From contig JAKAKI010000034.1 in assembly GCA_021813505.1 (NCBI GenBank), positions 10,059-74,058 on the forward strand: a DNA stretch of 64,000 nucleotides, in the 5' to 3' direction. Every line of letters begins with the position of its first letter. Within the stretch, counting starts at the first letter, position 1. The stretch is from a bacterium (GTDB lineage: Bacteria > Zixibacteria > MSB-5A5 > WJJR01). Under the pieces are notes generated by a model, which was given only the letters and a program-made list of their open reading frames with translations, ran no database searches and had not been told where the DNA came from. Both the position numbers and the translations under genes were made by a program. This document shows positions 1 to 64,000 of this stretch, piece after piece.

Positions 1-676
1 GATCAGCATCTGGAGGAAGGATCGTGTCCGGCTGAGCGGGAGCGAATTGCTGCAGCCCCGCTGGTCCTGGCTCATCGATGTCAAAGTGCCTGATGAAGTT
101 GGGTTGCGCATAAGCACACAGTCCGGTTGCGTAGTACGCCTCTGCCACGTCAAGGGATGAACCTCCAAGCTCAGGCCGTACACGAACGCGGTACAGAAGT
201 GGTCTGTCAGAGTCCGGGGAATTTGCATACACGGACAGCGCAGCATTTACCGAATCAATAGCGGCCTGGGGAATGCCGTTGCGAAACTGGACATTGAGTT
301 GATCGATCATCCAGCACACATGAGAAGATCCGCTTTGGATAACAGGATTTGCCATCCGTACGAGTGGGTCTAAGCGCACCTGTTCGAGTACGGTTTCGAT
401 TGCCAGACCCGGCACAACGCCGAATACGTAGAAGCCATCGGTTAGTTCCCACGGGACATATGTGTCGAGCAATTCTGGGCGAAGGTGAGCGAATTCCACT
501 GCATCGGCGACACTCGATTCCAGAGAAGCCAACTGCACGGCCACAACCGAGTCGGCCACCCGGAGAAGCTGCGACGAACCATCGAGATTGTGCATTTGCC
601 ACTCTCGGGCATCCCCGCGCGATCCCATCAATAGACTACATATCACAATTGACATACCCAATGTATGGCTGCTCAT
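1..676 (-). CDS. Secreted hypothetical protein, truncated at its 3' end by the window edge (signal-peptide-like N-terminus; weak resemblance to a subtilase/S8 pro-domain)
   Basis: The minus-strand frame is open from the ATG at 674-676 to position 1 with no stop. The start is preceded by TAAGGAGGAGCC (AGGAGG Shine-Dalgarno) and an in-frame TAA. The ORF is absent from the supplied track, probably because it has no in-window stop. The N-terminus MSIVICSLLMGS is hydrophobic, and ...YRVRVRP...AEAYYATGLCAYAQPNFIRHFD resembles the end of an S8 propeptide. Function is uncertain. Confidence 0.5.
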   Translation of the reverse strand, partial: MSSHTLGMSIVICSLLMGSRGDAREWQMHNLDGSSQLLRVADSVVAVQLASLESSVADAVEFAHLRPELLDTYVPWELTDGFYVFGVVPGLAIETVLEQVRLDPLVRMANPVIQSGSSHVCWMIDQLNVQFRNGIPQAAIDSVNAALSVYANSPDSDRPLLYRVRVRPELGGSSLDVAEAYYATGLCAYAQPNFIRHFDIDEPGPAGLQQFAPAQPDTILPPDAD

Positions 677-685
677 GGCTCCTCC

Positions 686-1813
686 TTATGGACGCGGGGC
701 GAGATCGATATCTTCCGTAAACCGGCCGGATTCTGAGAAGATCAGTTTGTAGAGTTTCTTTGTCCGGCTGTTAACAACCAAGATGGGGCCGCGAACAGAA
801 TTGATGTACACTTTGTCAGAGTTGGGCAGAAACCGAATGCTCCACGGTCTCAAGATTCCGGCGAATCCAGGTTCTGACCAGGATAACGAAACTGTATCCT
901 TTAATACGCCGGTGACTGCGTCGTAGACATGCACGCTGGGTTTGTGATCCGGATCCCATCCAAGTCGATCACCATAATCGGCGGTCCAAACTTCGCGGCC
1001 GTCCGGACTGACGCGACAATCGTGGGGTATATAGCCAGTCCTCTGAAGGAAGACCAGTGAGTGGTTGGCCAGATCATAGCCCGCCAGGGATACTGGATAA
1101 ACGTTTCCGAAAGCGATCCCATAGAAATGAGTCCCGTCTTGAGAGAAGGTGAAAGGCAGATCGACTTGAAGCAGGGTACCAGAATCCGGGCGTATGGCAA
1201 ACGAATCTATTGGCGCGCCGTTGGAATCAAATACCACGTACTGATAGGAAGGATGAGACATTGAGTCGTGCTGGTTATCCGCGCTGGCCACACGTCCACT
1301 CGATCCAAGTGGTCCGGTCATCCATCGCGGGCGTGCCCATACTTCTTTCAAGTTGAAGCCTGGAATGTTGTAAACAAGACTGCTATCGAACTGAGGACAG
1401 ATGATAATTCGCTCCGATGGCAGAAAGACCGGTGGGAGTGATGGCGCTGACAAACTAGTTAGAGGTGTGCGTGTGACTGCATCGAAGATCTCCGGTGGGC
1501 GCCCTGAGCCCAAGACGGCAAAGTACTTTCCGTCGGGGCAAGCGACAATTCCCGGTCCTGTTTGGAAGCCATGAGTGATGCTGTCAATCACGGAGTCGGT
1601 GGCGCAATTGATGACGGCTATCCAGCCCTCGGAGTAGCCGTGCATGGCCGCGTAGAGCAGGTACTCCGGTTCCGGTTGCGGCTGAATTCCGGATTCACAA
1701 CTCGTTAATGACGACAGGACCCAGGCAGTGATCGCCAGCCTGGCGAGCCAGGGGACGAGAGTCATTACGCCCCTCCCAGCACAGCGCTTCTTCATTCCAA
1801 CGGCGTGTGTCAT
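686..1813 (-). CDS. Beta-propeller (YVTN-type repeat) lipoprotein, paralog A
   Basis: The start MTHAVGMKK... is preceded by GGAGGTGAA. The signal peptide with lipobox LSSLTSC follows. Repeated ...PDGKYFAV.../...SPDGREVWT... blocks are typical of YVTN beta-propeller repeats. The track ORF 686..1903 extends upstream, but the start chosen here is SD-supported. Confidence 0.6.
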   Translation of the reverse strand: MTHAVGMKKRCAGRGVMTLVPWLARLAITAWVLSSLTSCESGIQPQPEPEYLLYAAMHGYSEGWIAVINCATDSVIDSITHGFQTGPGIVACPDGKYFAVLGSGRPPEIFDAVTRTPLTSLSAPSLPPVFLPSERIIICPQFDSSLVYNIPGFNLKEVWARPRWMTGPLGSSGRVASADNQHDSMSHPSYQYVVFDSNGAPIDSFAIRPDSGTLLQVDLPFTFSQDGTHFYGIAFGNVYPVSLAGYDLANHSLVFLQRTGYIPHDCRVSPDGREVWTADYGDRLGWDPDHKPSVHVYDAVTGVLKDTVSLSWSEPGFAGILRPWSIRFLPNSDKVYINSVRGPILVVNSRTKKLYKLIFSESGRFTEDIDLAPRP

Positions 1814-1886
1814 TTCACCTCCTATGACCGGACTTCGTGATACTGAATTCTCCAAGCATGTCTCACGTTCTTCATCGATTCCCTCC

Positions 1887-3014
1887 TCATGGACGTGGGG
1901 CAAGATCGATGTCCTCGACCCACCGGTTGAAGTTGGGAAAGATCAATTTGCCGACAGTCTTTGTTCGCGCATTGATGACGAGCAGCGGCTGAAGGCCCGC
2001 AACAGAATTCACGTAGACCTTATCCGATCCGGGGAGGAAGCGAATGTTGGACGGTGCCAGAGTTCTGTTGGGATCGGCGTAATAGCCGGTGATCGGTACA
2101 GTGTCCTTGTGAAATCCCGTGGATGCATCATAGACGTCAATGCGGCCGTGCCAGTCGGGAGCAAAACCGAGCAAATCACCATGATCGGTGGTCCACACCT
2201 CCAGTCCGTCCGGACTGACGCGGCAGTGCTGGAATGCACCGGCAGGCTGGAGAAAGAGAAGTGAGTGATTGCTCACATCATAACCGGCGAGAAATGGCCC
2301 GCCTTGGATACCATAGGCAAGTGCATAGAACCGGTTCCCATTAGGAGAAAACGTGAAGGCTCCAATGCTGAGCGCAGTGTCGCCGTGCTTGATGGAGAAC
2401 GAATCAACGGGAGTGCCGTTGGGATCGAACACTACGATCTTGTGGAGATCGTGCCGTGGGGGCTGTTCACGTTGGGAGTCGAGACTGGCAGTCCTACCGT
2501 CGCTTCCAGCAGGCTCCGTGAGCCAGCAAGGACGTGGCCACGTCTCCCGGTACTCAAAACCCGGTATAGTGTAGACGCGCGTGCTGTCATAATCCGGCGC
2601 GAGAATCATGTGCGCGGAGGGAAGAAACACCGCTGGCAATGATGGCGCCGCCAAGTACGTGATTTGCGTCCGGGAGCTCGCTTCGAAAATTTCTGGTGGT
2701 CTATTGGAGCCAAGTACGGCAAAATACTTCCCGTCGGGGGAGGCAACGACGCCAGGGCTGGACTGGAAGCCACGAGTGACGCTGTCGATTACAGAGTCAG
2801 TTGCACAATCGATGACGGCGATCGAACCCTCGCTGACACCGTGCATGGCCGCGTAGAGCAGGTACCTCGGTTCCAGTTGCGGCTGAATTCCGGATTCGCA
2901 ACTCGTTAGTGACGACAGGACCCCGGCAGAGATTGCCAGCCTGGCAAACCAGGGGACGAGAGCCCTTACGCCACTCACGCCATAGAGTTTCTTCATTCCA
3001 ATGGCGTGTGTCAT
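1887..3014 (-). CDS. Beta-propeller (YVTN-type repeat) lipoprotein, paralog B (tandem duplicate of A)
   Basis: It has the same N-terminus (MTHAIGMKK...LSSLTSC lipobox) and the same C-terminus (...EDIDLAPRP) as paralog A. Its 5' leader is nearly identical (catttcacctcctatga(c/t)cggacttcgtgat) with the same SD. Confidence 0.6.
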   Translation of the reverse strand: MTHAIGMKKLYGVSGVRALVPWFARLAISAGVLSSLTSCESGIQPQLEPRYLLYAAMHGVSEGSIAVIDCATDSVIDSVTRGFQSSPGVVASPDGKYFAVLGSNRPPEIFEASSRTQITYLAAPSLPAVFLPSAHMILAPDYDSTRVYTIPGFEYRETWPRPCWLTEPAGSDGRTASLDSQREQPPRHDLHKIVVFDPNGTPVDSFSIKHGDTALSIGAFTFSPNGNRFYALAYGIQGGPFLAGYDVSNHSLLFLQPAGAFQHCRVSPDGLEVWTTDHGDLLGFAPDWHGRIDVYDASTGFHKDTVPITGYYADPNRTLAPSNIRFLPGSDKVYVNSVAGLQPLLVINARTKTVGKLIFPNFNRWVEDIDLAPRP

Positions 3015-4073
3015 TTCACCTCCTATGATCGGACTTCGTGATCCTCGACTTGGTTTTTGAATATCACGGCCTGACGCCCTCCGCTACGTCCCAAACGGCG
3101 GGACCTGGATGGGAATTAACCTCCTGACAACTCGGTTGTTTCTGGCGATCTCGTTTCAAAGGTCTGATGAATCTGTCCTAAACGACCCCTTCCCTTCTGA
3201 AGGCGCACTCACAGGTGCGTCCCGTTACTCTGGCCGACTCAAATGGCGCAATGATAAGTTGATTGTCTCTTGGGGGTGATGAGGCGCGATGAGCCGCCTA
3301 TGGCCGCGGCAATTCCAGCGGATCAATGGGGGATTGACCTGACCCGGAACTAGTAAGCGCACCTCAAGATGGTTGAGGGCATTCGAATTCGTCTGGGAGA
3401 CAGGTACAAACGGGCGGGCGCACGCTACGGCACGCTTGCCCGGGGCTAAACCCAATCGTCGATGCGGAATATTCACGTCCGCTCAAAATTTGATACTGCT
3501 TCAACGGCCGAGCACCGGTGCTGCTCCGGCACTGTGTTAATAACTTCGGCAACCGCATAACACATGTCAAGACAATTCATAGCATGTTGAAACCCAAGAA
3601 CTAGCAACCCCAGTATCATATTGGTAACTGCCACTCCCTCAGGAAGTTGCGTTACCCGACGGGAGGCTTCGATCGCGTCCGACTCATGGTGCATTAACGA
3701 ACACAAGTTCCCGCTCATCCCACCTTTTCCGTCTTCCGGCACGGACAGCCAATATGACATAATGACAACTCCGGGAATGCAGACAAAAGCACTCCCGTCG
3801 CCGTTCACGGCATGTGATCGGCAACCATCAAGCGAGTGGTGCTCGGCATCAGTCACGAACAATGAGGACTCGCCACATCCACTAAACAGCGTTTGCACAG
3901 CCCGGCTCCGCACGGGACGCGGCACCGTGCAGCCATCATGAAAAAGTGCCCTGTCCCTTGTCAAGATGTATTTTGGGGGCGTGCGACGCGGCCGGTGGAA
4001 GACGGCTCCACTGGTGCCCCACTCGGGTGTGCCCGGGACTGGAGCAGGACATCAACTTGTGCAGGATCGATCT

Positions 4074-4925
4074 TTAGGGGATATCTTTGCCGGCAATCTT
4101 ATCGCGCTCGCTCATGTCGATGGGCGCGAAGTTGTCTTTGGAGAAGCTGTTCAGCACAACAATGGCAATGCGGCGATTGGCCGGGTCCTCGGGTTTGTTT
4201 AGGAAGCGGGGGTGGGTGTCGGCGAAGCCGCGAACCTCGTTGATTTTGGAGGGATCCACACCGTTTTGCTCGAGAATCCGTCGGGCGGCATTGGCACGAT
4301 CGGCCGACAATTCCCAGTTCGAGTAACTGCTACGGTTGGCGTACTGCTTGCTGTCGGTGTGCCCTTCCAGGGCGACTTTGTATCCAAGCGGTCCGATGTG
4401 GCTGGCGATCATTGAGACAGCATGGATGCCCCCGGAAGACAATTGGGCACTCCCCAGTTCGAAGAAAGTCGAGTCCCCACCCTCGGTGAGTTGAATGCGG
4501 AGGCCTTCGTCGGTGACCTGAACCTCGACGAATTTCGAGAGCTCACCCAATCCGTTGTCACCCTGCAATGCCCTGGTCAGTTCTTCCGCTTTGGCCTGGA
4601 GTTTCTCGCGCACCACCTTTTCCTGGGTTTTGCGAAAGTCCTCAGTCTCCTTCGCACTCTTGGGTGGATTGATCGCGCCGGAGGAACCCTCGAGGACGCT
4701 GCTCCCCGCCTTGTCCGCGAAGCCAACGGGATCGCGAAAATACCCGCCGACGCCCTCTTTGACCTTTTCACTCTGATTGACCAGCCACATCACCAGGAAG
4801 AACGCCATCATCGCCGTCACAAAGTCCGCGTAGGCAACCTTCCACGCACCGCCGTGATGGCCTTCGTGCGCGCCGTGCTTCTTGACGATGATGACTGGTG
4901 CCTTGTCGTCTTTTTCGGCTTCCAT
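4074..4925 (-). CDS. motB: Flagellar motor stator protein MotB (OmpA-like peptidoglycan-binding C-terminus)
   Basis: The single TM segment WKVAYADFVTAMMAFFLVMWL is the MotB signature. The C-terminal ...NRRIAIVVL... is an OmpA-like motif. The gene lies immediately downstream of motA. Confidence 0.88.
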   Translation of the reverse strand: MEAEKDDKAPVIIVKKHGAHEGHHGGAWKVAYADFVTAMMAFFLVMWLVNQSEKVKEGVGGYFRDPVGFADKAGSSVLEGSSGAINPPKSAKETEDFRKTQEKVVREKLQAKAEELTRALQGDNGLGELSKFVEVQVTDEGLRIQLTEGGDSTFFELGSAQLSSGGIHAVSMIASHIGPLGYKVALEGHTDSKQYANRSSYSNWELSADRANAARRILEQNGVDPSKINEVRGFADTHPRFLNKPEDPANRRIAIVVLNSFSKDNFAPIDMSERDKIAGKDIP

Positions 4926-4948
4926 AAGTCCTATTGCGGCAGAAGTTG

Positions 4949-5806
4949 TTAACCCTTGGTTGCGCGGCAGGCTTCTTCGAGCTCAGTGAATCCCGGGCGG
5001 ACGTCGCTATAGATGGAACGGCGGGCGAACTCAACGGCGATCGCCGCGACGCAGCCCTTGTGGAATGCCAACAGGACCTGCTTCAGTGCAACAAAGTAAC
5101 GGCCATTCTCTTCCGCCTTGCTGGCCAGGTTGGCGGCCAGCGGCTGAACGAAGCCGTACGACAACAGCACGCCCAGGAATGTCCCCACCAGCGCCGCGCC
5201 CACTTTGTGCCCGATTTCCTCGGCAGGACCGTCGATCGCGCCCATCGTGATGACAATGCCCAGTACGGCCGCCACGATCCCCAGACCGGGCAGAGAATCA
5301 CCGGTGGTCTGCAGCACCTTCGAGGGTTTGGTGGCTTCCTCGTGGTGCGTTTCGAGGTCGACGTCCATTAACGCGTCCAAATCGTGCGCCTGGACCCCCG
5401 ATCCGGAGATGATCAGCCGCATCGTGTCGGCCAGGAAACTCACCGCGTGATGGTTTTTCGCGAAGCTGGGATACTTGCCGATGATCGCACTGCCTTCGGG
5501 CCGTTCGATGTGACCCTCCAGGGCCATAATTCCATCGCGGCGCGCCACGGTCAGCAGTTCGTACAGCATCGAAAGCAGATCGAGATAGTCTTTTTTTGTG
5601 GGGCCGATCTTGGGCAGACTCGCCAGTTGCGAGATCATCGTCTTGAGTGTCTTGGGGCCGCTGCCAATGATCAGTGCCCCCCCTGCCGCGCCTCCGATGA
5701 TGAGGAATTCGGCGGGCTGGAAGAGGACGAGGAGCTTGCCGCCCTCCATAAGATAGCCACCGAGAATGGCGGCAATGACAATGCCGATCCCTGCAAATGC
5801 AATCAC
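4949..5806 (-). CDS. motA: Flagellar motor stator protein MotA
   Basis: The 285-aa, 4-TM protein is collinear with E. coli MotA (GGYLMxGG, YQPAE, RLIISG, ETHEE, GDSLPxFGIVAAV, MVGTFLGxLLxYGF, PIAVEF motifs). Confidence 0.9.
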   Translation of the reverse strand: MIAFAGIGIVIAAILGGYLMEGGKLLVLFQPAEFLIIGGAAGGALIIGSGPKTLKTMISQLASLPKIGPTKKDYLDLLSMLYELLTVARRDGIMALEGHIERPEGSAIIGKYPSFAKNHHAVSFLADTMRLIISGSGVQAHDLDALMDVDLETHHEEATKPSKVLQTTGDSLPGLGIVAAVLGIVITMGAIDGPAEEIGHKVGAALVGTFLGVLLSYGFVQPLAANLASKAEENGRYFVALKQVLLAFHKGCVAAIAVEFARRSIYSDVRPGFTELEEACRATKG

Positions 5807-5925
5807 GCTCTTCCTCCCGTCCGGCCGAATGGCCGGACCCTATTGGAGTATCGTCAGTTAGTGGAAGTTCTGCAGCGGTGCAGGAGATTCGGCTGCGCCC
5901 GATTAGGTGGGCGGAGCCCATCACT

Positions 5926-6031
5926 GGGAGGGCGAGGCTCCCGCCGAGCCTTGTTACCGCGCAGATACCCTTATTAACGTAAGCCACAACACCCGCGCGG
6001 CAAAGAGGCTCGGCAGGACCCTCGCCCTCCC
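5926..6031. repeat. REP-like palindromic element, copy 1 (25-nt GC-rich inverted arms around a 56-nt spacer)
   Basis: Left arm gggagggcgaggctcccgccgagcc (5926-5950) pairs with ggctcggcaggaccctcgccctccc (6007-6031) at 23/25 positions. The spacer carries an inner ccgcgc/gcgcgg sub-palindrome. Near-identical arms recur at 48277-48346. Confidence 0.6.
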
Positions 6032-6090
6032 GGTGGCGGCGTACGCCTACACAATAACTCACTATGTCGAGTCGCCGGGGTGCGTTGCCC

Positions 6091-6852
6091 TCAATACTGG
6101 GATTCGGCCTGGGGGCCCAGGATGCGGATGAAGTTGCGAAACAACTCAAGCCCCGGCCACTGTTTGTGGCGAAGCTCTTGATGATCGGCGATCCAGCGAG
6201 GGATCAGGGGTATCGGAATCAGCCGGGGCGATTCACCGCTCAACTCCGCTGTCAGCCGGGCCAGCGGAACCGTCAACGGGAGCGGCATGGGGACCTTGTC
6301 GATGTCGTTGGCGATCGGATCGACGCAGAGTTCGGCGGGAGAGGTGACGTTGTATTCGCGGCATACGACCGGGCGATGCAGATGGATGCTGCACAGTTCA
6401 TCCACCAGAAACGGGCACGCCATCCCGAGGAGAAAATACTTGCGCGCGATCGGGAGCACAGCTTCGTCGACATATTCTGGATTGAGCAGTTCATCGATCA
6501 TCTGCAATCGCTCGAGTTCGCCGGCGATTCTACTCATGCGTGACATAACTTCATCGCGGTGAGCCGGCTCAAATGAATCGATCAGATCCTGCAGGTAGAA
6601 TGCTTCCGGCGGCGAAATCGCGACCATGTGGTGGCAGCAGGCTGCGCACCGGGCACGGCAGGAAACGTGGCGTCCTGCGTGCACTTCGCGCCGATGGGCC
6701 TGGGCCACCAGAACGTTGGTCAATTCAAAAGCGGTCGGCACGAGTTCCGCCAGCCGCATCGGGCCCGTGTCGACCTCGACGCGGCCCCGCATGACGCCTT
6801 CCGGTGTCTGGAGCGTGACGGACATTAGTGCTACGCGACTGTCGCCCGTCAT
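6091..6852 (-). CDS. YkgJ/UPF0153-family Cys-cluster (putative Fe-S or zinc-binding) protein
   Basis: The cysteine cluster CRARCAACCHH (C-x3-C-x2-CC) is close to the CxxCxxCC signature of the YkgJ / flagellin N-methylase (FliB) family. The start overlaps the upstream gene by 4 bp. Confidence 0.45.
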   Translation of the reverse strand: MTGDSRVALMSVTLQTPEGVMRGRVEVDTGPMRLAELVPTAFELTNVLVAQAHRREVHAGRHVSCRARCAACCHHMVAISPPEAFYLQDLIDSFEPAHRDEVMSRMSRIAGELERLQMIDELLNPEYVDEAVLPIARKYFLLGMACPFLVDELCSIHLHRPVVCREYNVTSPAELCVDPIANDIDKVPMPLPLTVPLARLTAELSGESPRLIPIPLIPRWIADHQELRHKQWPGLELFRNFIRILGPQAESQY

Positions 6853-7613
6853 TTGGTGAATACCGGATCAAGATGCAATTGGAAGATGTGGCCGCAGTAC
6901 CGGCACCGGATTCGTTCGCCCTCCCGCCCCTGCCGCACACCCAGGCTCCGATTGCAGCCATCACAGCCGATCCATGACACGGGTTGTGAGTAGTCCACCG
7001 GTCCGCTGGGGCGGTCGAGATACTCCACCTGATGGGCAGCGTAGATGCCGGCTGCAATCGGCTGCCAGGTTGAACCTCCACCCATTGCGGCGTCGCGTTT
7101 GTGAATCGCCTCGCGATGGCTGGCGTCGCCGTGGGCGATCACATACTGGCTGACGGTTTCCCAGAAGGGAAGGCTGTCCGTCTGATCGAGGCAGGTAATC
7201 CAAAGATCGACGGCCGCATGAGGGTCACGAGAAACAACTGCCCGGCCCACGTTGAAGATTACCTCGGGATCGGAGTCCCCTCTGAACCGGCCCGCGAGCC
7301 ATTCCCGGTCACCGGGATGGAACTGAATCAGATATCCTGCTGCTTTGCCGCGTGCGGGAGCCTCAGGATTCTCCAGGGTGCGGCGGCCAAGTTCACGGAG
7401 CCTGTCATCGGCAGACCCACGGGTGAACAGCATCCAGATCATGTAACACACCGAGGGTGATGTTTCTCGCGTCAGCACATCAAGGAGCGTTCCGATCCCA
7501 TCGCTGACTTTCAGGCGCTTGCCGACAACCTCTGTCAGCAGGGCGCGTAAGCAATCGAGTTTTTCCTTTTCGTCCTTTGCATCAAGCAGGGACTCGAATT
7601 TAACCTGGCTCAC
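6849..7613 (-). CDS. Hypothetical HEAT-like repeat protein with C-terminal zinc ribbon; candidate Rhs immunity protein
   Basis: It has a 4-bp start/stop overlap with the Rhs gene. Composition is balanced and non-low-complexity. The C-terminal CDGC...CRYCGH is a zinc ribbon. The internal repeats are HEAT_2-like (DDRLRELGRR..., DSDPEVIFNVGRAV...). The immunity role is inferred from position only. Confidence 0.4.
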   Translation of the reverse strand: MSQVKFESLLDAKDEKEKLDCLRALLTEVVGKRLKVSDGIGTLLDVLTRETSPSVCYMIWMLFTRGSADDRLRELGRRTLENPEAPARGKAAGYLIQFHPGDREWLAGRFRGDSDPEVIFNVGRAVVSRDPHAAVDLWITCLDQTDSLPFWETVSQYVIAHGDASHREAIHKRDAAMGGGSTWQPIAAGIYAAHQVEYLDRPSGPVDYSQPVSWIGCDGCNRSLGVRQGREGERIRCRYCGHIFQLHLDPVFTK

Positions 7614-10600
7614 GAAGATCCCCCCGAACTACCGCCACCGCCGGAAGGATCGAGCGGCTCGAGCCTTTCGGGATTCGGGTGATCCGGTAGCGTGCTGGGC
7701 CGCTCGGGCGCACCATCGGACATGATGGGCGTATGCAGCGGCCTTTGAAAATCGTCCATTCGTCGTGTGTACTCCGGTGAATCGCGCGTTTCGCCCGGCC
7801 CGGGCTGCGGCGCAGGACCGGCGGGAGTGCCATCATCGTGGTAGTGCGTCGTCCCGGGGACACGGCTTCGTGGTTCGAGGAAAGATTGCTCATTAGGAGT
7901 CATGCCTGTCCCACCCGGTCCGAGCGGCGTACTTTCCGGTGTCGCTCCCGAATCGAAACTGCTCCGATGAACATGTGGCGGGAATCCAGCCGGCCCCATC
8001 GATTCCGCGTGCCCCCATGGATCGACGCGAACTGCGTGAGTCGTCCCATCGGCATCCCGCATCATCCAGATGCCGCTAACCTCTTCTTGATTCCCCGTCC
8101 GAGGGCTTCGGTCTGTTCCGGGGGGACGCACTTCCACATACCCTGCCGCCCGGAGCATCTCGGTGATCTCGGCATAGGTTCGATAGGCCATCGACGGGAG
8201 TTCTTGCACCGGCATCCCCGGACGCACCTCCGGCTCCTCTTCGCTGGGATGCGGGGTCGTACTGGAGCAATCATCGCTGAGCCCGGATGGATCGATCTTG
8301 CGCCAGGGATTGGACGGGTACGCGTAGATGTTGATTCCGCCTTTGAGCAGAATCGGATCGGGCTCCAGAAACCGGGCTGTTGCCGGGTCGTAGTAGCGAA
8401 ACCCGTTGTATCGCCAGCCGGTTTCACGGTCATAATATTGCCCGGGAGATCGCAGGTTGAACTCGATGCCCTGGCTCTCATCCACAATCCCTTCGCCGTA
8501 TGGCTCAGGCTCCCAGGACCAAACACAGCGCCCATCGCGATTCGTGATCGCACGGGGCAGACCGATGTCATCGGAATGAATGTAGTAGGGAACAACAACG
8601 CCGTCGCCACCCACAGCTCCCGTTTGTTCAACAAACATGAACGGCGCATTCGCGCCGTCGAGATAGAGATAGATCCTACGGTGATTGTCGTCAGAGATCT
8701 CACGCAGCAGGCGGTGCTCGTCGTACTGGAACGTGACTCTCTTGCCGTCGCACTCCTTCCACTTCCTTCGTCCCAGCGCATCGTAGCCAAAGGTGACAAT
8801 ACGGCCCTGTTCTGTCCTGACCTTCAGGAGCCGGCCGTTTCCATCATAGGAGACTTCACGGACGCCCTGCGATGTTGCGATCTGCTTCGGACAACCCCTC
8901 GAATCATAGGTGTACGTGCGGTCGTCGACACGGTTCAGGCGATTCCCAATACCGAATTCCCACGCCTTCCCGGGATTGACCACGATGTTTTCCGCCGCAT
9001 CATAACGGAAGTCGGCACGACGGCTTTCCGAACTCTGGGCGCTGATGATGCGATCCAGATCGTCGTACCCATAGGAATTGTGCGAACTGCGAAGCCAGTC
9101 GGTCTCGCGCAGACGGTTGCCGTCGGCATCGCACTTGTACTGCCGGAGAACCAACCGCTTCTGACGGTTCTCCAGCCGCTCCACCCGGTGCCACTCCAGG
9201 ACGCCCTGTGGCGTCATCGACTTAACTTCCACCCACCCGTTGGGGAAAACGTGTGAGCGCAAGTCGCCCCCCGCACCGCTGATTTCATGCTTATCACCGA
9301 GCGGATCGATCAACTCGATCGTGGCGCCCGTCGCACTGTAGGCGAACTTCGCGCTGAAGCCCTCTGACCATTCAATCTTCTCGACGTTGCCGTTAGCGCT
9401 GCGATGAAATGCCACCGACCCTTCGCGACATTCGATCATTGCCGGCTTGCCGTGACGGTCGTACTTGGTCTTGATGTCATCGCCGTCGTTCGTGGCCTTG
9501 ACAACACGCCCACAGGCATCTGGCACGAACTCGGCGGTGCAGGCCCCCGCCGGCTCTTCTTTGATCTTGAACCTTCCCGGCCCGTATTCGCGACGGACAA
9601 GTATTGCCCCATCGCCGTCATACACCTCTTTGACATTCCAATCGGCGTCGAAAATACGGCGGGAAAAAGGCGTCTGATCGAGGGTGATCACCGCCGGCCG
9701 GTCTTTGTGATCCCGTTCAAATTCGGTCTGATGCCCTGCACCATCGACGACCTTCACCATCTCATCGGCTCGATTGAATGAATAGCGGATGGTCTGGCCG
9801 TTGGGAGCACGCGTGGCGACACACTTGTTCCACGATGAGTATTCGTAGCGCCGGGTGCGGCCCCGTGGATCGGTATCCGATGTGAGATTCCCCTCGGCGT
9901 CATACTGCCGCTTCGATTGCGATCCATCCGGGAAGGTGATCTCAAGGAGACGGCCCAAATCGTCGAAGCGATACCGCATCCGACGGTCCCCCTCCCGCCG
10001 TTCAATGATCCTCCCCCAATCGTCATAGCGGAAGGCGGTGAGAAGCGCACCGGGGTCATTGAAGATGGCGATGAGCCGGCCCCCGTCATCGTAGCGGAGA
10101 TTGGTCGCCTTGCCACTCGGATCGATCTTTCGGGAGAGACGATTTCGGGAATCGTATTCGTAGAGCGTCACATCGCCGGACGGGCTCATCTCGCCGTCCA
10201 GGTTCCCCCGATGATCGTAGGACCATTTCGTCGTGTTTCCGTCCGGGTCAGTCTCTTCGATCTTCAGGTTCAGGTCGTTGTAGGCGCGCTTGGTGGTTCC
10301 GCCAAAGGGGTTGGTCTCTTCAACGACATTCCCGAAATCATCATACTTGTACTTCCTGGTGCTCCCCGTCTCGTCGACTTCGGCGACTTTATTGCCGGCT
10401 TTGTCGTACTCGAAGACCTGGACCCCGCCATATGGATCCATGCGCGAGGTGATCAGTCCACGCTCGTCGTAACGATAGATAATCTTGCCGCCGGTGGGCG
10501 AATGCAGAATGGTAATGCTCGCCGGAGGCAGATACTCTACCGTACCGGCATACAGGTCATCGTCACCGCGCGACTTGATGCAGCGGCCGTCACGGTCATA

Positions 10601-12019
10601 GGCATAATGGAACGAGTATCCGTTGCGGTCGGTCTTGCGCGTCATTTGGTGCTTGTCATCGTAGGTGTACTTGTACCGCCTGCCCACCGCATCAATGACC
10701 GCCACCATGTCGCCGTGGTCGTCGTATTCGTAGGCCACCAGCGGCCGGAGCTTGCCGTCACTGCAGGCCAGCGCGAGGCGGGTGATGCGGCCGTCGGTGT
10801 GCGACTCGACTTTGATTCTCTGCCCGGTGGAATGTACGATCTCGTGCAGCCGTCCTTTGGGGTCGTAGCGGAATCCGATCGCCTCACCGGCGCGGTTCGA
10901 GAGGCGTGCGATCCACGCCTGGTCTGATTTCGGTAGTCGCACGAACTGCGCGGTCATACCGTCGATCCCGCTTACGGTGAATTGAGTCGCGGACTGTCTC
11001 GTCAGCGTGAGTTTTTCGAACGGCAGAAATTCAGACCCGCCATCCTTCTCGATGACCGGGAAGACAATCGACCGATTCTGTTCGTTGTGATAGACGATTG
11101 TCGCATGATGGAATTCCAGCCAGCGCTGATACTGGTGGCTCCAGTTCCAACCCAGCGGACCATCCGTCCCCAGAGTGTTGGCATAATACCGCTTCCAGGA
11201 AAGCTGAAGAGGCCCACCGATTTCGAAATCTGTCTTGTCCTCGAAGTTCGAGCCGGAGACGAGATCAATTGGCTCGAGTCCCAGCCGGCAGCGATTGCGG
11301 TCAATGAACCTGCCGGCCGCCTTCGATCCGGCATAGCCGGCGGCTGCCGTGATCGCGTTGGTGACGAATGCCTCGACCAGTTGCGCAAAGGTCATCCCAA
11401 CCTGGACGTGTGAAAACGCGATCACTGTGGCATTGGGAACGATCGGAATCTCGGAGCAGGACGCGCCTCCCAGGGGAACTCCCAAGGCCATTGATCCGCC
11501 ATTGACCGACACGGTCGGCGAGCCGATGGCGGTGTTCCCTTCGGCGCCAGGCAAAGGGATCGGCGGAATAAGCATCTGCGCCCATGTCTGCCACATCGTG
11601 AACGGCTGGAAGGCACCGGTGATGCCATCCCACACCGCTTTCGAGGACGAGACCTGGGGATCGGTTAACGACGATGCGATTCCTTTGACCACACCGATCA
11701 TGATATTGGCTGCGAGAGTGAAGAGGGTCACGAAGCCGACGGTGATGAGATTAGTGATGTACCAGACTTTGAAGGTGACCTTCGGAATATCGACCCACGT
11801 TCCCTGGGGAATGTGGATCGAGTACCCTTTGGCGCCGGAGCAGCACGCGGGACTGCCGTTGATCATCACATTGGACATCGGGAACTTCGGCGACGTCCAG
11901 AGCATGAGCACGCCGACAAACGGATGCGGATTGAGTGGAACGGGCGGAATCGCGGTCGAATGCGCATCAATCCCGATCAGCATCGTGTTGCCGGTCGTGC
12001 ATGCTGGGAAAAGCGGCAT
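7610..12019 (-). CDS. rhs: T6SS effector: N-terminal PAAR-like (DUF4150) domain, TM helices, Rhs/YD-repeat cage and a C-terminal variable region
   Basis: There are many YD repeats (RYDDGGRL, YDAEGNL, YEYDxxxR...). The Rhs core ends with GQYYDRETGWRYNGFRYYDPATARFLEPDPI...NIYAYPSNPWRKIDPSGL. The N-terminus MLIGIDAHSTAIPPVPL...VMINGSPACCSG is PAAR-like, followed by hydrophobic helices. The gene lies immediately downstream of vgrG and DUF2169. Confidence 0.9.
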   Translation of the reverse strand: MPLFPACTTGNTMLIGIDAHSTAIPPVPLNPHPFVGVLMLWTSPKFPMSNVMINGSPACCSGAKGYSIHIPQGTWVDIPKVTFKVWYITNLITVGFVTLFTLAANIMIGVVKGIASSLTDPQVSSSKAVWDGITGAFQPFTMWQTWAQMLIPPIPLPGAEGNTAIGSPTVSVNGGSMALGVPLGGASCSEIPIVPNATVIAFSHVQVGMTFAQLVEAFVTNAITAAAGYAGSKAAGRFIDRNRCRLGLEPIDLVSGSNFEDKTDFEIGGPLQLSWKRYYANTLGTDGPLGWNWSHQYQRWLEFHHATIVYHNEQNRSIVFPVIEKDGGSEFLPFEKLTLTRQSATQFTVSGIDGMTAQFVRLPKSDQAWIARLSNRAGEAIGFRYDPKGRLHEIVHSTGQRIKVESHTDGRITRLALACSDGKLRPLVAYEYDDHGDMVAVIDAVGRRYKYTYDDKHQMTRKTDRNGYSFHYAYDRDGRCIKSRGDDDLYAGTVEYLPPASITILHSPTGGKIIYRYDERGLITSRMDPYGGVQVFEYDKAGNKVAEVDETGSTRKYKYDDFGNVVEETNPFGGTTKRAYNDLNLKIEETDPDGNTTKWSYDHRGNLDGEMSPSGDVTLYEYDSRNRLSRKIDPSGKATNLRYDDGGRLIAIFNDPGALLTAFRYDDWGRIIERREGDRRMRYRFDDLGRLLEITFPDGSQSKRQYDAEGNLTSDTDPRGRTRRYEYSSWNKCVATRAPNGQTIRYSFNRADEMVKVVDGAGHQTEFERDHKDRPAVITLDQTPFSRRIFDADWNVKEVYDGDGAILVRREYGPGRFKIKEEPAGACTAEFVPDACGRVVKATNDGDDIKTKYDRHGKPAMIECREGSVAFHRSANGNVEKIEWSEGFSAKFAYSATGATIELIDPLGDKHEISGAGGDLRSHVFPNGWVEVKSMTPQGVLEWHRVERLENRQKRLVLRQYKCDADGNRLRETDWLRSSHNSYGYDDLDRIISAQSSESRRADFRYDAAENIVVNPGKAWEFGIGNRLNRVDDRTYTYDSRGCPKQIATSQGVREVSYDGNGRLLKVRTEQGRIVTFGYDALGRRKWKECDGKRVTFQYDEHRLLREISDDNHRRIYLYLDGANAPFMFVEQTGAVGGDGVVVPYYIHSDDIGLPRAITNRDGRCVWSWEPEPYGEGIVDESQGIEFNLRSPGQYYDRETGWRYNGFRYYDPATARFLEPDPILLKGGINIYAYPSNPWRKIDPSGLSDDCSSTTPHPSEEEPEVRPGMPVQELPSMAYRTYAEITEMLRAAGYVEVRPPGTDRSPRTGNQEEVSGIWMMRDADGTTHAVRVDPWGHAESMGPAGFPPHVHRSSFDSGATPESTPLGPGGTGMTPNEQSFLEPRSRVPGTTHYHDDGTPAGPAPQPGPGETRDSPEYTRRMDDFQRPLHTPIMSDGAPERPSTLPDHPNPERLEPLDPSGGGGSSGGSS

Positions 12020-12022
12020 AAC

Positions 12023-13135
12023 TCAGGCATCCCCGACGATGACGTCCATGCGGGTCATATCCACGAAATCGGGACGGCCATCGTAGATTACGGCCCCGCG
12101 CCACACCAAATCGACAACCATCTGTTCGCCGAAGATCGCCACCGTATGGAGAACCACCGGCGGCTTTTCGGGTCCCTTGCCCCAGTCGATGGAAATGACG
12201 GGCGTCATTCCCGGGAGATTAAACGACAGTTCTCCCGACGGTTCGAGATTGCGCAACTGGATTGGCTCGTCGCCTTTGAGGTACGGGACTGCCAGACCTA
12301 CAGAGGCTCCGTTGAAGAGCCGAAAATCCAGCATCGGCAATTTCAATTTCTTCTGCGCTTCGACTTGGTCCTTCTGAACAACACCCAATGTCATCTCGTG
12401 CAGCTCTTCGTACATCGGCATGTACGCCGGCAGCACTCCAGCGAAACTCGCGCGTGGGTACCAGCCAAGCCCGAACCAGCTCAGCCCGGCGGGCATCGGT
12501 TGCTTGTGCCACTTCTCGATCGACCCGGTTATCAGACGCTGAGGAGTCAGCAGGTCCTGCGGGTCCTCGAAATTGGGAAGTGCCAGACCATCGACGGCTT
12601 CTTTGGTGTTCCTCACCACAAAGCCCGTCCCGATGAAGTTCCGGGCATACGCCATCGGCACTTTGGGATCGGCGTGAATGTCCACGCCGCCATAGGCGCG
12701 TTCATAGCGCAGATCGATGGATTGAAAGGGCGCGGGATTGGTGAAGATCGGTATGCCGGCACTGTTGAATGCACAGCGCCGTTCGCCGAACGCCGCGATT
12801 GTCTTCTGATGATTGCCGACTCGCAGCGACGCGATACACTGTGTGGCGGGTTTGCCCGCGGGAGCGTACACCTTGCCGGTAAACACGACATCGGTGAGTG
12901 GCTTATACGGGTACAAATCGGTTTCGATCTCAATTGAACCGATCATGGGATCGTTCTTCTCGTAGTAGCGCGTGGCCTGGGTCAACGGCGATTGCTCTGG
13001 CACCGGCTTGCAGACCGCCTTGGGTTCAATCTTGAATCGGCGTTTGGCGAGAACGGAGAAGATCGTCTTGCCATCCGGGTCAGAGCCGGGGAGCATCACG
13101 AATGCGTAGATATCGTCAGGTTTGCTTGCCGCCAT
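12023..13135 (-). CDS. DUF2169-family T6SS effector adaptor/chaperone
   Basis: A ~370-aa protein between vgrG and a PAAR-like effector, the position occupied by DUF2169 adaptors such as Atu3641 in the Agrobacterium vgrG2-tde2 module. The sequence is ...YERAYGGVD.../...LSWFGLGWYPRASF.... Confidence 0.75.
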   Translation of the reverse strand: MAASKPDDIYAFVMLPGSDPDGKTIFSVLAKRRFKIEPKAVCKPVPEQSPLTQATRYYEKNDPMIGSIEIETDLYPYKPLTDVVFTGKVYAPAGKPATQCIASLRVGNHQKTIAAFGERRCAFNSAGIPIFTNPAPFQSIDLRYERAYGGVDIHADPKVPMAYARNFIGTGFVVRNTKEAVDGLALPNFEDPQDLLTPQRLITGSIEKWHKQPMPAGLSWFGLGWYPRASFAGVLPAYMPMYEELHEMTLGVVQKDQVEAQKKLKLPMLDFRLFNGASVGLAVPYLKGDEPIQLRNLEPSGELSFNLPGMTPVISIDWGKGPEKPPVVLHTVAIFGEQMVVDLVWRGAVIYDGRPDFVDMTRMDVIVGDA

Positions 13136-13167
13136 TTGGCTGATCCTCTGCTGGTGAAGACTGCCGA

Positions 13168-15339
13168 TTATGGATTCAGCAGAATCATCCCGCCTTTAAT
13201 TGTGTTGGAGGCCTGCGCGGTTGATGAGACCATGGCACCCGAGGTATCGTTGGCGGTGGTGGCCTTCGACTGAATAGTCTGACCCTCGATCTTTACACCT
13301 GCGGTACTGATCGTGATCGTGCCCCCGGCGCCCTTGATCTCAACCGTTCCGTCGAGCTTCATAGTGAGTTCGCTGCCACCGCATTTGACGTGAAACTTGT
13401 CGGATTGAACCGTGATATCGTAGGGGCCCTTGATATTGTCCGTCTTGGTTCCCGTCAGCACGTTGAGCGCTTCATTCCCGGTGTTGACGTTGACGGTACG
13501 GTTGCCCGTGAGAATGTTGAGTTCGTCGTTACCGGTGTTGACGTTCACGGTCCGGTTGCCTGTCAGGACATTGTGCTCGTCATTGCCGGTGTTGACGTTG
13601 ATAGTGCGATTCCCGGTGTGAACCGTGACCTTCTCGTTTCCATCCTGGATGTCCTCGGTACGATCTCCCTTGATCGTAATTGTCTCTTTGCCGTTGACCG
13701 TTTCCGTGCGGTCGTTGGTCACCGTGGTCGTTTCGTCATGTGTAACCGTCTTGGTGCGGTCGTGGCCGATCGAGAGCGACTCGTCGTGGCCCGTGGATTG
13801 GTTCTTGTCGTTGACGGTTGTGATCGTCAGGTTCTTCTGGGCATGCTGGTAGATCTCCTCGGAACCTTTCTTGTCCTCGAATCGGTATTCGTTGAAACCA
13901 CCGTGGCCCTTGGTGGAATCCGACTTGATCGTGCTCTTGGTCTTTTCCTGATCCAGCGGGTAGGGCGGCATGTTGTCGCCATTGTAGATGCGCCCGACGA
14001 TGATCGGCCGGTCGGGATCCCCTTCGAGAAAATCTACGATGACTTCGTGGCCGATCCGAGGAATCCACATCGCTCCCCAACTGGCACCCGCCCAGAGCTG
14101 GGAAACACGAATCCAGCAGGATGATTTTTCATTGCGCTGTCCTTCGCGATCCCACGGGAACTGCACTTTGACGCGGCCGTATTTGTCGACGTAAATCTCC
14201 TCACCGGACGGCCCGGTCACGACAGCGGTCTGTGTACCCTCAACCACCGGCTTGGTCGTCTTTCGCACAGGACGGTATGGCGTGTTCGAGGGAATGCACT
14301 GGAAACGATTGTCATAGGTGAACCGGCCGCTGGCATCATCCTGCCCCAGTGGCTGGGTGCCGACATGCCGCACCGAGATCAGCAGATATTCCTGGTTGAA
14401 CGAATTGCGCGTGTAGTCGGCGAGCGTGAATTTGTACCCCGGCACGAGCCGGCGGCAAACGCTCTGCCCTTCACCCAGCAGCCGTTTTGCCTGGGATGAT
14501 TCCAGACGTATCCGGGTGAGCTCGGCGCCGGTCCCCTCGTCCATGTAGAGTCCGGGAAACTCGTAGACTTCGAGTGCGGGATCGCGGTCCGCCGCCTGGT
14601 TCTTGGTCAGGTCGAGTGTCGGCCGCTCGAAGTTGTAGTCGCGCAGGACGGACGTGCCGGACTTGATCTGCTGCGAATAGCGGAAGTCGTAGATAAATTC
14701 CTCGGCTTCGACCGCTCCCGACGGATCGCGGAAGACGACATCACTGGCGCCGTCGATGGGGACATAGACATCGCTCGAATCGGCCATCACCAGGACTTCT
14801 TTGCCTTCCTGATGTTCGAAGAAGTAGAAGATCCCCTCCTCTTCGAGAAGCCGGGAGATGAAGTTCCAGTCACTCTCGCGGTACTGCACACAGTAATCGC
14901 GCTTCACATAGTTTGTCCGCTGCAGGGCAAACCGGAAATAGTCGGATTGGATTTCTGCGTCGGTCAGTACCTGTTCGACGATCTCCTTGACAGTCTTTTC
15001 CTGAAAGATCCGGCTCTTGGAGCGCTGGGTGAGCAGCCACACCCGGGGCACGAATTCGGCGTAATACGGAGTGAACGTCTCACCGGCGACCCCTTGCTCG
15101 AACCGGCTGACAATGCCGTAGATGGATCGCGTACCGTCCTCGTAGTTGATGTCCAGTTGTGCGGGGATTCCGACGATGGCATCCAGATCGATTTCGCCAT
15201 CACGCGCCGCGAGCTCGATTTTGAAACTGAACAGCTCGCTCATCCCTTCCGTGCCGTTGACACGCAGGACGCGCAACTCATCGGAATAACCGTCGGACTC
15301 GAACGTGAAGATCGATTCATCGGAAAGCAGGCTAGGCAT
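13168..15339 (-). CDS. vgrG: T6SS spike protein VgrG (TssI)
   Basis: The N-terminal gp27-like region is followed by a gp5-like region (...VSQLWAGASWGAMWIPRIGHEVIVDFLEGDPDRPIIVGRIYNGDNMPPY...). The C-terminal beta-helix has tandem TGNRTVNVNTGNDExNxL repeats. There is no C-terminal effector extension. Confidence 0.95.
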   Translation of the reverse strand: MPSLLSDESIFTFESDGYSDELRVLRVNGTEGMSELFSFKIELAARDGEIDLDAIVGIPAQLDINYEDGTRSIYGIVSRFEQGVAGETFTPYYAEFVPRVWLLTQRSKSRIFQEKTVKEIVEQVLTDAEIQSDYFRFALQRTNYVKRDYCVQYRESDWNFISRLLEEEGIFYFFEHQEGKEVLVMADSSDVYVPIDGASDVVFRDPSGAVEAEEFIYDFRYSQQIKSGTSVLRDYNFERPTLDLTKNQAADRDPALEVYEFPGLYMDEGTGAELTRIRLESSQAKRLLGEGQSVCRRLVPGYKFTLADYTRNSFNQEYLLISVRHVGTQPLGQDDASGRFTYDNRFQCIPSNTPYRPVRKTTKPVVEGTQTAVVTGPSGEEIYVDKYGRVKVQFPWDREGQRNEKSSCWIRVSQLWAGASWGAMWIPRIGHEVIVDFLEGDPDRPIIVGRIYNGDNMPPYPLDQEKTKSTIKSDSTKGHGGFNEYRFEDKKGSEEIYQHAQKNLTITTVNDKNQSTGHDESLSIGHDRTKTVTHDETTTVTNDRTETVNGKETITIKGDRTEDIQDGNEKVTVHTGNRTINVNTGNDEHNVLTGNRTVNVNTGNDELNILTGNRTVNVNTGNEALNVLTGTKTDNIKGPYDITVQSDKFHVKCGGSELTMKLDGTVEIKGAGGTITISTAGVKIEGQTIQSKATTANDTSGAMVSSTAQASNTIKGGMILLNP
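13447..13608 (-). repeat. In-frame 3 x 54-nt tandem repeat encoding the VgrG beta-helix (TGNRTxNVNTGNDExNxL x3)
   Basis: Three consecutive 54-nt units share ...ggtgttgacgtt.... This is a coding repeat, not a CRISPR array. Confidence 0.7.
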
Positions 15340-15621
15340 TTCACACCTCGTGGGCGGGATTCACTTCGTGACCCAGTAGACCTCTTACGGCTTCACGCAG
15401 GTTCATGGCGATCATCAACAGGTCTCAGTTTCATGCCACGTCATCGCGTGAATCTTTGGTTCGTGCCGCGCGCATTTGCTTCGGTGATCACCGGTTTGGA
15501 TTTCTCCACGGCGGCCCATCGGCACGTTCAAACGGCTTCCTCCAGCAATATCTTCCTGGTTTGCGGCGCGGAAGCCAATCGCCGTAACGGTGATTTCACC
15601 GCAGACTTCATACGATCCTGG

Positions 15622-18309
15622 CTACTTTGCCGCGGCCACACCGCCGTCACCGAATTCAAACGTGAATTCGCCGTCTCCCCCGATACCGAGAGTCAGCGCC
15701 TCGGGCAGCGGCCCCAACGTCATGCGCTCCAGGATCTCGGTCGAAATCCGGGGCAAGAGCGTGCCCTGAAGGATGTGGTCGATATTGCGCGCACCGGTTT
15801 CGACCTCGGTGCAGCGCGCCGCGATCTGGCCGACCACGTCGTCACTGTAGAGAAGCTTCATCTTGTGGCTTTCCGCCAGACGATTGACCAGCCGTCCCAA
15901 CTTGAGAACTACGATCCGCTTGATCGCCTCGGATTTGAGCGGGAAAAACGGCACGATGGTCATGCGCCCGACCAGCGCCGGTTTGAAATGCTTGTTGAGC
16001 ACCGGGCGTATGGCCGATGTGACCTGCTCGTGCGTTGGCGGTGGATCTTGAAGTCCCAACTCGGTGATAATGTCGGTTGCGAGATTCGAGGTCAGGAAGA
16101 CAACCGTGTTCTTGAAATCGATCACCCGTCCTTCGCCATCGGAGAGCATGCCTTTGTCGAAGACCTGATAGAACAGGTTCATGACTTCCGGGTCCGCCTT
16201 CTCGACCTCGTCCAGGAGCACGACCGAGTAGGGGCGTTGCCGCACGGCCTCGGTCAGAACTCCGCCCTCGCCAAAGCCGACATAGCCCGGAGGCGAGCCA
16301 ATCAGACGCGACACCGTGTGTTTCTCCTGGAACTCGGACATGTTGATCGTGGTCATGAAGCGTTCACCGCCGAACAGCAGATCGGCGACACCGAGTGCGG
16401 TTTCGGTTTTACCCACACCAGATGGACCGACGAACAGAAACACGCCGATCGGTTTGGAAGGGTCTTGAAGTCCAGCCTTGGCCGCGCGGATACCGGTCGC
16501 AACCGAACTCACGGCAAAGTCCTGCCCCTTGATCCGCTCCTTGAGCTTCTGGTCGAAAGTGAGTACTGCTTGGGCCTCGTCCTTGACCATCTTGCCCACG
16601 GGAATGCCGGTCCAGTCGGCAACGACTTTGCCGACGACATCGGGCGAAACCTCCAGCGGAATCATCGGGTCGGGACCTTGAACTTTTTCCAGTTCCGCGA
16701 GCGCGGCTTTCAAATCACCGGCGGTAGCCGGTTTGTCTGGGCTGTCTGGCGTATCACCGGCTGGAGCGGCTCCGCCGATCTTACCGAGCACGGAGTCGCG
16801 GACCTTCAAGTATTGGTCGACCGCCTCTTTCTCCTTGAGCCAGCGTTCTGTGTGTTCGTTCAGATCTTTTTGAAGCGTGGAAATGCGCGACTCCAAATCA
16901 GCGATGCGCGCATCGTCCGCCTCTCCCTTGCTGCCCAAATCCCGGCGATAGGCGTCGCGTTCGCGCGAGAGCGTCTGAATCTGGCGATCCAGGTCTTCGA
17001 GCGAATCCGGTCGGCCGGTGAGCCCGATCTTGACGCGAGCCGCAGCGGTGTCGATCAGGTCAACGGCCTTGCGCGGAAGCTGGCGTCCCGAAATGTACCG
17101 TCCCGACAGTTCCGCTCCTGCGACAAGCGCGCTATCCGGAATATGCACATTGTGGGCGGCCTCGTACTTCTCGCGCAAACCGCGCAACATCACGATGGTC
17201 TGGGCCACTGATGGTTCATCCAGCTTCACAAGCTGGAAACGGCTGGCAAGGGCGGGGTCTTTCTCGAAGTATTTCTTGTACTCGGACCATGTCGTGGCGG
17301 CGATCGTGCGCAATTCACCGCGCGCCAATGCCGGCTTCAATAGGTTTGCGGCATCAGAGCCACCGGCTGAGCCACCGGCGCCGATAATCGTGTGGGCCTC
17401 ATCAATGAACAGAATGATCGGCTTGGGGGAGGCTTTGACCTCGGTGATCACCTGTTTCAACCGGTTTTCGAATTCACCTTTGACACCAGCGCCCGCCTGG
17501 AGAAGTCCCAAGTCGAGAACAAGCAGCGACACATCTGCCAGGAAAGCCGGGACATCGCCCTGCGTCACGCGCAACGCCAGACCTTCGACGACCGCCGTCT
17601 TGCCGACACCGGATTCGCCCACCACGATCGGGTTGTTGCGGCGGCGCGCTGCCAGAATGTCGATCATCTGGCGGATTTCGCGATCACGCCCGAAGACCGG
17701 ATCGATCTCCCCGGCGCGTGCACGGGCCGTAAAATCGAGACAGAAGCGCCCGAGGGCGCCTTCCCCAGTCGGAGCCCGGCCCGCTTCTCCAGGTGCGCCG
17801 CCACCGGCCGGTGTCGCGGCCCGCGCCTGTTCGGATTCGACCGACGCGTCGAGAATCGAGCGAAATTCCTTGACCAGGACCGAACTATCGACTCCGGCAA
17901 GCTCGAGGATCTCGCCGCCAACGAGGTAGCGATTCGGATTGTCGAGCAAGGCCATCAGGAGCGTACCGGAACGCAAGAGCGGTTCGCCAAGATTGATCGA
18001 TCCGATCATCCACGCTTCTTCAAGCCATTTGGGCAACAGCGGCGAAAACACCGGCTTGCCGGTGTTGCCGGTCTTGAATCCCTCGACATTGTGCTGCAAC
18101 GCCCCGGTGACACGCGACGGCTCGATTTCGAAATGCCGCAGAATGATCTGCAAGTCGGCATTCGGATGATCCATCAATTTGAGCATCAGATGGTCGACCG
18201 TGATTTCGTAATGCGAGCGGCCGACGCATAATCCCGCCGCATTCTCAAGTGCCGTGCGGCTGAAATTGTTCAGCTTGCGAACGAGTGCAATAGGTTCCAA
18301 CTTCGCCAT
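15622..18309 (-). CDS. clpV: T6SS AAA+ ATPase ClpV (TssH)
   Basis: It has the ClpV-type N-domain (MAKLEPIALVRKLN...LENAAGLCVGRSHYEITVDHLMLKLMD), two Walker-A AAA+ modules (GESGVGKT, GPSGVGKT) and a coiled-coil middle domain. Confidence 0.93.
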   Translation of the reverse strand: MAKLEPIALVRKLNNFSRTALENAAGLCVGRSHYEITVDHLMLKLMDHPNADLQIILRHFEIEPSRVTGALQHNVEGFKTGNTGKPVFSPLLPKWLEEAWMIGSINLGEPLLRSGTLLMALLDNPNRYLVGGEILELAGVDSSVLVKEFRSILDASVESEQARAATPAGGGAPGEAGRAPTGEGALGRFCLDFTARARAGEIDPVFGRDREIRQMIDILAARRRNNPIVVGESGVGKTAVVEGLALRVTQGDVPAFLADVSLLVLDLGLLQAGAGVKGEFENRLKQVITEVKASPKPIILFIDEAHTIIGAGGSAGGSDAANLLKPALARGELRTIAATTWSEYKKYFEKDPALASRFQLVKLDEPSVAQTIVMLRGLREKYEAAHNVHIPDSALVAGAELSGRYISGRQLPRKAVDLIDTAAARVKIGLTGRPDSLEDLDRQIQTLSRERDAYRRDLGSKGEADDARIADLESRISTLQKDLNEHTERWLKEKEAVDQYLKVRDSVLGKIGGAAPAGDTPDSPDKPATAGDLKAALAELEKVQGPDPMIPLEVSPDVVGKVVADWTGIPVGKMVKDEAQAVLTFDQKLKERIKGQDFAVSSVATGIRAAKAGLQDPSKPIGVFLFVGPSGVGKTETALGVADLLFGGERFMTTINMSEFQEKHTVSRLIGSPPGYVGFGEGGVLTEAVRQRPYSVVLLDEVEKADPEVMNLFYQVFDKGMLSDGEGRVIDFKNTVVFLTSNLATDIITELGLQDPPPTHEQVTSAIRPVLNKHFKPALVGRMTIVPFFPLKSEAIKRIVVLKLGRLVNRLAESHKMKLLYSDDVVGQIAARCTEVETGARNIDHILQGTLLPRISTEILERMTLGPLPEALTLGIGGDGEFTFEFGDGGVAAAK

Positions 18310-18373
18310 TAATCATCCCTTCCTTCAACAGCCATGAAATCTGAGACCACCCAACGGGGCCCCATGCCGTCCA

Positions 18374-19375
18374 CTATGCAAACACCACGGACACGTCCGC
18401 TGATGCTTCCGAAAAGAGCCCCGTCGTCCAGCCCAAATGCGAGTCCTTCGAAAGTGTCACTCCCAGCCTGGGGGTCATGTCACCGCGCAGGATCACCTCG
18501 ATGTCAAAGTCGAGCCAGTCGGGGCACGCCAGTTTCGCCAGGTTCCGCATCGTCGTCAACTTCTCCCGACCGGGCAGGAATTCGCAATACGTATCGAAAT
18601 CGACGGGGCCGACCGCGACCCGGAATTTCCCCATCCGGTCCGAGGTCCGCTTCCCAATGGTTGCATCATCACCCAGACGGCACGAATTGCGCCCCAGCAG
18701 ACACTGCAGCCCGGCGGGCAGATAAAACCATCGCCGGACACATTGGTGAACCCGTACCGGCAGCCCGGCAAAGTAGGTCCGCAGCATCGACGCGACGGCG
18801 GCCGCCGAGCGAGGCTTTTGACAGAATAAACCGGCAAAACGCAGCAGATGCGCCGACGGTACGCCGGCCTGTGACGGATCGGCATCCGCACCCAAGCCGG
18901 ATAATGCAAACAAGCGCCAGGAATACTCATCCGATGCGTCCGGCTGATACATCATGTGACCGCGGAACTTCAGCAGGCCGCGCGTCAATAGGGAGAGAAG
19001 CCGGTGGTTGAAGATATCGAGGAAGGAGCGGATTGGATCGTCTTCGTCGGCGCGGTGAAGAATTTGCTCGGCATAGAAACCCGGCAGCGGGGAATGGGCG
19101 CCGTACAGTCCCATGAAGGCTACCGTCACGTCGTAGCGCGGCAGTTCACCCGGAATCCGCTCGACCTTCTCGATGTCTCCCGGTGGAAACGTGAGAGAAG
19201 TGCTCGGGCGCAGACGAACGCCTTCCTGGTTCGATGGGCCCTGGAAGCCGACGGGCAGAGTGCCGTACTGAGACCGCGAGAGCAGCCACATCGCCTGAAT
19301 GAAGGCGAAATGCGCGGCCCGTGTCTCGAGTGCTTCGCCTACAGTAATGCGTGCTGGCCCAGCATCGGTGGCCAT
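18374..19375 (-). CDS. tssG: T6SS baseplate protein TssG
   Basis: TssG/ImpH-like sequence (ITVGEALETRAAHFAFIQAMWLL...). The gene is between tssF and clpV and overlaps tssF by ~37 bp. Confidence 0.8.
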   Translation of the reverse strand: MATDAGPARITVGEALETRAAHFAFIQAMWLLSRSQYGTLPVGFQGPSNQEGVRLRPSTSLTFPPGDIEKVERIPGELPRYDVTVAFMGLYGAHSPLPGFYAEQILHRADEDDPIRSFLDIFNHRLLSLLTRGLLKFRGHMMYQPDASDEYSWRLFALSGLGADADPSQAGVPSAHLLRFAGLFCQKPRSAAAVASMLRTYFAGLPVRVHQCVRRWFYLPAGLQCLLGRNSCRLGDDATIGKRTSDRMGKFRVAVGPVDFDTYCEFLPGREKLTTMRNLAKLACPDWLDFDIEVILRGDMTPRLGVTLSKDSHLGWTTGLFSEASADVSVVFA

Positions 19376-21084
19376 TCGTAAATCCCGCCCTGCTGTGTGC
19401 CTTTAACACGCAGCCGTGTGAACGCGTTCATGGTCACGTACAGATTGAGAAAATTGTTGAGAACGGAGGCGAACAAGTACATGTCGCCTTCACCCGCGAA
19501 TTGGTCCTCATTCAGGTCAAGAGCGATCGAAACACCACGGTAGGTCGATCCATGCCGGAGGATCTCGTCCGGGTGCGCTTTGATGGCCGTGATTCCAGAG
19601 AGCCGCAGCTCATTGGCCCGGGCGGCCTGACGATCCACCAGCGCATGGAAATTGTAAAGTCCCAACAGACCGCGGAGCGACTCCAGATTGGTGAGCGAGA
19701 GGTAATTGAGCGACTGATGGGCGATGAGCCGCCAGAGCAGCCGTCCCTCCAGAGGCGGAGATACCGAGGTGGTCACGCGCGCGATATTCTCGAATGCGGC
19801 GAACGCCGGGGACTGCGAGGTGGCGACACTGATATCGCCGGGCCGGAGTTTTTCCCCGAGGTGCCGGTTGCTGCACGTCAGGTCGGCCGCCACGGTTTCG
19901 GTGGACGGCATGATGCCGGTTTCCCCGGCCGTGACAAACGACAGGTAGGTTTCGGTGCCGTGTCCCACTGTGGCCGGCCGCAACCGCAGTTGGTAATATT
20001 CCCGCTTCTCGTTGCCCGGCGCAGACGTGTGCTGGTATGTGAAAAACGGGAGGTACTCGTGCTCCCGAACGGTTCCGCGCAACCAACCCAGCACCCGGTC
20101 GACGGAGAACACTTCATAATGGTCCGGATTCGGACTGTCGGCCCGCAGACGATACTCGGTTTTCTCAAAGTCCACGCGAATCGGCGAGGAGCGAATCGAC
20201 TGCAAATTCACGATCGGCGTACAGCCGATGCGCACCGAGCCGGGGGCAACGCGCAACGTGTCCGGAGGCCGCTGATCGAACTCGATAATGATATCGAACC
20301 GCCCGCCGGCATCCATCCGAGCCAGAGGCGAAAGATCATGCAGATCGATAAACAGGAATTTCTCCGGCAGGGAGAAGTACTCCTGGAGCAGCCGGTACCC
20401 TGGGAAGGCATCGGTAGGATATGGCAGAAGGGCATCGCTGTCGGAAAACCCGCCGGCCGACAATGCATCGCGATCGAGGCGGACCTGACGATCCCCCACA
20501 CGATACGTCACCGCACGCGTGTGGCGGCATAGCCATAGATAGAGACCAAATGCAATCGCGGGCTCCCCGTGCAAGTACAGCCGGAGGGCGCCGAGATTGA
20601 GCTTGGCGAGATTGGCTTTCTCAGAAACAGTGAATCCCAGTGTCAGCGTCGACGGCTTCGACAATGGAACATCGAGATTTGTCGCATCCAGACTGAATGG
20701 ATAGAGCAGAACATCGGATGTCGTTTGGAACCGGCAGCGGGTCCCATCCACGGGAACCGAATCCAGATCGGTGCCGCGAGGAATTGTTTGGACGTCCTGC
20801 AGAGTGGCCGTCGGCCGGAACTGGACCACCGACATGGCCGGAATCGGACGCAAATAGTGGGGCCAGAGCAGGCCGACGAATGCGTGAGTCAGCTCCGGCA
20901 GTTCGCTATCCAGACGCTGCCGGATACGGCCGGTCAGGAACGCGAATCCTTCCAACAAGCGCTCGACGTCCGGATCGGTACCGGTTTCGGCAAGCATGTG
21001 GCCGATCTGGGGGTGCGCGTGCGCGAATTCCTGCCCCAGTTGGCGAAGATACGTCAGTTCGTCCTGATAGTATTTATTGAACAT
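19339..21084 (-). CDS. tssF: T6SS baseplate protein TssF
   Basis: The N-terminus MFNKYYQDELTYLRQLGQEFAHAHPQIGHMLAE is the characteristic TssF/ImpG start. The protein is 581 aa. Confidence 0.88.
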   Translation of the reverse strand: MFNKYYQDELTYLRQLGQEFAHAHPQIGHMLAETGTDPDVERLLEGFAFLTGRIRQRLDSELPELTHAFVGLLWPHYLRPIPAMSVVQFRPTATLQDVQTIPRGTDLDSVPVDGTRCRFQTTSDVLLYPFSLDATNLDVPLSKPSTLTLGFTVSEKANLAKLNLGALRLYLHGEPAIAFGLYLWLCRHTRAVTYRVGDRQVRLDRDALSAGGFSDSDALLPYPTDAFPGYRLLQEYFSLPEKFLFIDLHDLSPLARMDAGGRFDIIIEFDQRPPDTLRVAPGSVRIGCTPIVNLQSIRSSPIRVDFEKTEYRLRADSPNPDHYEVFSVDRVLGWLRGTVREHEYLPFFTYQHTSAPGNEKREYYQLRLRPATVGHGTETYLSFVTAGETGIMPSTETVAADLTCSNRHLGEKLRPGDISVATSQSPAFAAFENIARVTTSVSPPLEGRLLWRLIAHQSLNYLSLTNLESLRGLLGLYNFHALVDRQAARANELRLSGITAIKAHPDEILRHGSTYRGVSIALDLNEDQFAGEGDMYLFASVLNNFLNLYVTMNAFTRLRVKGTQQGGIYEWPPMLGQHALL

Positions 21085-21105
21085 TTAGACTCGTCGCTCG
21101 AAAAA

Positions 21106-21525
21106 TCACTCCACGACTTCGATTCCCGTTGCCGAACCGACGTTGGTCGTGAATGACACCGGGACATCCTTGTCATCGGTCACCAGACGGGCGGTTATCT
21201 CAAAACGAATATTCAGTGGGTCGTCCTCGTCCGGCACCCACGTGGCGCGGACGTTCTTGAGCCGGGGCTCGTACTTCTCGATGGATGTCTGGATTGCCTG
21301 GCGCATCGGCTCTTTGGATTCCGGGAAGGCATACATGAATTCGTTTAAGTCCGGAATGCCATAATCGGGCTGCGCAGGTGCGTGACCATGGCGGCTGTTG
21401 AGCATGTTTCGCAGGTGGCCGAGAACCGAACGCCGCAGCCGGGCGACATCAAGCCGGGTCACATGCCCGCCTTGCGGAGTGGATGCGGCGAGCCGCTCGA
21501 ACAATGTGCGATCGTTGATCACCAT
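21106..21525 (-). CDS. tssE: T6SS baseplate wedge protein TssE (gp25-like)
   Basis: A 139-aa gp25/GPW-like protein between hcp and tssF (...LRRSVLGHLRNMLNSRHG...). Confidence 0.82.
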   Translation of the reverse strand: MVINDRTLFERLAASTPQGGHVTRLDVARLRRSVLGHLRNMLNSRHGHAPAQPDYGIPDLNEFMYAFPESKEPMRQAIQTSIEKYEPRLKNVRATWVPDEDDPLNIRFEITARLVTDDKDVPVSFTTNVGSATGIEVVE

Positions 21526-21651
21526 GCGTCTTCCACATTACCCTCAACTGCAAGGGGCCTTCTTTCCGGAACACGGCGCCCCTGTAACTGCGTGACGGTT
21601 CCGTATGGCAACGGAACCGCCAGCAGCGTGACGAGCGAATGGTTCTGGGCG

Positions 21652-22140
21652 CTACTGCCGGCGGACGCGCCAGTCGTCTTCGGCCGCGATTCCATCAGGC
21701 TCCCACGTCCACATGATCTTGCGATACGTGAACGAGATGTCTTCCATGTGCGAGTAGCTCGCGAATTGGGGATCGAGACAGCAAGGCGTGTTCGGACGCA
21801 CGGATACCACGATGGCGTCCTCCAGTGCGATGGTGAAGTAATGTTCTTCGGTCCCGGCGGGATCGATGCGGTACCATTTGAGGGTGACGTTCTTCATCCG
21901 CTCGCCTTCGCACAGGGCCTTGTACAGCTTTGGCGAGGCCTTGTCGTAGACCTTGGTGATCCTCATCGGATTGTGAACGCGCAGCCCGGTCGGCTGGCCG
22001 CTCTGCGGATCGCGCGGGATGGCGATTTCGTGCTCGAACGCCTGGCAGAGAATCGTGCCCTCCCGGCCTGTTTGGTCGCAGGACCCCTCAATGTTACCCT
22101 GATTGACGCCCTCGAGCGTCATGTAGAATGGCATTGGCAT
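21652..22140 (-). CDS. hcp: T6SS inner tube protein Hcp (TssD)
   Basis: The start MPMPFYMTLEGVNQGNIEGSC... has a perfect SD (cacAGGAGGaagctgtcATG) at 22138-22140. The protein is 163 aa, Hcp size. The track ORF extends 49 codons further upstream with no SD. Confidence 0.9.
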   Translation of the reverse strand: MPMPFYMTLEGVNQGNIEGSCDQTGREGTILCQAFEHEIAIPRDPQSGQPTGLRVHNPMRITKVYDKASPKLYKALCEGERMKNVTLKWYRIDPAGTEEHYFTIALEDAIVVSVRPNTPCCLDPQFASYSHMEDISFTYRKIMWTWEPDGIAAEDDWRVRRQ

Positions 22141-22413
22141 GACAGCTTCCTCCTGTGATTGTGTACACTCCATCCCGGCACGCCATCCCGATTGTGCGGC
22201 GAGACGGCCGTCGGATTTCTCTTGTGCGCACTCTGTGCCGGCGTCACGGCATCGACTTCGGCTGGACCAACCCGGTATTCCGGACAATCAAGGTGAAATG
22301 GTATCGCCATGTAAATTCGATCCCTTTGCGACTTCCCGGGCCGGCGACGACGAACCTCCCACCGTTGCCCGCGCCGTCATGACGCGGGCAACAGGGGATG
22401 AATCAGTTGAAAA

Positions 22414-23895
22414 TCACTTCTTGTCCAGTTTGCCCACCAGGGAGAGCGTGAAGAACGCGCCCATGTATTTGAAATGGGGACGAACCTTCATGTCGACCTT
22501 GTACCATCCGGGCTCGCCTTCCACGTCCTCCACTGTGATCTGCGCTTTGCGCAAGGGACGGCGGCTGCGGACGCCGGGCTGCGGATTGTCCATATCGGCG
22601 ACATACTGGCGGATCCAGTTGTTCAGCTCGCGCTCGAGATCGGAACGCTCTTTCCAACTGCCGATGTTCTCACGCTGCAGGACCTTGATATAGTGGGCCA
22701 GCCGGGAAACGACGAACATGTACGGCAACTGCGTCCCCAGCTTGTAATTCGTTTCCGCTTCCTTGCCTTCGGAGCTCTGCCCGAAATACTTCGGCTTCTG
22801 GCATGAATTCGCCGAGAAGAAGCAGGCGTTGTCGGTGTCCTTGCGCATCGTCAGGCCGATGAAACCCTCCTCGGCCAATTCGAATTCGCGGCGTTCGGTG
22901 ATCAGGACTTCGGTGGGAATCTTCGCCTGGACCTCGCCCATCGCCTCAAAGGTGTGAATCGGGAGATTCTCAACGGCACCACCACCCTTGGGGCCAATGA
23001 TGTTGGCGCACCAGCGGTATTTCGCGAAGCTGTCGGTCAGCCGCGTGGCAAAGGTGAAGGCGGTGTTCCCCCAGAGGTATTTCTCGTGGTTGTCGGACAC
23101 GGTCTCATTGTAGTCGAAGGTCTTGACCGGGTTGTCGGCTTTGCTGTACGGCAGCCGCAGCAGGAATCGGGGCATGGTCAGACCGACGTAACGCGCATCC
23201 TCGGACTCGCGGAACGCACGCCACTTGGTATGGCGCGGGCCTTCCATGATCGCCTTGAGGTCCTTGAGATTCGGGAATTTCAGCCAGCTCTCCTCGCCGA
23301 AGAACTGCGGGCCCGCGGCCGCCAGAAACGGCGCGTGCGCCATGGCGCCGACCGAAGCGCAGTATTGCAACAGAGAAATGTCCTGCGAACCGGGGCCAAA
23401 CTCGTAGTTGGCAACCATCCCGCCCACGGGCGATCCGCCAAACTGCCCGTACTCGCGGGAATAGATCAGCTTGTACAACCCTGACTTGGTCACCTCGGGG
23501 GAGTCCTGGAAATCATTCAGCAGGTCTTCTTTGGAGACGTTCAGAAGCTCCAGTTTGATATTCTCCCGGAAGTCGGTGCGGTCAACCAGGAGCTTCAGTC
23601 CGCGCCAGGCGGATTCCAAACCCTGGAATTCCTTGGCATGCAGGATTTCATCGAGCTGCTTGCTCATCTTCTGGTCGATTTCGGAGATCATTTCGTCGAC
23701 AATCTTCTGCTGAACCCGCTCCCCCTTCTTGTCCGGCGTCGACAGGAGCGCGATCAATTCCCGCATCCCCTCACGGGCAATGGAGAATCCTTCGTCGGAG
23801 GGTCTCAGCTTTGTTTCGAGCAGAATTTCTTCAACCAGGGAACCGCCGGATTCGGCGGCCGCGCCGGCCTGTTTTTGTTCTTGTGCATCCGCCAT
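22414..23895 (-). CDS. tssC: T6SS contractile sheath large subunit TssC (VipB)
   Basis: A 493-aa protein with ...GEESWLKFPNLKDLKAIMEGPRHTKWRAFRESEDARYVGLTMPRFLLRLPY... typical of TssC. Confidence 0.93.
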   Translation of the reverse strand: MADAQEQKQAGAAAESGGSLVEEILLETKLRPSDEGFSIAREGMRELIALLSTPDKKGERVQQKIVDEMISEIDQKMSKQLDEILHAKEFQGLESAWRGLKLLVDRTDFRENIKLELLNVSKEDLLNDFQDSPEVTKSGLYKLIYSREYGQFGGSPVGGMVANYEFGPGSQDISLLQYCASVGAMAHAPFLAAAGPQFFGEESWLKFPNLKDLKAIMEGPRHTKWRAFRESEDARYVGLTMPRFLLRLPYSKADNPVKTFDYNETVSDNHEKYLWGNTAFTFATRLTDSFAKYRWCANIIGPKGGGAVENLPIHTFEAMGEVQAKIPTEVLITERREFELAEEGFIGLTMRKDTDNACFFSANSCQKPKYFGQSSEGKEAETNYKLGTQLPYMFVVSRLAHYIKVLQRENIGSWKERSDLERELNNWIRQYVADMDNPQPGVRSRRPLRKAQITVEDVEGEPGWYKVDMKVRPHFKYMGAFFTLSLVGKLDKK

Positions 23896-23929
23896 ATCGT
23901 TTTCTCCTCTTCACTCAACGGTGATACCG

Positions 23930-24424
23930 TCAGGCCGACGGTGTGGTGCCGATTCCCAGCTCCTTCAAGAGTTTTTCGCGGGCCGCGTCATTACCCATGA
24001 TTTCCATGATCTTCTTGCGGAAACCCGGGACATTGCCCAATGGACCCTTGAGCGCGGTCAGCGCGGTGCGCAACTGCAGAAGCTTGCTGAGTTCGGGCAC
24101 CTGCCGGACGACGGCTTCGGGGCCGAAGTCGTTGACGTGATCGAAATTCAATTTCACCGGCATCGTCGCGTTCTCATCTTCACCGAGCGCATTCTTCACA
24201 CTCATCTCCGCCGACAGCTTCAACCCTTTCATCACTTCGTTGAAGTTGTCCTTGTCGATGTTGATCGGCTTGCGCTCTTCCAGCGGGGTATCGTCGCCGC
24301 GCTGGGTGAAATCGCCGAGCACGACCATCTTGAGTGGGAGTTCCACTTCCGCGTCCACACCCGTGGAGGGCTGGTACACGATATTGACTCGTTCACGCGG
24401 AGCTACAGATCCTTCTTGTGCCAT
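23930..24424 (-). CDS. tssB: T6SS contractile sheath small subunit TssB (VipA)
   Basis: A 164-aa protein with VNIVYQPSTGVDAEVELPLKMVVLGDFT typical of TssB. The gene is directly upstream of tssC. Confidence 0.9.
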   Translation of the reverse strand: MAQEGSVAPRERVNIVYQPSTGVDAEVELPLKMVVLGDFTQRGDDTPLEERKPINIDKDNFNEVMKGLKLSAEMSVKNALGEDENATMPVKLNFDHVNDFGPEAVVRQVPELSKLLQLRTALTALKGPLGNVPGFRKKIMEIMGNDAAREKLLKELGIGTTPSA

Positions 24425-24525
24425 ACGCTTTCACCTCGTCTCTGAAGATTGTCCAATCAGAAAGATAATGATTTTCGTTTTCTTTCGCCACCCCTCCATC
24501 AGCTATTTTTCAATACGACCGGATT

Positions 24526-26106
24526 CTACTTTCCGTCCAGGGATAATGCGGCCGCGGCATTGAGCCGGCAAAGCCGCTCGTGAGTTTGGTTCGTTTTGAG
24601 GGCCAAATCCGGAGTAGCGCGTTTCGGGTCCTTGAGAAGGGCCCGGCGGGCGCTAAGAAGAGCCATATAGACCTGCAGGCACAGATCCGGCTCCCAACCT
24701 TCGAGACCATGGCGTTCAATTTCAGATTCCAGGACTTCCAAATTGGCAATCGCCACCCCCGCCCGGCCGGCATCGAGGCACAACCGTGCCATTTCGAGCC
24801 GCCAGATGAAGTGGGCGCGCTTCTCCCCTGCTGCCGCCATCCCCTCCTGGAACAGCTTCAAAGCCGCAGCCAGTTTTCCCCCCGCGACCAAGCGGCGCGC
24901 GTCCTCAGCCGCTTCCACCAGTCCCGTGGGGACATTGGTGGTTGCGACCCGGGAGGCTCCCTGGCCATCCCCGCCGACGGTGAACCGTTTCAGCTCACTC
25001 CCCAGCCAGATCTTGGTTTCGTTCGAGGCAAACATCACGTTGCCGCCCGCGAACTTGAGGTCGGGCAGGTTCGGAACACGGGCGAGGAAGGCAGCCAATG
25101 ACCCCATAACGGCATCGGAGGCAGCGGCGTGGGTCGCACCCAGCGCCGCTAGCGCCTGAGCCAGCCAGCGCTGAAGATCAAGCCAGAGGGCGAAGTTGGG
25201 GAAGGCGTTCTCGACCGCCTGGGCCAGATTCAACCAGTCGGACTTCTGCTGGAGTTCGTTGAACCGGGTTGCCAGATCGGGCGGCGGCGCCGGAATCTGG
25301 GTCTGGCCGTTTGTGTTGGGCGGGACATCCTTGATCGGGTCCCAGGTTATGGCCCGCATCAGGCGGTAGGGGACGGGATCCGCCGGGTCCTGTTTGCGCC
25401 AGAAATCGCAGAGCTGTTTGGTGGATGATTGGATTTTCTTAAGAAGCTTCTTGGCATCCTCTGGTGTGCTGAGTTCATCGATTTCACCAGAGGCGATTTT
25501 GGCGGCTTGCAGTTTCTTGGCGGCCTCTGCCGCCTCGGCGGCTTTGGCGGCGGCCACCAGGTCCGCGACGTGTTTTTCGATACTGCGATTCAGGTCACCG
25601 AAAGAGGGCGCATCATTGCCGAGTTTCTCCGACAGTTTGGCGGAGATGTCCTTGATGCATTGGGCGCAGGTATCGAGCGCCTCTTTGTCCTCACGTTTCG
25701 GCTTGAGGTCCGCCGCCGGTTTGCCGCAACGTTCGGCGAGCCAGGTGATCGTCTCGATTCGTCCCCGCTTGCGTTTGACGGGCGGCTCCATCTGATCCCA
25801 GAAGTTTGCGGCGAGATCGCGGCAGATGGTCAAACCACAGGCGAGGCCGGGATATTCGAATTCTTCGAAGAGGGCGAGCGTTAGATAGGCGGCGACCACG
25901 AGGTGCTTGGACCGGGTGCCCAGGATATCCGAGCCGGTGTCGATAATCATCCGCCAGTTGAGCGGGTCCTTGTTCACCGAGTCCAGCTTTTGGATCTCGG
26001 TGCGCAGGGTCTCATAGGCGGGGTCGAACTCAATCGACGATCCGGCGGGATTCTCCCCCGGAATCGGCTGCACGCCCAGTTTCACCAGTTCATTCAGGTC
26101 AGCCAA
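24526..26106 (-). CDS. tssA: T6SS protein TssA (ImpA N-terminal domain)
   Basis: The N-terminus has the ImpA_N signature (NPAGSSIEFDPAYETLRTEIQKLDS...WRMIIDTGSDILGTRSKHLVVAAYLTLALFE). Confidence 0.85.
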   Translation of the reverse strand: MADLNELVKLGVQPIPGENPAGSSIEFDPAYETLRTEIQKLDSVNKDPLNWRMIIDTGSDILGTRSKHLVVAAYLTLALFEEFEYPGLACGLTICRDLAANFWDQMEPPVKRKRGRIETITWLAERCGKPAADLKPKREDKEALDTCAQCIKDISAKLSEKLGNDAPSFGDLNRSIEKHVADLVAAAKAAEAAEAAKKLQAAKIASGEIDELSTPEDAKKLLKKIQSSTKQLCDFWRKQDPADPVPYRLMRAITWDPIKDVPPNTNGQTQIPAPPPDLATRFNELQQKSDWLNLAQAVENAFPNFALWLDLQRWLAQALAALGATHAAASDAVMGSLAAFLARVPNLPDLKFAGGNVMFASNETKIWLGSELKRFTVGGDGQGASRVATTNVPTGLVEAAEDARRLVAGGKLAAALKLFQEGMAAAGEKRAHFIWRLEMARLCLDAGRAGVAIANLEVLESEIERHGLEGWEPDLCLQVYMALLSARRALLKDPKRATPDLALKTNQTHERLCRLNAAAALSLDGK

Positions 26107-26122
26107 TTCAACATCCTCTGCA

Positions 26123-27151
26123 TCAGGCCTGCACGGCGCGGATGAAATCCTTCAATGACATGTTCGGCATATCGAGCGCCGAGGCCACTGATTCGCCCAG
26201 CTGGTCGCGCGCCGTGTCGAGGCGGTCGCTTCCCATAGTCTCAATATTCCAGATTGAATCATGCAAGGTTTGCGGTGCGAACAAATAGGAGAACATGTTC
26301 GACGCCGGAGCGCGAAAGAACAGATAGCACCCGGTGGGGGATCCTTCCCCGCCGGCGAACCAAAAGAGCACGGACTGGTCCAGCGGGTTGCCGCCCAGAG
26401 TTGCCTGGCAAAGCCGCAGCCATGTGGCGGTCTGCAAACCCACCTGATCCGGATCTCCCGAGGTCGGCATGCGCATCGCAAACCCAAAACGAGAAACGTC
26501 GTGGCCGCGCCGTGGAGCGAGCGTGGCAAACACGTTCTTAACGACCAGGTACTTTCGGCGGTCCTGAAAATCTCCGTAGAGTCCCCGCCAGAAAGACTCC
26601 ATCGTTACATCGCTCAAATATCGATCGAATCGCTGTTGCGATTCCACCAGATTCTGCGGCAGGATCGACGCCAAATTCATAATCTGTGCGGCGCGATGGT
26701 TATCGATTCCGTCGGCGCAATCGACGACGGCGATTCGCCGTGCCGCATTAAGGAACATCGCATATCCTTGCGGGACAACATGAAACGCTGAACCGCCCCG
26801 CCCCAGCGCGGCATGCGCAAAAATCAGAAACGGGTAGCGCCGCCCCCCGTGATCCCGCCCTGGACGGCAGACCCCGACCAAGGCCTCGGCGGGGTCTTTC
26901 GACCGGAATACAAAACACAGCGGCGCTGCATGATCAAAGGCGGCCTCCCAGCCATTCCCCATCTGCGTGCGCATTGCGGACAGCCCCTCCTGCATCCATG
27001 TATCCAGGACGCGCGCCAAGGGACTCCCTGCGTTCATACGCACGAAATCGGGATGCGACGGAAGCTTCCCGAACAATCCGACCAGTGGTGCCGCCATTAC
27101 TGCTTTGATCCCTCCACGCCTATGAGTCTTGTACGCTGTCCCGGTCGACAA
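26123..27151 (-). CDS. tagF: T6SS-associated protein TagF (ImpM/DUF2094)
   Basis: MAAPLVGLFGKLPSHPDFVRMNAG matches the TagF GxFGKLPxxGDFV signature. The gene is directly downstream of tssM. The true start may be the internal ATG near 27097. Confidence 0.8.
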   Translation of the reverse strand: MSTGTAYKTHRRGGIKAVMAAPLVGLFGKLPSHPDFVRMNAGSPLARVLDTWMQEGLSAMRTQMGNGWEAAFDHAAPLCFVFRSKDPAEALVGVCRPGRDHGGRRYPFLIFAHAALGRGGSAFHVVPQGYAMFLNAARRIAVVDCADGIDNHRAAQIMNLASILPQNLVESQQRFDRYLSDVTMESFWRGLYGDFQDRRKYLVVKNVFATLAPRRGHDVSRFGFAMRMPTSGDPDQVGLQTATWLRLCQATLGGNPLDQSVLFWFAGGEGSPTGCYLFFRAPASNMFSYLFAPQTLHDSIWNIETMGSDRLDTARDQLGESVASALDMPNMSLKDFIRAVQA

Positions 27152-27187
27152 TCTGAACCAATTTGATCTTCAATTGGCCAATGCCCT

Positions 27188-30100
27188 CTATCGACACACC
27201 GACTGAGGGCATTGGAATTGGGAGAACCGATGATTCAGGATGAAATCGGCGCCCTCTCCGGTGACCGTGAGCACGACTTTCTGGGTCTGTCCCGTACGGG
27301 CCTTAAACGTCCAGATCAAATTGGAACCGGACCGCTCGGCCTGATCGATCAAGTGGAACAGTCCCCAATCCCCGCTGTATTGCAGCGGCTGGAAGAAGAC
27401 GCCGTTGGTGGTCGATTCGATGGACAACTCGGTCCTGGCATCGCCAACCTGCGGCCACACGTACTCCACCGGGTACGGAGTGCCGGAGACATATTCAAGG
27501 TCCGGGAAACCGGCATACTTGAACCGCAGCACCTTGATTCCGGCCATGCTCCGCGCATCAGCCACCATGCTGAATCGGAGTTTCTCGCGCCCTTTCTTCA
27601 AGACACGCTGGATCTGCTGCGCTTTTTCGATCTGGTCCTGGAATCCGCCGGGAACGGACACTCCTCCCGCACCACCAAGCTCCGAGGTCACGAAATCGGA
27701 AAACTTATCGAAGAACGACTCCATGTTGGCTCGATCCACGCCTCCGTCATCGGTCTGCGTGAACGGATACATGCCGCTCAGGTTCGTGTTGTAGAAGTCG
27801 TAGACGCGGGCTTTCCACGCCTGATCCAGGCAGCCACAGCCACCGAGGAATGCCGCGCTCTGGGCTCCGCTGATGGGCTGACAGAGCAATTTGGCGGCAT
27901 CCTGCGCCAAATCGGATTGGTTGAGAAGCTTTTCGACGTTTCCGGAGATTTCGCGCATGTCGCGTCCGAAATCACGCAACGCGTCGCCGCAGTGGGCGCC
28001 CCCCTCCAGCTTCTTCTGAACCTCCTTGAGCTTGCCTGCCACCTGGCCGAGAAGCTCGTTGTACGTCTTCTTGGGCGGATCCCCGCTGGCCTGAATCAAA
28101 CCGAAGAACCGCCCCAACGGTGTGAACTGCTGCTCCACTTTCTTCGCGGATTCCTTATCGAGGTCTTTCAGGTTGCCCTGTTCATACACCTTGTTCAGGA
28201 CCGTGAGCGCGGGAGAGTTGTCGCCCGTGAATTCCTTGAGGCCATCGTTGGCATCGTCCAAATCGCGGAACGTGGAGATCATTCCTGATTGAATGAACTG
28301 CCGCCAGACCGCGATGAACTCGGTCACATATTTCTGCGTGAGCCGCTGCTGAATCTGTTCGTCTGTAAACATCGAGAAGGCCGGCTTCTTCATTGGGTCG
28401 GCCCTCAGCACCTCCGGCATGCGTTCAATGGCGGGCTGAACGTCTTTTTGCCAGGTTTCGGCCATGAACGCACGAGGGACGCGCACTTTTCCGCTGAGCC
28501 TGATTGAGGCCGGTACGGCTTCCGAGTATGTGAATTCCGATTCCTTGCTGCTGATATCGCTGATCATCACATTGTAAATCAGGTCCATCGTCCAGTGGCT
28601 GTTCATCTGCGAAGTCGCGAAGGACAGCACCCGCTGGCTTCCTGAGGCTCGCAGCCACCGGATCGTCGCATCCGGGCGGTACTTCCAATAGAAGGGCAGC
28701 TGCTTCTCATTCAACTGAGCGAACTGCCGGAAGGATTCCTGATCCATGGAGGACTGGAAGATCGAATCCACCTGATCACGGAGCGTGCCAGTCGCCTGCG
28801 ACGCGGAATCGTAGGGAACAGTCAGCATCTGGTACGCGGTAAACGTCGTGTAATAGTTGATCACGTCCGTGTTCGAAGCGGCGCGATCAAGGGGCAGCAT
28901 CAGCTTGTCCGCCAGACGCTGGGCGACCGGCTCCAGCAGGATGTCGTGGTATCGCTGGAAGTAGACTTCAAGCCCCTTGCGGACGACTACATCACCGCTA
29001 TAAAGCCCCCAGCGCAGCCGGAGCGGGATGCTGGCGCCTGCCCTGGCCAACTCATCGCGCAACTCATCAAGCGTGTTGAGCGCACTCACAGAGGGACTTG
29101 CCTGAGAGCTCGTGGCATCCGCAACACGTTTGATCGTTGCCGCCAGTTCCGCGTTGTGACTGCAGTTGTTGACGTAGGAAGTGCCCATGGCGAGGATGAG
29201 CAATCCGGATACGACCGCTTGCGCGGCCATGGCGGCGATCCGAAAAGCCCGGCGCCGCCTCGCGGCCTTTGTCGTGGGGTAAACCTTGGCTTCGTCGGGA
29301 AGTATGATCTCCTGGAAGAGATCCTTGATGAAATAGGCCTTGGTCTCCTTGGGCGGTTCGAATTGCGCCATGAAATCCGACACCAGGCCGAAATCCTTCT
29401 GCATGGATTCCATCACCTGGGCAATCGGAGTCCCTTCCTGGGTGCCGCTCGTAAAGTAGAATCCGCGCACGAGAGGATTTTGCTGATAGGGATTCGGCTG
29501 GAACAGTGCTTCGACGAAGGTGGCGAGCTTCCGGCCGGCAGCGGCGAATTCAACGGAGAAAAGGTAGGTGCCGCGTTTCTGCGCTGGACGCATTTCACCG
29601 GCAAGCTGGCGCGAGCGGCGATTCTCCAGCACACCCGACAACAGGGCGAACTCCTGCTCAAACTCCTCACGCATGGGACGGCGGGCCGGCTCGTACTTGC
29701 GCGTCCAGCCCCAGATCTGTTCCCGGTCGGCCTTGGTGAAATCGCCGAAGAACTCGACAAACCCGGCGACCAGATCGCATTTGGTGAAGACAACGTAGAT
29801 GGGATACAACACTTGCAGCTTGACGATCAATTCATCAATGCGGCTGCGCATGGCGCGGGCGTGCGCCTCGATGCCGTCCGCATCCTGATGCAGAAGATCC
29901 GCCATCGAGACTGCCAAAATCAGTCCGTTGATCGGCGCACGGGGACGTGCCTTCTGCAGCATCTTCAGGAAATTCGACCATTCTTCCCGGTCTTCCTGAA
30001 CATTGGGAGAGAGTGTGTAGCGGCCCGCGGTGTCGAGGATGATCCCCTCATTGGTGAACCACCAGTCGCAATTGCGTGTGCCTCCCAGCCCTTTGACTTT

Positions 30101-30583
30101 CCCCGGATCCTCGGAGTCGGGATCGACCGGCGGGAAATGCAGCCCGGAATTGCGAATCGCTGTCGATTTGCCGGACGCCGACGGCCCGATGATCATGTAC
30201 CACGGGAGCACGTACAGCGCTTCGGCCCCCCGCCGCCCACGGGCAATGCGGGATTTCTTGAGAATCCCGACCGCGCGATTCATCTTCTCTTTGATCGCCG
30301 CGAGTTCGTCCTGAACATCCGGGCGTGAGGAGAGAAGTTGATCATCGGCCTGCTGGTTGAGAAATTTCTCCAGCATGCGCGCATTCTTCTTGGCACGCAG
30401 TTTCTTGATGAGCAGGTACAGGAGGAAACCGACGACGATGAGTATCGCCAGGCCGTAACACCACCAGCGATACTTGTACCCGACCACCCTCGGCCCCCAC
30501 AGGACCAGCACCAGAGCGATGACCAGCACCGCGCCCAGCGCGGCGAGTTTCGATTTGAGTATGGGCAGAAGGAGGCTGAACAT
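27188..30583 (-). CDS. tssM: T6SS membrane complex protein TssM (IcmF family)
   Basis: A 1131-aa protein with N-terminal TM helices, a Walker A motif (GPSASGKST) and an IcmF-like periplasmic region. Confidence 0.93.
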   Translation of the reverse strand: MFSLLLPILKSKLAALGAVLVIALVLVLWGPRVVGYKYRWWCYGLAILIVVGFLLYLLIKKLRAKKNARMLEKFLNQQADDQLLSSRPDVQDELAAIKEKMNRAVGILKKSRIARGRRGAEALYVLPWYMIIGPSASGKSTAIRNSGLHFPPVDPDSEDPGKVKGLGGTRNCDWWFTNEGIILDTAGRYTLSPNVQEDREEWSNFLKMLQKARPRAPINGLILAVSMADLLHQDADGIEAHARAMRSRIDELIVKLQVLYPIYVVFTKCDLVAGFVEFFGDFTKADREQIWGWTRKYEPARRPMREEFEQEFALLSGVLENRRSRQLAGEMRPAQKRGTYLFSVEFAAAGRKLATFVEALFQPNPYQQNPLVRGFYFTSGTQEGTPIAQVMESMQKDFGLVSDFMAQFEPPKETKAYFIKDLFQEIILPDEAKVYPTTKAARRRRAFRIAAMAAQAVVSGLLILAMGTSYVNNCSHNAELAATIKRVADATSSQASPSVSALNTLDELRDELARAGASIPLRLRWGLYSGDVVVRKGLEVYFQRYHDILLEPVAQRLADKLMLPLDRAASNTDVINYYTTFTAYQMLTVPYDSASQATGTLRDQVDSIFQSSMDQESFRQFAQLNEKQLPFYWKYRPDATIRWLRASGSQRVLSFATSQMNSHWTMDLIYNVMISDISSKESEFTYSEAVPASIRLSGKVRVPRAFMAETWQKDVQPAIERMPEVLRADPMKKPAFSMFTDEQIQQRLTQKYVTEFIAVWRQFIQSGMISTFRDLDDANDGLKEFTGDNSPALTVLNKVYEQGNLKDLDKESAKKVEQQFTPLGRFFGLIQASGDPPKKTYNELLGQVAGKLKEVQKKLEGGAHCGDALRDFGRDMREISGNVEKLLNQSDLAQDAAKLLCQPISGAQSAAFLGGCGCLDQAWKARVYDFYNTNLSGMYPFTQTDDGGVDRANMESFFDKFSDFVTSELGGAGGVSVPGGFQDQIEKAQQIQRVLKKGREKLRFSMVADARSMAGIKVLRFKYAGFPDLEYVSGTPYPVEYVWPQVGDARTELSIESTTNGVFFQPLQYSGDWGLFHLIDQAERSGSNLIWTFKARTGQTQKVVLTVTGEGADFILNHRFSQFQCPQSVCR

Positions 30584-30614
30584 ATTCCACCGTTCCCTGG
30601 CTCACAGTCCGCCG

Positions 30615-31301
30615 CTACATGCGCGACAAACTCCGCACCGCATCGTCCGCATTGGAGTGAGAGAGATAATTGAGCACAACGAATATGAGAAAGAGCACCA
30701 CCATGCATGCCAGCGTGACCGCCCACCAGGGCAGTTCCTTCTTGACCCGTTCCAGAAGTTCATCCGGAGGCGCCCAGTGCGGCGAGAGATCAATGACGCG
30801 TCCCCTGATCCGCTCGATGTCACGCCCCAGAGCCTCAATCAAGCTGCGCAACTGGCGCGGATCGACCAGCGCGTACTTGCCCTCGAAACCCAGCGCCAGG
30901 CAGGTGTAGTAGACCTCGAGCACGCCCACCCGGGCCTCCGCGCGAAGCCGGAGTTCATCGAGCCGGCTGAAGAACTCGTCGCCCGCGTTGTTGGTGCTGA
31001 AATACTCCAGCGCCAGCGGGCGCTGTGCCCAGTCGCGTTTTCCGAACCAGTCGGAGCGGGCGATCGCTTCATCGATAAACGCGGTGAGAGCGAAGCGCGC
31101 CGACAGGATGTCCTCGGTGGCGATGGACGCCATCCGGGCGTCGCGTTCGATGCCGGCGAACATCGAGGCGACATTGGCGCGCAGTTGCTGGACGTCACCG
31201 AAGTCCCGCCCCTGCACAAGTGTCAGGATCAGAGAAAAGGCCCGCTCACATACTTTGGAAAGGGTCGCGGACACAGGTTCTGCCGCCGTTTTGGCCGCCA
31301 T
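30615..31301 (-). CDS. tssL: T6SS membrane complex protein TssL (DotU family)
   Basis: DotU-like cytoplasmic domain with a C-terminal TM helix (WWAVTLACMVVLFLIFVVL). No OmpA extension. Confidence 0.83.
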   Translation of the reverse strand: MAAKTAAEPVSATLSKVCERAFSLILTLVQGRDFGDVQQLRANVASMFAGIERDARMASIATEDILSARFALTAFIDEAIARSDWFGKRDWAQRPLALEYFSTNNAGDEFFSRLDELRLRAEARVGVLEVYYTCLALGFEGKYALVDPRQLRSLIEALGRDIERIRGRVIDLSPHWAPPDELLERVKKELPWWAVTLACMVVLFLIFVVLNYLSHSNADDAVRSLSRM

Positions 31302-31348
31302 AGAAGTGTCTCCTTGCCGTGGTCAGCCACAGCCGGGAATAGAAGAGC

Positions 31349-32707
31349 TCATTTCTGCACCGCCAGACATTCGATATCCATCGACGGAAATTCCTGAGGC
31401 GGAACGTAAATCGCGATTTGTGACGCGTTCTTAATGTAATCCCATCGGTCGCCCCGGGGATCGATCCGGAAGTAGACCATCCCGGCCTTGCGCGGAATGG
31501 CGGCCGGCGGCAATTGCACGAATACCAGACCGGCGCCCGGAATGGCATTGCCGATGAGACGGCTGATCATGGCCGGTGAGATGACCTTGGCATACTTGGG
31601 GAATTCGCCTGCGATCTTGCTTTCGGACAGCTCGGCCGTGACGCCCAAATAAAAGTCTGAATTCGTAAACAACTCCGCGTCACTGATGTCACCATCGTAA
31701 CGGCCGGCATCGAGCCGCCGGAGCGGAATCTTCACGTACCGCGCCTCGACGGTTGCTTCCAGCAATTCGCGCAATTTCGAAATCAACGGAACGAACACGC
31801 CACCCAGATCATCGTGGCGGTAGATCGGCAGATTCCGGGGATGTTCACCGATCTTGAACGCACACAAGTTTCCGGCGTAGCGCGAGAGAATGTCGAACAA
31901 CTGCACCGGGTGCACGCTGCGCGGGTAGCTGTGCATGTGCACCAGCGGCGGTATGTAGGCATTGACCGTGTGCAGCTTCAGGAAGTTCGGCATGTCCGAT
32001 GTCGAGAATTCGGTCAGCAGCGGCGTCCGCTGCCGCACCTGGTCGGCCAGAGACTGAGCCTTGGCCGAGGCAGTCTCCAGCAGACCGCGGAGTTGATTGG
32101 TAAGCCAGGGGGATGCGCTCACCGATAGCAGCGGGGGAACGAATGTCTCGTGCAACTGGGGAACACCCTCGGCATTGCGCTCGATCTCCGCCACCTTGAT
32201 ACAATCGAAACCGTCGACGTCCTCACCGGAAAACAGCAGCGTCAGACGCTTCTTGGCGACTGGGATTTCGCGCTCATTCTCGCCGGTGACCTCATCGGCA
32301 ACGGTCGAAAAAGTGCGCACGAACCGCGTGGGTGTCCGGGGTTCCTGCTCTTCCATCTTGACCCCGGGAGCGCCGCCACGCAAACGGGGCAACCCGAGAT
32401 ATACGGACAGGACTTTTTCCGTCGGCTTGAAGTAGCTGTCGAATGATCGTGACGGCGGCGCATCGTCGACAGACGGCGCCCGCACCGTGGTTCCATCCGG
32501 AAGAATTCCGTCGAATTCCGTGAGGGTGAAGAGCCGGTTGGCGACCGCCTCGGTATCGATGAGGATGTGTGCTGCTCCCCAGGCAAAGGGTACCAGCGAC
32601 CGCGCCAGGAACCACCGATCCTGCTCATGGAATGTGTCGAATTGCTGAAAGTGATGCTGGGTCAGGAAGAGACCTTCACTCCAAAGCACCTTATGATACT
32701 GAGCCAT
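31349..32707 (-). CDS. tssK: T6SS baseplate protein TssK
   Basis: The N-terminus MAQYHKVLWSEGLFLTQHHFQQFD is the canonical TssK start. The protein is 452 aa. Confidence 0.9.
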   Translation of the reverse strand: MAQYHKVLWSEGLFLTQHHFQQFDTFHEQDRWFLARSLVPFAWGAAHILIDTEAVANRLFTLTEFDGILPDGTTVRAPSVDDAPPSRSFDSYFKPTEKVLSVYLGLPRLRGGAPGVKMEEQEPRTPTRFVRTFSTVADEVTGENEREIPVAKKRLTLLFSGEDVDGFDCIKVAEIERNAEGVPQLHETFVPPLLSVSASPWLTNQLRGLLETASAKAQSLADQVRQRTPLLTEFSTSDMPNFLKLHTVNAYIPPLVHMHSYPRSVHPVQLFDILSRYAGNLCAFKIGEHPRNLPIYRHDDLGGVFVPLISKLRELLEATVEARYVKIPLRRLDAGRYDGDISDAELFTNSDFYLGVTAELSESKIAGEFPKYAKVISPAMISRLIGNAIPGAGLVFVQLPPAAIPRKAGMVYFRIDPRGDRWDYIKNASQIAIYVPPQEFPSMDIECLAVQK

Positions 32708-32751
32708 TAATGTGCCGTCCTTCTCTTGAACTCAGGCGCGCCCGGATGGGT

Positions 32752-33300
32752 TTACCGGGCCTTCTTGATGAAATCTCTGCCGACCTCAATCTTCACGCGT
32801 TGCTCGGTCTTCTTGGGAATGTTCAATGCCAGCCGCTCCTGGGCGACGCCGGCCGACCGGTAGAAGTCGGCAATGGCGCACAAAACCGGCTTTGCCTTTT
32901 TGACCTTAAAGTAATTTCCCTCCAGCTCCACGGTGGCTGTCCCTGAGGGGCTTACGATGACGCTGCCGCTGTCCAGGATGTCATTGCCGAGCACCGAGGC
33001 AAGCTGGTCGTGGTACGAGGGATTGAAGAAGACATCCTTATCGGTCCCGGTGAATCCCGCGGTGCTGGTCAACAGATACACTTTGACCCGGATCGTATGG
33101 GCCGAGTTGCCGTCGAAGTTCAAATCGGACGTCCCGTTGAGAACGACTTCGACGTGCATGGGCTTTTCCTGCTTGCCAAACAGCCAGCCGCATCCGGAGA
33201 TGGAAGTCAAAATCAAAATGCCAAGGCATGCAGTGGCGAACCTAGCTCCGATCCAGCGGCGCGTTGCCGGGCGCCTACCCTCATTGACAGTCAGGCTCAT
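32752..33300 (-). CDS. tssJ: T6SS outer-membrane lipoprotein TssJ
   Basis: Signal peptide with lipobox LTSISGC, ~180 aa. The gene is first in the J-K-L-M order. Confidence 0.78.
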   Translation of the reverse strand: MSLTVNEGRRPATRRWIGARFATACLGILILTSISGCGWLFGKQEKPMHVEVVLNGTSDLNFDGNSAHTIRVKVYLLTSTAGFTGTDKDVFFNPSYHDQLASVLGNDILDSGSVIVSPSGTATVELEGNYFKVKKAKPVLCAIADFYRSAGVAQERLALNIPKKTEQRVKIEVGRDFIKKAR

Positions 33301-34082
33301 TGATCCCCCTTGCCGGATGAGTGTTGATCCCCCTGCCGGGACTTCATTTTCGCGAGCATCACTTCACGATATCCCCGGCGGAATACAGGACGAAACAGCT
33401 TTTCGAACTGCCCGGTATCCTCGGATACCAGTTCTTGATAGCGCCTCTGATACTCTTTCCACAAGAGCAAATTCCGAAACGGATTCAGCCGCCGGAACAG
33501 GTTCGCGCCCCCATCCCCTTCTTTGCCAATGACTTCAGAACGGATCGTCTCCGGGGCCAGGGTGCGCAGGACCTCCAGGGTCCCCTCGCGGCTGCTTTGC
33601 TCGTAGCCGGCCAGGAGCGCCAACTGGTGGTATTTCAATTCGTCAATAGCGGCGCGCAGTTCTTTGATCTGGGTGTCATCGAGCGACGTCGATTTCCAAT
33701 CGAACAGGCGGCGCAGCATGTCCTGAAAATTCTCAGAACGCCATACGCGCGTCGCTGAGTCGGCCGCTGCGCGATCAAGGCCGAAGTCTTTCTGGAAGCT
33801 CTTGCGTCCCGATAAGAGTTCACGGAATTCCTGGATCAGGACATCGATCCCGTGGACAATGCGCTCGCAGAATGCGCGAATCTGGTCGGGATTCTCCAGC
33901 GCGGCCTCCTCGCCGGAGAAGCGATGCGCGAGACGTTCCAGGTAGTGCAATGCGGTCCGGTTCAATTCGAGCTGCTGCCGGAGACGGGCATTTTCCTCGC
34001 GCAATTTCTCGACTTCGCCGGTTCCACCGGCACTCACCTCGTCCATGGTTTTCCCTGTCTCCGAGCTCTTGCGATTTCGCAT
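33297..34082 (-). CDS. Hypothetical coiled-coil protein, first gene of the T6SS operon (possible accessory/regulatory component)
   Basis: A 261-aa, charged, heptad-rich protein (EVEKLREENARLRQQLELNRTALHYLERL...). Its stop overlaps the tssJ start by 4 bp. The upstream intergenic region carries a palindromic operator-like site. I recognise no family. Confidence 0.45.
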   Translation of the reverse strand: MRNRKSSETGKTMDEVSAGGTGEVEKLREENARLRQQLELNRTALHYLERLAHRFSGEEAALENPDQIRAFCERIVHGIDVLIQEFRELLSGRKSFQKDFGLDRAAADSATRVWRSENFQDMLRRLFDWKSTSLDDTQIKELRAAIDELKYHQLALLAGYEQSSREGTLEVLRTLAPETIRSEVIGKEGDGGANLFRRLNPFRNLLLWKEYQRRYQELVSEDTGQFEKLFRPVFRRGYREVMLAKMKSRQGDQHSSGKGDQ

Positions 34083-34142
34083 GCCAAGCCGGCACCGCCC
34101 AGCGGCCTGCCAGCCGGCTGAGGGTTATACACTCAAGGAAAA

Positions 34143-34159
34143 TTGACAATCATTGTCAA
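34143..34159. promoter_or_regulatory. 17-bp perfect palindrome TTGACAAT-C-ATTGTCAA, candidate operator/promoter element for the T6SS operon
   Basis: ttgacaatcattgtcaa lies ~60 bp upstream of the start codon of the first T6SS-operon gene (34082). It is between that gene and the tRNA-Ser 3' end. A TTGACA -35-like hexamer is embedded in it. Confidence 0.45.
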
Positions 34160-34205
34160 GTATGTTGAAGGCCACCCCCGCCTCCAGGCATGGCGTCAAT
34201 CCATG

Positions 34206-34292
34206 CGGAGAGGGGGGGATTCGAACCCCCGGACCTCGTGAAAGGTCAACGGTTTTCGAGACCGCCCCGATCGACCGCTCTGGCACCTCTCC
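34206..34292 (-). tRNA. tRNA-Ser (anticodon CGA), class II with long variable arm
   Basis: The reverse complement folds as GGAGAGG-TG-...-GCGGT CTCGAAA ACCGT-(GACCT TTCACG AGGTC)-GGGGG TTCGAAT CCCCC-CCTCTCC-G. The anticodon loop is CT-CGA-AA. There is a 5-bp variable stem and discriminator G. CCA is not encoded. Confidence 0.8.
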
Positions 34293-34325
34293 GGGGGCGA
34301 ATATATAATCCCGCCCCCGGTCTTG

Positions 34326-35024
34326 TCAGTGTTTTTCCGGCATGCCTTCCCCAAATCTCCGCGTTCGGAGATAGTCGAGGAACTGGGTCATGTCGCGCCG
34401 GAATTGGACCTTGCCGGTGAATTTGATAGTCTCGTCGGAGGCATCCATGGAGAAGATCAGGTGGGCGAAGGGCCGCCACTGGGGTTCTTCCGTGCCGAAG
34501 TCACCACACGCGACGGCGGCATAGACCGGCATCGAGGTGGTCTGCCAGTAGCCCTTGAAGACGAAATACACAGTGATGCTATCATCAGAGAGGACGGCAC
34601 GTTGGAAGCCGCCGGAGAACAGGTCTCCCCAGGTTACGAATCCGACGGTATTGCCCTCGCCCAGGACCTGCAATTGGGGCTCCTTGAGGAATCCTGCGGC
34701 GGGCAAGGTGACCATGCGCGACCAAAGGTCGGTGATTCGCTTCGTAAACAAGGAGTCCATATTGGCCACACCGTAGCGCTGGACCAGAAGCGTGACCGCG
34801 TCGAAATCGCCATGTCCCACATGGTACCACAGCGCGACGGCCACCGACTCGGCTTCCTCGACGTGCAGGCGGCCCCACTTCGCTGCCTCTACATCCGTCA
34901 GTTGGTACTGGTTCCTCAGCGCATCAATTCGGGTCTCGGGTTTGCCGCAACTTGAAATGTACACACCGGCAGCCAGTATCAAGCTACTTGTCAGGAGGAT
35001 GGGAGCCGACCAATGCCGCGTCAT
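34326..35024 (-). CDS. Hypothetical lipoprotein
   Basis: An internal start MTRHWSAPILLTSSLILAAGVYISSC gives a signal peptide plus lipobox. The track ORF begins at an upstream GTG with a Pro/Arg-rich leader that is unlikely to be coding. Confidence 0.45.
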   Translation of the reverse strand: MTRHWSAPILLTSSLILAAGVYISSCGKPETRIDALRNQYQLTDVEAAKWGRLHVEEAESVAVALWYHVGHGDFDAVTLLVQRYGVANMDSLFTKRITDLWSRMVTLPAAGFLKEPQLQVLGEGNTVGFVTWGDLFSGGFQRAVLSDDSITVYFVFKGYWQTTSMPVYAAVACGDFGTEEPQWRPFAHLIFSMDASDETIKFTGKVQFRRDMTQFLDYLRTRRFGEGMPEKH

Positions 35025-35032
35025 AGAGGACC

Positions 35033-35518
35033 TCAAAGATTCCGGGCTGATTCGAGCGTTTCGTCTATCAGATCCCCTGTCGGCCGGAGCAGACGGTAGG
35101 CCAGCAGGGTCAGCAGCCCGAAGAACGCCAACTGGCGGAGATCCCCGCCGATCAGGTAGACAACAACTCCATACACGATCGGCGAGGCTCCCAAGGCAAA
35201 AATAACGAATGAGGAACGCACAACCCACTGTTCAATCTGAATGGGGTCATGGCAGAAGGGGGCCACACGCGCCGGTGAAAAGAACAGGCGCCGTAGAAAA
35301 TAGGCCGCCGCCAACTCCATCAACGCCACGGCACCCAGAATGTAAAAAAGCGGTTGAAGAAACTCGGGCATCGCTTCGGGCAAGCGCAGCAGACGGCCCT
35401 CACGCAAGAGCACCGCCACAGCGACGATCAGGGCGGGGAAGCCCAAGTTGACCAGGATTCCGATTCGGGTCGCCCGGTCGGCGAGATGTTCGGTACTAGA
35501 GCTCATTATTCCAATCAC
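35033..35518 (-). CDS. Hypothetical integral membrane protein (4 predicted TM helices)
   Basis: A 161-aa protein with several hydrophobic helices (ILVNLGFPALIVAVAVLL, LFYILGAVALMELAAAYFL, VIFALGASPIVYGVVVYLIGG...). I recognise no family. Confidence 0.4.
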   Translation of the reverse strand: MIGIMSSSTEHLADRATRIGILVNLGFPALIVAVAVLLREGRLLRLPEAMPEFLQPLFYILGAVALMELAAAYFLRRLFFSPARVAPFCHDPIQIEQWVVRSSFVIFALGASPIVYGVVVYLIGGDLRQLAFFGLLTLLAYRLLRPTGDLIDETLESARNL

Positions 35519-35521
35519 CGA

Positions 35522-36019
35522 TTAGGTTTGCCGGGCGCTTTCCTTGCGCCGGCGAACGAAGAAGTCCCTCATCAGCGCGGCTGCTTCCTCGGCAAGGACG
35601 CCGGCGACGACATCGATGCGATGGTTGAGGCGGGGGTCTGTCGCGATGTGGAAAAGTGACGAACATCCCCCGAACTTGGGATCGGGTGTCCCATACACGA
35701 TCCGGTCAAGCCGTGCCAGCACCGCTGCTCCGGAGCACATGACACATGGCTCGACAGTTGTATACAGTGTGCCGCCAATCAGACGCCACGACTCGAAGTG
35801 TTCGGCCGCAGCGCCGATCGCGAGAATCTCGGCGTGGGCGGTCGGATCCCCCAGACGCTCGGTCTGGTTGTGTCCGCGTCCAACCACAATACGGTCGTCT
35901 TTGACGATGACGGAGCCAATTGGCACTTCTCCCTCATCGAAGGCCACCGCGGCTTCGTTCAACGCCTGCCGCATGAAATACTCGGCGCGTTCAAAGTCCA
36001 AAGGCAGGATCGGTTCCAT
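35522..36019 (-). CDS. tadA: tRNA-specific adenosine deaminase TadA
   Basis: The CDA-fold zinc motifs HAEILAI and PCVMCSGA are present. The protein is 165 aa. Confidence 0.85.
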   Translation of the reverse strand: MEPILPLDFERAEYFMRQALNEAAVAFDEGEVPIGSVIVKDDRIVVGRGHNQTERLGDPTAHAEILAIGAAAEHFESWRLIGGTLYTTVEPCVMCSGAAVLARLDRIVYGTPDPKFGGCSSLFHIATDPRLNHRIDVVAGVLAEEAAALMRDFFVRRRKESARQT

Positions 36020-36094
36020 AAGAGTTGGGCGCCGGGCAGAACTGTCCGGCGCTATTCAAGCACCCTTCTGCTGCCGTATCTTGAAAGAACATTG

Positions 36095-37399
36095 TCAGGT
36101 CCGAAAGAGAACGGACTCACGTTCGAATATTCGTGTGGTCACAAAGAGCATGAACGCCGCGTACAGCGCCGTGGTGCCGAATACCGCAAAGAGCTGTGCC
36201 GGCTTGGCGATTCCCAGAAGAACCTCCTTAAGCGCCAAACAGAGATTGACGACAGGGACGAAAGTCAGCGCCCAATTCAGTTCGATACCGGGTACGAACG
36301 AAATCATGGCCGGCATGATGACCACCATCAAAAGCGGTGTCGCGTAGCTCTGCGCCTCCTTGTAGCTGCGGGCGGAGATCGACAGAACAACCAGAAGTGA
36401 AGCGAACAGGATCGCCATCGGAATCATCAAAAACAGGATCCATCCGAGCGTGGCGCCCGGCATCGAGAACGAGATGGCGCCGCCCTCTTCGGCCATCTGG
36501 GCCATGCCCCACTTCATACTGACCGTCATGGAGGTCATCGAGAGCAACATAGTGACGAATCCAGCGGTCAGCACGGTGAGGAATTTCCCCAATGCCAGAT
36601 GCCATCGCGCCACCGGCGCGGCCAGCAGGGTCTCCAGCGTGTTGCGTTCCTTTTCCCCGGCGGTAATGTCCATGGCCGGATACATCCCGCCGGTCATGGT
36701 GAGAATCATGAGCATGTACGGTAACATCATCGCCATGAACCGCCCCGCCTGCTTCGACTTGGGAGCGACGTCCTGTGAGGCCACCCAGAATGGCTGGAGT
36801 GTCCGGCGATTGGTTCCGAACGCGGCGAGGCGCCGCTCGATCAGCGAATCGTTGAGTGCCCGGCCCCATTCCCGGATGTGGTCTCCTGCGGCGTCGGATT
36901 TGATATCCGCGCCGTCGATGAAGACACCCAAGACGAGCGAGTCGTTACCCGTGCCGGAGGCGGGCACGTCCGGGGGCACCTCGACAACGGCTTGAATCCA
37001 TTTCTTGGAAATCGCTTTGTAGTAGATACGCGCTTTCTCTCCGTGCGGAATCCTGGTCGGATCACCGGCGAAGATCCTGTCAATCGTCTCGGAATTCAAA
37101 GTCGTGTCGATCCGCGCTTCCGCCAGAAGAAGCGTGTGGATCGAGTCTGCCGAAACGATGCGCACGCTTGTATCCGCCGCCAGCGAGGCCCGCATCGAGG
37201 GAGCCGCGCCGGCCGGAAGCAGCATGACCGGCTGGCGTTCCGCCCGCGTCTTCTCGATCTGGGAGGCAATCACCCGGCCAAGGCCCATGGTCAGCAATGG
37301 ATAGAAAAGCAGGGGGACGATCACCATCGAGATGATCGTGCGGCGGTCGCGCAGGATGTCTTTGATCTCTTTGAAGAAGACCGTCAGCGTGCCGTTCAT
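36095..37399 (-). CDS. ABC-2 family transporter permease (NatB-like)
   Basis: A 434-aa protein with an N-terminal TM helix, a large extracytoplasmic loop and C-terminal TM bundle. Its start overlaps the upstream ATPase gene by 4 bp. Confidence 0.7.
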   Translation of the reverse strand: MNGTLTVFFKEIKDILRDRRTIISMVIVPLLFYPLLTMGLGRVIASQIEKTRAERQPVMLLPAGAAPSMRASLAADTSVRIVSADSIHTLLLAEARIDTTLNSETIDRIFAGDPTRIPHGEKARIYYKAISKKWIQAVVEVPPDVPASGTGNDSLVLGVFIDGADIKSDAAGDHIREWGRALNDSLIERRLAAFGTNRRTLQPFWVASQDVAPKSKQAGRFMAMMLPYMLMILTMTGGMYPAMDITAGEKERNTLETLLAAPVARWHLALGKFLTVLTAGFVTMLLSMTSMTVSMKWGMAQMAEEGGAISFSMPGATLGWILFLMIPMAILFASLLVVLSISARSYKEAQSYATPLLMVVIMPAMISFVPGIELNWALTFVPVVNLCLALKEVLLGIAKPAQLFAVFGTTALYAAFMLFVTTRIFERESVLFRT

Positions 37400-38145
37400 T
37401 GCGCTGTCCCTCCGTTGCCCTCGATGGCCGCGACAAAGATGTCATCGAGATCGTCATGTCCATACTGCGTCCGGAAGTCCGCCAGCGTCCCCACGCGGCG
37501 AATCCGCCCGGCGTGCAGGATCGCGATCCGGTCGCACAACTTCGCGGCCTCGTGCATGATATGAGTGGAAAGCAGGACACACTTGCCTCGCGTGCGGGCC
37601 TCACGGATGAAGTCAACGATGGCCCGCGAAGTCACTACGTCGAGACCGATGGTCGGCTCATCCAGGATCAACAGCGGCGGATCGTGCACGAGTGTCCGGG
37701 CTATCGACGTTCGCTGCTTCTGGCCGCTGGACAGTTTGTCCACGCGGCTGTCGGCGAATTCCTTCATGCCCAGCCGCGCAATGAGATCGTCGGAGCGCCG
37801 GGCAATCGTGGCGTTGTCCAGTCCTGCTAGTTGACCGAAATAGGCCAGGATTTCGCGGGGTGTCAGCCGCAGATAGAGGCCGGTCGATCCCGTCAGGAAT
37901 CCGATCTTGGAACGAACTTTCTCCGGATGGACCTGGGCGTCGACGCCATCGATCAAGATGGACCCGCTGTCCGCACGGAGGATGGTGGCGAGCAACCGCA
38001 AGGTCGTCGTCTTGCCAGCCCCATTGAGCCCCAACAACCCGAAGATTTCCCCCTGCCTGCATTCCAGATCCACGCCGTCCACAGCGCGGATGGTACCGCG
38101 CTTCTTGTCGGTAAAATGCTTTGTCAGCTGTTTCGCTTGCAGCAT
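37396..38145 (-). CDS. ABC transporter ATP-binding protein (ABC-2/NatA-like)
   Basis: Walker A GLNGAGKTT, ABC signature LSSGQKQR, Walker B LLILDEPT. Confidence 0.85.
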   Translation of the reverse strand: MLQAKQLTKHFTDKKRGTIRAVDGVDLECRQGEIFGLLGLNGAGKTTTLRLLATILRADSGSILIDGVDAQVHPEKVRSKIGFLTGSTGLYLRLTPREILAYFGQLAGLDNATIARRSDDLIARLGMKEFADSRVDKLSSGQKQRTSIARTLVHDPPLLILDEPTIGLDVVTSRAIVDFIREARTRGKCVLLSTHIMHEAAKLCDRIAILHAGRIRRVGTLADFRTQYGHDDLDDIFVAAIEGNGGTAQ

Positions 38146-38176
38146 GCAATGTACTCCGGGCTAGCGGGGGGCACGG

Positions 38177-39559
38177 TTATTTGTTGCGGTCGAACGTCCC
38201 CTGGTTCACCTGGGCTTCCCATTTGGGATCGCGGCGTTCACCGCGAGCCGTCGAATGAACCATATTGTATTCGCCGTAACCACTCTCGTCGATGAATAGG
38301 AAATAGACCTGGCCTTGGCCGGTCAAATTGTCGTAGAACCACATTTCCGCCGGCGAGCCTTCCGGAGTGAAGGGGTACCGCTCAATTGTGTTCGGCGGGC
38401 CATACACGATGTAAACCCGCCCCATGTCGGTGCGCCAGCCATCGGTGCGATTCTGGTAACCGATCGAGAATCGTTCGTTGGCGTAGTTCATCCGGCGCAT
38501 GTGCTCGTCTTTGAATTCGTTCTCCGTCGTCCCGGTGCTCGGATCACGATCCTTCCAGAATTGCACCCAGAATGCCTTCTTCCCGGTATTGTTGAGGCGC
38601 TCGAACGTCTGCGATTGTTCGGGCGTGATAATATAGGCAAAAATATCACGCATGCGCTGGACATCGGAAGCGCTCAGCGAATCACCCATGCTCTGGGCGA
38701 CCACCTGGAATCTCTTTTTCGCGCGCGCTGTCTGGCCCGTCGCCGGATCGGTCACATCGATGCGCAGACAGTACAGGCCAGCCGGCAATTCCCGGACGTC
38801 GATGCCAGAGGCCAGCACGGCGCTGGTCCCCGCCTTGGTCAGCTTCTGCACTTTCACAACTTTCCCGGCCACGCTGTCCGGGGGCGCCACACTCACGGCG
38901 ATGTCGTACGAGTTGTCGCGGGACGGATCGAACGCCAGATTATAGACCTCGGTGTAGAAGAACAGGCGCGGGCGGTCCGCTCCCAGCACCCCACGGCAGT
39001 CAGGATAAACCTTGTACCGGTTCTTCACCAGCACGTCCCCGAGGGTGGCACCCGTGTCGGGCGGCTGCGATATGATGTCATACCCGAATTCGACATCGGA
39101 CATGTGCAATGCCGGCCGCGAGAAATCGGGGATGGCCAGCGGCAACAGCGCTTCTGAGGCCGCCTTGCTAACCATATCAGTAACCACCAGCCGGGCATTG
39201 TACGAACCGGGCGGCAGAATGAGTGCCCGCGCGAAGAAGACGATAAAGTTCGAATCTGTCAGCGCTGACGAATCGGAGGCAATCGACCGAAAGGCGCCAC
39301 CGACCGAATCCACCGGCGCGCCCGATGTATCACTCACGTGAACCCAGGCGTGGACTTCCGCCTGGTAGAGGCTGTCGAATGGATGGAATCTGAAATCGAC
39401 GCGCTTCAGCTCGAGGTAGAATTCCACATAGCTCTCGCGGGCATTGACCGCCTTGCGGTAAGCCGCATAGTCGGCACGGAAGCGCAACGGTCCGGTTCCC
39501 TCCACGGCTTGTGTGCCGGGCGCTCCCAAAAGCAGCGCCATGACCGAAAGCAGAAGCAT
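38177..39559 (-). CDS. GWxTD-domain secreted protein, paralog 1
   Basis: The C-terminal ...GYQNRTDGWRTDMGRVYIVYGPPNTIERY... matches the GWxTD domain signature. The signal peptide MLLLSVMALLLGAPGTQA follows the internal start. The track ORF starts 27 codons upstream. Confidence 0.6.
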   Translation of the reverse strand: MLLLSVMALLLGAPGTQAVEGTGPLRFRADYAAYRKAVNARESYVEFYLELKRVDFRFHPFDSLYQAEVHAWVHVSDTSGAPVDSVGGAFRSIASDSSALTDSNFIVFFARALILPPGSYNARLVVTDMVSKAASEALLPLAIPDFSRPALHMSDVEFGYDIISQPPDTGATLGDVLVKNRYKVYPDCRGVLGADRPRLFFYTEVYNLAFDPSRDNSYDIAVSVAPPDSVAGKVVKVQKLTKAGTSAVLASGIDVRELPAGLYCLRIDVTDPATGQTARAKKRFQVVAQSMGDSLSASDVQRMRDIFAYIITPEQSQTFERLNNTGKKAFWVQFWKDRDPSTGTTENEFKDEHMRRMNYANERFSIGYQNRTDGWRTDMGRVYIVYGPPNTIERYPFTPEGSPAEMWFYDNLTGQGQVYFLFIDESGYGEYNMVHSTARGERRDPKWEAQVNQGTFDRNK

Positions 39560-39649
39560 GCGCGCCACCGGGGCCGGGCACCACTTGGCGCGCCGGCCAC
39601 GGACGCCAATCACGTGCCTGATACACTCGTAAGTTCGCACGGAATCCTC

Positions 39650-40975
39650 TCAGCGAATGATGCCATCGTACGGATACTGCAAATCGTACTCGCCATTCCC
39701 CTTGGTATCGATAAACGTAAACTGGCGGCGCTGGGCGTAATAATGCCAAATTTCGTACGGTTTACTGTCCAGTTCGAATGGGTAACGCTCCACGTCGTCG
39801 GGCTCGCCATAACGGATATAAACGGTCCCAAAGTCGGTGCGCCAGCCCGGCTGAAATGGATTCGTGAATTGCTGGTTGGCGAAGCGCACGCGCCGGTAGT
39901 ACTCCTCTTTCCATTCATTCGCATCGGATCCAGGGCTCGGATCCTTGGAACGCCAGAATCGGTCGAACGCCGCCTCGCGATCCGGGGCCGCGACCTTGCG
40001 GAGGGAATCCAGCTCCTGGCGCGACGCGATGTGGACCAGCATGTCCACGACGTCCTTCCAATTGTTGGCCACCATGGAGGCCAGTGACCAATCGATGAGA
40101 ATGCCGCAGGAGAACGGGGCACCGGCTTTGCGTCCGGCATGATCCAACGCCACCAGCTCCATGCGGGCGTCACCGGTTTCGAATCCCGGAATCGGTTTCT
40201 GATAGAATACCGGAATGATCTTAAGTGCGGTGTCGACTCGGATTGTATCGGTGAAGTAGTGGTGCCCGGCCTGCTGTATCAGCGTGATCACGACCGATGA
40301 CGCGGGGTGGTGCGCCGGCTGGTAGATTTCAAAATACAGCGACAACGGCTGATCGTTGCCGCCCAGGGATCTGGTGACATTGGGTACGAAGGCAGAAGTG
40401 TCCTTCTGGAAACGCGGGTCAGCAGGGGGGGCAACCCCGGGAATGACAAACTCCGGCCCGCCAATCACCCAGTCGGGGCCGGTTTGATCGTGAATATCCA
40501 CGGCCCGGTGGACGGTATGTGTGCCACCCGAGATGCGATCGTTGACCGTAACCACCAACTCGTACTGTCCCGGAACAACCCTGACAGCCAGGATATTGAT
40601 CAAGAACCCCGAGGTACGCCGGGTTTCATCGAACGTTTCGAGAACGTAGTTCTCGCGGTTGCTGGCCGTGGCCGCCTGTTCGTCCCCACGCCCCTTGAGA
40701 ATCGCCGAGATTTCGTACGACGCGGCGTACTGGTTCCCCTTTTTGACATAGGAGAGATGCGGATTGGTGATCCGGTAGTAGATTTCCAGACGCACGCTGT
40801 CGCCCGGAATCCGGAACGCGGCCCAGTCCAGGTCGAACACCGGTTCGCCCGGCTCAGGGAGTCCGGAAAATTCAGTTTGAGCCAAGAGATTGCCAGTCGG
40901 GAAAAACAGGATGGCCCAACAGATTACGCCCCCGAGCACTGGCACCACGCGTCGCAAATTAACCAGGCAGCGCAC
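39650..40975 (-). CDS. GWxTD-domain secreted protein, paralog 2
   Basis: C-terminal ...NPFQPGWRTDFGTVYIRYGEPDDVERYPFE.... N-terminal signal peptide. The protein is collinear with paralog 1. Confidence 0.6.
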   Translation of the reverse strand: MRCLVNLRRVVPVLGGVICWAILFFPTGNLLAQTEFSGLPEPGEPVFDLDWAAFRIPGDSVRLEIYYRITNPHLSYVKKGNQYAASYEISAILKGRGDEQAATASNRENYVLETFDETRRTSGFLINILAVRVVPGQYELVVTVNDRISGGTHTVHRAVDIHDQTGPDWVIGGPEFVIPGVAPPADPRFQKDTSAFVPNVTRSLGGNDQPLSLYFEIYQPAHHPASSVVITLIQQAGHHYFTDTIRVDTALKIIPVFYQKPIPGFETGDARMELVALDHAGRKAGAPFSCGILIDWSLASMVANNWKDVVDMLVHIASRQELDSLRKVAAPDREAAFDRFWRSKDPSPGSDANEWKEEYYRRVRFANQQFTNPFQPGWRTDFGTVYIRYGEPDDVERYPFELDSKPYEIWHYYAQRRQFTFIDTKGNGEYDLQYPYDGIIR

Positions 40976-41129
40976 AATACACCCCCGCGGTTGAGTTCAG
41001 CCGCACTGGGAATATATACACCCTGGCGGTGTGAACCAGCGGAATTCGACGGCCAGAGCCAAAGTGCCTCCCGCGAATTCCATTGGGAACGAAATCGGGC
41101 GAGGCGATCTGCCACCGGTTTAGGCGGAC

Positions 41130-42380
<1,251 letters not shown>

Positions 42381-42416
42381 GAGTCTTCCTGATGATCTCG
42401 GTCCGCCTCGACAGCG

Positions 42417-43637
42417 CTATTCGTAGCGTAGCGCCTCGATCGGATCGAGCCGGGCCGCCTTCATGGCCGGATAAACGCCAAAGACCGTTCCGATGCCGCC
42501 GGAGACCAGAATCCCGGCCACAATCGACCAGATCTCTATCCCCATGGGAATCCCCGACAAGGCCGACAATCCCTGGCCCACGGCGATTCCTCCCAGAATT
42601 CCCACTGCGCCGCCCAGCACCGACAGGGTCAGCGCTTCGGACAAAAACTGCCACATGACGCTGGCTTTGCGCGCGCCGATGGCCTTGCGGATTCCGATTT
42701 CGCGGGTGCGCTCGGTCACCGAGACAAGCATGATATTCATGATCACAATCCCGCCCACAACCAGTGAGATCGAGGAAATGCCGATCATGACGATGAAGGC
42801 GCCGCGCGAGAAATTCTCCCACATGCTCATGATGTCGCCGGCAGTGAAGATTTCGAAGTCGTCCGCATCAGCATATTTCAACTTGTGCCGGGCCCGCATG
42901 GTCATGCGCACCTCATCCTGTGCCGAGGCGATTCCCTCGAATGTCCGCGCCTTGACGAAGATATCGAGCGACCGGCGCTGCCCGAACTGCTTCTCGAACG
43001 TAGACAGCGGGATGATCACATAATTGTCGTGGCTGTTCCCCAGAGTGGAACCGCGCCGCTTGCCGTTGCCGATGACGGTGTATTCCTGGCCGGAGATCGT
43101 GATCACCTTCCCGATGTGCGACATTCCGGGGAACAATTCATCCATGATGTCATAGCCAATGAACGCCACCGGACGCCGGTGTTCGTTGTCCGCTTCCGTG
43201 GGGTAGTGCCCTTGTTCGATTTCGAAGTTGACGATTTGGGGGAAGTTCGCGGTTGAGCCCATGATGAAAACGTCGTTCACGTACCGATTGCCGGATTTGA
43301 CCTTGCGCATGGTCATTTCACGGCCACCGACGTACTCGCATCCCTGACACGCCGCGGCCACCTCGTTCATGTCCTCGACTGTCAGTTTCTTGCGCTTCAT
43401 CCGTTCCCACCAGGTTTCCTCGCTGGTGATGATCCCTTCCTTATCCACGATGAAGGTGGTGGCGCCGAGCTGGTCGATTTCCGCGGCGACATACTGGTTC
43501 ATGCCGGTGATCAAGGAGACGATGGCAATGATCGTGGCGACGCCGATGATCATTCCAATCAAAGTCAGCGTGGTGCGCAGCTTGTTGGCCCACAGCGCGG
43601 CCAGGGCGATCTTCACGCTTTCGATGAACTGGCGCAT
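42417..43637 (-). CDS. ABC transporter permease, FtsX/MacB-periplasmic-domain family (second paralog)
   Basis: Same architecture as the adjacent permease (...IVIMNIMLVSVTERTREIGIRKAIGA...). Confidence 0.8.
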   Translation of the reverse strand: MRQFIESVKIALAALWANKLRTTLTLIGMIIGVATIIAIVSLITGMNQYVAAEIDQLGATTFIVDKEGIITSEETWWERMKRKKLTVEDMNEVAAACQGCEYVGGREMTMRKVKSGNRYVNDVFIMGSTANFPQIVNFEIEQGHYPTEADNEHRRPVAFIGYDIMDELFPGMSHIGKVITISGQEYTVIGNGKRRGSTLGNSHDNYVIIPLSTFEKQFGQRRSLDIFVKARTFEGIASAQDEVRMTMRARHKLKYADADDFEIFTAGDIMSMWENFSRGAFIVMIGISSISLVVGGIVIMNIMLVSVTERTREIGIRKAIGARKASVMWQFLSEALTLSVLGGAVGILGGIAVGQGLSALSGIPMGIEIWSIVAGILVSGGIGTVFGVYPAMKAARLDPIEALRYE

Positions 43638-43640
43638 CAG

Positions 43641-44339
43641 TTACGCCGCCCTCTTGCGGCCGGATTCTTCCCGCTCGATCTGGCCATCGCGGATGTGGAC
43701 GATCCGATTCGCGTACTGGGCCACGTCATGCTCGTGGGTCACAATGATGATCGTGTTGCCGGCCTCGTGCAGGCGGTCGAACACGCCCATGATTTCGACG
43801 CCGGTTTTGGTGTCGAGATTGCCGGTCGGCTCGTCGGCCAGAATCAGCGAGGGGTTGTTGACCAGGGCGCGGGCAATGGCGACACGCTGGCGCTGCCCGC
43901 CGGAGAGCTGGTTGGGGCGATGCATCATGCGGTCGGAGAGATCAACCATTTCCAGCGCCCGCTTGGCCAGGTCGATTCGTGTTTCGGCCGTAGTGCCATT
44001 ATAGATCAGCGGGAGCTCAACATTGTGCAAGGCGGTCGCGCGCGGCAGCAGGTTGAAAGTCTGAAAGACGAACCCGATCTCCTTGTTGCGAATGAAGGCG
44101 AGTTCATCGTCGTTCATCGATGCCACCTGGCGGCCATTCAACTGATACGTGCCCTTCGACGGAGTGTCGAGGCAGCCGATCAGGTTCATCAGCGTGGACT
44201 TGCCGGAGCCCGATGGGCCCATGATGGCCACGTATTCGCCCTTGTCGATGCAAAAGGTGACGCCCCGCAACGCGTGCAGCTCCTCGCCGCCCATGTTGTA
44301 TGTCTTCCACAGATTTTCTGTTTTGATCAGCATGTGCAA
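43641..44339 (-). CDS. ABC transporter ATP-binding protein (MacB/LolD-type)
   Basis: Walker [10 protein letters not shown], signature LSGGQRQR, Walker [12 protein letters not shown]. The [10 protein letters not shown] motif is typical of the LolD/MacB family. Confidence 0.88.
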
Positions 44340-44378
44340 CCCACCTCGCCTGAGACGAGCGTTGAACGACCGAACGAA

Positions 44379-45731
44379 CTAGGCACCGTCACCGGAACCC
44401 TCTTTGGCGCCCTCTTTCCCCTTCATCCCCATCTTCTCTTCTTTGGCCTCGACGCGTTCGCCATCTTCGAGTGACCGGAGTGTACGGAACGGCCCAACGA
44501 TGATCTCGTCGCCCTTCTGCAGACCCGATTTGACTTCAATGTTTTGCTGGTCAGCGATACCCGTAGACACGCTGACGAAGGTGGCCTTTCCGCCGCGAAC
44601 CACAAAAACGCCCTCGATGGGTTTCTTCTTGACGATCTCGTCTTCATTCTCGCGGGCTTGGGCCGAATCGCCATCGCCGGCGGCCACCGCTTCGCTGACG
44701 CCAACCGCGGCCGACGATTCCGGCGTCGTACCTTTCTTCTTCAGGATGCTCTCGTCGCGCAGCACGACCGCGCCGATCGGGATCTTGACCGCGTTCTCGC
44801 GTTCATTGGTGGTAATGTCACACGTTGCCGTCATGCCGGGCTTGATATTGGGAACGCTGTCCGTCAGAAGGATGGTGACGAGGAAGTTCGTGACCTGATC
44901 CTGGGTTCCCAGAGCAGAGACCTTTGCCGTGTTGCCGATTTCCGTAACGCGGCCCGCGTACGAGGTATCCGGCATGGCATCGAGCTTGATCTTGCTCGTC
45001 TGCCCGAGGGCCACCTGATCGACGTCGGTTTCATCGACTTCGACTTCAACCTCAATCGCAGACAGGTCGCTGACCACCATGATCACCGACGCCTGATAGT
45101 TTAGGGAGCCCATTACGATTTCGCCGAGTTCGGAACGAAGATCGGTGATGTAACCGTCAATGGGAGAGCGAATGGTCGTGTAGCTCAGCCCCTCGGTCGC
45201 ACGATCCGCTTCCGCTTTGGCCTGCTGGACACGCGAACTCGCGGCTTCGAGCGAAGCCTGGGTCGACTCGTATCGCGTGCGGGCGGCGTCGTACGCTTCC
45301 TGCGAGGTCAGCTTCTTCTCGAAGAGTGTCTTCTGGCGCTCATAGACAAGCTTGGATTCGTTGGCAGATGCGGCGTCAAGCTTCTGGCTGGCGAGCGCCG
45401 CGTCGTACCCTGCCTTCGATTGGCGCAATTGCGCTTCATACTGTTTGGGTTCAAGCTGAACGAGGAGATCGCCCTTGCTGACGCGCTGGCCTTCGACGAC
45501 AGGCAGTGCCACTATCTCACCGGACACGTTGGCCGAGATCTTCACTTCGGTCTTGGGTTTGACCTTGCCGGAGGCAGTGACCAGGGAGACGAGTTTGCCC
45601 TGCTTGACTTTCGCGGTGGTGACCTTGGTCGTCTTGCCGGAGGAACGCGTGAAGTTGACGATCACCAGCACAGCGATGACCAGCACAGCGCCACCGATAA
45701 TGAACAGTTTCTTCTTTCCCTTTTTCGTCAT
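44379..45731 (-). CDS. HlyD-family periplasmic adaptor (membrane fusion) protein
   Basis: The start MTKKGKKKLFIIGGAVLVIAVLVIV is an N-terminal anchor. It is followed by coiled-coil, lipoyl and beta-barrel regions. The track ORF extends 28 codons upstream. Confidence 0.78.
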   Translation of the reverse strand: MTKKGKKKLFIIGGAVLVIAVLVIVNFTRSSGKTTKVTTAKVKQGKLVSLVTASGKVKPKTEVKISANVSGEIVALPVVEGQRVSKGDLLVQLEPKQYEAQLRQSKAGYDAALASQKLDAASANESKLVYERQKTLFEKKLTSQEAYDAARTRYESTQASLEAASSRVQQAKAEADRATEGLSYTTIRSPIDGYITDLRSELGEIVMGSLNYQASVIMVVSDLSAIEVEVEVDETDVDQVALGQTSKIKLDAMPDTSYAGRVTEIGNTAKVSALGTQDQVTNFLVTILLTDSVPNIKPGMTATCDITTNERENAVKIPIGAVVLRDESILKKKGTTPESSAAVGVSEAVAAGDGDSAQARENEDEIVKKKPIEGVFVVRGGKATFVSVSTGIADQQNIEVKSGLQKGDEIIVGPFRTLRSLEDGERVEAKEEKMGMKGKEGAKEGSGDGA

Positions 45732-45908
45732 ACCCACTCCGATTTTGGTCTGCGCAAGTTCGAGACTATGGGCCGTTCGAGATCGTGCACTTCGAACGGC
45801 CGATCCACCTTCCACTTATCCGTATACGGCAGTACGGTGCTGGAGATTCAGAAAAGACGCCGTGAATTGACAGGTCATGAGCGGCATTTCCCGCCCCGAC
45901 AGAACAGG

Positions 45909-47258
45909 TTAGCGGCCACGCCCCATCGAGTTTTCGAGGGCGGCAACCGCCAGATGGTAGTCGTAAAGCGCGTTGACCTTGTCGGTCTGCGCCTGCGTTA
46001 GAGACACTTGGGCATCCAGCAGTTCGAGGATTGTGCCGGCGCCCAGATTGTACTTCTCCTGGGCCAGATTGAAGTCCTCCTGGGCCGATTTTTCGGTCTC
46101 GTCCGCCAGCGCCATCTTGTCGTGAGCCAACTGCCAGCTTAGGAACGCCTGCCGAACCGCCAAGGCGACGTTGTTTTCCTCTTGCGTCAATCCCTCGCGG
46201 GTGGTCTTGAGGGATACGCTGGCACGCGAATAGTTGCTCTTCTTGACGAATCCATCGAAGATCGTGTAACTGAGGCTCAACCCAATGCCCCAGCGGCCAT
46301 TGTCGCCTTTGAAGAGGTCTTTGCGCTCCGCAGCGTAGTAGTTGCGGCCTGCGTTCCAGGAGAGGTCCGGGAAGTAGGCGGCGCGGGCGATACCCAGAGA
46401 ACTCCGCTTCGCTTCCACGTCGGCACGGGCCGCCAGAAGCAGCGGGGAATTGTCCTTGGCTTCCTTCAACGCCTGGTCATAGCTGAGGCCCAAGTCGGGA
46501 GCCGTACCAACGTCGGCCAGATCAAACGGCGTGGACACGTCGCGGTTGAGAATGTTGTTGAGTGCGGCGATCGCCACCCCATAGGCATTTTGGCGAGAGA
46601 TCAGAGACACTTGTGCGGTTCCCAGCCGAACCTTCGCCTTAAGAAGATCCGAGCGGGACTTGGATCCCAGATCGAACATCGATTGAATTGTCTCCAGGTC
46701 TTTCTTCGAGCGTTCGACGGCGCCGGAGTCAACGATCAGGAGTCCTTTGGCGCGCAGGACATCGTAATAGCTCTGCTTGACCTGGAGAATCAACGACAAC
46801 TCGGCGGACCGGTATTGCTGCCGGTAACCGGTGAGTGACTGCTGCGCTTCGCGAATCGTATAGTAATTGGCCAAGCCGTCGAAAAGACGCTGGTTGATGC
46901 CAAGGCTTGCGCTCCAGCTGTTGGTCGTGCCGCCTCCGAGCGCGGTGTCGGTCGTCCCTGTATAGGGATTGGCGAATATCTTCACGCTTTGCGGCGATTT
47001 CGACCAATTGTAGTCCACGCCACCGGACAGCGACGGAAGAATACCGCCCCAAGCAGTCCAGACACCCTCGCGCGCGGAGGTCATGCCCGTCTTGAGTCCG
47101 GGCGTGAGAATCGTTGCATTCTGGCGCAGAGCCAGGTCGATACATTGATCCAAAGTCAGCGTCTCGGCCGCGGCAGGCCGCGCCGGCACGGCTAGCAGTG
47201 ACAATGCAATCACGAGAACTACACTCAGTTGCCTTCTGGTCATGTCTTGCTCCTTCAC
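45909..47258 (-). CDS. TolC-family outer-membrane efflux protein
   Basis: Signal peptide ...LLAVPARPAAAE, then two repeated halves with TolC-like ...LTLDQCIDLALRQN... and ...AQEDFNLAQEKYNLGAGTILELLDAQ... motifs. Confidence 0.8.
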   Translation of the reverse strand: MKEQDMTRRQLSVVLVIALSLLAVPARPAAAETLTLDQCIDLALRQNATILTPGLKTGMTSAREGVWTAWGGILPSLSGGVDYNWSKSPQSVKIFANPYTGTTDTALGGGTTNSWSASLGINQRLFDGLANYYTIREAQQSLTGYRQQYRSAELSLILQVKQSYYDVLRAKGLLIVDSGAVERSKKDLETIQSMFDLGSKSRSDLLKAKVRLGTAQVSLISRQNAYGVAIAALNNILNRDVSTPFDLADVGTAPDLGLSYDQALKEAKDNSPLLLAARADVEAKRSSLGIARAAYFPDLSWNAGRNYYAAERKDLFKGDNGRWGIGLSLSYTIFDGFVKKSNYSRASVSLKTTREGLTQEENNVALAVRQAFLSWQLAHDKMALADETEKSAQEDFNLAQEKYNLGAGTILELLDAQVSLTQAQTDKVNALYDYHLAVAALENSMGRGR

Positions 47259-47282
47259 GTCCCGATCTATTCAGGCCCCACG

Positions 47283-48038
47283 CTACGCGCCAAACTGTAC
47301 ACCCAAAGTCGCCAGCCCGCCTTGGACCACGACCCAAACCAGCCATGCCACAAACACTGCCACCAGCGCCTTCTTTCCCGGCACACGCGCCAACACCGAC
47401 ACGGCGACTGAGGACAGCCATACCTGCCATAACGCAAACAACTCGAAAGACGATATCAGTTTCTTAATGAATGGACCGGTATCGGCTGAGGTCAGAACTC
47501 CGAGACCAATGGAGACATCCATCGAACCTTTGGCCATGACCATCGGCACCGTCACGATGCTGCCGGGGATGACGATCATCATCGTCCAGGCATAGGCGTT
47601 CAGCATCTTCAAGTACGAGCAATTCCCGCCCAGGAGAATGTTACCCAGAAACAGAAGAATTCCCGCGACCACAGCGAGCACCACCAGTTGCGTAGCGGGA
47701 ACGAAGAGCAGATATAATGGATTCTCGAATTGTGATTCCATCTTTTCGAGAATCTCGGCCCGCTGCGTTTCAGTCACTTGCGGATTGGCTTTCAATTGCT
47801 CCGTAACTCTCTCGATCTGGCTCTGCTTGACGACGTCTTTGATCGGCATGTAGGCGCAGATACTGATTGCCGCAACCACGACCCAAAGAATGACCCACTC
47901 ATGGTTGGGTTTGATGCTGGCGAAGGTCTTGCGCGGGTCAACAAACAGATTCCACAGCTTTCCGAAAAATCCCAGCTGTGGCTCCTCATTGATTGGTGGC
48001 TGTTCCACCATCTCCATGGGTTCACTGTTCAGGTCCAT
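47283..48038 (-). CDS. Yip1-family membrane protein
   Basis: The internal start MDLNSEPME... is followed by FFGKLWNLFVDPRKTF, typical of bacterial Yip1/DUF1282, and then 5 TM helices. The track ORF has an Arg/Cys-rich upstream extension that is unlikely to be coding. Confidence 0.5.
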   Translation of the reverse strand: MDLNSEPMEMVEQPPINEEPQLGFFGKLWNLFVDPRKTFASIKPNHEWVILWVVVAAISICAYMPIKDVVKQSQIERVTEQLKANPQVTETQRAEILEKMESQFENPLYLLFVPATQLVVLAVVAGILLFLGNILLGGNCSYLKMLNAYAWTMMIVIPGSIVTVPMVMAKGSMDVSIGLGVLTSADTGPFIKKLISSFELFALWQVWLSSVAVSVLARVPGKKALVAVFVAWLVWVVVQGGLATLGVQFGA

Positions 48039-48276
48039 GATTATCCACCTCCGATGTACAGGGCCGCGACCGCCGGGCGCCGCGACACATGGAAGTATCA
48101 GACGGCACCGGCAGCATAAAGTTTCAAGTTTCCGGCGGGGACGACCCCGCCCCCGCACCGGTTAGTTACCCCTTTTCACTCTGAAATTCAACGGCTGAAT
48201 CGGATGCGGATTTGGCAAAATCGTGGCAATTGCAGGTTGATGATACTGTTCGTTCAACGGGTATAAGCCGAATGTT

Positions 48277-48346
48277 GGGAGGGCAAGGCTCCTGCCGAGC
48301 CTTTTCGCCGCGCGGAAACATGGCTCGGCAGGAGCCTCGCCCTCCC
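48277..48346. repeat. REP-like palindromic element, copy 2 (25-nt arms, 20-nt loop)
   Basis: gggagggcaaggctcctgccgagcc (48277-48301) pairs with ggctcggcaggagcctcgccctccc (48322-48346) with 1 mismatch. The loop ttttcgccgcgcggaaacat contains a cgccgcgcgg palindrome. The arms are >90% identical to copy 1 at 5926-6031. Confidence 0.6.
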
Positions 48347-48359
48347 CGGGAAAGTCGTC

Positions 48360-49679
48360 TCAATTGCGCCAGACCTGAATGGTTTGGTAGAAGAACTTTC
48401 CGACAATCGTTTTCAAGATGATTGCGATCATCAGAGAACCCGCAAAGACCATCGTCATCCTTCGCGGCGCATTGGCAAGCCAGACCCGGACACGGGCGAA
48501 CCGCTCGTGGACCAGCCAACCACCGGCCATGGCGATCAACGTGTAGGCGGGAAAGACGTAGCGGTCCGCCTTTCGTTCGAAGAATGCCATTAGAAGGACG
48601 AGCGTGGCGGCGGATACCAGCAGCCAGCGCCACGCAGTGGAGCCGGGATAGACCTTTGAGGCCGAATCACGCCGCGGCCACCATCGGGCTGCCAGCAGGA
48701 AGAGGCTCCACGGCAGAGCGAAATACAGGATGCGACCCAGGTACCAGACCAGATTGTAGAGCTTGCTCCATGGCGAAAGTGACTTTACGGCAATCCCCGC
48801 CTGGATTGTCATGTAGGTGAACCAGAACTCCTCGCCCGTATGAAGGCGATATCGCCACTCGAACAGGGCGCAGATCAGCAGCATAAAAACGGTTCCGAAT
48901 ATCAGGGTAAGGAAGCGCCAGCGATCCCGTGTCCAAAAGAGCCAGAAGATGCCAGCGAAAATCGGCACGATCAGCCCCTGCATTCCTTTGACGAATACCG
49001 CGAATGTGACAGCTGCCGCGAATAGAAGCCGGGCGAGCGGCAGACGGTCGGCTCGCACGAAGGCGTAGAGTCCCATCACCGTGGCCAAAGTCAGCGGCGG
49101 TTCGAGGTTCCCGCGAATCAGGTATTGCAGGGTGACCGGTATGAGGAACGCGGCCCAGACCATCGCCCAACCAAGTGTTGGTCCGTCGAGGTGGCGCCCA
49201 AATTTGAAGATGAAAAGGAAATTCAGGAGGTAGTATAGCAGATTGGCGATCGCCGCCGCCTGCCCCGCCGGGGCGCCCAATCGAATCAGCGACGCCGATA
49301 CCCAGAGGACACCCGGCGGGTGCTCGCGGAAGAGTCCCTCCCGGTCCCAAAATCCCGACCACTGGGGTGCGATCCACTCACAGATCGGCTGCTTTGCGAT
49401 CGTCTGGGCGATGTCGCTGTAAAGCTTCGAGTCGGCGTCGCGGAACTGCACATCCACCGCCCACACGAGAATCACGAAGGTGAGAATGAGGATCAGCCAA
49501 ATCGCCCAGAGCGCGAAATCCGGCGTCTTTCGTGATGCGACCAACTCAGGCACAGGAGAGGATAGTCGTCCCCGCCTAGATGTTGCAAGGGCTTTCCCGG
49601 AAGTGCCTAACGGGAAGGGCGTGTAACGGACATCGGCCCGGACTCCCACCCGGAGGGGGCGTGCTGAAAAATAGGCCAA
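48360..49679 (-). CDS. Polytopic membrane protein, possibly glycosyltransferase family 39/ArnT-like (PMT_2)
   Basis: A 439-aa protein with >8 TM helices. The first extracytoplasmic loop has acidic residues (VDVQFRDADSKLYSD). Overall topology resembles GT-C membrane glycosyltransferases. This is a weak call. Confidence 0.4.
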   Translation of the reverse strand: MAYFSARPLRVGVRADVRYTPFPLGTSGKALATSRRGRLSSPVPELVASRKTPDFALWAIWLILILTFVILVWAVDVQFRDADSKLYSDIAQTIAKQPICEWIAPQWSGFWDREGLFREHPPGVLWVSASLIRLGAPAGQAAAIANLLYYLLNFLFIFKFGRHLDGPTLGWAMVWAAFLIPVTLQYLIRGNLEPPLTLATVMGLYAFVRADRLPLARLLFAAAVTFAVFVKGMQGLIVPIFAGIFWLFWTRDRWRFLTLIFGTVFMLLICALFEWRYRLHTGEEFWFTYMTIQAGIAVKSLSPWSKLYNLVWYLGRILYFALPWSLFLLAARWWPRRDSASKVYPGSTAWRWLLVSAATLVLLMAFFERKADRYVFPAYTLIAMAGGWLVHERFARVRVWLANAPRRMTMVFAGSLMIAIILKTIVGKFFYQTIQVWRN

Positions 49680-49711
49680 TGATCAACTCGAAGGCTTGTC
49701 TATTCGGGTGC

Positions 49712-49836
49712 CACGGACAAGGAAGACCGAGCGGCTTTTCTGCTCGGTCTTCCTTGTCCGTGTCGTTCCTCTGTTGGCGAGAAGAAGACACGGACAAGCA
49801 GATTCTCCAAGGAGCCGGAGAATCTGCTTGTCCGTG
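49712..49836. repeat. Two tandem GC-rich hairpins sharing a CACGGACAAG core (21-bp stem/9-nt loop and 20-bp stem/8-nt loop)
   Basis: Hairpin A pairs 49712-49732 with 49742-49762 perfectly. Hairpin B pairs 49789-49808 with 49817-49836 perfectly. Both left arms begin cacggacaag. They lie in the intergenic gap between the DUF4175 stop and the downstream membrane-protein start. Confidence 0.6.
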
Positions 49837-50002
49837 GCACCCTGTTGGAATGCCGGGCTCGTAACAGGCCCAATCGAGTGGCGCATCGAGCGCTTCGTCA
49901 TCGGGGATTGAGTAAGCGCGTGTGCGGGCGATTGACAATCGTCCAAACGAAAACGGGCGCCGATTCGGCACCCGTCATCATGGAAGTCAAGGTCAGGATC
50001 GT

Positions 50003-53000
50003 CTACTTCCCGCGAGCCTCAACCAAGGCGCGGAAGTAGGCTTTGATGGTCTCTTCGTATTCTTTCGGATAGCCTTCTTCCTGATAGCGGGTCAGGAGAC
50101 GTTCGTATTCCTCGTCGGTGAGGCCGCGTCCGGCATCAAGCGGGCCGGGAGACTGGCGCAGCATGTTATCGCCGAACTGTGCTTTGCGCTCCTCTTTGTA
50201 GTCTTGCTTCTGCATGGAACGCTGGAAATCGAGCATCCGCGTGTAGATGCGGCGCTGGCGGTCCCGTGTTTCCTCGGTCACTTTGGACTGATCCAAATCC
50301 GAGATCACCTTTTGCATTTCCTCGCCGAGTTTGTCGAGGCGTCCGGGCAGATCGCGGCGATCACCCAGTTCTTTACTAACCTCGCTCACACCCTTCTGAA
50401 TCGCCTGCTGTTCGGCGCGCAGGCGGGCCATCTGCTGTCGCTCTTCATTGGACATCGAGCCGCCCGTCTGGTCACTACCAGGCATCTGGCCATTCAGTCT
50501 TCCCTGCTGCTGTGACAATTGCTGCATCTTGCCCATGGCGCCGTTGCCGCCCGGCTTGTCGCAGGAGCCGGAGCCAGGATTCTTGCATTGCCCTGAGTTC
50601 TTTTCCATCGCATCGGCGATTTGCTGGGCGGTCTGATTCAGATCGAACAGCGATTCGCGCTGGTTGCTCTGGGCGGTTGGTCCCTGGCGCTGTGAGAGCG
50701 CTTCGGCGGAAGACTGCATCCGGGACGCAGATCCCGAAAGGTTCTGCCCCATCTGATTGGACAGGCAGGTCGATTTCTTTCCGAGTTCCGCCAGTTGGGT
50801 GGCCAGCTTTTCGGTCGAGGAGCGAAGCGCCTCCTGCTCGGCGGCCATATCCCGTAGCGAGAGTGACGTGGGATCCACCTGACCCGTCTTGTCCATCAGT
50901 TCTTCTTGTTTGTCCGATACGTAAAGGACCTTGTCCAGCGCTTCCCGGAGCTGCTTGGCCATTTCGGCCTGCATCTTCGAGGACATTTGCTGCTGGAACG
51001 ACTTCATCTCATCCAGCAGGGCTTTGAGGGAAGTGGAGCACTGGCCGCCTGACTGCTGCGCGGCATCTTTGTTCTGCTCCGACATGTTCTGGGCTGTCTG
51101 CTTCATCTGCGACGGCGCGGGCGACTTTTGCGCGGCTTGCGTAAACTCCTGAATCTTGGGGGGCGCCGCCACCTGATTGGCCGCCAGCATCGACTCCGCA
51201 GCCATCATGTCCTGGGCAAGCTTGTCGAAATTCGATTTGAGCTTTTCCTGGGATGGCGCCATGTCGGGAAGCTTATCCTTGGGTGTTTCCCCGGCTTCCT
51301 TGTTGAGCGCATCCTGCTGGGCCAGCATCTGCTCGACGCGTTTGATGAAGGCGTCGACTTTCTGCTCCGCCTGGAGCTTCTTCAGATAGGCGAGGGTCCG
51401 TTCGAGGCGCTTAAGCATCTCCTCCTGGGAGAGATCCATCTTCGCGAGTGCGTCCTGAACCTCCTTGGGATCAAGCTGCTTCATGGCTTCCTGCAGCTTG
51501 CGCATCGCCTCTTTCATTTCATCCGTGGCCACTTCGTTGAATAACTGCTGGGCCTCGATCATCTTCTGGATCAGTTCCGCCGATTGCAGCTTTTTCTGCT
51601 GGGCCTGCTGGATCTGCTCCTGCATGCTCTGGGCAATATCATCCAGTTCTTTGTTGAGCTTCTGCCCCTGGGAGGCGACTTCCTCCAGGCCCTTCTGCTT
51701 GTTCCAGTCGATTTCTTTTTGGCCGGCAATCTCGCGGCGCAAGTCTTCAAGCTTGTTGTTCAACTCCCGCTCACCCTCGAGGATTCGATCGAGCGCACTC
51801 ACGTCCTCATCGCGCGCCATCTCGTTCTCGGCGATTTGCTCATCGAGCGAGGGCAGCCGGACCGAGAACGTTTTGCTCGACCCGTTTTGCGGCGCGGGGT
51901 TCTGATCGTTGTCCCAGACTTCGGCGTAGTAGTGGACAACGTCCTCGGGGAGCAGGCCCCAATTCGCCAAATCCCAGAAGTACCCCGTCTCGAGACGCTC
52001 ACCCGTCAGCGCGGAACCCGGAATCACGAAATCGCGCACCGCCCGTTCGCGGCCTTCGGACAACCAGCGCGTGTGCAGCACCATCTTGGTGAAGCCGTAG
52101 TCATCGTGCGCCACAATTTTGAGGTCGACCGACATGGCGTCGCTGAGGTCCATGTTGTGGCCGGGCATGACAATCTCGACAGTCGGCGCCCGGTCGGGGA
52201 TCGCCGTGATCGAATACTCGATCGGATGCGGATTGGAGCGGCCACTGGCATCGAGCAGCGTGACATGGTAAGAGCGATTCTTGTCGATTGTCAGTTCGGT
52301 CGAGGCGCTCTGGGAGCGAATCTCCAATGCCCGGCTGCTGCCATCCGAGAAGGCCATGGAGGCCGAGGAGAGCGGACGGTTGCTTTCCACCCGGAATTTG
52401 ACGGTGGTTCCGACCGGAGCGGAAATCGTGCCGTCGTTTTCATCGACGACACTGGGAGCGATTCCCGTGTATTTCGGCGGGAAGATCTCCAGACGCAAGC
52501 CCGTGACAACGGGGCGGTCGACGGCGGTGACCTTGTAGGTGGGCGAGGTCCGCTCGCCGGCGGTGACGAAATACTCGAAGTCGTATTTGATCTGGGAAAT
52601 CGTGTGGCGGAACTCAGCCTGGCTGACTCCCTTGGCGCCGCCCTCATCCCTGGTCACGGCCAAAGCCGGGACGGGTCCCAGGATTCGCCAATCACCACCG
52701 GCGCTGCGCTGGTGAATGGTGGCATTCTCGGGCAGACTGGCGCCGGTGACCCGGGCGACGATCTTGAAATCATCGAATTTGACGGCCTCGACCGAACCCG
52801 GCTCGATGCTCAGATCATACGGCACCGACGCTGAGTAATCGGTCAATGGGTTGGAATACGCCTGCCATGACCGCGAGGCCAGACTGGGAAACAGCAATGC
52901 CAGCAGAAGCCCGCTGCCCAAGCCAATGCCGGCGAGACGCGCCGACCGTTTGACACGGGCGCGGTCCAACGAAGCGGCAAAGTCGATGCCATTGCACATC

Positions 53001-53407
53001 TCCATCGCCTGCCGGATTGTCAGATCGATCAAATCCAGCGAGTACCCCTCCGGGTTGGCGCGCGCCCGATCCGCCAACTGCAGGGCGGCAATCAGGCGAT
53101 TCTTCAACTCCGGATTGCGATGTTCGACGGCCAGAGCCAGATGGGCATATTTGGGGGCACGCACGGTTGATTTGGCCACTGCCCATAGCACCAACCCCAG
53201 CGCCGACGCACCGAGGATCGAGACAATCGTGACGCGGACGGTCGTCGATGGAATCACCAGTGCCAGCGTCGCGGAGAGAACCACAAAGGCAATTCCCAAG
53301 GCCGCGAGCAGAAGACTCATCTGTGTCGCCCACTCGAGTGCGATCCAACGGCGGCGCATACTTCTGAGGCGGTCTATCAGTTGGCTGTAACCCGGCATCG
53401 GTGACAT
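50003..53407 (-). CDS. DUF4175-like large membrane-anchored protein (N-terminal double TM anchor, long Gln/Glu/Lys-rich coiled-coil C-terminal half)
   Basis: An 1134-aa protein with two N-terminal TM helices (WIALEWATQMSLLLAALGIAFVVL, VTIVSILGASALGLVLWAV). There is a beta-rich middle region. The C-terminal ~500 aa are low-complexity coiled coil (QEQIQQAQQKKLQSAELIQKMIEAQQ...). It pairs with the adjacent DUF4159 gene. Confidence 0.5.
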   Translation of the reverse strand: MSPMPGYSQLIDRLRSMRRRWIALEWATQMSLLLAALGIAFVVLSATLALVIPSTTVRVTIVSILGASALGLVLWAVAKSTVRAPKYAHLALAVEHRNPELKNRLIAALQLADRARANPEGYSLDLIDLTIRQAMEMCNGIDFAASLDRARVKRSARLAGIGLGSGLLLALLFPSLASRSWQAYSNPLTDYSASVPYDLSIEPGSVEAVKFDDFKIVARVTGASLPENATIHQRSAGGDWRILGPVPALAVTRDEGGAKGVSQAEFRHTISQIKYDFEYFVTAGERTSPTYKVTAVDRPVVTGLRLEIFPPKYTGIAPSVVDENDGTISAPVGTTVKFRVESNRPLSSASMAFSDGSSRALEIRSQSASTELTIDKNRSYHVTLLDASGRSNPHPIEYSITAIPDRAPTVEIVMPGHNMDLSDAMSVDLKIVAHDDYGFTKMVLHTRWLSEGRERAVRDFVIPGSALTGERLETGYFWDLANWGLLPEDVVHYYAEVWDNDQNPAPQNGSSKTFSVRLPSLDEQIAENEMARDEDVSALDRILEGERELNNKLEDLRREIAGQKEIDWNKQKGLEEVASQGQKLNKELDDIAQSMQEQIQQAQQKKLQSAELIQKMIEAQQLFNEVATDEMKEAMRKLQEAMKQLDPKEVQDALAKMDLSQEEMLKRLERTLAYLKKLQAEQKVDAFIKRVEQMLAQQDALNKEAGETPKDKLPDMAPSQEKLKSNFDKLAQDMMAAESMLAANQVAAPPKIQEFTQAAQKSPAPSQMKQTAQNMSEQNKDAAQQSGGQCSTSLKALLDEMKSFQQQMSSKMQAEMAKQLREALDKVLYVSDKQEELMDKTGQVDPTSLSLRDMAAEQEALRSSTEKLATQLAELGKKSTCLSNQMGQNLSGSASRMQSSAEALSQRQGPTAQSNQRESLFDLNQTAQQIADAMEKNSGQCKNPGSGSCDKPGGNGAMGKMQQLSQQQGRLNGQMPGSDQTGGSMSNEERQQMARLRAEQQAIQKGVSEVSKELGDRRDLPGRLDKLGEEMQKVISDLDQSKVTEETRDRQRRIYTRMLDFQRSMQKQDYKEERKAQFGDNMLRQSPGPLDAGRGLTDEEYERLLTRYQEEGYPKEYEETIKAYFRALVEARGK

Positions 53408-53561
53408 GGGTGCTGCTCCCTGGTAAGCTCAAACGTGATCAGTAATCAAATGAACGACAGCGCCCTCCGGCGCTTACACCTTCTACGTTCTATCCTTTGA
53501 TATCGACGGCGCGATAATGGGACTTGGGGGGCTCTTTGCAGACGATTTTCATCCGCATAAC

Positions 53562-54326
53562 TCAATGCGTCAGTGCGTAGACGGCGAGATTGGTCCCCAG
53601 CCGCAGAGCCTCCAAGCGCTTCTCCGGCGGGTCCTTGTGCACCTGGGGATCCTCCCAGCCGTCGCCGATGTCCGATTCCACCAGGTAATAGACCACGACC
53701 CGGTCGTGATCGAGGATCGCATATCCCCGGGGCGGCTTGCCGTCGTGCTTGTGAATCTTGGGCGGTCCGTCGGGAAATTCGAACGGCTCATGGTAGATGG
53801 AGTGGGAAAACGGCAGTTCCACCATGTCCCGATCCGGGAAGATGCGCCTGAGTTCCCGCCGCACCGCCGCATCCATCCCGTAAGAATCGTTGATAAACCA
53901 GAACCCGCCACCCAGCAAGTAGCGGCGCATTTGTTCGAGCTCCGCATCGGAAAATCGCATGTTGCCGTGCCCGGTGCAGTAGATGAAGGGATGGTAGAAA
54001 AGATCGTGGTCCGATGGCTTCGTCCGTACCTCCTGATCGTTGATAAGGATGTCGGTGTTCTCTTTGATAAAGCCGAGGAGGTTCGGCAGCGCCGACGGCC
54101 CCCAATACCAGTCCCCGCCTCCCGGGTATTGCAGACGGGCCACGGTGAACTGAGAAGGATCGGCCGGAATCGGTTCCGGCGCGGGCCCTCGACGGGTTAC
54201 CTGACTGGAAACCAGTGAGGCAGAGACGCCGGTCCAGAGCAGGGTGAAGATGATTGGTGCGATCAGGCGGCGGGGAGTCATAGGGTTACCACACTTGACA
54301 TGAACGAGACACGGGATCAACAGCAC
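53562..54326 (-). CDS. DUF4159-domain protein (secreted)
   Basis: ...HPFIYCTGHGNMRFSDAELEQMRRYLLGGGFWFINDSYG... matches the DUF4159 core. The signal peptide starts at the internal MTPRRLIAPIIFTLLWTGVSASLVSS (~54281). Confidence 0.55.
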   Translation of the reverse strand: MLLIPCLVHVKCGNPMTPRRLIAPIIFTLLWTGVSASLVSSQVTRRGPAPEPIPADPSQFTVARLQYPGGGDWYWGPSALPNLLGFIKENTDILINDQEVRTKPSDHDLFYHPFIYCTGHGNMRFSDAELEQMRRYLLGGGFWFINDSYGMDAAVRRELRRIFPDRDMVELPFSHSIYHEPFEFPDGPPKIHKHDGKPPRGYAILDHDRVVVYYLVESDIGDGWEDPQVHKDPPEKRLEALRLGTNLAVYALTH

Positions 54327-54366
54327 AACTCAAAGCGGCCTTCACCGCCCAATTGCGTCTTACCCG

Positions 54367-54855
54367 TTAACGGGCCGGCGGGTTGTCATAGACCCGGTCT
54401 TTTCCGTCGAATCCCGGCGAAAAGACAGATATGACCACAGCCGGTTTGGCTCCCATGTTATAGAACGAATGCGATGCGCCCTTGGGGATGTGAATCACCT
54501 GCCCGGCGGCGACTTTGTACTTCACACCATCGACCACCAAGCGCCCGGAACCGCGAATGACCCACACGTTTTCCTCGTGGGCCAAGTGCCGGTGCGACTG
54601 GATCACGCCCCTGATCTGCGTCAGATGAATGCTGGAAAGCGAGTCGTGCTTGATCTCATCGGTGCGCATCGGCTGATCAGCCGCCAATGGGTGATCCATC
54701 AAGAGCGTGTCGATATCGTACACCCCAAAACCAGGAGTTGGTGCGGCGCTGGCACCGATAGAACTGAGCCATACGATCGCGGCGACCAGCGCCACGATCT
54801 GAAAGCCGTGTTTCACGTTTCTGGACATCATACCTCCCTGCCCTCTACGAGGCAC
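54367..54855 (-). CDS. Cupin-domain protein (secreted)
   Basis: N-terminal signal peptide. Cupin_2-like motifs HRHLAHEENVWVIRGSGRLVVDG...GQVIHIPKGASHSF. Confidence 0.6.
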   Translation of the reverse strand: MPRRGQGGMMSRNVKHGFQIVALVAAIVWLSSIGASAAPTPGFGVYDIDTLLMDHPLAADQPMRTDEIKHDSLSSIHLTQIRGVIQSHRHLAHEENVWVIRGSGRLVVDGVKYKVAAGQVIHIPKGASHSFYNMGAKPAVVISVFSPGFDGKDRVYDNPPAR

Positions 54856-54920
54856 GGCGACAAGATAAAGGCGCCGGACCTCTGGCGCCTTGAAATTTCC
54901 TCAAACCATTGGTCCAGAAC

Positions 54921-55850
54921 TCAGGACTTAAACCGTTTCGGGCTGCGGCTTTCCCATTCCACATAGATGGGAGAGGCGACAAGCCACGACGAGTAGGTAC
55001 CGATCACCACACCGAGGATCAGGCACATTGAGAAGTCGCGCAGCACGGGGCCGCCAAACAGATAGAGCGCAATAACCACCGCCAGTACCGTGCTGGAAGT
55101 GAGGATGGTTCGCGACAGCATTTCATTGATGGACGTGTTGATGGCCGGGATGAAATCGGCCTTCTTGTGAAACTTCTTAAGGTTTTCCCGGATTCGGTCA
55201 TACACAATGACGGTGTCAGTCAATGAGTACCCGGCGAGTGTCAAGAGTGCAGTGATCACCAGAATCGTGATCTCGACATTGAAAATGTAGAGGATACCCA
55301 GCACTGCCAGAATATCGTGGAAGGTGGCAATTGTGGCCGCCACTCCGAACCGGAAGTCAAAACGCACCGTGATGTAAACGAGAATCCCAAGGAGCGAGAC
55401 CAGCACGGCCCACCGCGCCTGACTCTGGAGTGTCTTGCCCACCGCCGGTCCAACCTCATGGATCGAGTCCATGTGGAACGAGTTCCCGGGGAATGCCTTC
55501 CGGATTGCTTCCAGCACCGTCTGACCGGCCTGCTTGCTGAGCGCGGGGTCGGCCTTGACACGAACGAGGAAGCTGTTGGCCTGCGCGCGTCCCTGCAATT
55601 GCTGGATTTCCGCATCGGCGAACCCTGAGGACGACAGGGCGCTGCGCAGCGCACCGACGTCAACCGGCTGCTCGAAGTACCCCTCCAGCATCGTGCCGCC
55701 GATAAACTGGATTCCGAGGTTTCCCTTCCCCATGGAAAGCATGACCATGGCCACGAGTCCCATGGCCACCAATATCCCGGAAACGAGGAAGGCTATCTTC
55801 CGTTTGCCGATGAAATCGACATGTGTATCGCCAATAATGCGAATGGGCAT
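54921..55850 (-). CDS. secF: Protein translocase subunit SecF
   Basis: A 309-aa protein with ...FGVAATIATFHDILAVLGILYI... and 6 TM helices. It is immediately downstream of secD. Confidence 0.88.
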   Translation of the reverse strand: MPIRIIGDTHVDFIGKRKIAFLVSGILVAMGLVAMVMLSMGKGNLGIQFIGGTMLEGYFEQPVDVGALRSALSSSGFADAEIQQLQGRAQANSFLVRVKADPALSKQAGQTVLEAIRKAFPGNSFHMDSIHEVGPAVGKTLQSQARWAVLVSLLGILVYITVRFDFRFGVAATIATFHDILAVLGILYIFNVEITILVITALLTLAGYSLTDTVIVYDRIRENLKKFHKKADFIPAINTSINEMLSRTILTSSTVLAVVIALYLFGGPVLRDFSMCLILGVVIGTYSSWLVASPIYVEWESRSPKRFKS

Positions 55851-55902
55851 TCTTCAACTCCTCAATAACGACGTCAGTCTGCTGGTCCTCGTCGACTCCC
55901 GA

Positions 55903-57603
55903 TTAGATCGACAGTGTCTTGTATTCCCGGCGGATATCAAACACAACCCGCGTTCCGACAACGGCGGTGAAAAGACTGATCGCCACGCCCCAGAAGAGAG
56001 TCACGGCGAATCCCTTGACCGGACCGGTGCCGAACATAAACAGCGCCAGTGCGGTGATCAGCGTGGTCACGTGCGAGTCGATGATCGTCACCATCGCGCG
56101 GGAATACCCGGCGTCAATGGCGTTTTTGACGCTCTTGCCTGCTCGAAGTTCCTCGCGGATGCGCTCGAAAATCAGAACGTTTGAGTCGACCGAGATACCG
56201 ACCGTGAGCACAATCCCCGCGATACCCGGCATCGTCAGTGTCGCGTGCAGAACCGCCAGAACCGCCATGAGGAATAAGACGTTGAGCATCACGGCGAAGT
56301 CGGCGATCACACCCGACAATTGATAGTAGATGCCGATGATGAGTACGACCGCAAGGCCTCCCAACAGCGACGCGAGAAATCCTTTGGTGATCGAATCGCT
56401 TCCCAATGACGGACCGATCACATTGTTTTCGATGATCTTCACCGGAGCGGGAAGCGCACCGGCGCGCAGCACGATTGCCAGGTCGTTGGCCTGCTCATAG
56501 CTGCTGCCGGTTCCCATGGTGATCTGCCCGCGGTCGTTGATGCGGGATTGAATCTCGGGGTCGGATTCGACTCTGCCGTCCAGCACGATGGCCAGAGGCT
56601 TGCCGATATTGGCGCCCGTCAACCGGGCAAACTGCCGTCCACCCTCACGGGTGAGCTGGAACGACACGATGGGCTTGCGGAACTGATCGAAGCTCGGCTT
56701 GGCATCCGTGAGGTACTTCCCCGACATTTCGGTCTGCTTCTTCAGTACGTAGAGCTGCTCTTCTTCAACCCCGCCCGTGAACGAGCTCTTGGTGCTCCAG
56801 GCGAATTCGACGTCGGGCGGGATCAGCTTTTGAACCTCGGGCCGGGCCAGCAGATTCTTAACCAGCGGCACCTCATCCTTGCGAACCGACCAGGTGCCAC
56901 CACGGCGCCCGGGGTCGAGCAGCGAGGACAAAGGCCGCTCTTTGGGGATTTGTGGCGGCAGCACTTCGCCGGTGTCCTGTGAGGCCAGCGCACCAGTGGA
57001 GTCGCTTTTGGGCTTAGTTGAATCTTTCGAGAACAGGTCTTTCAGGACATCGTCTTTGGGCTTGTCTGTCGCCGTGGACGTATCCGTCGGCGAGCTCGAG
57101 GTATCGCTCCCACCGATGGCTTCGAGGCTCTTGTCAATCCGATCAACCAGGAGTTGAGCTTTTTCCGGGGTCTCGGTCAGCTTGAACTCCAGTTGGGCGG
57201 TACGCCCGATAAGTTCTTGGGCGCGTTCGACATCGGTAATTCCCGGCAGTTCCACGACGATACGGTCGGGGCCCTGCTTTTGAATCACGGGCTCTGTCAC
57301 GCCAAACGCGTCGACACGATTCCGCAGGATTTCTTTCGCCCGGTCAACGGCATCGGTCGCTTCATCCGGATTCAGTTTGGAGCGGTCGACTTCGAGGACT
57401 ACGTGCATCCCACCCTTGAGGTCCAAACCCAGCTTGATTGCCTTGCGCTGGAGATCAATCCACCCCTTCGGGTCATTCTTTGCCATTTCGTCCCGTTCAG
57501 CCGAACTCATCTGCCACAACTGAATACTGGGGTAGAGATACCAGAGCGAACCCAGTATCAGGAAGACAATCAGGCCGATTTTCCAAGCTACGCCACGCGG
57601 CAT
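55903..57603 (-). CDS. secD: Protein translocase subunit SecD
   Basis: A 566-aa protein with a large periplasmic domain (LGLDLKGGMHVVLEVD) and a C-terminal SecD/F TM bundle. Confidence 0.9.
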   Translation of the reverse strand: MPRGVAWKIGLIVFLILGSLWYLYPSIQLWQMSSAERDEMAKNDPKGWIDLQRKAIKLGLDLKGGMHVVLEVDRSKLNPDEATDAVDRAKEILRNRVDAFGVTEPVIQKQGPDRIVVELPGITDVERAQELIGRTAQLEFKLTETPEKAQLLVDRIDKSLEAIGGSDTSSSPTDTSTATDKPKDDVLKDLFSKDSTKPKSDSTGALASQDTGEVLPPQIPKERPLSSLLDPGRRGGTWSVRKDEVPLVKNLLARPEVQKLIPPDVEFAWSTKSSFTGGVEEEQLYVLKKQTEMSGKYLTDAKPSFDQFRKPIVSFQLTREGGRQFARLTGANIGKPLAIVLDGRVESDPEIQSRINDRGQITMGTGSSYEQANDLAIVLRAGALPAPVKIIENNVIGPSLGSDSITKGFLASLLGGLAVVLIIGIYYQLSGVIADFAVMLNVLFLMAVLAVLHATLTMPGIAGIVLTVGISVDSNVLIFERIREELRAGKSVKNAIDAGYSRAMVTIIDSHVTTLITALALFMFGTGPVKGFAVTLFWGVAISLFTAVVGTRVVFDIRREYKTLSI

Positions 57604-57812
57604 CGGTCATTCCCTTTCACAATCAACCATGGTGACGGCCAATCTGGGAGACTCCCCGACCGGCCGGGAAAACAAGCCGACAATATACCACATCTTCCTT
57701 TTCGGTCAACCGGTTAAATGCTTTGCCAGACAATCTGAGTAGACGCCCAGACGCCCCCAAAAAGGTCTGCTGGTCTTGACTGAGACGCCGAATCTCGGTA
57801 AGCTTGGGCCAG

Positions 57813-57886
57813 GGCGGTGTAGCTCAGCTGGTCAGAGCAGCGGAATCATAATCCGCGTGTCCGGGGTTCGAATCCCTGCACCGCTA
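57813..57886 (+). tRNA. tRNA-Met (anticodon CAT), elongator-type; tRNA-Ile2 (lysidine) cannot be excluded
   Basis: GGCGGTG-TA-GCTC AGCTGGTCA GAGC-A-GCGGA ATCATAA TCCGC-GTGTC-CGGGG TTCGAAT CCCTG-CACCGCT-A. It has a G1-U72-type acceptor stem rather than the initiator C1:A72. CCA is not encoded. Confidence 0.8.
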
Positions 57887-57942
57887 CTTGCCCGAGTGGA
57901 ACCAATCAAGAACCCTGGAGCTTCCGGGGAAGTCAGTCATCT

Positions 57943-59616
57943 ATGCACCGAAAACTGCCAGTAGTCCTGCTTTGGGCGGCAATTCAAAGCCTCAGCGCCG
58001 ATGCAGCTACGCCTCAGGCTGACCTCATAATCCAAGGAGCTCACGTATTCACCGCCGATCCCGCCCGACCGGTCGCCGAAGCGGTTGCGGTACTTCAGGG
58101 CCGCATTCTTTATGCCGGATCCGAAGACAGTGCCTCGACCTTCGCAGGGCCTGCCACGCAGACTCTGAAGTTGAATGGCGGGCTTGTCCTCCCGGGGCTG
58201 ATCGACGCCCACTGCCATCTCGTAAATCTCGGCAAGTCCCTATCGGAATTGGACTTGAAGGGAATTCGCTCGCCCAGGGAAGTCCTCTCCAAGGTGCAGG
58301 ATAAACAGCGCACAACCCCCAAGGGAAGCTGGATTCAAGGGCGCGGCTGGGACCAGAATATCTGGCCCACAAAGCGATTTCCAACCGCAAGCGATCTGGA
58401 AGGAACCGATGACAATCCCGTGTACCTCGGGCGCGTCGACGGGCACGCGGCGTGGGTCAATCAGGCCGCAATGGCACTCTGCGGAATCACGCGCGATACG
58501 CCCGATCCCGATGGTGGCCGAATCATCCGCGACTCATCCGGATCACCAACGGGAGTGTTCGTTGATAACGCCGAAGACCTGATTGTCTCTCATATCCCCC
58601 CACCCCCATTCGACGAGCAGCTCTCGCGGGCGAAGTTGGCGATTAAGGAGTGCAACCGATTTGGCCTCGTGGGCATCCATGATGCCGGTGTCGATTCCAG
58701 CACGCTCGAGGTCTACCGGCAGCTCTATCGTGACTCACTTTTGACCCTCCGCGTCTATGCCATGCTGAGTCCGGTCGACACCGGCTTCTTCTCTCGTCAG
58801 GTCGAGAAGGGCCCGAGTGTGGAGGCCGATGGACATTTGGTCATCGGGGCCGTGAAGTTCTACGCCGATGGCGCACTCGGATCACGAGGTGCCGCGTTGC
58901 TGGAACCGTACAGCGATGATCCCGGCAACAAGGGACTTCTGGTCAGTAAACCTGAGTATCTGTACGACATGACCCGCCGGGCACTCGGCCGGGGATTTCA
59001 AGTGTGCACGCACGCGATCGGCGATGCCGGGGTCCACACGGTTCTCGATGTTTATGAGAAGGCACTCCGCGAGTCCTCTCCACCCGATCCGCGATTGCGG
59101 ATCGAGCATACGCAGGTGGTCGCCCCGGACGACATACCGCGCTTCGCCAAACTGGGCGTCATTCCCGCCATGCAGCCCACGCATGCCACTTCAGACATGG
59201 GATGGGCCGAGGCACGTCTCGGCCCGGAGCGTGTCAAAGGCGCCTACGCCTGGCGGACGCTCTTGAAAGCCGGGTGCCGGATACCCTTTGGCTCCGACTT
59301 CCCGGTCGAGTCACCGAACCCGCTTTGGGGCTTCTATGCCGCGGTGACGCGGCAGGATCATGACGGGAAACCAGCCGGGGGTTGGCAACCGGACGAGCGA
59401 TTGACCATCTACCAGGCCATCAGGGGATTCACGCTCGATGCAGCGTATGCGGAATTCGCTGATTGGATGCGTGGTTCTATTGAGATGGGCAAAGCCGCTG
59501 ATTTTACGATTTTGGACAAGGACATTTGCATGATGCCGCCGGACAGTATTCTGGCAACGCGTGTGGCCTATACCATCCTCGCCGGCAAGATCGTTTATTC
59601 TGCGCAAGCCAAATGA
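57943..59616 (+). CDS. Amidohydrolase-family metal-dependent hydrolase (Amidohydro_3/YtcJ-like), secreted
   Basis: N-terminal signal peptide. The metal-binding motif PGLIDAHCHL and a later ...VCTHAIGDAG... histidine motif are present. The protein is 557 aa. Confidence 0.8.
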   Translation: MHRKLPVVLLWAAIQSLSADAATPQADLIIQGAHVFTADPARPVAEAVAVLQGRILYAGSEDSASTFAGPATQTLKLNGGLVLPGLIDAHCHLVNLGKSLSELDLKGIRSPREVLSKVQDKQRTTPKGSWIQGRGWDQNIWPTKRFPTASDLEGTDDNPVYLGRVDGHAAWVNQAAMALCGITRDTPDPDGGRIIRDSSGSPTGVFVDNAEDLIVSHIPPPPFDEQLSRAKLAIKECNRFGLVGIHDAGVDSSTLEVYRQLYRDSLLTLRVYAMLSPVDTGFFSRQVEKGPSVEADGHLVIGAVKFYADGALGSRGAALLEPYSDDPGNKGLLVSKPEYLYDMTRRALGRGFQVCTHAIGDAGVHTVLDVYEKALRESSPPDPRLRIEHTQVVAPDDIPRFAKLGVIPAMQPTHATSDMGWAEARLGPERVKGAYAWRTLLKAGCRIPFGSDFPVESPNPLWGFYAAVTRQDHDGKPAGGWQPDERLTIYQAIRGFTLDAAYAEFADWMRGSIEMGKAADFTILDKDICMMPPDSILATRVAYTILAGKIVYSAQAK

Positions 59617-59710
59617 TCCACCAATCGTGCCGCTCGCACTCGCACCCGTGTTGACCTGAGGCTTGAAATCGCCATATTGCCAATGCACGAGTTGACGCAG
59701 GAGGCTGGCA

Positions 59711-60997
59711 ATGCGCAGGTTGAGATGGCTGGTACTGCTGACAGTGGTAATCAGCGGCTGCTCCGACAAAACGATAATCAACAACAACTACTACTCGTTT
59801 ACGGCCGGTGCGATCGCCGGGCGCGTCGTGCCGGGGGACCCGGGAACGCTGGTGATGACCAGCGACAGCGTTCGGGTCAAGCAGGTCGATCCGAGTGGAT
59901 ACTTTGTCCTGGATTCGCTGCCGACCGGCGTCTACGGCATCGTCGTCATACCGGTCAACTACTCACGCCGGGAGATTTCCAATCTGACCGTTGCCGCCGG
60001 ACAGATCCTGTCCATTGGCGATGTAGCCCTGTCGAACTTCCCGTACCCGTTCTACCAGAGTGCGCCGGAAGACGGCCGGGATTCGGTCCGGTTGAGCACC
60101 AGTATCAGCCTGTACGCCGATGAGCGCGTCATTCTCGATGACCTGGCGAGTTCGGCGACAATAACCCCCGAGCTAAATGGGGAGTGGAGCGAGCGATCGT
60201 GGGCATCGAAAACGTACGGAGGCTCGCAGTACATGTTTTATCCGACGGAACGGTTGCGACTCGCAACCGATTACACGGTCAGAATTCCAGCGTCGGTGCA
60301 CTTGGCCGGCGGAGGGACACTGGCGAGCGATCTTGTCCTGCACTTCACGACGGAGCCGTTGATCCTGAAGCTCAGGAGCTTTCCATCGGGTATCAACGGC
60401 GGCGTTCCCTTGATGGAATTCAGCCCGTCGTTGTCATTCAATGTGGTCATCGATGAAGATTCATTGACGAAAGCGGTGAGATTTGTACCGGCCATCCAGG
60501 GTTTGTGGCTGCAAACGGCCAAAGGATCGAGTGGCGGACAGTATTCATTCATGGCGACCGGCACGGATCCATTGTTACCGGAGACCAACTACCTGATGAT
60601 CATCAGCGGTACTGTTCCACTTGATGGACCTCGAACCCTACCGCAAACGGATACCGTTCGCTTCACGACCGAACCCAGCGGCGTGATTCAGTCATATCCT
60701 CAGAACGGCGCACGAATGCACTGCACCGTTTGTTCAATCTCGCTGGTGTTCAATGCCCCGATGGATACGGCATCGGTCCGCGCGGCATTCAGTCTGGGCC
60801 TGTTCGCCACCGACTCGCTGATTCCCGGAACCATCACCTGGTACAGCAGCCCGCGACAAATGCAATTCAGCCCTCAGGGTGCGTTGATACCGGGCACGGT
60901 CTACACTTACAGGCTCGCACGGTCGGCCCAAACGACCTCGGGACACACCATGTCGCAGGACTACTCGGCGTCGTTTTTGGTCGAGGAGATGCAGTAG
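59711..60997 (+). CDS. Lipoprotein with N-terminal carboxypeptidase-regulatory-like domain and Ig-like (SbsA/Big) domains
   Basis: Lipobox LTVVISGC. GRVVPGDPGTLVMTSDSVRVKQVDPSGYFVLDSLPTGVYGIVV is a CarbopepD_reg-like beta-sandwich. The repeated beta-rich segments are compatible with Ig-like folds. Confidence 0.55.
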   Translation: MRRLRWLVLLTVVISGCSDKTIINNNYYSFTAGAIAGRVVPGDPGTLVMTSDSVRVKQVDPSGYFVLDSLPTGVYGIVVIPVNYSRREISNLTVAAGQILSIGDVALSNFPYPFYQSAPEDGRDSVRLSTSISLYADERVILDDLASSATITPELNGEWSERSWASKTYGGSQYMFYPTERLRLATDYTVRIPASVHLAGGGTLASDLVLHFTTEPLILKLRSFPSGINGGVPLMEFSPSLSFNVVIDEDSLTKAVRFVPAIQGLWLQTAKGSSGGQYSFMATGTDPLLPETNYLMIISGTVPLDGPRTLPQTDTVRFTTEPSGVIQSYPQNGARMHCTVCSISLVFNAPMDTASVRAAFSLGLFATDSLIPGTITWYSSPRQMQFSPQGALIPGTVYTYRLARSAQTTSGHTMSQDYSASFLVEEMQ

Positions 60998-61003
60998 GAT
61001 CGA

Positions 61004-62059
61004 TCAGCAGATTCGCGGCAATTGCTCGCCACTTTGCATATCAACAACACGGTCCACGCCAATCCGTGTGGTCATCGTGACCCGGCCGGAAGGACTGTCT
61101 TTCACCCCGCCGATGAGAACCGCGCCTTCGCCCGGCGAAACCGACCTCATCAATTGCAGAGCCGCCGCCGCTTGCGCGCGTGGGAGGAAGCAGACCATGC
61201 GGCCTTCGTTCGCCACATAGAGCGGATCAAATCCCAATAACTCACAGGCACCCTGGACTTGTTCGTTGACTGGCAGTGCCGATTCATCGATGCGAATTGA
61301 GAGGCGGGATGTCTGGGCGATCTCGACAAGCGCGCTGGCCAATCCGCCACGTGTTAGATCACGCAGGCAATGAATCTCCATTCCGGCATCCAAAAGGTGT
61401 TTCACCAATCCGCCGAGCGGGGCACAGTCGCTTTCGATCGCTGTCTCGAACGCGATTCCCTCACGTGCGGCCATCACGGCGATACCGTGGCGGCCGATGT
61501 CACCGCTGAGGAGAATCGCATCCCCCGGGCGGACGCTCGCGGGAGCAATCACCAGACTGTGTTCGATCACGCCGATTCCGGCGGTGTTTACGAAGATTCC
61601 GTCGCCCTTTCCCCGATCGACGACTTTCGTATCCCCCGTAACGATCCTGACACCAGCCCGCTCGGCCGCGTGGCGCATTGATTGCGCAATTCGCCACAGT
61701 GACTCGGTTGGGAATCCCTCCTCGATGATGAATCCGGCGCTCAGGTACAACGGCCGCGCACCGCTCATCGCCAAGTCGTTCACCGTGCCGTTGACCGAGA
61801 GAGTTCCGATATCCCCGCCGGGAAAGAAGAGCGGCTTGACTACGTACGAATCAGTCGTGAACGCCAGGCGGCAGGTGCCGGCTTCGAATACCGCAGAATC
61901 ATGGCGTGTGGCAAGCAGCGGATTATCGAAACTGGCGACAAACACCTTTTCGATCAATTGCTGCATCAGCCGTCCGCCTCCCCCGTGCGCCATCATCACA
62001 TGCGGGTAGTCGGCAATTGGCAGTGGGCACGAAGCGTGGATTTCGGTGTCAGGTGTCAT
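61004..62059 (-). CDS. hypE: Hydrogenase maturation factor HypE
   Basis: AIR-synthase-related fold. The N-terminal ...[18 protein letters not shown]... is the HypE signature. The protein is 351 aa. Confidence 0.88.
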
Positions 62060-62099
62060 GGGTCACTCTCGCCTTCTCAACAGGGACCGCTGCGGCCAT

Positions 62100-63185
62100 T
62101 CAATCGCGCCGATACCGGAAGTAGGCCGCGCAGGCGCCCTCGGAGGAGACCATGGTCGCCCCCAGTGGATGCTCCGGCGTGCAGCGCGTGCCGAAGGCCG
62201 CGCATTCGTTGGGCTTCAGAATCCCTTGAAGAATCAGTCCGCTTTGGCACTCCGCGGGTTCTTCGACGACCTGGCCTGCCAAGCCGAACCGTGACTCGGC
62301 GTCGAACGGTGCGTACGGCGCCGTGAGCCGCAGGCCGCTGGCGGGAATCTCGCCGATGCCGCGCCAGCGGCGAGGCCCAATTTCGAATACCTCACGGATC
62401 AGCTCCTGCGCCGGACGATTCCCCTCACGGCGGACAGCGCGGGTATACTGATTCTCGACGTCGGCGCGCCCCTCCTCCAATTGCTTCACGCACATCATGA
62501 TTCCCTGGAGAATGTCCAACGGCTCAAAGCCGGTGACCACAATCGGGATATGATACCTGGCGGCGATCGGTTCGTATTCAGTGTAACCCATGACTGTGCA
62601 GACGTGGCCCGCCGCGAGGAATCCCTGCACGCGATTGTTCGGTGACGAAAGGATCGCCTCGATGGCGGGCGGCACCAGTACATGCGAGACGAGCAGGAAG
62701 AAGTTTGAGACGCCTTCGCGTTTGGCCTGATGCACCGCCATGGCGTTGGCTGGAGCAGTTGTTTCGAACCCGACCGCAAAGAAGACGACCCGCCGGTCGG
62801 GATTGGCGCGCGCGATTTTGAGGGCGTCCATCGGCGAGTAGACAATCCGGACATCGCCGCCGGTTGCCTTCACGCTGAGCAGGTCCCGGTCAAGACCTGG
62901 AACACGCAACATGTCTCCGAACGAACAGAAGATGACCCCGTCGGTCGATGCGATCTGCAAGGCCTTTTCAATCAGCTCGAGTGGGGTCACGCAGACAGGG
63001 CAGCCGGGACCATGGACCAAAGTCAGGCCCGCGGGCAGCAGCTCGTCGATCCCATAGCGCACGATCGCATGGGTCTGCCCGCCGCACACCTCCATAAGCG
63101 TCCAAGGTTTCGTGACAAGCTCCGCCAGCGCGGCGGCGTAGCGGCGTGCGCTTGCGGCGTCACGGTACTCATCGATGAACTTCAC
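62100..63185 (-). CDS. hypD: Hydrogenase maturation factor HypD
   Basis: MKFIDEYRD..., [13 protein letters not shown] and CxxC-containing HypD motifs. The protein is 361 aa. Confidence 0.9.
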
Positions 63186-63454
63186 GGATGTTCTCCGGAT
63201 GCCGCATCTTCGGTACCAAGGCCGTCCAGTTCACCAATCTCACGGAGGTACTCGAACACCTTTCCCGCTTCGCTTTCGTCCAGTGTACTGATCGCGAATC
63301 CCACGTGCACGATCACATAGTCGCCGACATTCGCCTCGGGCACATACGCCAGATTGATCTCTTTCACGATTCCGCCGAAGCTGACGCGACCGGTGCGGGT
63401 GAGCGGATCATCGCCGGATACACTTTCGATCTTCCCCGGAATTGCCAGGCACAT
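63182..63454 (-). CDS. hypC: Hydrogenase maturation factor HypC
   Basis: It starts MCLAIPGKI (the HypC signature N-terminus). The protein is 90 aa. It overlaps hypD by 4 bp. Confidence 0.85.
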
Positions 63455-63457
63455 GAA

Positions 63458-64000
63458 TCACTTCCCTTTCGAAAGTTCTCTGGTGGCGGCGAAGATCTGG
63501 CCGAGCGAGATGCCGCCGTCGTTCGGCGGAACTCGCTGGTGCCAGAAGGGTGTGAAGCCGGCATCACGCAACCGTCCCACCGTCCGTTCGCTCAGATATC
63601 GATTTTGGAAGCAACCGCCACTTATTGCGACCGATGGCAGTCCGATCCGTTGGGCGAGAGCGACAACACTCTCTGCCAGGGCATTGTGGAACCTCAGCGA
63701 AACCACCGAGGTGGCGGCTCCGCTGCCCACGTCTCGCATGACTTCTGAAACCAGGGATTCCCAGTCCACAACGATTGGTGACTCATCACTTTGCAATTCG
63801 ATTGGATAGGCAGAGTCGCCACTGGCATCCTCCAGCGCGAACTCCAGCTCCATCGCGGCCTGGCCCTCGATCCGCGAGATCATTCTGAGCCCCGTGAGGG
63901 CTGCGATGGCGTCGAAGAGACGCCCAGCACTGGACGTACGCGGGCAATTCGTCCCGGCGCGCAGCATGGAATGGACTATGCCGAGTTCGGCATTGGTGAA
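63458..64000 (-). CDS. hypF: Carbamoyltransferase HypF, C-terminal part (gene continues beyond the window end)
   Basis: The C-terminal ...FWHQRVPPNDGGISLGQIFAA... matches the HypF YrdC/Kae1-like C-terminus. The track ORF start at 63967 is probably an internal Met because the N-terminal acylphosphatase and Zn-finger domains are missing. Confidence 0.75.
   Translation of the reverse strand, partial: FTNAELGIVHSMLRAGTNCPRTSSAGRLFDAIAALTGLRMISRIEGQAAMELEFALEDASGDSAYPIELQSDESPIVVDWESLVSEVMRDVGSGAATSVVSLRFHNALAESVVALAQRIGLPSVAISGGCFQNRYLSERTVGRLRDAGFTPFWHQRVPPNDGGISLGQIFAATRELSKGK

Follow-up and report, generated by a model that had tools for sequence, protein, structure and literature searches.

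Two inverted doublets in a Zixibacteria contig belong to a REP-like repeat family whose unit is near-identical in genomes that bear the labels of more than ten phyla

Results

Two inverted doublets occupy intergenic gaps of the window

The window, that is, the whole 64-kb stretch of DNA analysed here, contains two elements, each situated between co-directional genes. Element 1 (5926–6031) is preceded in the direction of transcription by the gene for a CxxCxxCC (YkgJ-like) protein (6091–6852, minus strand), whose stop codon lies 59 nt before the element, and is followed by motA (4949–5806, minus strand), which starts 119 nt after it. Element 2 (48277–48346) stands between the gene for a PMT_2 (GT39-like) glycosyltransferase (48360–49679, minus strand; stop codon 13 nt before the element) and that for a Yip1-domain membrane protein (47283–48158, minus strand; start 118 nt after it). 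The pairs YkgJ-like→motA and GT39-like→Yip1 are as named in the first-pass annotation, all genes being on the minus strand. The elements account for two unusually long intergenic gaps in the window, and no sign of a specific regulatory role was observed.

The 25-mer GGGAGGGCRAGGCTCCYGCCGAGCC had four matches at three or fewer mismatches within the window, compared to a chance expectation of 0.00 (100 dinucleotide shuffles), and these form two inverted doublets. In line with this, a covariance-model scan of the whole window recovered only these four arms, at 40–45 bits, the next best score being 15 bits. The earlier claim that one and the same inverted repeat occurs at both sites was thus borne out.

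In element 1, the left arm (5926–5950, plus strand; 0 mismatches, 44.4 bits) consists of the foot GGGAG and the hairpin GGC-GA-GGC / TCCC / GCC-GA-GCC, and the inverted right arm (6007–6031, minus strand; 40.6 bits) has one mismatch, with G13 and T17 compared to the left arm. Between them lies a spacer of 56 nt (5951–6006) with CCGCGC at 5957–5962 and GCGCGG at 5995–6000. Element 2 comprises a left arm with the A9 variant (48277–48301, plus strand; 41.1 bits), a 20-nt spacer (TTTTCGCCGCGCGGAAACAT, 48302–48321) with the inner palindrome CCGCGCGG at 48308–48315, and an inverted right arm (48322–48346, minus strand; 45.5 bits). The CCGCGC/GCGCGG sub-palindrome that had been described inside both copies is therefore present. 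Both copies are inverted units with their feet outward.

The spacer of element 1 resembles that of element 2 (...CCGCGC|GG...) with approximately 36 nt inserted. In a repeat search of the window, similarity between the two sites reached about 14–19 nt into the spacers and nowhere passed the outer ends, and hence the elements are discrete and not arms lying within a longer duplicated segment. Element 1 was identical in five other independently assembled contigs with the same motA, which excludes an assembly artefact. With regard to RNA folding, the two doublets reached −65 and −99 kcal/mol (z = −7.6 to −9.1).

Several further features were noted in the window. Between 4 and 57 kb, almost every gene is encoded on the minus strand, and a T6SS cluster (7610–33300, minus strand) adjoins element 1, its members including an Rhs/YD-repeat toxin (7610–12019), DUF2169, VgrG, ClpV and TssM/IcmF (27188–30583). 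A CTGACGA(T/C)A box at approximately 5851–5857 (minus strand), which precedes the motA start by about 50 nt, does not vary between the window and the orthologous gaps of relatives at 73–94% MotA identity, and it may be a promoter or regulatory site. Two neighbouring strong hairpins (49712–49762 and 49789–49836) lie in the DUF4175–PMT_2 intergenic gap, one with perfect 21-bp arms and a 9-nt loop and the other with a 20-bp stem, and they have the outer 10 bp CACGGACAAG...CTTGTCCGTG in common; no other exact copies were present in the window, and the 21-nt arm of the first hairpin was not found in 225 loci. Finally, there are two tandem paralogue pairs with 69–71% DNA identity, one without a Pfam match (686–1903 / 1887–3014) and one of MacB-type ABC permeases beside HlyD and OEP genes (41130–42380 / 42417–43637).

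Further copies are dispersed across phyla and patchy among close relatives

We scanned a collection with one genome per species for the arm pattern and took taxa from the record titles. At least 120 loci with the 25-mer were found in these species-representative genomes, with several per MAG. Of the 120 loci among the matches listed, 96 (~80%) were labelled Planctomycetota, with Pirellulales, Gemmataceae, Isosphaera, Planctomycetaceae, Phycisphaerae and a Kuenenia MAG represented, and one of them comes from an isolate, Lacipirellula limnantheis I41, whose chromosome is complete. Another 19 of these 120 had other labels (Verrucomicrobiae, Victivallales, Chthonomonadales, Acidobacteriota, Zixibacteria, Ignavibacteria, Binatia, Nitrospirales, Thermodesulfobacteriota, Fervidibacter, Alphaproteobacteria and Alcaligenaceae), and five were unclassified. 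Several non-planctomycete copies are on contigs of 0.2–1.8 Mb, so that binning error does not explain them. The MAG labelled Ignavibacteria (locus L046, contig CAYJMP010000001.1) has a GC content of 56%, and the closest named homologues of its arm-bearing DXS are from Zixibacteria and Acidobacteria (72–74% identity); to judge from its sequence, the label may be inexact, and the host is not a planctomycete. The expectation that such a family would be lineage-specific did not survive, as MAGs under the labels of more than ten phyla contain the exact 25-mer.

The arm was also present in 14 IMG/VR contigs, and it was not found in a plasmid collection or in a cultured-phage collection. Rfam gave no match at gathering score, the whole window yielding two tRNAs only and the surroundings of element 1 only sub-threshold plant miRNA hairpin matches; likewise, the arm sequence was not found in the literature searched. 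The suggestion that the family is undescribed agrees with this. Many contigs end in or at an arm (L003, L007, L008, L018, L033, L034, L092 and L140); short-read assemblies are evidently broken by the repeat.

A metagenome scan with the MotA of the window listed 80 related loci. Relatives at 90%, 94% and 73% MotA identity kept the ykgJ-like→motA synteny, with a shorter gap and without the element; these orthologous gaps are too diverged for base-level insertion boundaries. The control loci, i.e., the MotA relatives and others, contained no arms in 437 kb by the covariance model, compared to four in the 64-kb window. Together with the empty orthologous gaps, this indicates that the family is patchy even among close relatives.

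That the window holds only two sites would fit a coincidence or a segmental duplication that includes them. However, no matches are expected by chance, the similarity stops at the element edges and at least 120 further loci exist, which leaves this explanation a negligible probability.

The conserved unit is a single arm that forms a small hairpin

In an alignment of 209 copies, the unit proved to be a sharply bounded 27-mer, Y-GGGAGGGCGAGGCTCCYGCCGAGCC-R, composed of a pyrimidine, the 25-mer and a purine (mostly G) between random flanks. It is this single arm of 25–27 nt, itself a small hairpin, that is conserved, rather than the palindrome with 25-bp arms previously taken as the unit. The single-stranded fold has a 5-nt foot (GGGAG, present in more than 95% of the 209 copies), 3 bp, a tandem G·A/A·G mismatch, another 3 bp and a TCCY tetraloop; the arm varies chiefly at position 17 (Y), which is the final base of the loop.

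The intra-arm hairpin is backed by compensatory changes. At pair 11–20, 241 copies had G-C, 21 had A-T and 5 had C-G, and at pair 12–19, 259 had G-C, 8 had C-G and 2 had T-A or A-T; positions 9–22 and 10–21 were near-invariant as G·A and A·G. Among 68 distinct variants, stem 6–13/18–25 showed 28 both-side compensatory changes as against 4.3 in shuffles, a value reached in 0 of 500 shuffles and well above that of every slid control pairing. The same covariation test gave zero compensatory changes for the alternative pairing of the foot with positions 13–17 (1–5/13–17). The G·A mismatches are purine–purine only on the strand as written, which suggests that this strand is the one recognised.

About 10 of 73 solitary arms were preceded by a C-rich run and TTT (...TCCCTTT|GGGAGGG..., e.g., in L009 and L074), and this run could pair with the foot.

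Doublets have a fixed polarity

We took a census of 160 elements from 134 loci and the window. These include 64 simple inverted doublets, 76 solitary arms and a few tandem runs. Adjacent inverted arms were foot-outward ('+-') in 78 cases and foot-inward ('-+') in one (p = 3e-22), and the sole '-+' case consists of two neighbouring doublets. A '-+' pair would fold equally well, and selection for a hairpin alone does not, therefore, account for the polarity. Doublet spacers were mostly 7–34 nt long, partly shared within a genome and unrelated between genomes, and position 17 varied independently between the two arms of a doublet. Arrays of CRISPR type were considered for three loci with regular 30- and 58-nt spacing (L094, L100 and L114), in all of which tandem duplication explains the spacing, the spacers being identical.

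One interpretation of such an arrangement is that of a MITE, i.e., a deletion derivative of a DDE-type IS whose 25-nt TIRs would be the arms and which would be moved by the transposase of that IS. Conserved outer ends, a fixed foot-out polarity and variable interiors do resemble TIRs around a deleted core, and the patchy distribution with empty orthologous sites is also compatible with it. However, direct repeats of 2–8 nt, as target-site duplications would produce, were no commoner at doublets than in shuffled partners, and solitary arms or same-orientation tandems make up nearly half of the elements. Moreover, each arm is a covarying hairpin, which TIRs do not need, and in the approximately 1.1 Mb around the arms no full-length element enclosing a transposase gene was found, the genes between distant arm pairs being VOC, MscL, PilC and the like. 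We consider this origin very unlikely. With regard to the first-pass description of a REP- or MITE-like dispersed palindrome, the REP-like part is upheld by discrete intergenic copies behind genes, and the MITE part is made less likely by the lack of target-site duplications, the solitary arms and the hairpin within each arm.

Copies lie behind stop codons or, in frame, within coding sequences

Genomic context was counted with a simple GC3-based gene caller, which reproduces the public-record genes for the region of the window (L135). Gaps holding elements were co-directional in 49 cases, convergent in 21 and divergent in 4, compared to a background of 496, 143 and 131, respectively; divergent promoter gaps are thus avoided by the elements. 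Co-directional doublets were found close behind the upstream stop codon (median ~44 nt); the corresponding distances in the window are 59 and 13 nt. Solitary arms had no significant orientation bias with respect to transcription (13 vs 7, p = 0.26).

Approximately 24 copies were well inside long ORFs with a good coding signal and in frame, REGEAPAEP being the commonest reading. The DXS of L046, bona fide by its match to E. coli DXS (PDB 2O1S, E = 9e-170), has an arm in the linker between domains I and II; this linker is hypervariable, and the closest homologue (86% identity) showed no clean 9-aa indel. An all-vs-all clustering of neighbour genes (4,977 ORFs from 134 loci) revealed only common planctomycete families, in no more than 11 loci each. 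Integron cassettes with attC sites were considered for L005, in which every one of the small VOC and SRPBCC genes has an arm behind it, and were rejected since the arm lacks attC features and the context in the window is not cassette-like.

Class-3-type units (see Discussion) and canonical GTAG REPs also occur in arm-bearing loci, sometimes in the same gap. One gap of a Planctomycetota MAG (L053, 4060–4240) is a mosaic of three repeat families, with two canonical GTAG REPs (GTAGGGTGGGCTCTGCCCGCC), a GGGAGGGCRAGGCTCCYGCCGAGCC-type arm and a class-3-type unit (GAACCGCGACCGTCAGGGAGCG).

The position behind stop codons, shared by the window copies and most co-directional copies, would also be expected of a host-selected RNA element, that is, a terminator or a hairpin stabilising mRNA 3' ends and conserved for that function. 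The extreme stability of the hairpins and the avoidance of divergent promoter gaps point in the same direction. Several observations are at odds with it. Folding confirmed very stable hairpins at both elements, but neither has a U-tract or was called terminator-like, and the sequence after the stems is not T-rich. G·U wobbles were not favoured on the transcribed strand, without asymmetry between G·U and A·C (13 vs 20), and the arms of a doublet are independent at position 17. In addition, solitary arms have no preferred orientation, some copies are within long ORFs, the equally foldable '-+' doublet is essentially absent and the orthologous gaps of relatives are without the element. Such a function, including the terminator alternative raised by the first-pass annotation, is accordingly a distinctly unlikely basis for the conservation.

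A 25-nt core extremely conserved across phyla, with sharp edges and invariant G·A positions, might instead be the site of a host DNA- or RNA-binding protein, regulatory or nucleoid, whose specificity would keep it identical. This is highly improbable, given that the neighbour genes have no common function, close relatives lack the element, copies are found in frame within coding sequence and in tandem duplications, and the distribution is patchy and resembles that of an MGE.

Y1-type genes in the loci and in public collections

A search for a RAYT gene elsewhere in the genome had been suggested. The window and 225 loci (~1.5 Mb in total), searched for Y1/RAYT genes with an HMM for PF01797-like ORFs (best E ~1) and with a regex, yielded none. 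Likewise, a scan by motif only for the class 3 TnpA-Y1 signature (NHVH ... YV[VI]xEQ) detected none in the loci examined. For a public protein collection, the Y1 consensus queries were approximate sequences validated against Pfam PF01797; none of the 120 Y1-like protein matches listed had arm-encoded peptides. Three RAYT-like genes sampled from the public collection had a GGGGTCAGG motif upstream and no arms nearby. Genes of the TIRYT type have the TIR consensus GGGGWSAS (Di Nocera et al., PMC3733652), and the motif upstream of the three sampled genes fits this consensus. A route through Legionella to a class 3 gene returned, in 'plasmid' records, dispersed copies only, with no transposase nearby.

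These RAYT-like (Y1_Tnp) genes are on three unrelated contigs and were each preceded by GGGGTCAGGT(C/T)T (L223 at ~9945, L224 at ~9920 and L225 at ~9750), L224 and L225 having two Y1_Tnp genes each.

Discussion

The repeats described here constitute a real and well-defined REP-like family, which was not found in the sources searched and of which the window holds two ordinary copies. The anatomy of the unit, the covariation of its hairpin, the polarity of the doublets, their genomic context, the patchiness of the family and the empty orthologous sites are all matters of observation. The REP- and REPIN-like features, the anatomy close to that of class 3 structures and the co-occurring REPs lead us to propose a Y1 enzyme as the mobiliser. 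By analogy, the doublets are probably REPIN-like pairs of a REP-like, non-autonomous repeat copied by an HUH-Y1-type enzyme (RAYT or class 3).

In such a mechanism, an enzyme acting in trans would recognise the small hairpin and its foot on single-stranded DNA and copy units to new sites. The likeliest candidate would be one of the HUH-Y1 transposases (RAYT or 'class 3 TnpA-Y1'), with a single gene at another place in the genome. Insertions that do little harm would then be the ones to persist, either shortly after a stop codon or, in frame, within a flexible protein linker. A transcribed doublet would fold to a very stable hairpin (−65 to −99 kcal/mol) and could incidentally protect mRNA 3' ends; no selection for such protection was detected. 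The absence of target-site duplications is what is expected for HUH-Y1 elements. Counting against a Y1 enzyme are the lack of a Y1/RAYT gene in the ~1.5 Mb searched, of a recurrent neighbour family and of a GTAG/CGTC tag. So do the different upstream motif and the arm-free surroundings of the three sampled RAYT-like genes, and the occurrence of the unit across phyla when REPIN/RAYT systems are described as vertically inherited.

A near-identical unit in many phyla implies that the system spreads horizontally, that its recognition enzyme is very conserved, or both. A rather unlikely further reading is that the 27-nt module is a minimal mobile unit spreading horizontally across more than ten phyla through machinery other than a known RAYT, which might be an unrecognised HUH or other ssDNA enzyme, or templated insertion; the unit would then stay near-invariant owing to specificity for the GGGAG foot and the G·A hairpin. 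If this were true, it would represent a new class of pan-bacterial miniature element that writes 9-codon insertions into proteins.

The cross-phylum near-identity of the unit and the absence of its enzyme from the ~1.5 Mb searched are the unusual features of the family. If confirmed, it would be among the most widely distributed REP-like sequences seen, with Planctomycetota, other PVC, Acidobacteriota, FCB-group and Proteobacteria labels, and it would challenge a strictly vertical view of REPIN/RAYT systems. In annotation, the arms give rise to spurious ORFs, whose peptides include REGEAPAEP, GSAGASPS and LGGSLALP. The foot and the tandem-G·A hairpin provide a defined substrate with which the single-strand DNA enzyme responsible might be found and tested.

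Compared to known systems, the family resembles bacterial MITEs (Correia/NEMIS, RUP, ERIC) in being small, non-coding and dispersed, with inverted ends and transcript hairpins. MITEs have target-site duplications and related full-length IS, neither of which was found for the present family, in which, moreover, the single arm is an independent unit. With Rickettsia palindromic elements (RPEs) and other intragenic REPs it shares the insertion of short palindromic repeats, in frame, into tolerant regions of functional genes. RPEs, however, are 100–150 nt long, CGTC-tagged and restricted to Rickettsia, whereas most of the present copies are intergenic and the CGTC tag is absent.

The family also resembles REP/REPIN elements. 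These, together with their RAYT (TnpA-REP), are said to have been described by Nunvar in 2010 and by Bertels and Rainey in 2011, in Enterobacteria and Pseudomonas. REPIN/RAYT systems have been described as vertically inherited and lineage-specific. Like them, the present family consists of 20–40-nt imperfect palindromes with a short unpaired 5' foot, occurring as singlets, as inverted doublets that fold into long hairpins and in clusters. Its copies are mostly extragenic, behind genes in co-directional and convergent gaps, and occasionally intragenic; target duplications are absent, and spacers are partly shared within a genome, as in REPIN populations. It differs in the foot, which is GGGAG instead of GTAG (or GT[AG]G), GGAG and GTAG being one base apart, in that no cognate RAYT was found in the window and 225 loci, and in that its unit is almost identical across many phyla, in contrast with vertical, lineage-specific inheritance. 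REP/REPIN elements are non-autonomous, and HUH-Y1 RAYTs, which recognise the foot and the imperfect hairpin, are believed to mobilise them on single-stranded DNA (PMC3733652, PMC6006769).

The closest published anatomy is that of the ~26-nt structures flanking class 3 TnpA-Y1 genes in Legionella, Solibacter usitatus and Planctomyces limnophilus (Quentin et al. 2018, PMC6006769). In Legionella and Solibacter, the structure is nearly identical, CCGAG-CCGCGACC-GTAA-GGGAGCGG (PMC6006769 Table S1). Copy number in Solibacter is about 600, and reports of class 3 genes come mainly from Planctomycetes, Acidobacteria and Proteobacteria (PMC6006769). Going by the table entries, both these structures and the present unit combine a GAG-ending foot, a tandem G·A within the stem and a tetraloop. 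They differ in sequence, CnGAG-CCGCGACC-GTAA-GGGAGCGG compared to GGGAG-GGCGAGGC-TCCY-GCCGAGCC, the GA mismatch being shifted by one position. In several loci, class-3-type units stand alongside the arm described here.

Follow-up and report, generated by a model that had tools for sequence, protein, structure and literature searches.

Organization of the locus

The stretch of DNA analysed here (the window, 64 kb in full) carries on its minus strand an effector cassette that stands after a complete T6SS operon. The genes of the cassette follow one another in the order VgrG, DUF2169, a Rhs effector and two further coupled genes (Table 1), and all of these open reading frames are present with the positions, lengths and coupling ascribed to them in the original prediction. 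The cassette had also been proposed to be contiguous with the structural genes, and this is borne out by the neighbouring tssJ, tssK/L/M, tagF, tssA/B/C, hcp, tssF/G and clpV; the same operon holds a gene for the T6SS FHA-protein C-terminal domain. On the vgrG side, the ATG of the DUF2169 gene is preceded by 32 nt and an AGAGGA motif, and its stop codon lies 3 nt ahead of the Rhs ATG. The next gene, for a 254-aa protein, starts at a GTG that shares bases with the Rhs TGA (GTGA), and the last gene likewise starts at an ATG that overlaps the TGA of the 254-aa gene (ATGA); both genes downstream of Rhs are translationally coupled through these overlaps. The locus is likely to be the end of a T6SS-i operon at which effectors are loaded, in a Zixibacteria-like bacterium, and to encode a specialised PAAR/TM-Rhs spike effector together with DUF2169.

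Table 1. Genes and protein regions of the effector cassette, in window coordinates
Feature	Position	Strand	Remarks
VgrG spike, 723 aa	13168..15339	-	gp27/gp5 core and C-terminal beta-helix repeats
DUF2169 (TvpA/Tap2-type) chaperone, 370 aa	12023..13135	-	PF09937
PAAR/TM-Rhs effector, 1469 aa, stop included	7610..12019	-	Rhs profiles
PAAR cone, N-terminal part, residues 1-80	11780..12019	-	D18, H20, H32, P57-A58 'PAC' motif and H69 conserved
Helical insert splitting the cone, residues 81-150	11570..11779	-	AF2 helices 83-119, 125-141 and 143-150
PAAR cone, C-terminal part, residues 151-210	11390..11569	-	PPIPLPG motif, invariant S187-C188
Linker helix from cone to Rhs, residues 211-248	11276..11389	-	AF2 helix 211-241
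DUF6531 and Rhs/YD-repeat cage	8279..11275	-	PF20148 E 2.4e-19, PF05593 E 1.4e-72
C-terminal toxin domain, residues 1248-1469	7613..8278	-	near-orphan family
Probable immunity protein, 254 aa	6849..7613	-	HEAT-like helical repeats and C-terminal CxxC...CxxC zinc ribbon
CxxCxxCC (YkgJ-type) metal-binding protein, 253 aa	6091..6852	-	PF03692 E 2.5e-7

VgrG matches TIGR03361 (E 1.5e-192, 640.8 bits against a cut-off of 186.35) as well as PF05954, PF04717 and PF22178, which identifies it as a T6SS VgrG (TssI). Nothing follows the gp27/gp5 and beta-helix parts, so that VgrG, as had been predicted, carries no C-terminal effector domain of its own.

The product of the next gene matches PF09937 (DUF2169) over profile positions 2-294 of 294 (E 4.1e-61, 207.4 bits against a cut-off of 25) and the solved DUF2169 structure 8vth_A (E 1.3e-9), which confirms the family assignment made earlier. 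It is the only DUF2169 match in a six-frame scan of the window and the sole gene between vgrG and the effector, where no Eag chaperone gene was found. The role of adaptor for VgrG delivery, which the original prediction gave to this protein, does not agree with the literature, where DUF2169 is described as a chaperone of the hydrophobic surface of the cone for which contact with VgrG is unnecessary (PMC11883445, PMC13373197). In the V. parahaemolyticus DUF2169 an aromatic triad, F209/W213/F225, contacts the PIPY prolines of the cone. Opposite the triad the window protein has V/Q/L in a HMMER alignment to 8vth_A that is unreliable in this loop, and its mode of binding may differ from that of the PIPY systems.

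The PAAR cone and its helical insert

The N-terminal 210 residues of the effector form a conical PAAR-type fold in the AF2 model, and this predicted cone superposes on the canonical PAAR c1882 over 91 of 93 residues with 24% identity. The insert that splits it comprises a hydrophobic helix of TM grade (residues ~85-112) and a Trp-rich amphipathic helix. Across an alignment of 124 family sequences, H20, H69 and C188 are invariant, and H32 is conserved in at least 90%. The 'MPAC' motif, which is of PAAR type, aligns with the PAAR motif of a canonical PAAR. The three conserved histidines and the cysteine suggest that the cone binds zinc. A segment with a Kyte-Doolittle(19) value above 1.6, centred near residue 100, is found in every one of the 124 members. 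In split systems the linker helix corresponds to a C-terminal tail, with which the standalone PAAR/TM homologues end.

The window protein matches neither PF05488 (PAAR) nor PF13665 (DUF4150) at E<=10, contrary to the expectation that its N-terminus would match PAAR-like models, and no Pfam model matches it even when the insert is removed. The cone likewise found nothing in the PDB by sequence or profile, nor by Foldseek. Because no sequence model recognises the cone, its assignment as PAAR rests on one AF2 model of medium confidence and on the conserved residues. PF05488 is touched by 16 of the 124 family members at E<=0.1 (best E 6.7e-5, 23.5 bits), with all inspected scores below the gathering cut-off of 27 bits, and PF13665 (gathering cut-off 31 bits) by only two, with E values of 0.038-0.052.

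The N-terminus had been labelled DUF4150. Were it a DUF4150/PIPY 'PAAR-like' domain, the locus would be a plain Class I Tvp system, like VgrG2-Tap2-Tde2, with a Rhs effector. The gene content is that of Class I, with TvpB, TvpC and TvpD absent between vgrG and the effector, and published surveys pair DUF2169 with DUF4150, and with PAAR in rare cases only (PMC11883445). The PPIPLPG motif at residues 152-158, for which the family consensus is PPIPYPG, resembles the P(I/V)P(Y/F) hallmark, and one family member (P0005) aligns at this place to PF13665 positions 19-61 (E 0.052, HMMER). The PIPY-like motif is found, however, in the last third of the cone and not in the first, and the His3Cys set and the 'PAC' motif are kept, whereas DUF4150 is described as having neither a zinc site nor PAAR motifs (PMC11883445). 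These features are mixed, and with the alignment of 'MPAC' to the canonical motif and the smaller number of members touched by PF13665 than by PF05488 they make a DUF4150 domain improbable. The N-terminal cone with a hydrophobic helix is supported, and the DUF4150 label is not.

The region had further been likened to prePAAR, with several TM helices. Only one helix of the insert is of TM grade, and it lies inside the cone domain, not before it; the hydrophobic stretch interrupts the PAAR fold ~60% along. The effector begins with MPLFPACTTGNTMLIGIDAH, and AARxxDxxxH, the motif of prePAAR effectors (Ahmad et al. 2020), does not occur in the first ~20 residues. The family consensus, PAAKxxD...GxDxH, resembles the first PAAR motif, here still joined without a break to the ~60 cone residues that follow.

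The Rhs cage, the toxin and its partner

DUF6531 occupies residues 249-320 of the effector, and the Rhs-associated core (Rhs_assc_core, TIGR03696) residues 1173-1247 (72.9 bits against 32.5). The DPxGL autoproteolysis motif anticipated in the original prediction is present as DPSGL at residues 1243-1247 (window 8279-8293), ahead of the toxin, and with the repeats and the core it identifies the protein as a T6SS Rhs effector. The best solved relative is RhsA (7q97, E 1.8e-104); the other PDB relatives of the Rhs part are 8h8a, 8qja, Tse15 and Tre23. Some T6SS Rhs proteins carry an N-terminal self-cleavage motif, PVxxxxGE. In the window effector the position of its Glu is taken by Ser (EPIDLVSGS), and N-terminal processing may be absent.

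Searches of the toxin domain against Pfam, NCBIfam and the PDB gave no match, and its relatives number one among 5.8e9 clusters and two among 1.84 billion representative proteins. In the family alignment the conserved motifs S-x-IWM, AVRVD-x2-GH and PH-x-H are followed by a Pro/Gly-rich tail. The best guess, made with low confidence, is that this near-orphan alpha/beta domain with its invariant His cluster, GH...PHxH, is a metal-dependent hydrolase with a cytoplasmic target.

The 254-aa protein has neither a signal peptide nor a TM segment in its sequence. In each of the five related loci (L005, L006, L019, L124 and L129) the gene immediately after the toxin encodes a homologue; these loci amount to four independent contexts, since L019 and L124 are from one organism. 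Toxin and homologue are found together on three other carrier types, namely a split PAAR/TM plus Rhs, a canonical PAAR plus Rhs with no DUF2169 nearby, and a 354-aa carrier without a Rhs match. Because it is next to the toxin in every locus found and co-varies with it across carriers, the 254-aa protein is likely to be the cognate, cytoplasmic immunity factor.

The comparison with L007, a Zixibacteria MAG locus, points in the same direction. In this close relative VgrG, DUF2169, PAAR/TM-Rhs and CxxCxxCC are all retained, but the toxin differs and the 254-aa homologue is missing. The nucleotide similarity to the window ends inside the Rhs gene (about 10233) and restarts exactly at the CxxCxxCC gene (6837), and between these points L007 has a toxin of another kind, followed by a small ORF that also differs. 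The toxin-immunity cassette has thus been swapped relative to L007. The CxxCxxCC protein is 78% identical in the two loci despite the different toxin and immunity genes, and its gene is part of the conserved backbone, outside the swappable cassette. Genes of this CxxCxxCC subfamily are repeatedly linked to T6SS effector modules, with VgrG, DUF2169, Rhs or the homologue of the 254-aa protein (Imm254) upstream in 12 of 22 metagenome loci.

This repeated linkage is one of the reasons to ask whether immunity resides elsewhere, for instance in the CxxCxxCC protein, and the 254-aa protein is a loading accessory akin to the armadillo/HEAT-type proteins of Class II DUF2169 clusters. Helical-repeat proteins with no assigned role occur in DUF2169 synteny type A (PMC11883445), and the L019 homologue has a weak HEAT_2 match. 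An accessory of this kind is very improbable, as the 254-aa protein goes with the toxin rather than with the delivery module: it accompanies the toxin on the other carriers and is missing from L007, where the delivery genes and CxxCxxCC are the same and the toxin is not.

A PAAR/TM family proposed to depend on DUF2169

No Pfam annotation is recorded for the PAAR/TM module, and among the relatives listed none has a precomputed Pfam domain. The family is found in well over 10 bacterial lineages, usually as a standalone protein of ~260 aa within a cassette of VgrG, two DUF2169 genes, a small membrane protein (protein X), PAAR/TM and Rhs. Of the 55 loci in which the upstream sequence extends over 4.5 kb or more, 52 have VgrG and 49 have one or more DUF2169 genes on that side. 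The fused PAAR/TM-Rhs form is seen in a few lineages (Zixibacteria-like and Myxococcota/Bradymonadia), with one DUF2169 or none, and occurs in four further independent assemblies (P0001, L005, L007 and L008). The Zixibacteria-like lineage of the window has the fused form and one DUF2169, which is equidistant from the profiles of the two paralogues of two-copy cassettes (431.6 and 444.1 bits).

These observations lead to a tentative proposal, to which we give slightly less than an even chance, that the family is a DUF2169-dependent class of spike tip, absent from Pfam and not found in the papers searched, in which an internal membrane-helix hairpin interrupts a PAAR cone that probably has a zinc site. 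With the same reservation, most lineages would need two specialised DUF2169 paralogues and the small membrane protein, and would carry a separate Rhs cage.

In the proposed mechanism, residues 1-210 would fold into the PAAR cone that caps the VgrG trimer, interrupted by the ~70-residue helical hairpin, the first helix of which is hydrophobic enough to span a membrane. In the producer cell DUF2169 would probably shield the hydrophobic element and the PPIP(Y/L)PG surface until firing, in parallel to DUF2169 on DUF4150/PIPY cones and to Eag on prePAAR effectors. The linker helix ties the cone to the DUF6531/Rhs cage enclosing the C-terminal toxin. Cleavage by the Rhs-associated aspartyl autoprotease is expected behind DPSGL (residue 1247) and would release the 222-residue toxin within the cage. 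After firing, the hydrophobic hairpin may enter the inner membrane of the target cell and help the toxin to reach the cytoplasm.

It has to be considered whether the insert is instead a docking handle only, for DUF2169 or for the Rhs cage/plug on the cone, with the toxin entering the target cell by another route. A single TM-grade helix fits this role, as does the need, in most lineages, to hold the separate PAAR/TM and Rhs proteins together non-covalently; the second DUF2169 paralogue and protein X of those split lineages suggest assembly functions, and published models emphasise the shielding of the hydrophobic surfaces of cones and not translocation. The helix is present, however, in the entire family, fused forms among them, which have no need to dock a separate Rhs. 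Furthermore, the immunity candidate, being without signal peptide or TM segment, implies a cytoplasmic target and hence the need to cross the inner membrane, and the N-terminal TMDs of prePAAR effectors have been implicated in this crossing (PMC7773334). A function in docking only is unlikely for these reasons, and entry of the hairpin into the membrane is preferred.

DUF2169 ranks among the three classic T6SS helper families, yet its mechanism was solved as late as 2025-2026, and for DUF4150/PIPY cones alone. Its clients have been stated to lack predicted N-terminal TMDs (PMC7773334), and fewer than 5% of the PAARs linked to it were fused to RHS in a 2020 survey (PMC7714669). The locus and its relatives suggest that DUF2169 also serves a membrane-helix PAAR cone with PAAR-type conserved residues. 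If this is true, DUF2169 would be a chaperone of transmembrane segments analogous to Eag, the published rule that DUF2169 goes with DUF4150 and not with PAAR would be incomplete, and the 'split PAAR' would have arisen at least two times, at different positions of the fold. Two separate lines of research, on Eag/prePAAR transmembrane effectors and on DUF2169/PIPY effectors, would be joined. The natural contrast between fused systems with one DUF2169 and split systems with two DUF2169 and protein X offers a way to learn what protein X and the additional chaperone do. Since the relatives are listed without a precomputed Pfam domain, automated surveys for PAAR or DUF4150 next to DUF2169 will miss the family, which may explain part of the 20% of DUF2169 loci left 'uncategorised' (PMC11883445). 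Further additions from the cassette are a near-orphan toxin/immunity family and the T6SS-linked CxxCxxCC subfamily.

Comparison with known systems

As in the polymorphic Rhs toxins, whose C-terminal toxin/immunity cassettes can be swapped (Zhang et al. 2012, PMC3482391), the toxin starts right after DPxGL, the closest relative has a different toxin-immunity pair in an otherwise conserved setting, and this toxin recurs on other carriers. The toxin domain and immunity protein of the window match no described family, and with almost no relatives by sequence they are a candidate for a new antibacterial activity. Compared with the orphan PAARs (E. coli c1882, 4JIW; V. cholerae VCA0105; phage T4 gp5.4), the window cone is too divergent for PF05488, adds the helical insert and the C-terminal linker helix, and is associated with a chaperone, for which canonical PAARs have no need.

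The gene order vgrG, DUF2169, cone effector, immunity is that of A. tumefaciens VgrG2-Tap2(Atu3641)-Tde2-Tdi2, a Class I Tvp system. Like these systems, the window has a bona fide DUF2169, lacks TvpB, TvpC and TvpD, and has a cone with a hydrophobic proline-rich motif. Unlike theirs, the window cone fails every sequence test for DUF4150/PIPY, keeps His3Cys and a PAAR-type motif, has a 70-residue helical/TM insert and carries a Rhs cage as cargo; most relatives of the window, moreover, use two DUF2169 paralogues and a small membrane protein. V. parahaemolyticus VP1398 (DUF2169) and its PIPY effector VP1415 are grouped with the P. aeruginosa-type Class II (PMC13373197).

The prePAAR/Eag systems (P. 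protegens RhsA-EagR1, 7q97; S. marcescens Rhs1-EagR1; P. aeruginosa Tse6-EagT6) likewise combine PAAR, hydrophobic helices, Rhs and toxin on one chain, the Rhs core is homologous, and in both cases membrane-type helices break into the PAAR fold and need, or in the window would need, a cytoplasmic chaperone. The prePAAR fold is split after the first 16 residues, whereas the window cone is split after ~80, roughly 60% of its length, without AARxxDxxxH, and the neighbouring chaperone is DUF2169 instead of DUF1795/Eag. Of the original prediction, the vgrG-linked Rhs cassette with its DUF2169 gene, the cone with its hydrophobic helix, the autoproteolysis motif, the two coupled genes and the VgrG free of an effector domain stand, and the DUF4150 label, the prePAAR picture and the adaptor role give way to a PAAR-type cone that probably has DUF2169 as its chaperone.

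Organization of the cassette

The effector cassette consists of five consecutive minus-strand genes (window 6091-15339), whose order, lengths and coupling are as originally predicted; the open reading frames (ORFs) and junctions match. The vgrG and DUF2169 genes are separated by 32 nt containing an AGAGGA motif, and 3 nt lie between the DUF2169 stop codon and the ATG of the Rhs gene. The Rhs gene is joined to the gene of the 254-aa immunity candidate by a GTGA overlap, and the latter to the CxxCxxCC gene by an ATGA overlap. The region 5' of the cassette carries, on the same strand, a complete T6SS-i set (clpV, tssG, tssF, hcp, tssC, tssB, tssA, tagF, tssM, tssL, tssK and tssJ) together with a gene for the T6SS FHA-protein C-terminal domain. 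On the 3' side, a 284-bp spacer is followed by motA and motB.

Coordinates of the cassette genes, of other window features and of features in related loci (window positions unless a locus is named)
Feature	Position	Strand	Product or remark
VgrG	13168-15339	minus	723 aa
DUF2169 protein	12023-13135	minus	370 aa
Rhs effector	7610-12019	minus	1469 aa
Immunity candidate	6849-7613	minus	254 aa
CxxCxxCC protein	6091-6852	minus	253 aa
DPSGL motif	8279-8293		effector residues 1243-1247
Palindrome	5902-6055		61-nt arms, 77% complementary
Second arm-pair copy	48277-48346		42 kb away
Overlapping ORF	5298-6149	minus	
Overlapping ORF	7838-9256	plus	
Overlapping ORF	9917-10927	plus	
Overlapping ORF	11813-12937	plus	
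MafB19/TadA-type deaminase	35522-36019		165 aa
Two GWxTD-domain proteins	38177-40975		
DUF4175 protein	50003-53407		1134 aa
X	L001 9577-9972		
X	L010 9604-9981		
X	L026 9585-9989		
DUF2169 gene and canonical PAAR	L056 10629-12255		
PKMT-like methyltransferase	L129 6368-7945		
Module without Rhs	L083 1585-9800		
In-frame TGA	L019 7128-7130		

TIGR03361 identifies VgrG beyond doubt (E 1.5e-192), and no further domain follows the beta-helix repeats at its end, in agreement with the predicted absence of a C-terminal effector domain. The next gene encodes, also as predicted, a full-length DUF2169 protein (PF09937, E 4.1e-61), which matches 8vth_A, the sole solved DUF2169 structure, and is the only DUF2169 protein within the 64-kb window. 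The effector contains DUF6531 (residues 249-320), eleven matched RHS-repeat stretches and the Rhs-associated core (residues 1173-1247). Solved T6SS Rhs effectors share a homologous cage, the best match being RhsA (7q97, E 1.8e-104), followed by 8h8a, 8qja, Tse15 and Tre23. The expected DPxGL motif is present as DPSGL in the context YYDPATARFLEPDPILLKGGINIYAYPSNPWRKIDPSGL, immediately followed by SDDC. Some T6SS Rhs proteins carry an N-terminal self-cleavage motif, PVxxxxGE. The position of its Glu is taken by Ser in the effector (EPIDLVSGS), and V/Q/L of the window DUF2169 protein align with the aromatic 'thumb' triad of its V. parahaemolyticus counterpart, within a loop whose alignment is unreliable; processing and other details of the mechanism may thus differ from published models.

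Several other features of the window were recorded. Four long ORFs overlap real genes or the palindromic spacer and appear to result from the ~60% G+C content; the one that was scanned, at 5298-6149, has no Pfam match. The palindrome itself is long and imperfect, lies between the CxxCxxCC stop codon and motA, and folds as RNA with -110.9 kcal/mol (z -8.6) and no U-tract. The second copy of its arm pair identifies it as a dispersed REP/MITE-like element, which may also end the operon. Its sole Rfam match, a plant miRNA precursor, scores 35 bits against a cut-off of 137 and is a spurious, generic long-hairpin match. Outside the T6SS cluster, the window encodes two GWxTD-domain proteins, a DUF4175 protein and a MafB19/TadA-type deaminase, which by its size and domains is probably a housekeeping tRNA deaminase.

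The cone domain and its family

The N-terminal 245 residues of the effector, judged by conserved residues and a structural model, are assigned to a PAAR cone and not to the DUF4150 domain originally predicted. Neither PF13665 nor PF05488 matches the window protein at E<=10, also when residues 81-150 are deleted. At the level of sequence, the match to PAAR-like models on which the original prediction had been staked is thus absent. Across residues 1-260, an insert-deleted construct and the family consensus, any PAAR_motif match was sub-threshold. PDB searches with the single cone sequence and with a 124-sequence profile found no relevant match. A weak Thiolase_C hit (residues 169-188, E 0.13) reflects local resemblance to NGG..ALG..LG and is unrelated to the 'thiolase-like' TvpD of Class II clusters. 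Cone homologues form 10 clusters in a single-sequence search and number 635 at E<=1e-3 in a profile search; the best 120 of the 635 are all 255-284 aa long, and none of these has a precomputed Pfam domain. Some few relatives bear the JGI label 'uncharacterized Zn-binding protein involved in type VI secretion'.

Sixteen of the 124 family members touch PF05488 (best E 6.7e-5, all inspected scores being below the gathering cut-off) and only 2 touch PF13665. H20, H69 and C188 are invariant, and H32 is kept in at least 90% of members; three His and one Cys are the make-up typical of the PAAR zinc site, putative here. DUF4150/PIPY domains are without a zinc site (Sachar et al., PMC11883445). The 'MPAC' motif of the family aligns to the PAAR motif of a canonical PAAR protein; when the family profile was compared with this protein by hhalign, only 16 columns aligned, all around this motif. 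The family also conserves PPIPYPG (PPIPLPG in the window protein), which resembles the PIPY hallmark and, standing beside PAAR-type residues, makes the family a mix of the features of both cone types.

An AlphaFold2 model of the cone, built from the 124 sequences (pLDDT 71, pTM 0.60), has beta strands (residues 3-69), long helices (83-119, 125-141 and 143-150), further strands (158-208) and a terminal helix (211-241). In this model, both beta-rich segments together would form one complete PAAR cone, with residues 81-150 as an insertion. A hydrophobic segment centred at about residue 100 (Kyte-Doolittle, window 19, >1.6) is found in all 124 members; the insert's second helix is amphipathic and rich in Trp. 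About half of the members have a hydrophobic stretch in the C-terminal helix as well, where the window protein falls below the threshold.

A scan for the cone family with one genome per species yielded 74 loci. The nearest are in two Candidatus Zixiibacteriota MAGs (86% and 78% identity), which makes a related organism the probable source of the window. The others belong to Gemmatimonadales, Planctomycetota (including Rhodopirellula baltica), Acidobacteriota, Rokubacteria, Burkholderiales (Variovorax), Desulfobacterota-type lineages, Verrucomicrobiota, Fibrobacterota, Nitrospirales, Poribacteria, Myxococcota and others. Neighbouring ORFs were called and then profiled, and the arrangements were counted in the 55 loci whose upstream sequence spans 4.5 kb or more; 52 of these have VgrG upstream. 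The commonest cassette is VgrG, DUF2169a, DUF2169b, X, PAAR/TM, Rhs, in which PAAR/TM is a standalone protein of 255-270 aa and the Rhs protein of ~1150 aa begins right at ..HPVDVASG... PAAR/TM and Rhs are split in 44 of the 55 loci (at least two DUF2169 genes in 41, X detected in 30) and fused in 11 (one DUF2169 gene in 6, none in 5, X in none). An assembly or frameshift artefact is rejected as the source of the fusion, because the same fused ORF is present in four other independent assemblies (P0001, L005, L007 and L008).

Most split cassettes encode the conserved protein X (~130 aa, range ~125-150 aa, with an N-terminal TM helix) after DUF2169b and before the standalone PAAR/TM protein; it is found at L001 and about 44 other loci. 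It matches no Pfam family and is missing from the window and from every fused cassette. The window DUF2169 protein scores 431.6 and 444.1 bits on the 'a' and 'b' paralogue profiles, respectively; true 'a' proteins score ~600 and ~440, and true 'b' proteins ~440 and ~630. Its equal scores on both profiles place it outside the a/b duplication.

DUF2169 is reported to adjoin PAAR genes 'rarely', with 20% of single-domain DUF2169 loci uncategorised (PMC11883445), and <5% of DUF2169-linked PAARs are fused to RHS (PMC7714669). The three Tvp classes are all built on DUF4150-type cones (PMC13373197). A literature search found no description of the present cassette. The cone proteins are a large spike-tip family, missing from Pfam and with no published description found.

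At L056, a Fibrobacterota MAG locus and the source of the canonical PAAR used for hhalign, a DUF2169 gene directly precedes that PAAR, which has clear motifs (MGKPAARMGD...KKPAARVSD); this locus, too, departs from the published DUF2169-DUF4150 rule. The Bradymonadia/Myxococcota loci L070-L079 encode fused PAAR/TM-Rhs proteins whose N-terminus is extended by several hundred further residues matching the VgrG C-terminal beta-helix; at several of these loci neither DUF2169 nor a separate VgrG is encoded within 10 kb, and ORF starts in these GC-rich genomes are uncertain. L009, labelled 'Patescibacteria group bacterium', encodes the Zixibacteria-type PAAR/TM module at 81% identity, and its contig is probably mis-binned.

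Toxin, immunity candidate and the CxxCxxCC gene

The toxin (residues 1248-1469) has no match in Pfam, NCBIfam or the PDB. A word-indexed search of 5.8 billion clusters returned one fragment, and an exhaustive HMMER search of 1.84 billion representatives returned only two proteins: P0126, an orthologous Rhs protein (1462 aa, 67% identical), and P0127 (354 aa, 35% identical over ~95 residues), which has hydrophobic stretches before the toxin domain and no Rhs match. A profile found the domain additionally in the related loci L019/L124 and L129, and a metagenome scan with the toxin alignment gave no confirmed relative. The relatives share L..L...G(F/Y)V, S-x-IW, V-R-x-D-x2-GH and PH-x-H. The His cluster suggests a metal-dependent hydrolase, as a low-confidence guess. 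A HicA-like or RelE-like fold, suspected from the sequence, was rejected, the hhalign probabilities against E. coli HicA and RelE being 1.6% and 0.2%.

A homologue of the 254-aa protein begins 20-200 nt 3' of the toxin in all five toxin-bearing loci, which represent four independent contexts since L019 and L124 are from the same organism. The carrier is a fused PAAR/TM-Rhs protein in L005 (homologue 58% identical to that of the window, E 4e-71), the 354-aa protein without an Rhs match in L006 (29%, E 7e-9), split PAAR/TM and Rhs in L019/L124 (27.5%, E 1.5e-22) and canonical PAAR plus Rhs in L129 (detected by profile, E 6e-24). The alignment of the immunity family is too divergent to serve as a collection-scan query. 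In L007, a collinear locus from Zixibacteria, VgrG, DUF2169, PAAR/TM-Rhs and the CxxCxxCC gene (78% identical) are all retained; the C-terminal domain is another one, as is the ORF downstream of it (133 aa). At the nucleotide level, similarity between the window and L007 ends near 10233 and restarts at 6837, the start of the CxxCxxCC gene. By these sequence comparisons, the toxin and the 254-aa gene behave as a classic swappable toxin-immunity cassette, and the pair is a near-orphan. Neither a signal peptide nor a TM segment is present in the 254-aa protein, which looks like HEAT-type repeats with a zinc ribbon; this argues for a cytoplasmic toxin target.

The Rhs core of L019 and L124 ends at an in-frame TGA (..DILGLRGN*), beyond which lies the toxin homologue. 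This stop codon is the same in the two independent assemblies, which are 99.99% identical overall, and could reflect a gene that is truly split, a site of readthrough or a pseudogene.

The CxxCxxCC gene lies outside the swapped cassette. Its product belongs to PF03692 (CxxCxxCC, YkgJ-type), a family that also takes in the flagellin lysine methylase FliB. A metagenome scan for the subfamily gave 58 loci, 22 of them with >3.5 kb of upstream sequence. A VgrG, DUF2169, Rhs or immunity homologue is found upstream on the same strand in 12 of the 22, a count that may be inflated because three of the 12 (L119, L120 and L122) are apparently identical in layout. The subfamily is not a random neighbour. 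In L019/L124 and L129 the CxxCxxCC gene is located ~2 kb 3' of the immunity homologue, and in L129 a PKMT-like protein-lysine methyltransferase (PF10119, PF21782) is encoded between the two; this enzyme and its CxxCxxCC neighbour may act together.

A different module occupies the same genomic position (vgrG ... CxxCxxCC-motA-motB) in the Zixibacteria-like contig L083. It encodes VgrG, DUF2169, a 301-aa unknown, a 420-aa DUF2169, a 197-aa unknown and a 148-aa protein, and has no Rhs. The 148-aa protein is of the immunity family, with only the zinc-ribbon end retained.

Proposed action and relation to prePAAR effectors

The computation supports a modelled cone fold, a conserved hydrophobic helix, conserved His/Cys residues, a DUF2169 neighbour, a cage with its cleavage motif and toxin-immunity linkage. 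By analogy with characterized systems (PMC11883445, PMC13373197, PMC7773334), DUF2169 would shield the hydrophobic insert and the proline patch in the producer, and the cone would cap VgrG. The toxin would be cut after L1247 and stay in the cage, and the hydrophobic helix may aid its passage across the target inner membrane.

The original interpretation, a VgrG-linked, DUF2169-dependent PAAR-type Rhs effector with immunity, holds in outline; its DUF4150 label, prePAAR-like topology and adaptor role do not. An adaptor had been invoked because VgrG is without an effector domain, and the published role of DUF2169 is that of a chaperone. In the model, the TM element is situated within the cone instead of in a prePAAR/TM-like arrangement. 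The TM region of prePAAR effectors cuts off no more than the first ~16 residues (AARxxDxxxH) from the rest of the cone, and their chaperone is Eag/DUF1795 (PMC7773334). The window protein, unlike these effectors, has ~80 residues ahead of the insert, no prePAAR motif and DUF2169 as the neighbouring chaperone, and its cone is a 'split PAAR' distinct from the prePAAR class.

Follow-up and report, generated by a model that had tools for sequence, protein, structure and literature searches.

An immunity-like gene that tracks its Rhs toxin domain and a toxin-independent YkgJ-family gene at the end of a type VI secretion cluster

A type VI secretion system (T6SS) cluster in the 64,000-nucleotide stretch of Zixibacteria DNA analysed here (the window) ends with an Rhs effector gene and two genes behind it, which we call A and B. 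What are these two genes, and do they belong together? The initial annotation proposed that they might form a two-protein unit specific to the Rhs toxin, or that B might relate to the neighbouring motAB genes. We compared the locus with others encoding relatives of A, B or the toxin; all data were metagenome-assembled genomes (MAGs) and metagenomes, and the observations reported here are of synteny, co-variation, conservation and domain membership. We consider it probable that A serves the toxin as its cognate immunity protein and that B is a toxin-independent T6SS accessory protein.

The T6SS cluster is complete and lies entirely on the minus strand, in the order FHA_C, TssJ, TssK, DotU, TssM, TagF, TssA, TssB, TssC, Hcp, TssF, TssG, ClpV, VgrG, DUF2169, Rhs, A and B, with the last three at its distal end. 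The features of this end are as follows.

13168-15339, minus strand: VgrG, part of the loading module 5′ of Rhs (module span 12023..15339)
12023-13135, minus strand: DUF2169 adaptor, part of the same loading module
7610-12019, minus strand: Rhs ORF, stop codon TGA at 7610-7612
8237..12019, minus strand: Rhs amino acids 1-1261, the N-terminal region with DUF6531, RHS/YD repeats and the Rhs-associated core (Pfam, TIGR03696)
7610..8236, minus strand: Rhs amino acids 1262-1469, C-terminal toxin domain with a Pro/Gly-rich tail, family unclassified
7610..7613, minus strand: GTGA overlap of the Rhs stop and the gene A start
6849-7613, minus strand: gene A, 254 amino acids, GTG start at 7613, TGA at 6849-6851
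6879..6980, minus strand: zinc-ribbon module of gene A (amino acids 212-245), CxxC...CxxC, modelled as a four-strand ribbon
6849..6852, minus strand: ATGA overlap of the gene A stop and the gene B start
6091-6852, minus strand: gene B, 253 amino acids, ATG at 6852, last gene of the T6SS cluster
6325..6660, minus strand: Cys-cluster region of gene B (amino acids 65-176), C65x3C69x2C72C73, C146, C154, C164 and C176

Both A and B overlap their predecessor by 4 bp, exactly as first described, and their start codons were backed by N-terminal alignment with homologs. The further claim that this coupling implies co-translation with the effector did not hold up, as such overlaps are a common operon feature and were not conserved in orthologous loci. 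Within the window, TssJ and FHA_C (33297-33300) and two ABC-transporter genes (37396-37399) overlap by 4 bp as well. Elsewhere, Rhs and A overlapped by 1 bp in locus L013 and lay 36 bp apart in L001 and 118 bp apart in L095; A and B were separated by 110 bp in L095 and by an additional gene in L001. A scan of positions 5600-8000 for promoters and terminators turned up neither a sigma-70-like site nor a convincing terminator between Rhs, A and B, and the composition profile gave no GC anomaly for the toxin/immunity cassette.

The Rhs protein has the features of a T6SS Rhs effector: RHS/YD repeats, a Rhs-associated core, vgrG and an adaptor gene upstream, and a T6SS cluster around it. Pfam matches included RHS_repeat (1.4e-72) and DUF6531 (2.4e-19), and TIGR03696 (Rhs_assc_core) matched amino acids 1173-1247. 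Amino acids 1-1261 form the part that is conserved between loci with different toxin tips. The tip itself is 60-67% identical in L013 and L001 and unrelated in L012. An alignment of six toxin-domain sequences showed invariant GY, RxD, HxH, DxG and HxP residues. No usable match to the C-terminal region was found in Pfam or NCBIfam, Tox/Ntox models included, searching for homologs of the toxin tip by word index returned one fragment only, and a PDB sequence-profile search with the toxin alignment gave nothing significant. The window's C-terminal region did not match Tox-HNH-EHHH; the toxin homolog of L098 gave a sub-threshold match to that model (14.8 bits against a cutoff of 25, E 0.036), which is a hint and the sole pointer to a toxin activity.

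Among the loci compared, A-type genes went with this toxin domain. An HMM of the toxin domain, built from three sequences, matched only the ORF immediately 5′ of A-like genes, in three formats: fused to Rhs in L095 (1e-11), as a separate 160-aa ORF after Rhs in L098/L099 (3.6e-7), and on its own within a VgrG-DUF4123 island in L100/L101 (1.8e-4). Every locus with a relative of A and readable upstream sequence had a toxin-domain homolog directly 5′ of it, and an A-type gene lay on the same strand directly 3′ of the toxin in the window, L001, L013, L095, L098/99 and L100/101. Over 101 loci with 11,819 ORFs, matches to the A family and to the toxin family shared loci with one exception, L097, a 1.5-kb contig that holds just 94 residues of the ORF upstream of its A relative.

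The sister locus L012 suggests that the two are exchanged together. The BLASTP alignment of its Rhs protein with that of the window stops at amino acid 1261, the tip beyond is unrelated, and an unrelated 133-aa ORF stands in place of A. The flanks were kept despite the swap, with 86% identity for DUF2169, 78% for B and 87% for MotA. Pfam and NCBIfam gave no usable matches for the swapped ORFs of 133, 123 and 197 aa. Where A was kept, it had diverged: between the window and L095, identity was 87% for DUF2169, 87% for MotA, 72% for B and 40% for A, and across loci A was 40-59% identical where DUF2169 was 73-92% and MotA 82-96% identical. A check for distant kinship with A was negative for the 256-aa gene that comes after B in L010.

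Gene A had been placed in the canonical immunity position, and the comparative data (co-variation with the toxin, the swap in L012) point to an immunity protein; judged by sequence comparison, A looks like the cognate immunity partner of this Rhs C-terminal domain, a toxin domain of no classified family. It would bind and block the toxin in the cell that makes it and in that cell's sisters. Toxin tip and A would constitute one cassette, moving and diverging jointly.

The predicted structure of A is consistent with such a role. An AF2 model showed an alpha-solenoid of 11 helices (pLDDT 82), and the protein, which has no transmembrane segment, is predicted to be cytoplasmic. The initial description of A as HEAT_2-like is borne out at the level of the modelled fold; Pfam, searched at E≤1, gave no HEAT_2 (PF13646) match. 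The same search matched no Imm family, in agreement with the earlier statement that A fits no recognised immunity family, and returned zinc-ribbon noise only; NCBIfam likewise gave nothing usable for A. Foldseek of the model against PDB found generic HEAT/ARM/alphaRep solenoids only (E≥0.03), and PDB sequence-profile searches with the alignments of A, B and the toxin gave weak PASTA-like, alphaRep and AglX zinc-ribbon matches (E≥0.015). The C-terminal CxxC...CxxC noted at the outset is present, and its cysteines (C217xxC220...C237xxC240) are invariant in five homologs. Because relatives of about 200 aa lack the ribbon, it is an accessory part of the protein. The A family is small, with 56 representatives, and its contexts were sampled in about six independent loci.

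HEAT-type immunity proteins ('Imm-HEAT') are an established class (Zhang et al. 2012, PMC3482391), and A resembles it, as that paper describes it, by its all-alpha repeat model. The locus as a whole resembles the T6SS Rhs cassettes with the order VgrG-adaptor-Rhs-immunity (PMC3482391): VgrG and DUF2169 lie upstream of Rhs, the Rhs core ends in a DPxGL-type Rhs-associated core, the C-terminal tip is variable, and the immunity gene lies directly 3′ and is swapped together with the tip. It differs from these cassettes in that the toxin tip and A are both without a Pfam match, and from Imm-HEAT-type cassettes in the extra C-terminal zinc ribbon of A, absent from its shorter relatives.

Gene B is of a different kind. 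It matches PF03692 at amino acids 65-170 with 31.7 bits (gathering score 23, E 2.5e-7) and carries the YkgJ-type cluster C-x3-C-x2-CC ascribed to it. A full-length alignment comprised 39 sequences 49-76% identical to B; in this same-family alignment seven cysteines were invariant and C176 was present in at least 90%. Identity across phyla was 50-78%, and relatives are encoded in at least 587 species genomes. B is predicted to be cytoplasmic, with eight conserved cysteines. It has the signature Cys cluster in common with YkgJ/UPF0153/PF03692 'putative zinc- or iron-chelating domain' proteins, and 'YkgJ family cysteine cluster protein' is the annotation given to its relatives. What sets B apart from YkgJ/PF03692 proteins at large is its membership of a separate full-length subfamily of 250 aa, whose extensions at both the N- and the C-terminus are kept from phylum to phylum. 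A PDB sequence-profile search with the B alignment gave nothing significant.

Unbiased clustering of neighbouring genes, with the cluster labels verified by Pfam, placed a T6SS core gene within 8 kb of B in 30 of 85 loci. Outside the window's lineage, 16 of the 46 well-flanked loci were T6SS-linked. The association is significant (binomial p≤3.6e-10) against a background of 5%, this background rate being assumed. T6SS-linked B genes were found in MAGs of Planctomycetota, Acidobacteriota, Desulfobacterales/Deltaproteobacteria, Myxococcota, Ignavibacteria, Zixibacteria, Sumerlaeia and Gammaproteobacteria. Some occupy conserved internal positions: Planctomycetota, for instance, have the order TssA-TssB-TssC-Hcp-TagJ-B-TssE-TssF-ClpV, and a deltaproteobacterium has Hcp-B-U256-TssBC. 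In 14 loci, the genes near B included a Ser/Thr kinase or a PP2C phosphatase.

B recurs in or beside T6SS clusters of unrelated lineages and in differing gene orders, as a Tag-like accessory gene would. Like TagF, TagJ/ImpE and PpkA/PppA/FHA, it is non-core and recurrent in T6SS clusters, and in many loci it adjoins TagJ, Ser/Thr kinases or PP2C; its sequence is unrelated to Tag proteins. We found no paper linking PF03692/YkgJ proteins to T6SS, which agrees with the initial remark that such proteins are not a known T6SS component, but the genomic data do tie this subfamily to T6SS. Since B ignores the toxin and sits in T6SS clusters of many phyla, it may be an unrecognised accessory gene, one that from its genomic contexts appears to be new to descriptions of the T6SS. 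The product of B would be a cytoplasmic metal-binding (Fe-S or Zn) factor, and it might act in post-translational modification or regulation of the T6SS apparatus or its cargo.

Other explanations have to be weighed against these assignments. As a cytoplasmic alpha-solenoid, a generic type of binder, that matched no known Imm family, A might be an effector adaptor or chaperone, or a Zn-ribbon regulator, instead of an immunity protein. This is very unlikely: A follows the toxin, not the delivery module, across Rhs with DUF2169, split Rhs, and VgrG with DUF4123; it lies immediately 3′ of the toxin, with the dedicated adaptor DUF2169 upstream; and it diverges fast, in step with the toxin. The proposal of a two-protein immunity/accessory unit of A and B dedicated to this Rhs toxin draws on the window and L013, where A and B are same-strand neighbours whose stop and start codons overlap, and on the close relatives L001, L013 and L095, which carry both genes downstream of Rhs. 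When homologs were checked for co-occurrence with the toxin domain, only the A family passed; B was independent of the toxin. It survived in L012, where the toxin tip and A were replaced (78% identity retained), is present in L015 without Rhs, and shares L018 and L038 with Rhs proteins to which the toxin model gave no match. Among about 80 B loci outside the window's lineage, no A-like or toxin-like ORF was found, and the A-like genes of L098-L101, likewise outside the lineage, have no B neighbour. The identity of B across phyla is also unlike that of fast-evolving immunity genes. The proposal is therefore already largely refuted, and we regard it as highly improbable.

The second of the original suggestions concerned the genes on the other side of B, where the following features lie.

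5925..6032, no strand assigned: long palindrome forming a REP-like hairpin, within the 284 bp that separate B from motA
4949-5806, minus strand: motA, a lineage-specific neighbour outside the unit
4074-4925, minus strand: motB, a lineage-specific neighbour outside the unit

The hairpin has a fold z-score of -7.4, its arms recur at 48277-48346, and Rfam gave sub-threshold noise only for the gap. The T6SS transcription unit region ends at this hairpin. A functional tie of B to the motAB operon, say as a flagellar or stator-related factor of the FliB type, could be argued from the motA-motB pair downstream of B in the window and its close relatives and from the similar Cys-cluster motif of the flagellar protein FliB. 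The adjacency of MotA to B proved to be confined to the window's own lineage (5 of 85 loci; none of the 46 well-flanked loci elsewhere), B overlaps A while 284 bp with a large hairpin separate it from motA, and a search for flagellin and other flagellar genes near B found none except motAB. This is the least probable of the explanations considered here. B might instead be a housekeeping Fe-S/Zn protein with no T6SS role that owes its position to historical synteny or hitch-hiking. About 60% of its well-flanked loci have no T6SS gene within 8 kb, so the family is not exclusively T6SS-linked or has paralogous roles; the window has B at the very end of its cluster; and the literature searched describes no T6SS that requires such a protein. 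We nevertheless think a housekeeping role unlikely. The association far exceeds a plausible background and extends over several phyla and varied gene orders, including positions between hcp/tagJ and tssE, and fusion or adjacency to PKMT-type methyltransferases recurs specifically inside T6SS clusters.

These methyltransferases bear on what an accessory protein B might do. In 10 loci a PKMT-type methyltransferase was fused to the B relative (L064, L067 and L068) or encoded adjacent to it, with Methyltransf_12, MethyTransf_Reg (PF10119) and PKMT_2nd (PF21782) domains. The same domain set is found in the PKMT-type lysine methyltransferases of outer membrane proteins, Rickettsia PKMT1/2 and Acinetobacter KmtA, which act on autotransporters (PMC8232902, PMC11784438); PKMTs methylate exported proteins (PMC11784438). 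Neither a YkgJ domain nor a place in T6SS clusters is reported for the Rickettsia and Acinetobacter enzymes. A second precedent is FliB, the flagellin lysine-N-methyltransferase of Salmonella, which methylates a secreted substrate with the help of a 4Fe-4S cluster (PMC8598068). Compared by motif only, FliB and B are alike in an N-terminal CxnCxnCC-type motif, eight conserved cysteines and a cytoplasmic location. Both are encoded with a secretion machine, and FliB modifies the substrate of its machine; some relatives of B are fused to lysine methyltransferases inside T6SS clusters. The spacing of the motif differs, being CX3CX2CC in B and CX4CX3CC in FliB (PMC8598068), so B does not have the FliB spacing.

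Given the PKMT fusions and the FliB precedent, protein methylation would be the most likely biochemical theme of B; this analogy is the weakest step of our argument. The theme may not apply to the window, since no PKMT, U256, kinase or PP2C partner of B was found within its 64 kb. It is possible, and we suggest it tentatively, that the B subfamily is a widespread T6SS accessory module, acting solo or with PKMT or kinases, that modifies (likely methylates) or gates the tube, the spike or an effector. Such a module may be the T6SS counterpart of FliB acting on flagellin and of PKMTs acting on autotransporters.

The toxin and A appear to be a new but ordinary toxin/immunity pair. They would add an unclassified toxin domain and a helical-repeat immunity family to the catalogue of polymorphic toxins, which is useful and incremental. 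Gene B is the more interesting product of the locus. To our knowledge, post-translational modification is essentially unexplored for T6SS components and cargo; if the link between B and T6SS is functional, it would point to such modification of T6SS components or cargo.

The Rhs effector gene and the two genes behind it are arranged as follows.

7610-12019, minus strand: Rhs protein, 1469 aa
7610-7613, minus strand: Rhs/gene A overlap, GTGA, 4 bp
6849-7613, minus strand: gene A, candidate immunity gene, 254 aa, GTG start
6849-6852, minus strand: gene A/gene B overlap, ATGA, 4 bp
6091-6852, minus strand: gene B, YkgJ family, 253 aa

The ORF coordinates and the GTGA and ATGA junctions confirmed the three overlapping minus-strand ORFs of the initial annotation, and the start codons of A and B match the N-termini of homologs. 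Identical loci are present in two MAG assemblies (GCA_027349185.1 and GCA_027457245.1). A complete type VI secretion system (T6SS) cluster on one strand has these three genes at its distal end; the order is FHA_C protein, TssJ, TssK, DotU, TssM, TagF, TssA, TssB, TssC, Hcp, TssF, TssG, ClpV, VgrG, DUF2169, Rhs, A, B. The only match of this cluster's first gene (33297-34082) is to T6SS_FHA_C, a domain from the C-terminus of T6SS FHA proteins; no FHA domain was detected in it. The cluster encodes TagF, but the 64 kb of the window yielded no Ser/Thr kinase or phosphatase.

The overlaps had been taken to imply co-translation with the effector. Four-base overlaps are frequent in the window (for example, TssJ/FHA_C and an ABC-transporter pair), and those of Rhs/A and A/B are not kept in orthologous loci. 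Therefore, they indicate an operon and no special tie to the effector.

What decides the case for gene A is the comparison between loci. In a sister locus (L012), the Rhs protein aligns with that of the window only up to residue 1261; its C-terminal tip is unrelated, and an unrelated 133-aa ORF takes the place of gene A, while DUF2169, B and MotA are retained at 86%, 78% and 87% identity. The three closest toxin tips (aa 1262-1469 here) alone were used to build a toxin HMM. In other loci, its significant matches were confined to ORFs immediately upstream of an A-like gene, and these took three forms: the tip of an Rhs (L095), a 160-aa ORF of its own following an Rhs (L098/99), and a 154-aa ORF standing free within a VgrG-DUF4123 island (L100/101). 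Over the full set of 101 loci retrieved, every locus with a match to one of the two families, A or toxin, also had a match to the other, except a 1.5-kb contig (L097) on which the ORF upstream of the A relative is cut to 94 residues. Divergence is also much faster in gene A than in the genes around it. Together these observations are the signature of a predicted cognate toxin/immunity pair, and the immunity role proposed from the position of gene A thus holds.

The toxin domain matched no classified family in Pfam. Its invariant residues are GY, RxD, HxH, DxG and HxP; a sub-threshold Tox-HNH-EHHH match on one homolog is only a lead. After the compact core, a Pro/Gly-rich low-complexity tail of ~110 aa (aa ~1355-1469; 7610-7950) keeps the conserved DxG and LHTPI/THxP motifs common to stand-alone toxin homologs and terminates in a poly-Gly/Ser run. 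At the other end, aa 1-250 (11270-12019) follow DUF2169 directly, in the place where one would expect a PAAR-like loading domain; they match no Pfam family and include a hydrophobic stretch, VWYITNLITVGFVTLFTLAANIMIGVV.

Gene A had been described as HEAT_2-like repeats with a CxxC...CxxC ribbon. The ribbon stood, with invariant C217xxC220...C237xxC240. The HEAT_2-like description holds only at the level of the fold: profile searches gave no Pfam or NCBIfam match, neither to HEAT_2 nor to any Imm model. The AlphaFold model (pLDDT 82) predicts 11 helices in an alpha-solenoid and, after them, a four-strand ribbon that bears these cysteines; for this model Foldseek returned only generic HEAT/ARM/alphaRep neighbours (E>=0.03). 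The family is small, with 5 clusters in an index of 5.8 billion proteins and 56 representatives in an exhaustive HMMER search. Relatives come in two sizes, ~250 aa with the ribbon and ~200 aa without, so the ribbon may be an optional add-on.

Gene B passes the PF03692 profile, as its YkgJ-type Cys cluster had led one to expect. In a 39-sequence full-length alignment (49-76% identity to gene B), C65, C69, C72, C73, C146, C154 and C164 are invariant and C176 is conserved in at least 90%. Relatives occur in at least 587 species-level genomes, the closest named one in a Candidatus Zixiibacteriota MAG.

The initial annotation proposed gene B as a toxin-specific partner of A or, alternatively, as related to motAB. 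Judged by its neighbourhoods, gene B tracks neither. It is kept in L012 despite the swapped toxin, in L015 without Rhs (DUF2169, 197-aa ORF, B, MotA), and next to Rhs proteins without a toxin-model match in L018 and L038. Outside the window lineage (the close relatives of this locus), no B locus had an A-like or toxin-like ORF and no A-like gene had a B neighbour; MotA adjoins B only within this lineage. The 197-aa ORF of L015, a Zixibacteria MAG (458-1048), has no Pfam match and lies in the place of Rhs, suggesting that this position is taken there by another small protein, either cargo or spike. L001 has an extra 123-aa gene between A and B (10808-11179) that overlaps B by ATGA and has an N-terminal hydrophobic segment; it matches no Pfam family, and the window has no gene corresponding to it. 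In the window, a 284-bp gap separates B from motA-motB and is filled by a long, very stable palindromic hairpin (5925-6032; fold z-score -7.4). Its ~45-nt arm, GGGAGGGCGAGGCTCC...GCCGAGCC, is found again, also as an inverted pair, at ~48.3 kb (48277-48346). The hairpin looks like a REP- or MITE-like repeated element; Rfam gave only a sub-threshold, spurious miRNA match.

What gene B does track is the T6SS. When all ORFs within 8 kb of gene B in 85 loci were clustered without prior labels and the labels verified by Pfam, the neighbours that kept recurring were TssA, B, C, E, F, K, M, DotU, Hcp, ClpV, VgrG, DUF2169 and TagJ, and also Ser/Thr kinases and PP2C. A T6SS core gene lay within 8 kb in 30 of the 85 loci and, outside the window lineage, in 16 of the 46 flanked by 4 kb or more on each side (binomial p<=3.6e-10 even against an assumed 5% background). 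The layouts vary with the phylum: Planctomycetota have TssA-TssB-TssC-Hcp-TagJ-B-TssE-TssF-ClpV; Acidobacteriota, deltaproteobacteria and Myxococcota have Kinase-B-(U256)-fused TssBC...TssK-DotU-TssM; and Zixibacteria, Ignavibacteria and Desulfobacterales have VgrG-DUF2169-(effector)-B. The fused sheath subunit, encoded in T6SS-like clusters with B relatives, joins VipA (TssB) and VipB (TssC N-terminal) in a single protein of ~500-577 aa (L010 8596-10329; L074 5498-6997; other Acidobacteriota and deltaproteobacterial loci), often adjoining U256, a conserved 256-aa protein without a Pfam match. Gene B is probably a toxin-independent, T6SS-associated accessory gene.

In 10 loci a SAM methyltransferase of the protein-lysine methyltransferase (PKMT) type (Methyltransf_12, PF10119, PF21782) is fused or adjacent to B; in the L064 fusion, the B domain can be aligned to the window protein over residues 5-252. 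A second type (MTS, DUF7059, DUF7782/PqqD-like C-terminus) likewise lies beside B relatives or is fused to them (L062 8506-9987; L085 5988-7463; L067 5155-7572; L076 3699-5231). The Cys motif of FliB holds a 4Fe-4S cluster required for methylating flagellin lysines (PMC8598068), and exported surface proteins are methylated on lysines by PKMT enzymes (PMC8232902; PMC11784438). Because of these precedents, protein methylation is the most plausible theme for gene B. The Cys motif is similar to that of FliB but differently spaced, and no PKMT or kinase/PP2C partner lies within the 64-kb window; the methylation reading is therefore a tentative and rather unlikely one. The kinase/PP2C neighbours point to a regulatory or redox-sensing role, which is for this reason the main alternative. 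We found no papers tying YkgJ, PF03692 or COG0727 proteins to T6SS in an incomplete coverage of the literature, and therefore the T6SS association and PKMT fusions of this subfamily appear undescribed.

Gene B would act as a cytoplasmic, putatively Fe-S- or Zn-binding T6SS accessory factor. Toxin/immunity cassettes of Rhs proteins are an established class, as are immunity proteins built of helical repeats (Imm-HEAT; PMC3482391), and the toxin/gene A pair is a new member of this kind, in which the gene A protein would bind the C-terminal toxin of Rhs in the cytoplasm, protecting the producer and its kin.

Follow-up and report, generated by a model that had tools for sequence, protein, structure and literature searches.

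Does the run of T6SS genes on a contig from an uncultured bacterium encode a whole machine, of which type, and is it native to its host? The analysis covered a 64,000-nucleotide stretch of the contig (hereafter the window). We consider it highly probable that the locus is an intact, chromosomal class-i T6SS of i1-like type, long resident in uncultured Candidatus Zixiibacteriota and equipped with its own loading and effector module. As read from its genes, it is an intact, ordinary-looking T6SS cluster with a Rhs toxin, unusual only in its host and in its FHA-less regulator.

Components were assigned by Pfam and NCBIfam/TIGRFAM profile searches using curated cut-offs. Each of the 13 core components and TagF scored above both the Pfam and the TIGRFAM cut-offs, and the ORF listing placed their genes in one unbroken, co-directional series on the minus strand (13168-34082), in keeping with an earlier note that had described a complete single-array T6SS-i here. 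The gene order (tagH-like-tssJ-K-L-M-tagF-tssA-B-C-hcp-tssE-F-G-clpV-vgrG) was also as given there, save that the note had omitted the tagH-like gene, the 15th of the array, along with a co-directional continuation below 13168. Neighbouring genes of the array overlap by as much as 37 nt or lie as much as 282 nt apart, with the widest gaps at clpV-vgrG (282 nt) and tssC-hcp (273 nt). The structural genes were full-length with none missing, and the component set and its order are far beyond chance.

All genes described here lie on the minus strand. Those for the membrane complex comprised tssJ (32752..33300; PF12790 35.5 bits; TIGR03352 43 bits against a cut-off of 31.6), encoding an outer-membrane lipoprotein with a signal peptide and ISGC lipobox; a short-form tssL (DotU; 30615..31301; PF09850 8.3e-53; TIGR03349 176.3 bits); and tssM (IcmF; 27188..30583; PF14331, PF06761 and PF06744; TIGR03348 589.9 bits), encoding the inner-membrane core. 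A domain search of TssL (228 aa) found no OmpA domain and no peptidoglycan-binding or anchoring extension. Baseplate genes were tssK (31349..32707; PF05936 8.8e-114; TIGR03353 348.7 bits), gp25-like tssE (21106..21525; PF04965; TIGR03357 115.4 bits), tssF (19339..21084; PF05947 6e-168; TIGR03359 623.8 bits) and tssG (18374..19375; PF06996 1.2e-82; TIGR03347 281.7 bits). The sheath was represented by its small subunit, tssB (23930..24424; PF05591 2.6e-52; TIGR03358 174.2 bits), and its large subunit, tssC (22414..23895; PF05943 and PF18945; TIGR03355 710.9 bits), and the tube by hcp (tssD; 21652..22140; PF05638 4.9e-39; TIGR03344 183.2 bits), whose product is 162 aa in the public record with the start set by the NCBI gene call (L001). 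The long-form tssA (24526..26106; ImpA_N and VasJ, PF06812 and PF16989; TIGR03362 349.2 bits) had as its best solved-structure matches 6rju and 6riu, both TssA. Thus TssA, TssG and TssE, as called in the earlier note, each matched their own T6SS profile. The array closed with the sheath-recycling AAA+ ATPase gene clpV (tssH; 15622..18309; TIGR03345 1164.8 bits against a cut-off of 884.95), which scored 775.7 bits to the ClpB model, under that model's own cut-off, and the spike gene vgrG (tssI; 13168..15339; PF05954, PF04717 and PF22178; TIGR03361 640.8 bits), whose product lacked a toxin extension.

The type of the machine was approached through TssC. Its top solved-structure match was TssC of Myxococcus xanthus (PDB 5urw; 768 bits, residues 3-492), whose T6SS is listed as subtype i1, followed by Vibrio cholerae VipB (709-739 bits). 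T6SS-i3 and T6SS-ii were both rejected, as scores fell to 373 bits for Pseudomonas aeruginosa H1 TssC1 and 269 bits for Francisella IglB versus the 768 bits for M. xanthus. T6SS-iii was rejected on the presence of TssJ, TssL, TssM and TssA above cut-offs. Among plasmid-borne TssC proteins, identity was 67.9% to that of a 371-kb Pseudomonas plasmid, 57% to those of Campylobacter plasmids and at most 48% to other families; the Pseudomonas and Campylobacter families have been typed i1 (PMC9113992). TssC therefore grouped with T6SS-i by bit score, as the earlier assignment to class i rather than ii or iii had it, and the sheath appears i1-like, nearest to M. xanthus and V. cholerae and not i3, ii or iii, on the basis of a similarity ranking and an unbootstrapped neighbor-joining (NJ) tree built without labelled SecReT6 references.

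Regulation is where the array departs from the ordinary. Its first gene is tagH-like (33297..34046, 249 aa in the NCBI record; the first-ATG ORF extends to 34082) and matched T6SS_FHA_C only (PF20232, 49.5 bits, 5.5e-13, residues 67-240); against TIGR03354 (TagH) it scored 37.6 bits, under the cut-off of 120.25, over model positions 330-417 only. Homologues of this protein (n = 21) were 197-312 aa long, with PF20232 alone in 20 and no precomputed Pfam domain in one, and an FHA domain was found in 0/21. By these profile matches the FHA phosphopeptide reader is lost from the TagH homologue, and the FHA-less form is a conserved feature of the Zixibacteria clade. The accessory repressor gene tagF (26123..27097; 324 aa in the NCBI call, extendable to 27151 from a TTG start) matched TagF_N (PF09867, 4.9e-25) and TIGR03373 (85 bits against a cut-off of 41.2), and its product weakly matched P. 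aeruginosa TagF PA0076 (2QNU; 1.5e-5). No PpkA or PppA was found at the locus, as the earlier note had observed; its view that TagF stood alone has to be amended, since an FHA-less TagH remnant heads the array. TagF represses firing by binding Fha/TagH in P. aeruginosa and Agrobacterium tumefaciens (PMC5995506, PMC13584744), and it is retained here. Given that PpkA and PppA are absent and the TagH homologue lacks FHA, we infer that regulation is independent of threonine phosphorylation.

The functional locus runs past vgrG to about 6849, taking in genes for a DUF2169 adaptor, a Rhs effector and a probable immunity protein. The DUF2169 gene (12023..13135; PF09937 4.1e-61), which begins 32 nt past vgrG and occupies the same position in four relatives (L011, L034, L041 and L086), encodes a putative adaptor or chaperone for loading the effector onto VgrG. 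It is followed by a Rhs-family effector gene (7610..12019; 1469 aa; RHS_repeat 1.4e-72, DUF6531, RHS), in whose product DUF6531, YD repeats and the RHS-associated core (TIGR03696, residues 1173-1247) precede a 'DPSGL' motif and an orphan C-terminal domain of ∼220 aa. This domain had no Pfam or PDB match and a single homologue cluster among 1.84 billion representatives, its sole relative being its own orthologue. No PAAR or DUF4150 tip domain was recognisable in the Rhs N-terminus or the rest of the locus; the AF2 model of the N-terminal region was unusable (pLDDT 36). A 254-aa ORF (6849..7613) shares 4 nt with the Rhs gene at its stop codon and had no Pfam or NCBIfam family match; its position and translational coupling make it a candidate immunity protein. 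A CxxCxxCC protein gene (6091..6852; PF03692 2.5e-7; no NCBIfam match) overlaps this ORF in turn by 4 nt, and its membership of the effector module is uncertain.

How the machine might work can be proposed from characterised homologous machines, the locus itself being known from metagenome-assembled genome (MAG) sequence. TssJ, TssL and TssM would form an envelope-spanning membrane complex, and TssE, TssF, TssG and TssK together with VgrG the baseplate, after which TssA would prime polymerisation of the Hcp tube within the TssBC sheath. Once the Rhs effector had been put onto VgrG by the DUF2169 protein, sheath contraction would shoot Hcp, VgrG and the effector into an adjacent cell, and ClpV would recycle the contracted sheath. 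Auto-cleavage of Rhs at the junction of core and C-terminal domain may then release the putative toxin, with the producer protected by the 254-aa ORF. The intact machine might instead serve mainly non-antibacterial ends (eukaryotic grazers, or metal or nutrient acquisition) or be silent: the M. xanthus T6SS, its closest characterised relative, is listed among systems acting on fungi, the Rhs C-terminal domain matches no known toxin activity, and no promoter or sigma-54 site was recognised above chance. We regard this as unlikely, as interbacterial toxin-immunity pairs classically take this form, a Rhs effector with a small ORF translationally coupled behind it (general background in PMC3482391), and 19/19 ORFs of the array and downstream module are uninterrupted.

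Taxonomically, the evidence indicates that the host is an uncultured groundwater Candidatus Zixiibacteriota bacterium, of the FCB group in the NCBI taxonomy. Zixibacteria MAGs encode proteins at 100% and 97% identity to SecD, whose gene is on the same contig, and all named matches of this SecD down to 69% identity were from Zixibacteria. A 100% identical TssC occurs in a 'Candidatus Zixiibacteriota' genome; TssC is likewise 100% identical in the independent assembly JACRMA010000042.1 (81,686 bp), where the 97%-identical SecD homologue is probably encoded too. Might the contig be mis-binned or chimeric, and really from Acidobacteriota, Ignavibacteria or Myxococcota? Every source is a MAG, and a few close TssC relatives are named 'Acidobacteriota bacterium' (L010) or 'uncultured Ignavibacteria' (L012, L022, L026). 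Yet the T6SS, SecDF and tRNAs lie together within the 64-kb window, part of an 84-kb contig that turned up independently in the NCBI, ENA and Logan assemblies as well as in JACRMA010000042.1; named SecD relatives at 69% to 97% identity are all Zixibacteria; L010 is only a 6-kb contig; and L012 groups tightly with Zixibacteria locus L009 in the NJ tree, which suggests inconsistent naming. We therefore hold such an artefact to be exceedingly improbable. The earlier, conditional guess of an FCB lineage is thus borne out, but not the label "proteobacterial-type", the nearest relatives lying in Nitrospirota, Planctomycetota and Myxococcota, nor the expectation that the FCB group typically carries T6SS-iii, which is reported in Bacteroidetes only. 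The lineage is still noteworthy, Zixibacteria being missing from published T6SS lists, but less surprising than the note implied, since T6SS-i has already been reported in Gemmatimonadetes, an FCB phylum, and several other non-proteobacterial phyla.

A recent genomic island, acquired beside a tRNA-Ser gene from a proteobacterial or myxobacterial donor rather than native to Zixibacteria, was also considered. The upstream boundary of the array is indeed tRNA-Ser(CGA) (34205..34292, minus strand; ARAGORN; Rfam 46.7 bits), with its 3' end towards the cluster, and T6SS loci have a patchy distribution and are frequently found in islands (PMC9113992). Against this, no integrase was found, no second copy of the tRNA 3' end occurs elsewhere in the window, and GC is uniform (0.57-0.61) across cluster and flanks. 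At least nine further MAGs of the Zixibacteria clade carry this 15-gene array, the order being identical in L006, L008, L012, L022, L026 and L086, and it is also conserved in a relative at 85% TssC identity, to which the 70%-identical SecD homologue probably belongs. In the TssC NJ tree all Zixibacteria-named loci formed one clade, monophyletic with three Ignavibacteria-named members and one Acidobacteriota-named member and sister to Nitrospirota; the nearest outgroups were only 64-74% identical. Recent import is accordingly very unlikely, and the T6SS appears long resident in the Zixibacteria clade.

Among known systems, the M. xanthus T6SS (MXAN_4800-4813; PDB 5URW/5URX) is the canonical class-i machine with the highest-scoring solved TssC. 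Polyangia/Myxococcota loci share the tssK-L-M-tagF-tssA-B-C block, but in most Myxococcota loci tssE-F-G, clpV and vgrG are not collinear downstream of tssC, the host phylum differs, and their TssC proteins form a separate clade in the NJ tree. The order in Candidatus Manganitrophus (Nitrospirota; L014/L088) is identical from tagH to vgrG, with a TssC 74% identical and in the sister clade and a TagF of similar length (326 aa). Its TagH, by contrast, is full length (412 aa, FHA and T6SS_FHA_C), unlike the FHA-less Zixibacteria homologues; between tssE and tssF the Manganitrophus locus also carries an additional ORF of 263 aa, and its vgrG is followed by a DUF6484 protein in place of DUF2169.

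The V. cholerae T6SS has a different gene order, with hcp and effector genes in auxiliary clusters. Its sheath (VipA/VipB; PDB 3J9G, 5MXN) scores next to that of M. xanthus and its TssA is likewise long-form; it has tagH without tagE/tagG (PpkA/PppA), its TagH retains the FHA domain lost here, and TagF is not listed for Vibrio (PMC13584744). P. aeruginosa H1-T6SS (i3), with its TagF/Fha1/PpkA/PppA module, shares a homologous TagF domain, whereas the Zixibacteria locus lacks PpkA, PppA and TagQRST, has TagH without FHA and encodes the long TIGR03362 form of TssA; the weak TssC match, 373 bits against 768 for M. xanthus, marks H1 as a different subtype. The H1 half orders fha-tssJ-K-L-M-tagF and tssA-B-C-hcp-tssE-F-G-clpV-vgrG match the Zixibacteria locus, but are divergent in H1 and fused co-directionally in Zixibacteria. 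Finally, the T6SS-iii of Bacteroidota, another FCB phylum, is likewise a machine of contractile sheath, tube, baseplate and ClpV, but with TssN/O/P in place of TssJ, TssL, TssM and TssA, all four of which the Zixibacteria locus has.

The T6SS array formed an unbroken minus-strand run of 15 ORFs in the ORF listing (34082 to 13168), with no unassigned ORF interrupting it, and 14 of the 15 were assigned to T6SS families above curated cut-offs using Pfam and NCBIfam/TIGRFAM models. All 13 core components, TssA to TssM, were encoded within this one locus, each scoring above its TIGRFAM equivalog or subfamily cut-off and each with a Pfam match. Read along the minus strand, the membrane complex and associated genes comprised TssJ (32752–33300; TIGR03352, 43 bits vs. 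a cut-off of 31.6), TssK (31349–32707; Pfam and TIGRFAM), TssL (30615–31301; TIGRFAM, 176.3 bits) and TssM (27188–30583; TIGRFAM, 589.9 bits), followed by TagF (26123–27097; PF09867, 88.5 bits; TIGR03373, 85 bits vs. a cut-off of 41.2) and TssA (24526–26106; TIGRFAM, 349.2 bits). TssB (23930–24424), TssC (22414–23895), Hcp (21652–22140), TssE (21106–21525), TssF (19339–21084) and TssG (18374–19375) were each recovered with both Pfam and TIGRFAM models, as was VgrG (13168–15339) at the end of the run. The ClpV protein that precedes VgrG (15622–18309) cleared the ClpV model (1164.8 bits vs. a cut-off of 884.95) and failed the ClpB model. The weakest family call was TssJ, which was backed by an ISGC lipobox and by gene position. 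Adjacent array genes overlapped by as much as 37 nt or were separated by as much as 282 nt.

With all calls above cut-offs, the T6SS gene list and order proposed in the earlier note were borne out. A fifteenth gene at the head of the array (33297–34082) and four genes downstream of vgrG had been missed, such that the functional locus spans from approximately 6.1/6.8 kb to 34.1 kb.

Sigma-70 promoter and terminator scans across positions 6000–36200 returned nothing above shuffled expectation, and a search with the sigma-54 consensus gave 0 matches; a TGGCAT-N-ATCGCA string located 5′ of the tagH-like start was considered as a sigma-54 site and rejected because its spacing is wrong. A GC-rich hairpin (GTTGCCCGCG ... 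CGCGGGCAAC; 22364–22393, minus strand) was observed just past the tssC stop codon, in the 273-nt gap before hcp. The hairpin lacks a T-run, and may act in RNA processing or stability to set the ratio of hcp to sheath. The motA/motB pair (4074–5806) was considered as a peptidoglycan anchor for the T6SS and discarded, as MotA is a flagellar stator equivalog (351.5 bits vs. a cut-off of 303.8).

Classes iii and iv lack both TssA and the TssJ-TssL-TssM membrane complex (PMC8632748). Class iii was excluded for this locus because TssJLM and TssA are present: Bacteroidota class iii is defined by the lack of these proteins and the presence of TssN/O/P, and TssJ, TssL, TssM and TssA were all found here. 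Comparison of TssC with solved structures gave the same indication, with the strongest matches to Myxococcus xanthus TssC (5URW, with the identity of the entry confirmed; 768 bits) and Vibrio cholerae VipB (709–739 bits), and a weaker match to Francisella IglB (269 bits); no class iii reference was identified among the matches. Based on these similarities, the sheath proteins side with class i and not with class ii or iii, in agreement with the class i reading of the earlier note.

The M. xanthus T6SS is listed as subtype i1 (PMC13577199). Among PLSDB plasmids, TssC was most similar to that of a 371-kb Pseudomonas frederiksbergensis plasmid (67.9% identity), followed by Bradyrhizobium (64.8%), Vibrio (∼63%) and Campylobacter (57%), with the remaining plasmid families at 48% identity or less. 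In published plasmid typing, the single 371-kb Pseudomonadaceae plasmid and the Campylobacteraceae plasmids fall in i1, Enterobacteriaceae and Erwiniaceae in i2, Rhizobiaceae in i3, and Burkholderiaceae and the Acidobacteria plasmid in i4b (PMC9113992). The plasmid families typed i2, i3, i4 and i5 all had TssC identities of 48% or less. Subtype i3 had been suspected from the H1-like gene order, but TssC scored only 373 bits against P. aeruginosa H1 TssC1 and was only ∼40–42% identical to the plasmid families typed i3, and this subtype was rejected. We therefore describe the locus as i1-like, an apparent assignment that reflects a similarity ranking rather than a reference phylogeny.

The window makes up 64 kb of an 84-kb contig in NCBI assembly GCA_027457325.1. 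The identity of the host was examined using SecD (55903–57603): one NCBI protein matched it at 100% identity and another, named ‘candidate division Zixibacteria bacterium’, at 97%; all named SecD matches down to 69% identity were from Zixibacteria. A genome scan located a 100% identical TssC in JACRMA010000042.1 (‘Candidatus Zixiibacteriota bacterium NC_groundwater_1895’), and the 97%-identical SecD homologue is probably encoded on that same contig. NCBI taxonomy places the phylum Zixiibacteriota in the FCB group. The earlier note had raised an FCB-group host conditionally, and the SecD and TssC identities, together with this taxonomic placement, upheld it.

Conservation of the array was assessed by BLAST annotation of 80 fetched T6SS loci from relatives, along with gene calls in a Zixibacteria relative (L086) and in Candidatus Manganitrophus (Nitrospirota). 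The full 15-gene order was found in loci of the Zixibacteria clade (L006, L008, L012, L022, L026 and L086) and of Nitrospirota (L014/L088 from Manganitrophus, and L035), and essentially the same collinear order was found in Planctomycetota (L018, L031, L034 and L061). Most Myxococcota loci shared the tssK-L-M-tagF-tssA-B-C block only. In a neighbor-joining tree of TssC, constructed without bootstraps, the Zixibacteria-named loci formed one clade that was sister to Nitrospirota; this clade also took in three MAGs named ‘uncultured Ignavibacteria’ (L012, L022 and L026) and L010, a 6-kb contig named ‘Acidobacteriota’. Because L012 clustered tightly with the Zixibacteria locus L009, the tree suggests inconsistent record names.

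The abundant relative L086 carried the same array, with a TssC 85% identical to that of the window, and a SecD homologue at 70% identity probably derives from the same organism. GC content was flat over the cluster and its flanks. A tRNA-Ser(CGA) gene (34205–34292, minus strand) adjoins the array with its 3′ end toward it, and a sigma-70-like site (34300–34329) lies just upstream of the tRNA gene. Neither a repeat of the tRNA-Ser 3′ end nor long direct repeats were found flanking the locus, and no integrase or island scar was found at the tRNA-Ser boundary. Taken together, the clade-wide array, the TssC tree, the L086 locus, the flat GC content and the absence of a tRNA scar point to a T6SS that has long been resident in this Zixibacteria clade, and not to a recent import. 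Unannotated extra ORFs were observed in two of the related loci: a 263-aa ORF between tssE and tssF in Manganitrophus (L088, 12696–13487), and, in L086, a 216-aa ORF between clpV and vgrG (17949–18599) and a 156-aa ORF between vgrG and the DUF2169 gene (20847–21317). None of these ORFs occurs in the window; they may be accessory genes specific to their lineages.

Downstream of vgrG, the locus continues on the minus strand with a DUF2169 gene (12023–13135), an Rhs gene encoding 1469 aa (7610–12019), a 254-aa ORF (6849–7613) that overlaps the Rhs stop codon by 4 nt, and a CxxCxxCC (PF03692) ORF (6091–6852) that overlaps the 254-aa ORF by a further 4 nt. DUF2169 adaptors act in Agrobacterium, and by analogy the DUF2169 protein encoded next to vgrG is likely a loader. 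The Rhs protein contained DUF6531, YD repeats (RHS_repeat, 1.4e-72) and an RHS-associated core (TIGR03696; residues 1173–1247), followed by an ‘IDPSGL’ junction of the DPxGL type and a unique C-terminal domain, as in Rhs/YD-repeat polymorphic toxins. The C-terminal domain (∼220 aa; 7610–8270, minus strand) is Pro/Gly-rich over its last ∼100 residues, which are probably disordered, and its final 195 aa had no Pfam match and no PDB sequence match. An exhaustive HMMER search of 1.84 billion representative proteins returned as its sole relative the orthologue of the Rhs protein itself (P0262; 69% identity), along with one low-complexity match. A single-sequence AF2 model of the domain reached a pLDDT of 57, with a best Foldseek-PDB E value of 0.54, which is meaningless; a HicA-like fold, considered from a helix-then-strands pattern, was dropped as nothing supports it.

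PAAR is treated as a fourteenth component in TXSScan and occurs in fewer than 45% of detected loci (PMC4793230). The Rhs N-terminus (residues 1–250 to 1–290) had no Pfam match to PAAR or DUF4150 at E values up to 1 and no PDB match, and its single-sequence AF2 model (pLDDT 36) was unusable. By eye, this region holds PAAR-like strings, including ‘VMINGSPACCSG’ and ‘VSVNGGSMALG’, and a hydrophobic helix, which were not counted as evidence. The 254-aa ORF, a candidate immunity gene, was observed to end in a CxxC...CxxC zinc-ribbon-like motif; with the CxxCxxCC ORF, whose overlap couples it translationally to this gene, it may constitute a two-gene accessory/immunity module.

Two other features of the window were recorded. 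Tandem paralogous ORFs on the minus strand (686–1903, 405 aa; 1887–3014, 375 aa) share 69–74% DNA identity over stretches of 78–300 nt and had no Pfam or NCBIfam match. Upstream of the T6SS, a co-directional minus-strand block (36095–47258) encodes an ABC-2 permease and ATPase, two GWxTD-domain proteins, two MacB-type permeases, an ABC ATPase, an HlyD adaptor and an OEP/TolC-like outer-membrane protein, and looks like an efflux/export system with GWxTD partners.

The first gene of the array (33297–34082, minus strand; NCBI start at 34046) encodes a TagH-like protein and overlaps the start of tssJ by 4 nt. The protein matched T6SS FHA proteins in their C-terminal domain only (PF20232, T6SS_FHA_C; 49.5 bits vs. 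a cut-off of 23.7), failed the TIGR03354 TagH model (37.6 bits vs. a cut-off of 120.25), and showed no FHA domain (PF00498) even at E values up to 1; the N-terminal part is a short segment resembling a coiled coil. The FHA status of relatives was read from 21 homologues (P0241–P0261), L086 and Manganitrophus. None of the 21 homologues (39–97% identity, 197–312 aa) contained an FHA domain, with 20 carrying PF20232 alone and one lacking any precomputed Pfam domain; the L086 version is 276 aa. FHA-less TagH is thus a trait of the clade. In Manganitrophus, the full TagH is encoded at this same position and is a 412-aa protein with both FHA and T6SS_FHA_C, unlike the Zixibacteria versions. Because this sister locus keeps a full FHA-TagH, the loss of FHA is the derived state. 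Among the FHA-less proteins (the 33297–34046 gene and P0241–P0261), some are named ‘FHA domain protein’, a misnomer that would hide the domain loss.

No Ser/Thr kinase (Pkinase) or phosphatase (PP2C) of the threonine-phosphorylation pathway (TagE/PpkA and TagG/PppA) was found in the 19 array genes or the scanned flanking ORFs. Some species are reported to keep tagH without tagE and tagG (PMC13584744), and in P. aeruginosa and A. tumefaciens firing is repressed by TagF, which binds Fha/TagH (PMC5995506; PMC13584744). The TagF protein of the window had no family match over its C-terminal 207 aa, and its length agrees with that of relatives (326–327 aa). From these data we infer a putative TagF/TagH-C checkpoint that would operate independently of phosphorylation.

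Published lists of T6SS-bearing organisms cover seven phyla, including the FCB phylum Gemmatimonadetes and not Zixibacteria, and no treatment of T6SS in Zixibacteria was found in the literature searched; NCBI records already give the proteins automatic names as T6SS components. Together with at least nine related loci from MAGs, the present locus adds an uncultured sediment and groundwater FCB phylum to these lists, and suggests contact-dependent antagonism in Zixibacteria ecology. With the conserved FHA-less TagH, nature has in effect run a deletion experiment on an accessory protein that is poorly understood, and the orphan C-terminal domain of the Rhs protein is a candidate for a new toxin. 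A joint reading of the sequence data, which we offer tentatively and consider rather doubtful as a whole, is that a Zixibacteria clade runs an i1 T6SS with TagF and an FHA-shed TagH, which would define a TagF/TagH-C assembly checkpoint free of phosphorylation and in which T6SS_FHA_C, and not FHA, would be the part required by the machine; that the Rhs C-terminal domain would represent a new toxin family; and that Zixibacteria, Nitrospirota and Planctomycetota would have an i1 lineage in common from ancient times, not a ‘proteobacterial’ one. Our understanding of how a T6SS works is unchanged by this locus: the machine is canonical, with the FHA-less TagH as a minor variant feature alongside the orphan toxin domain.
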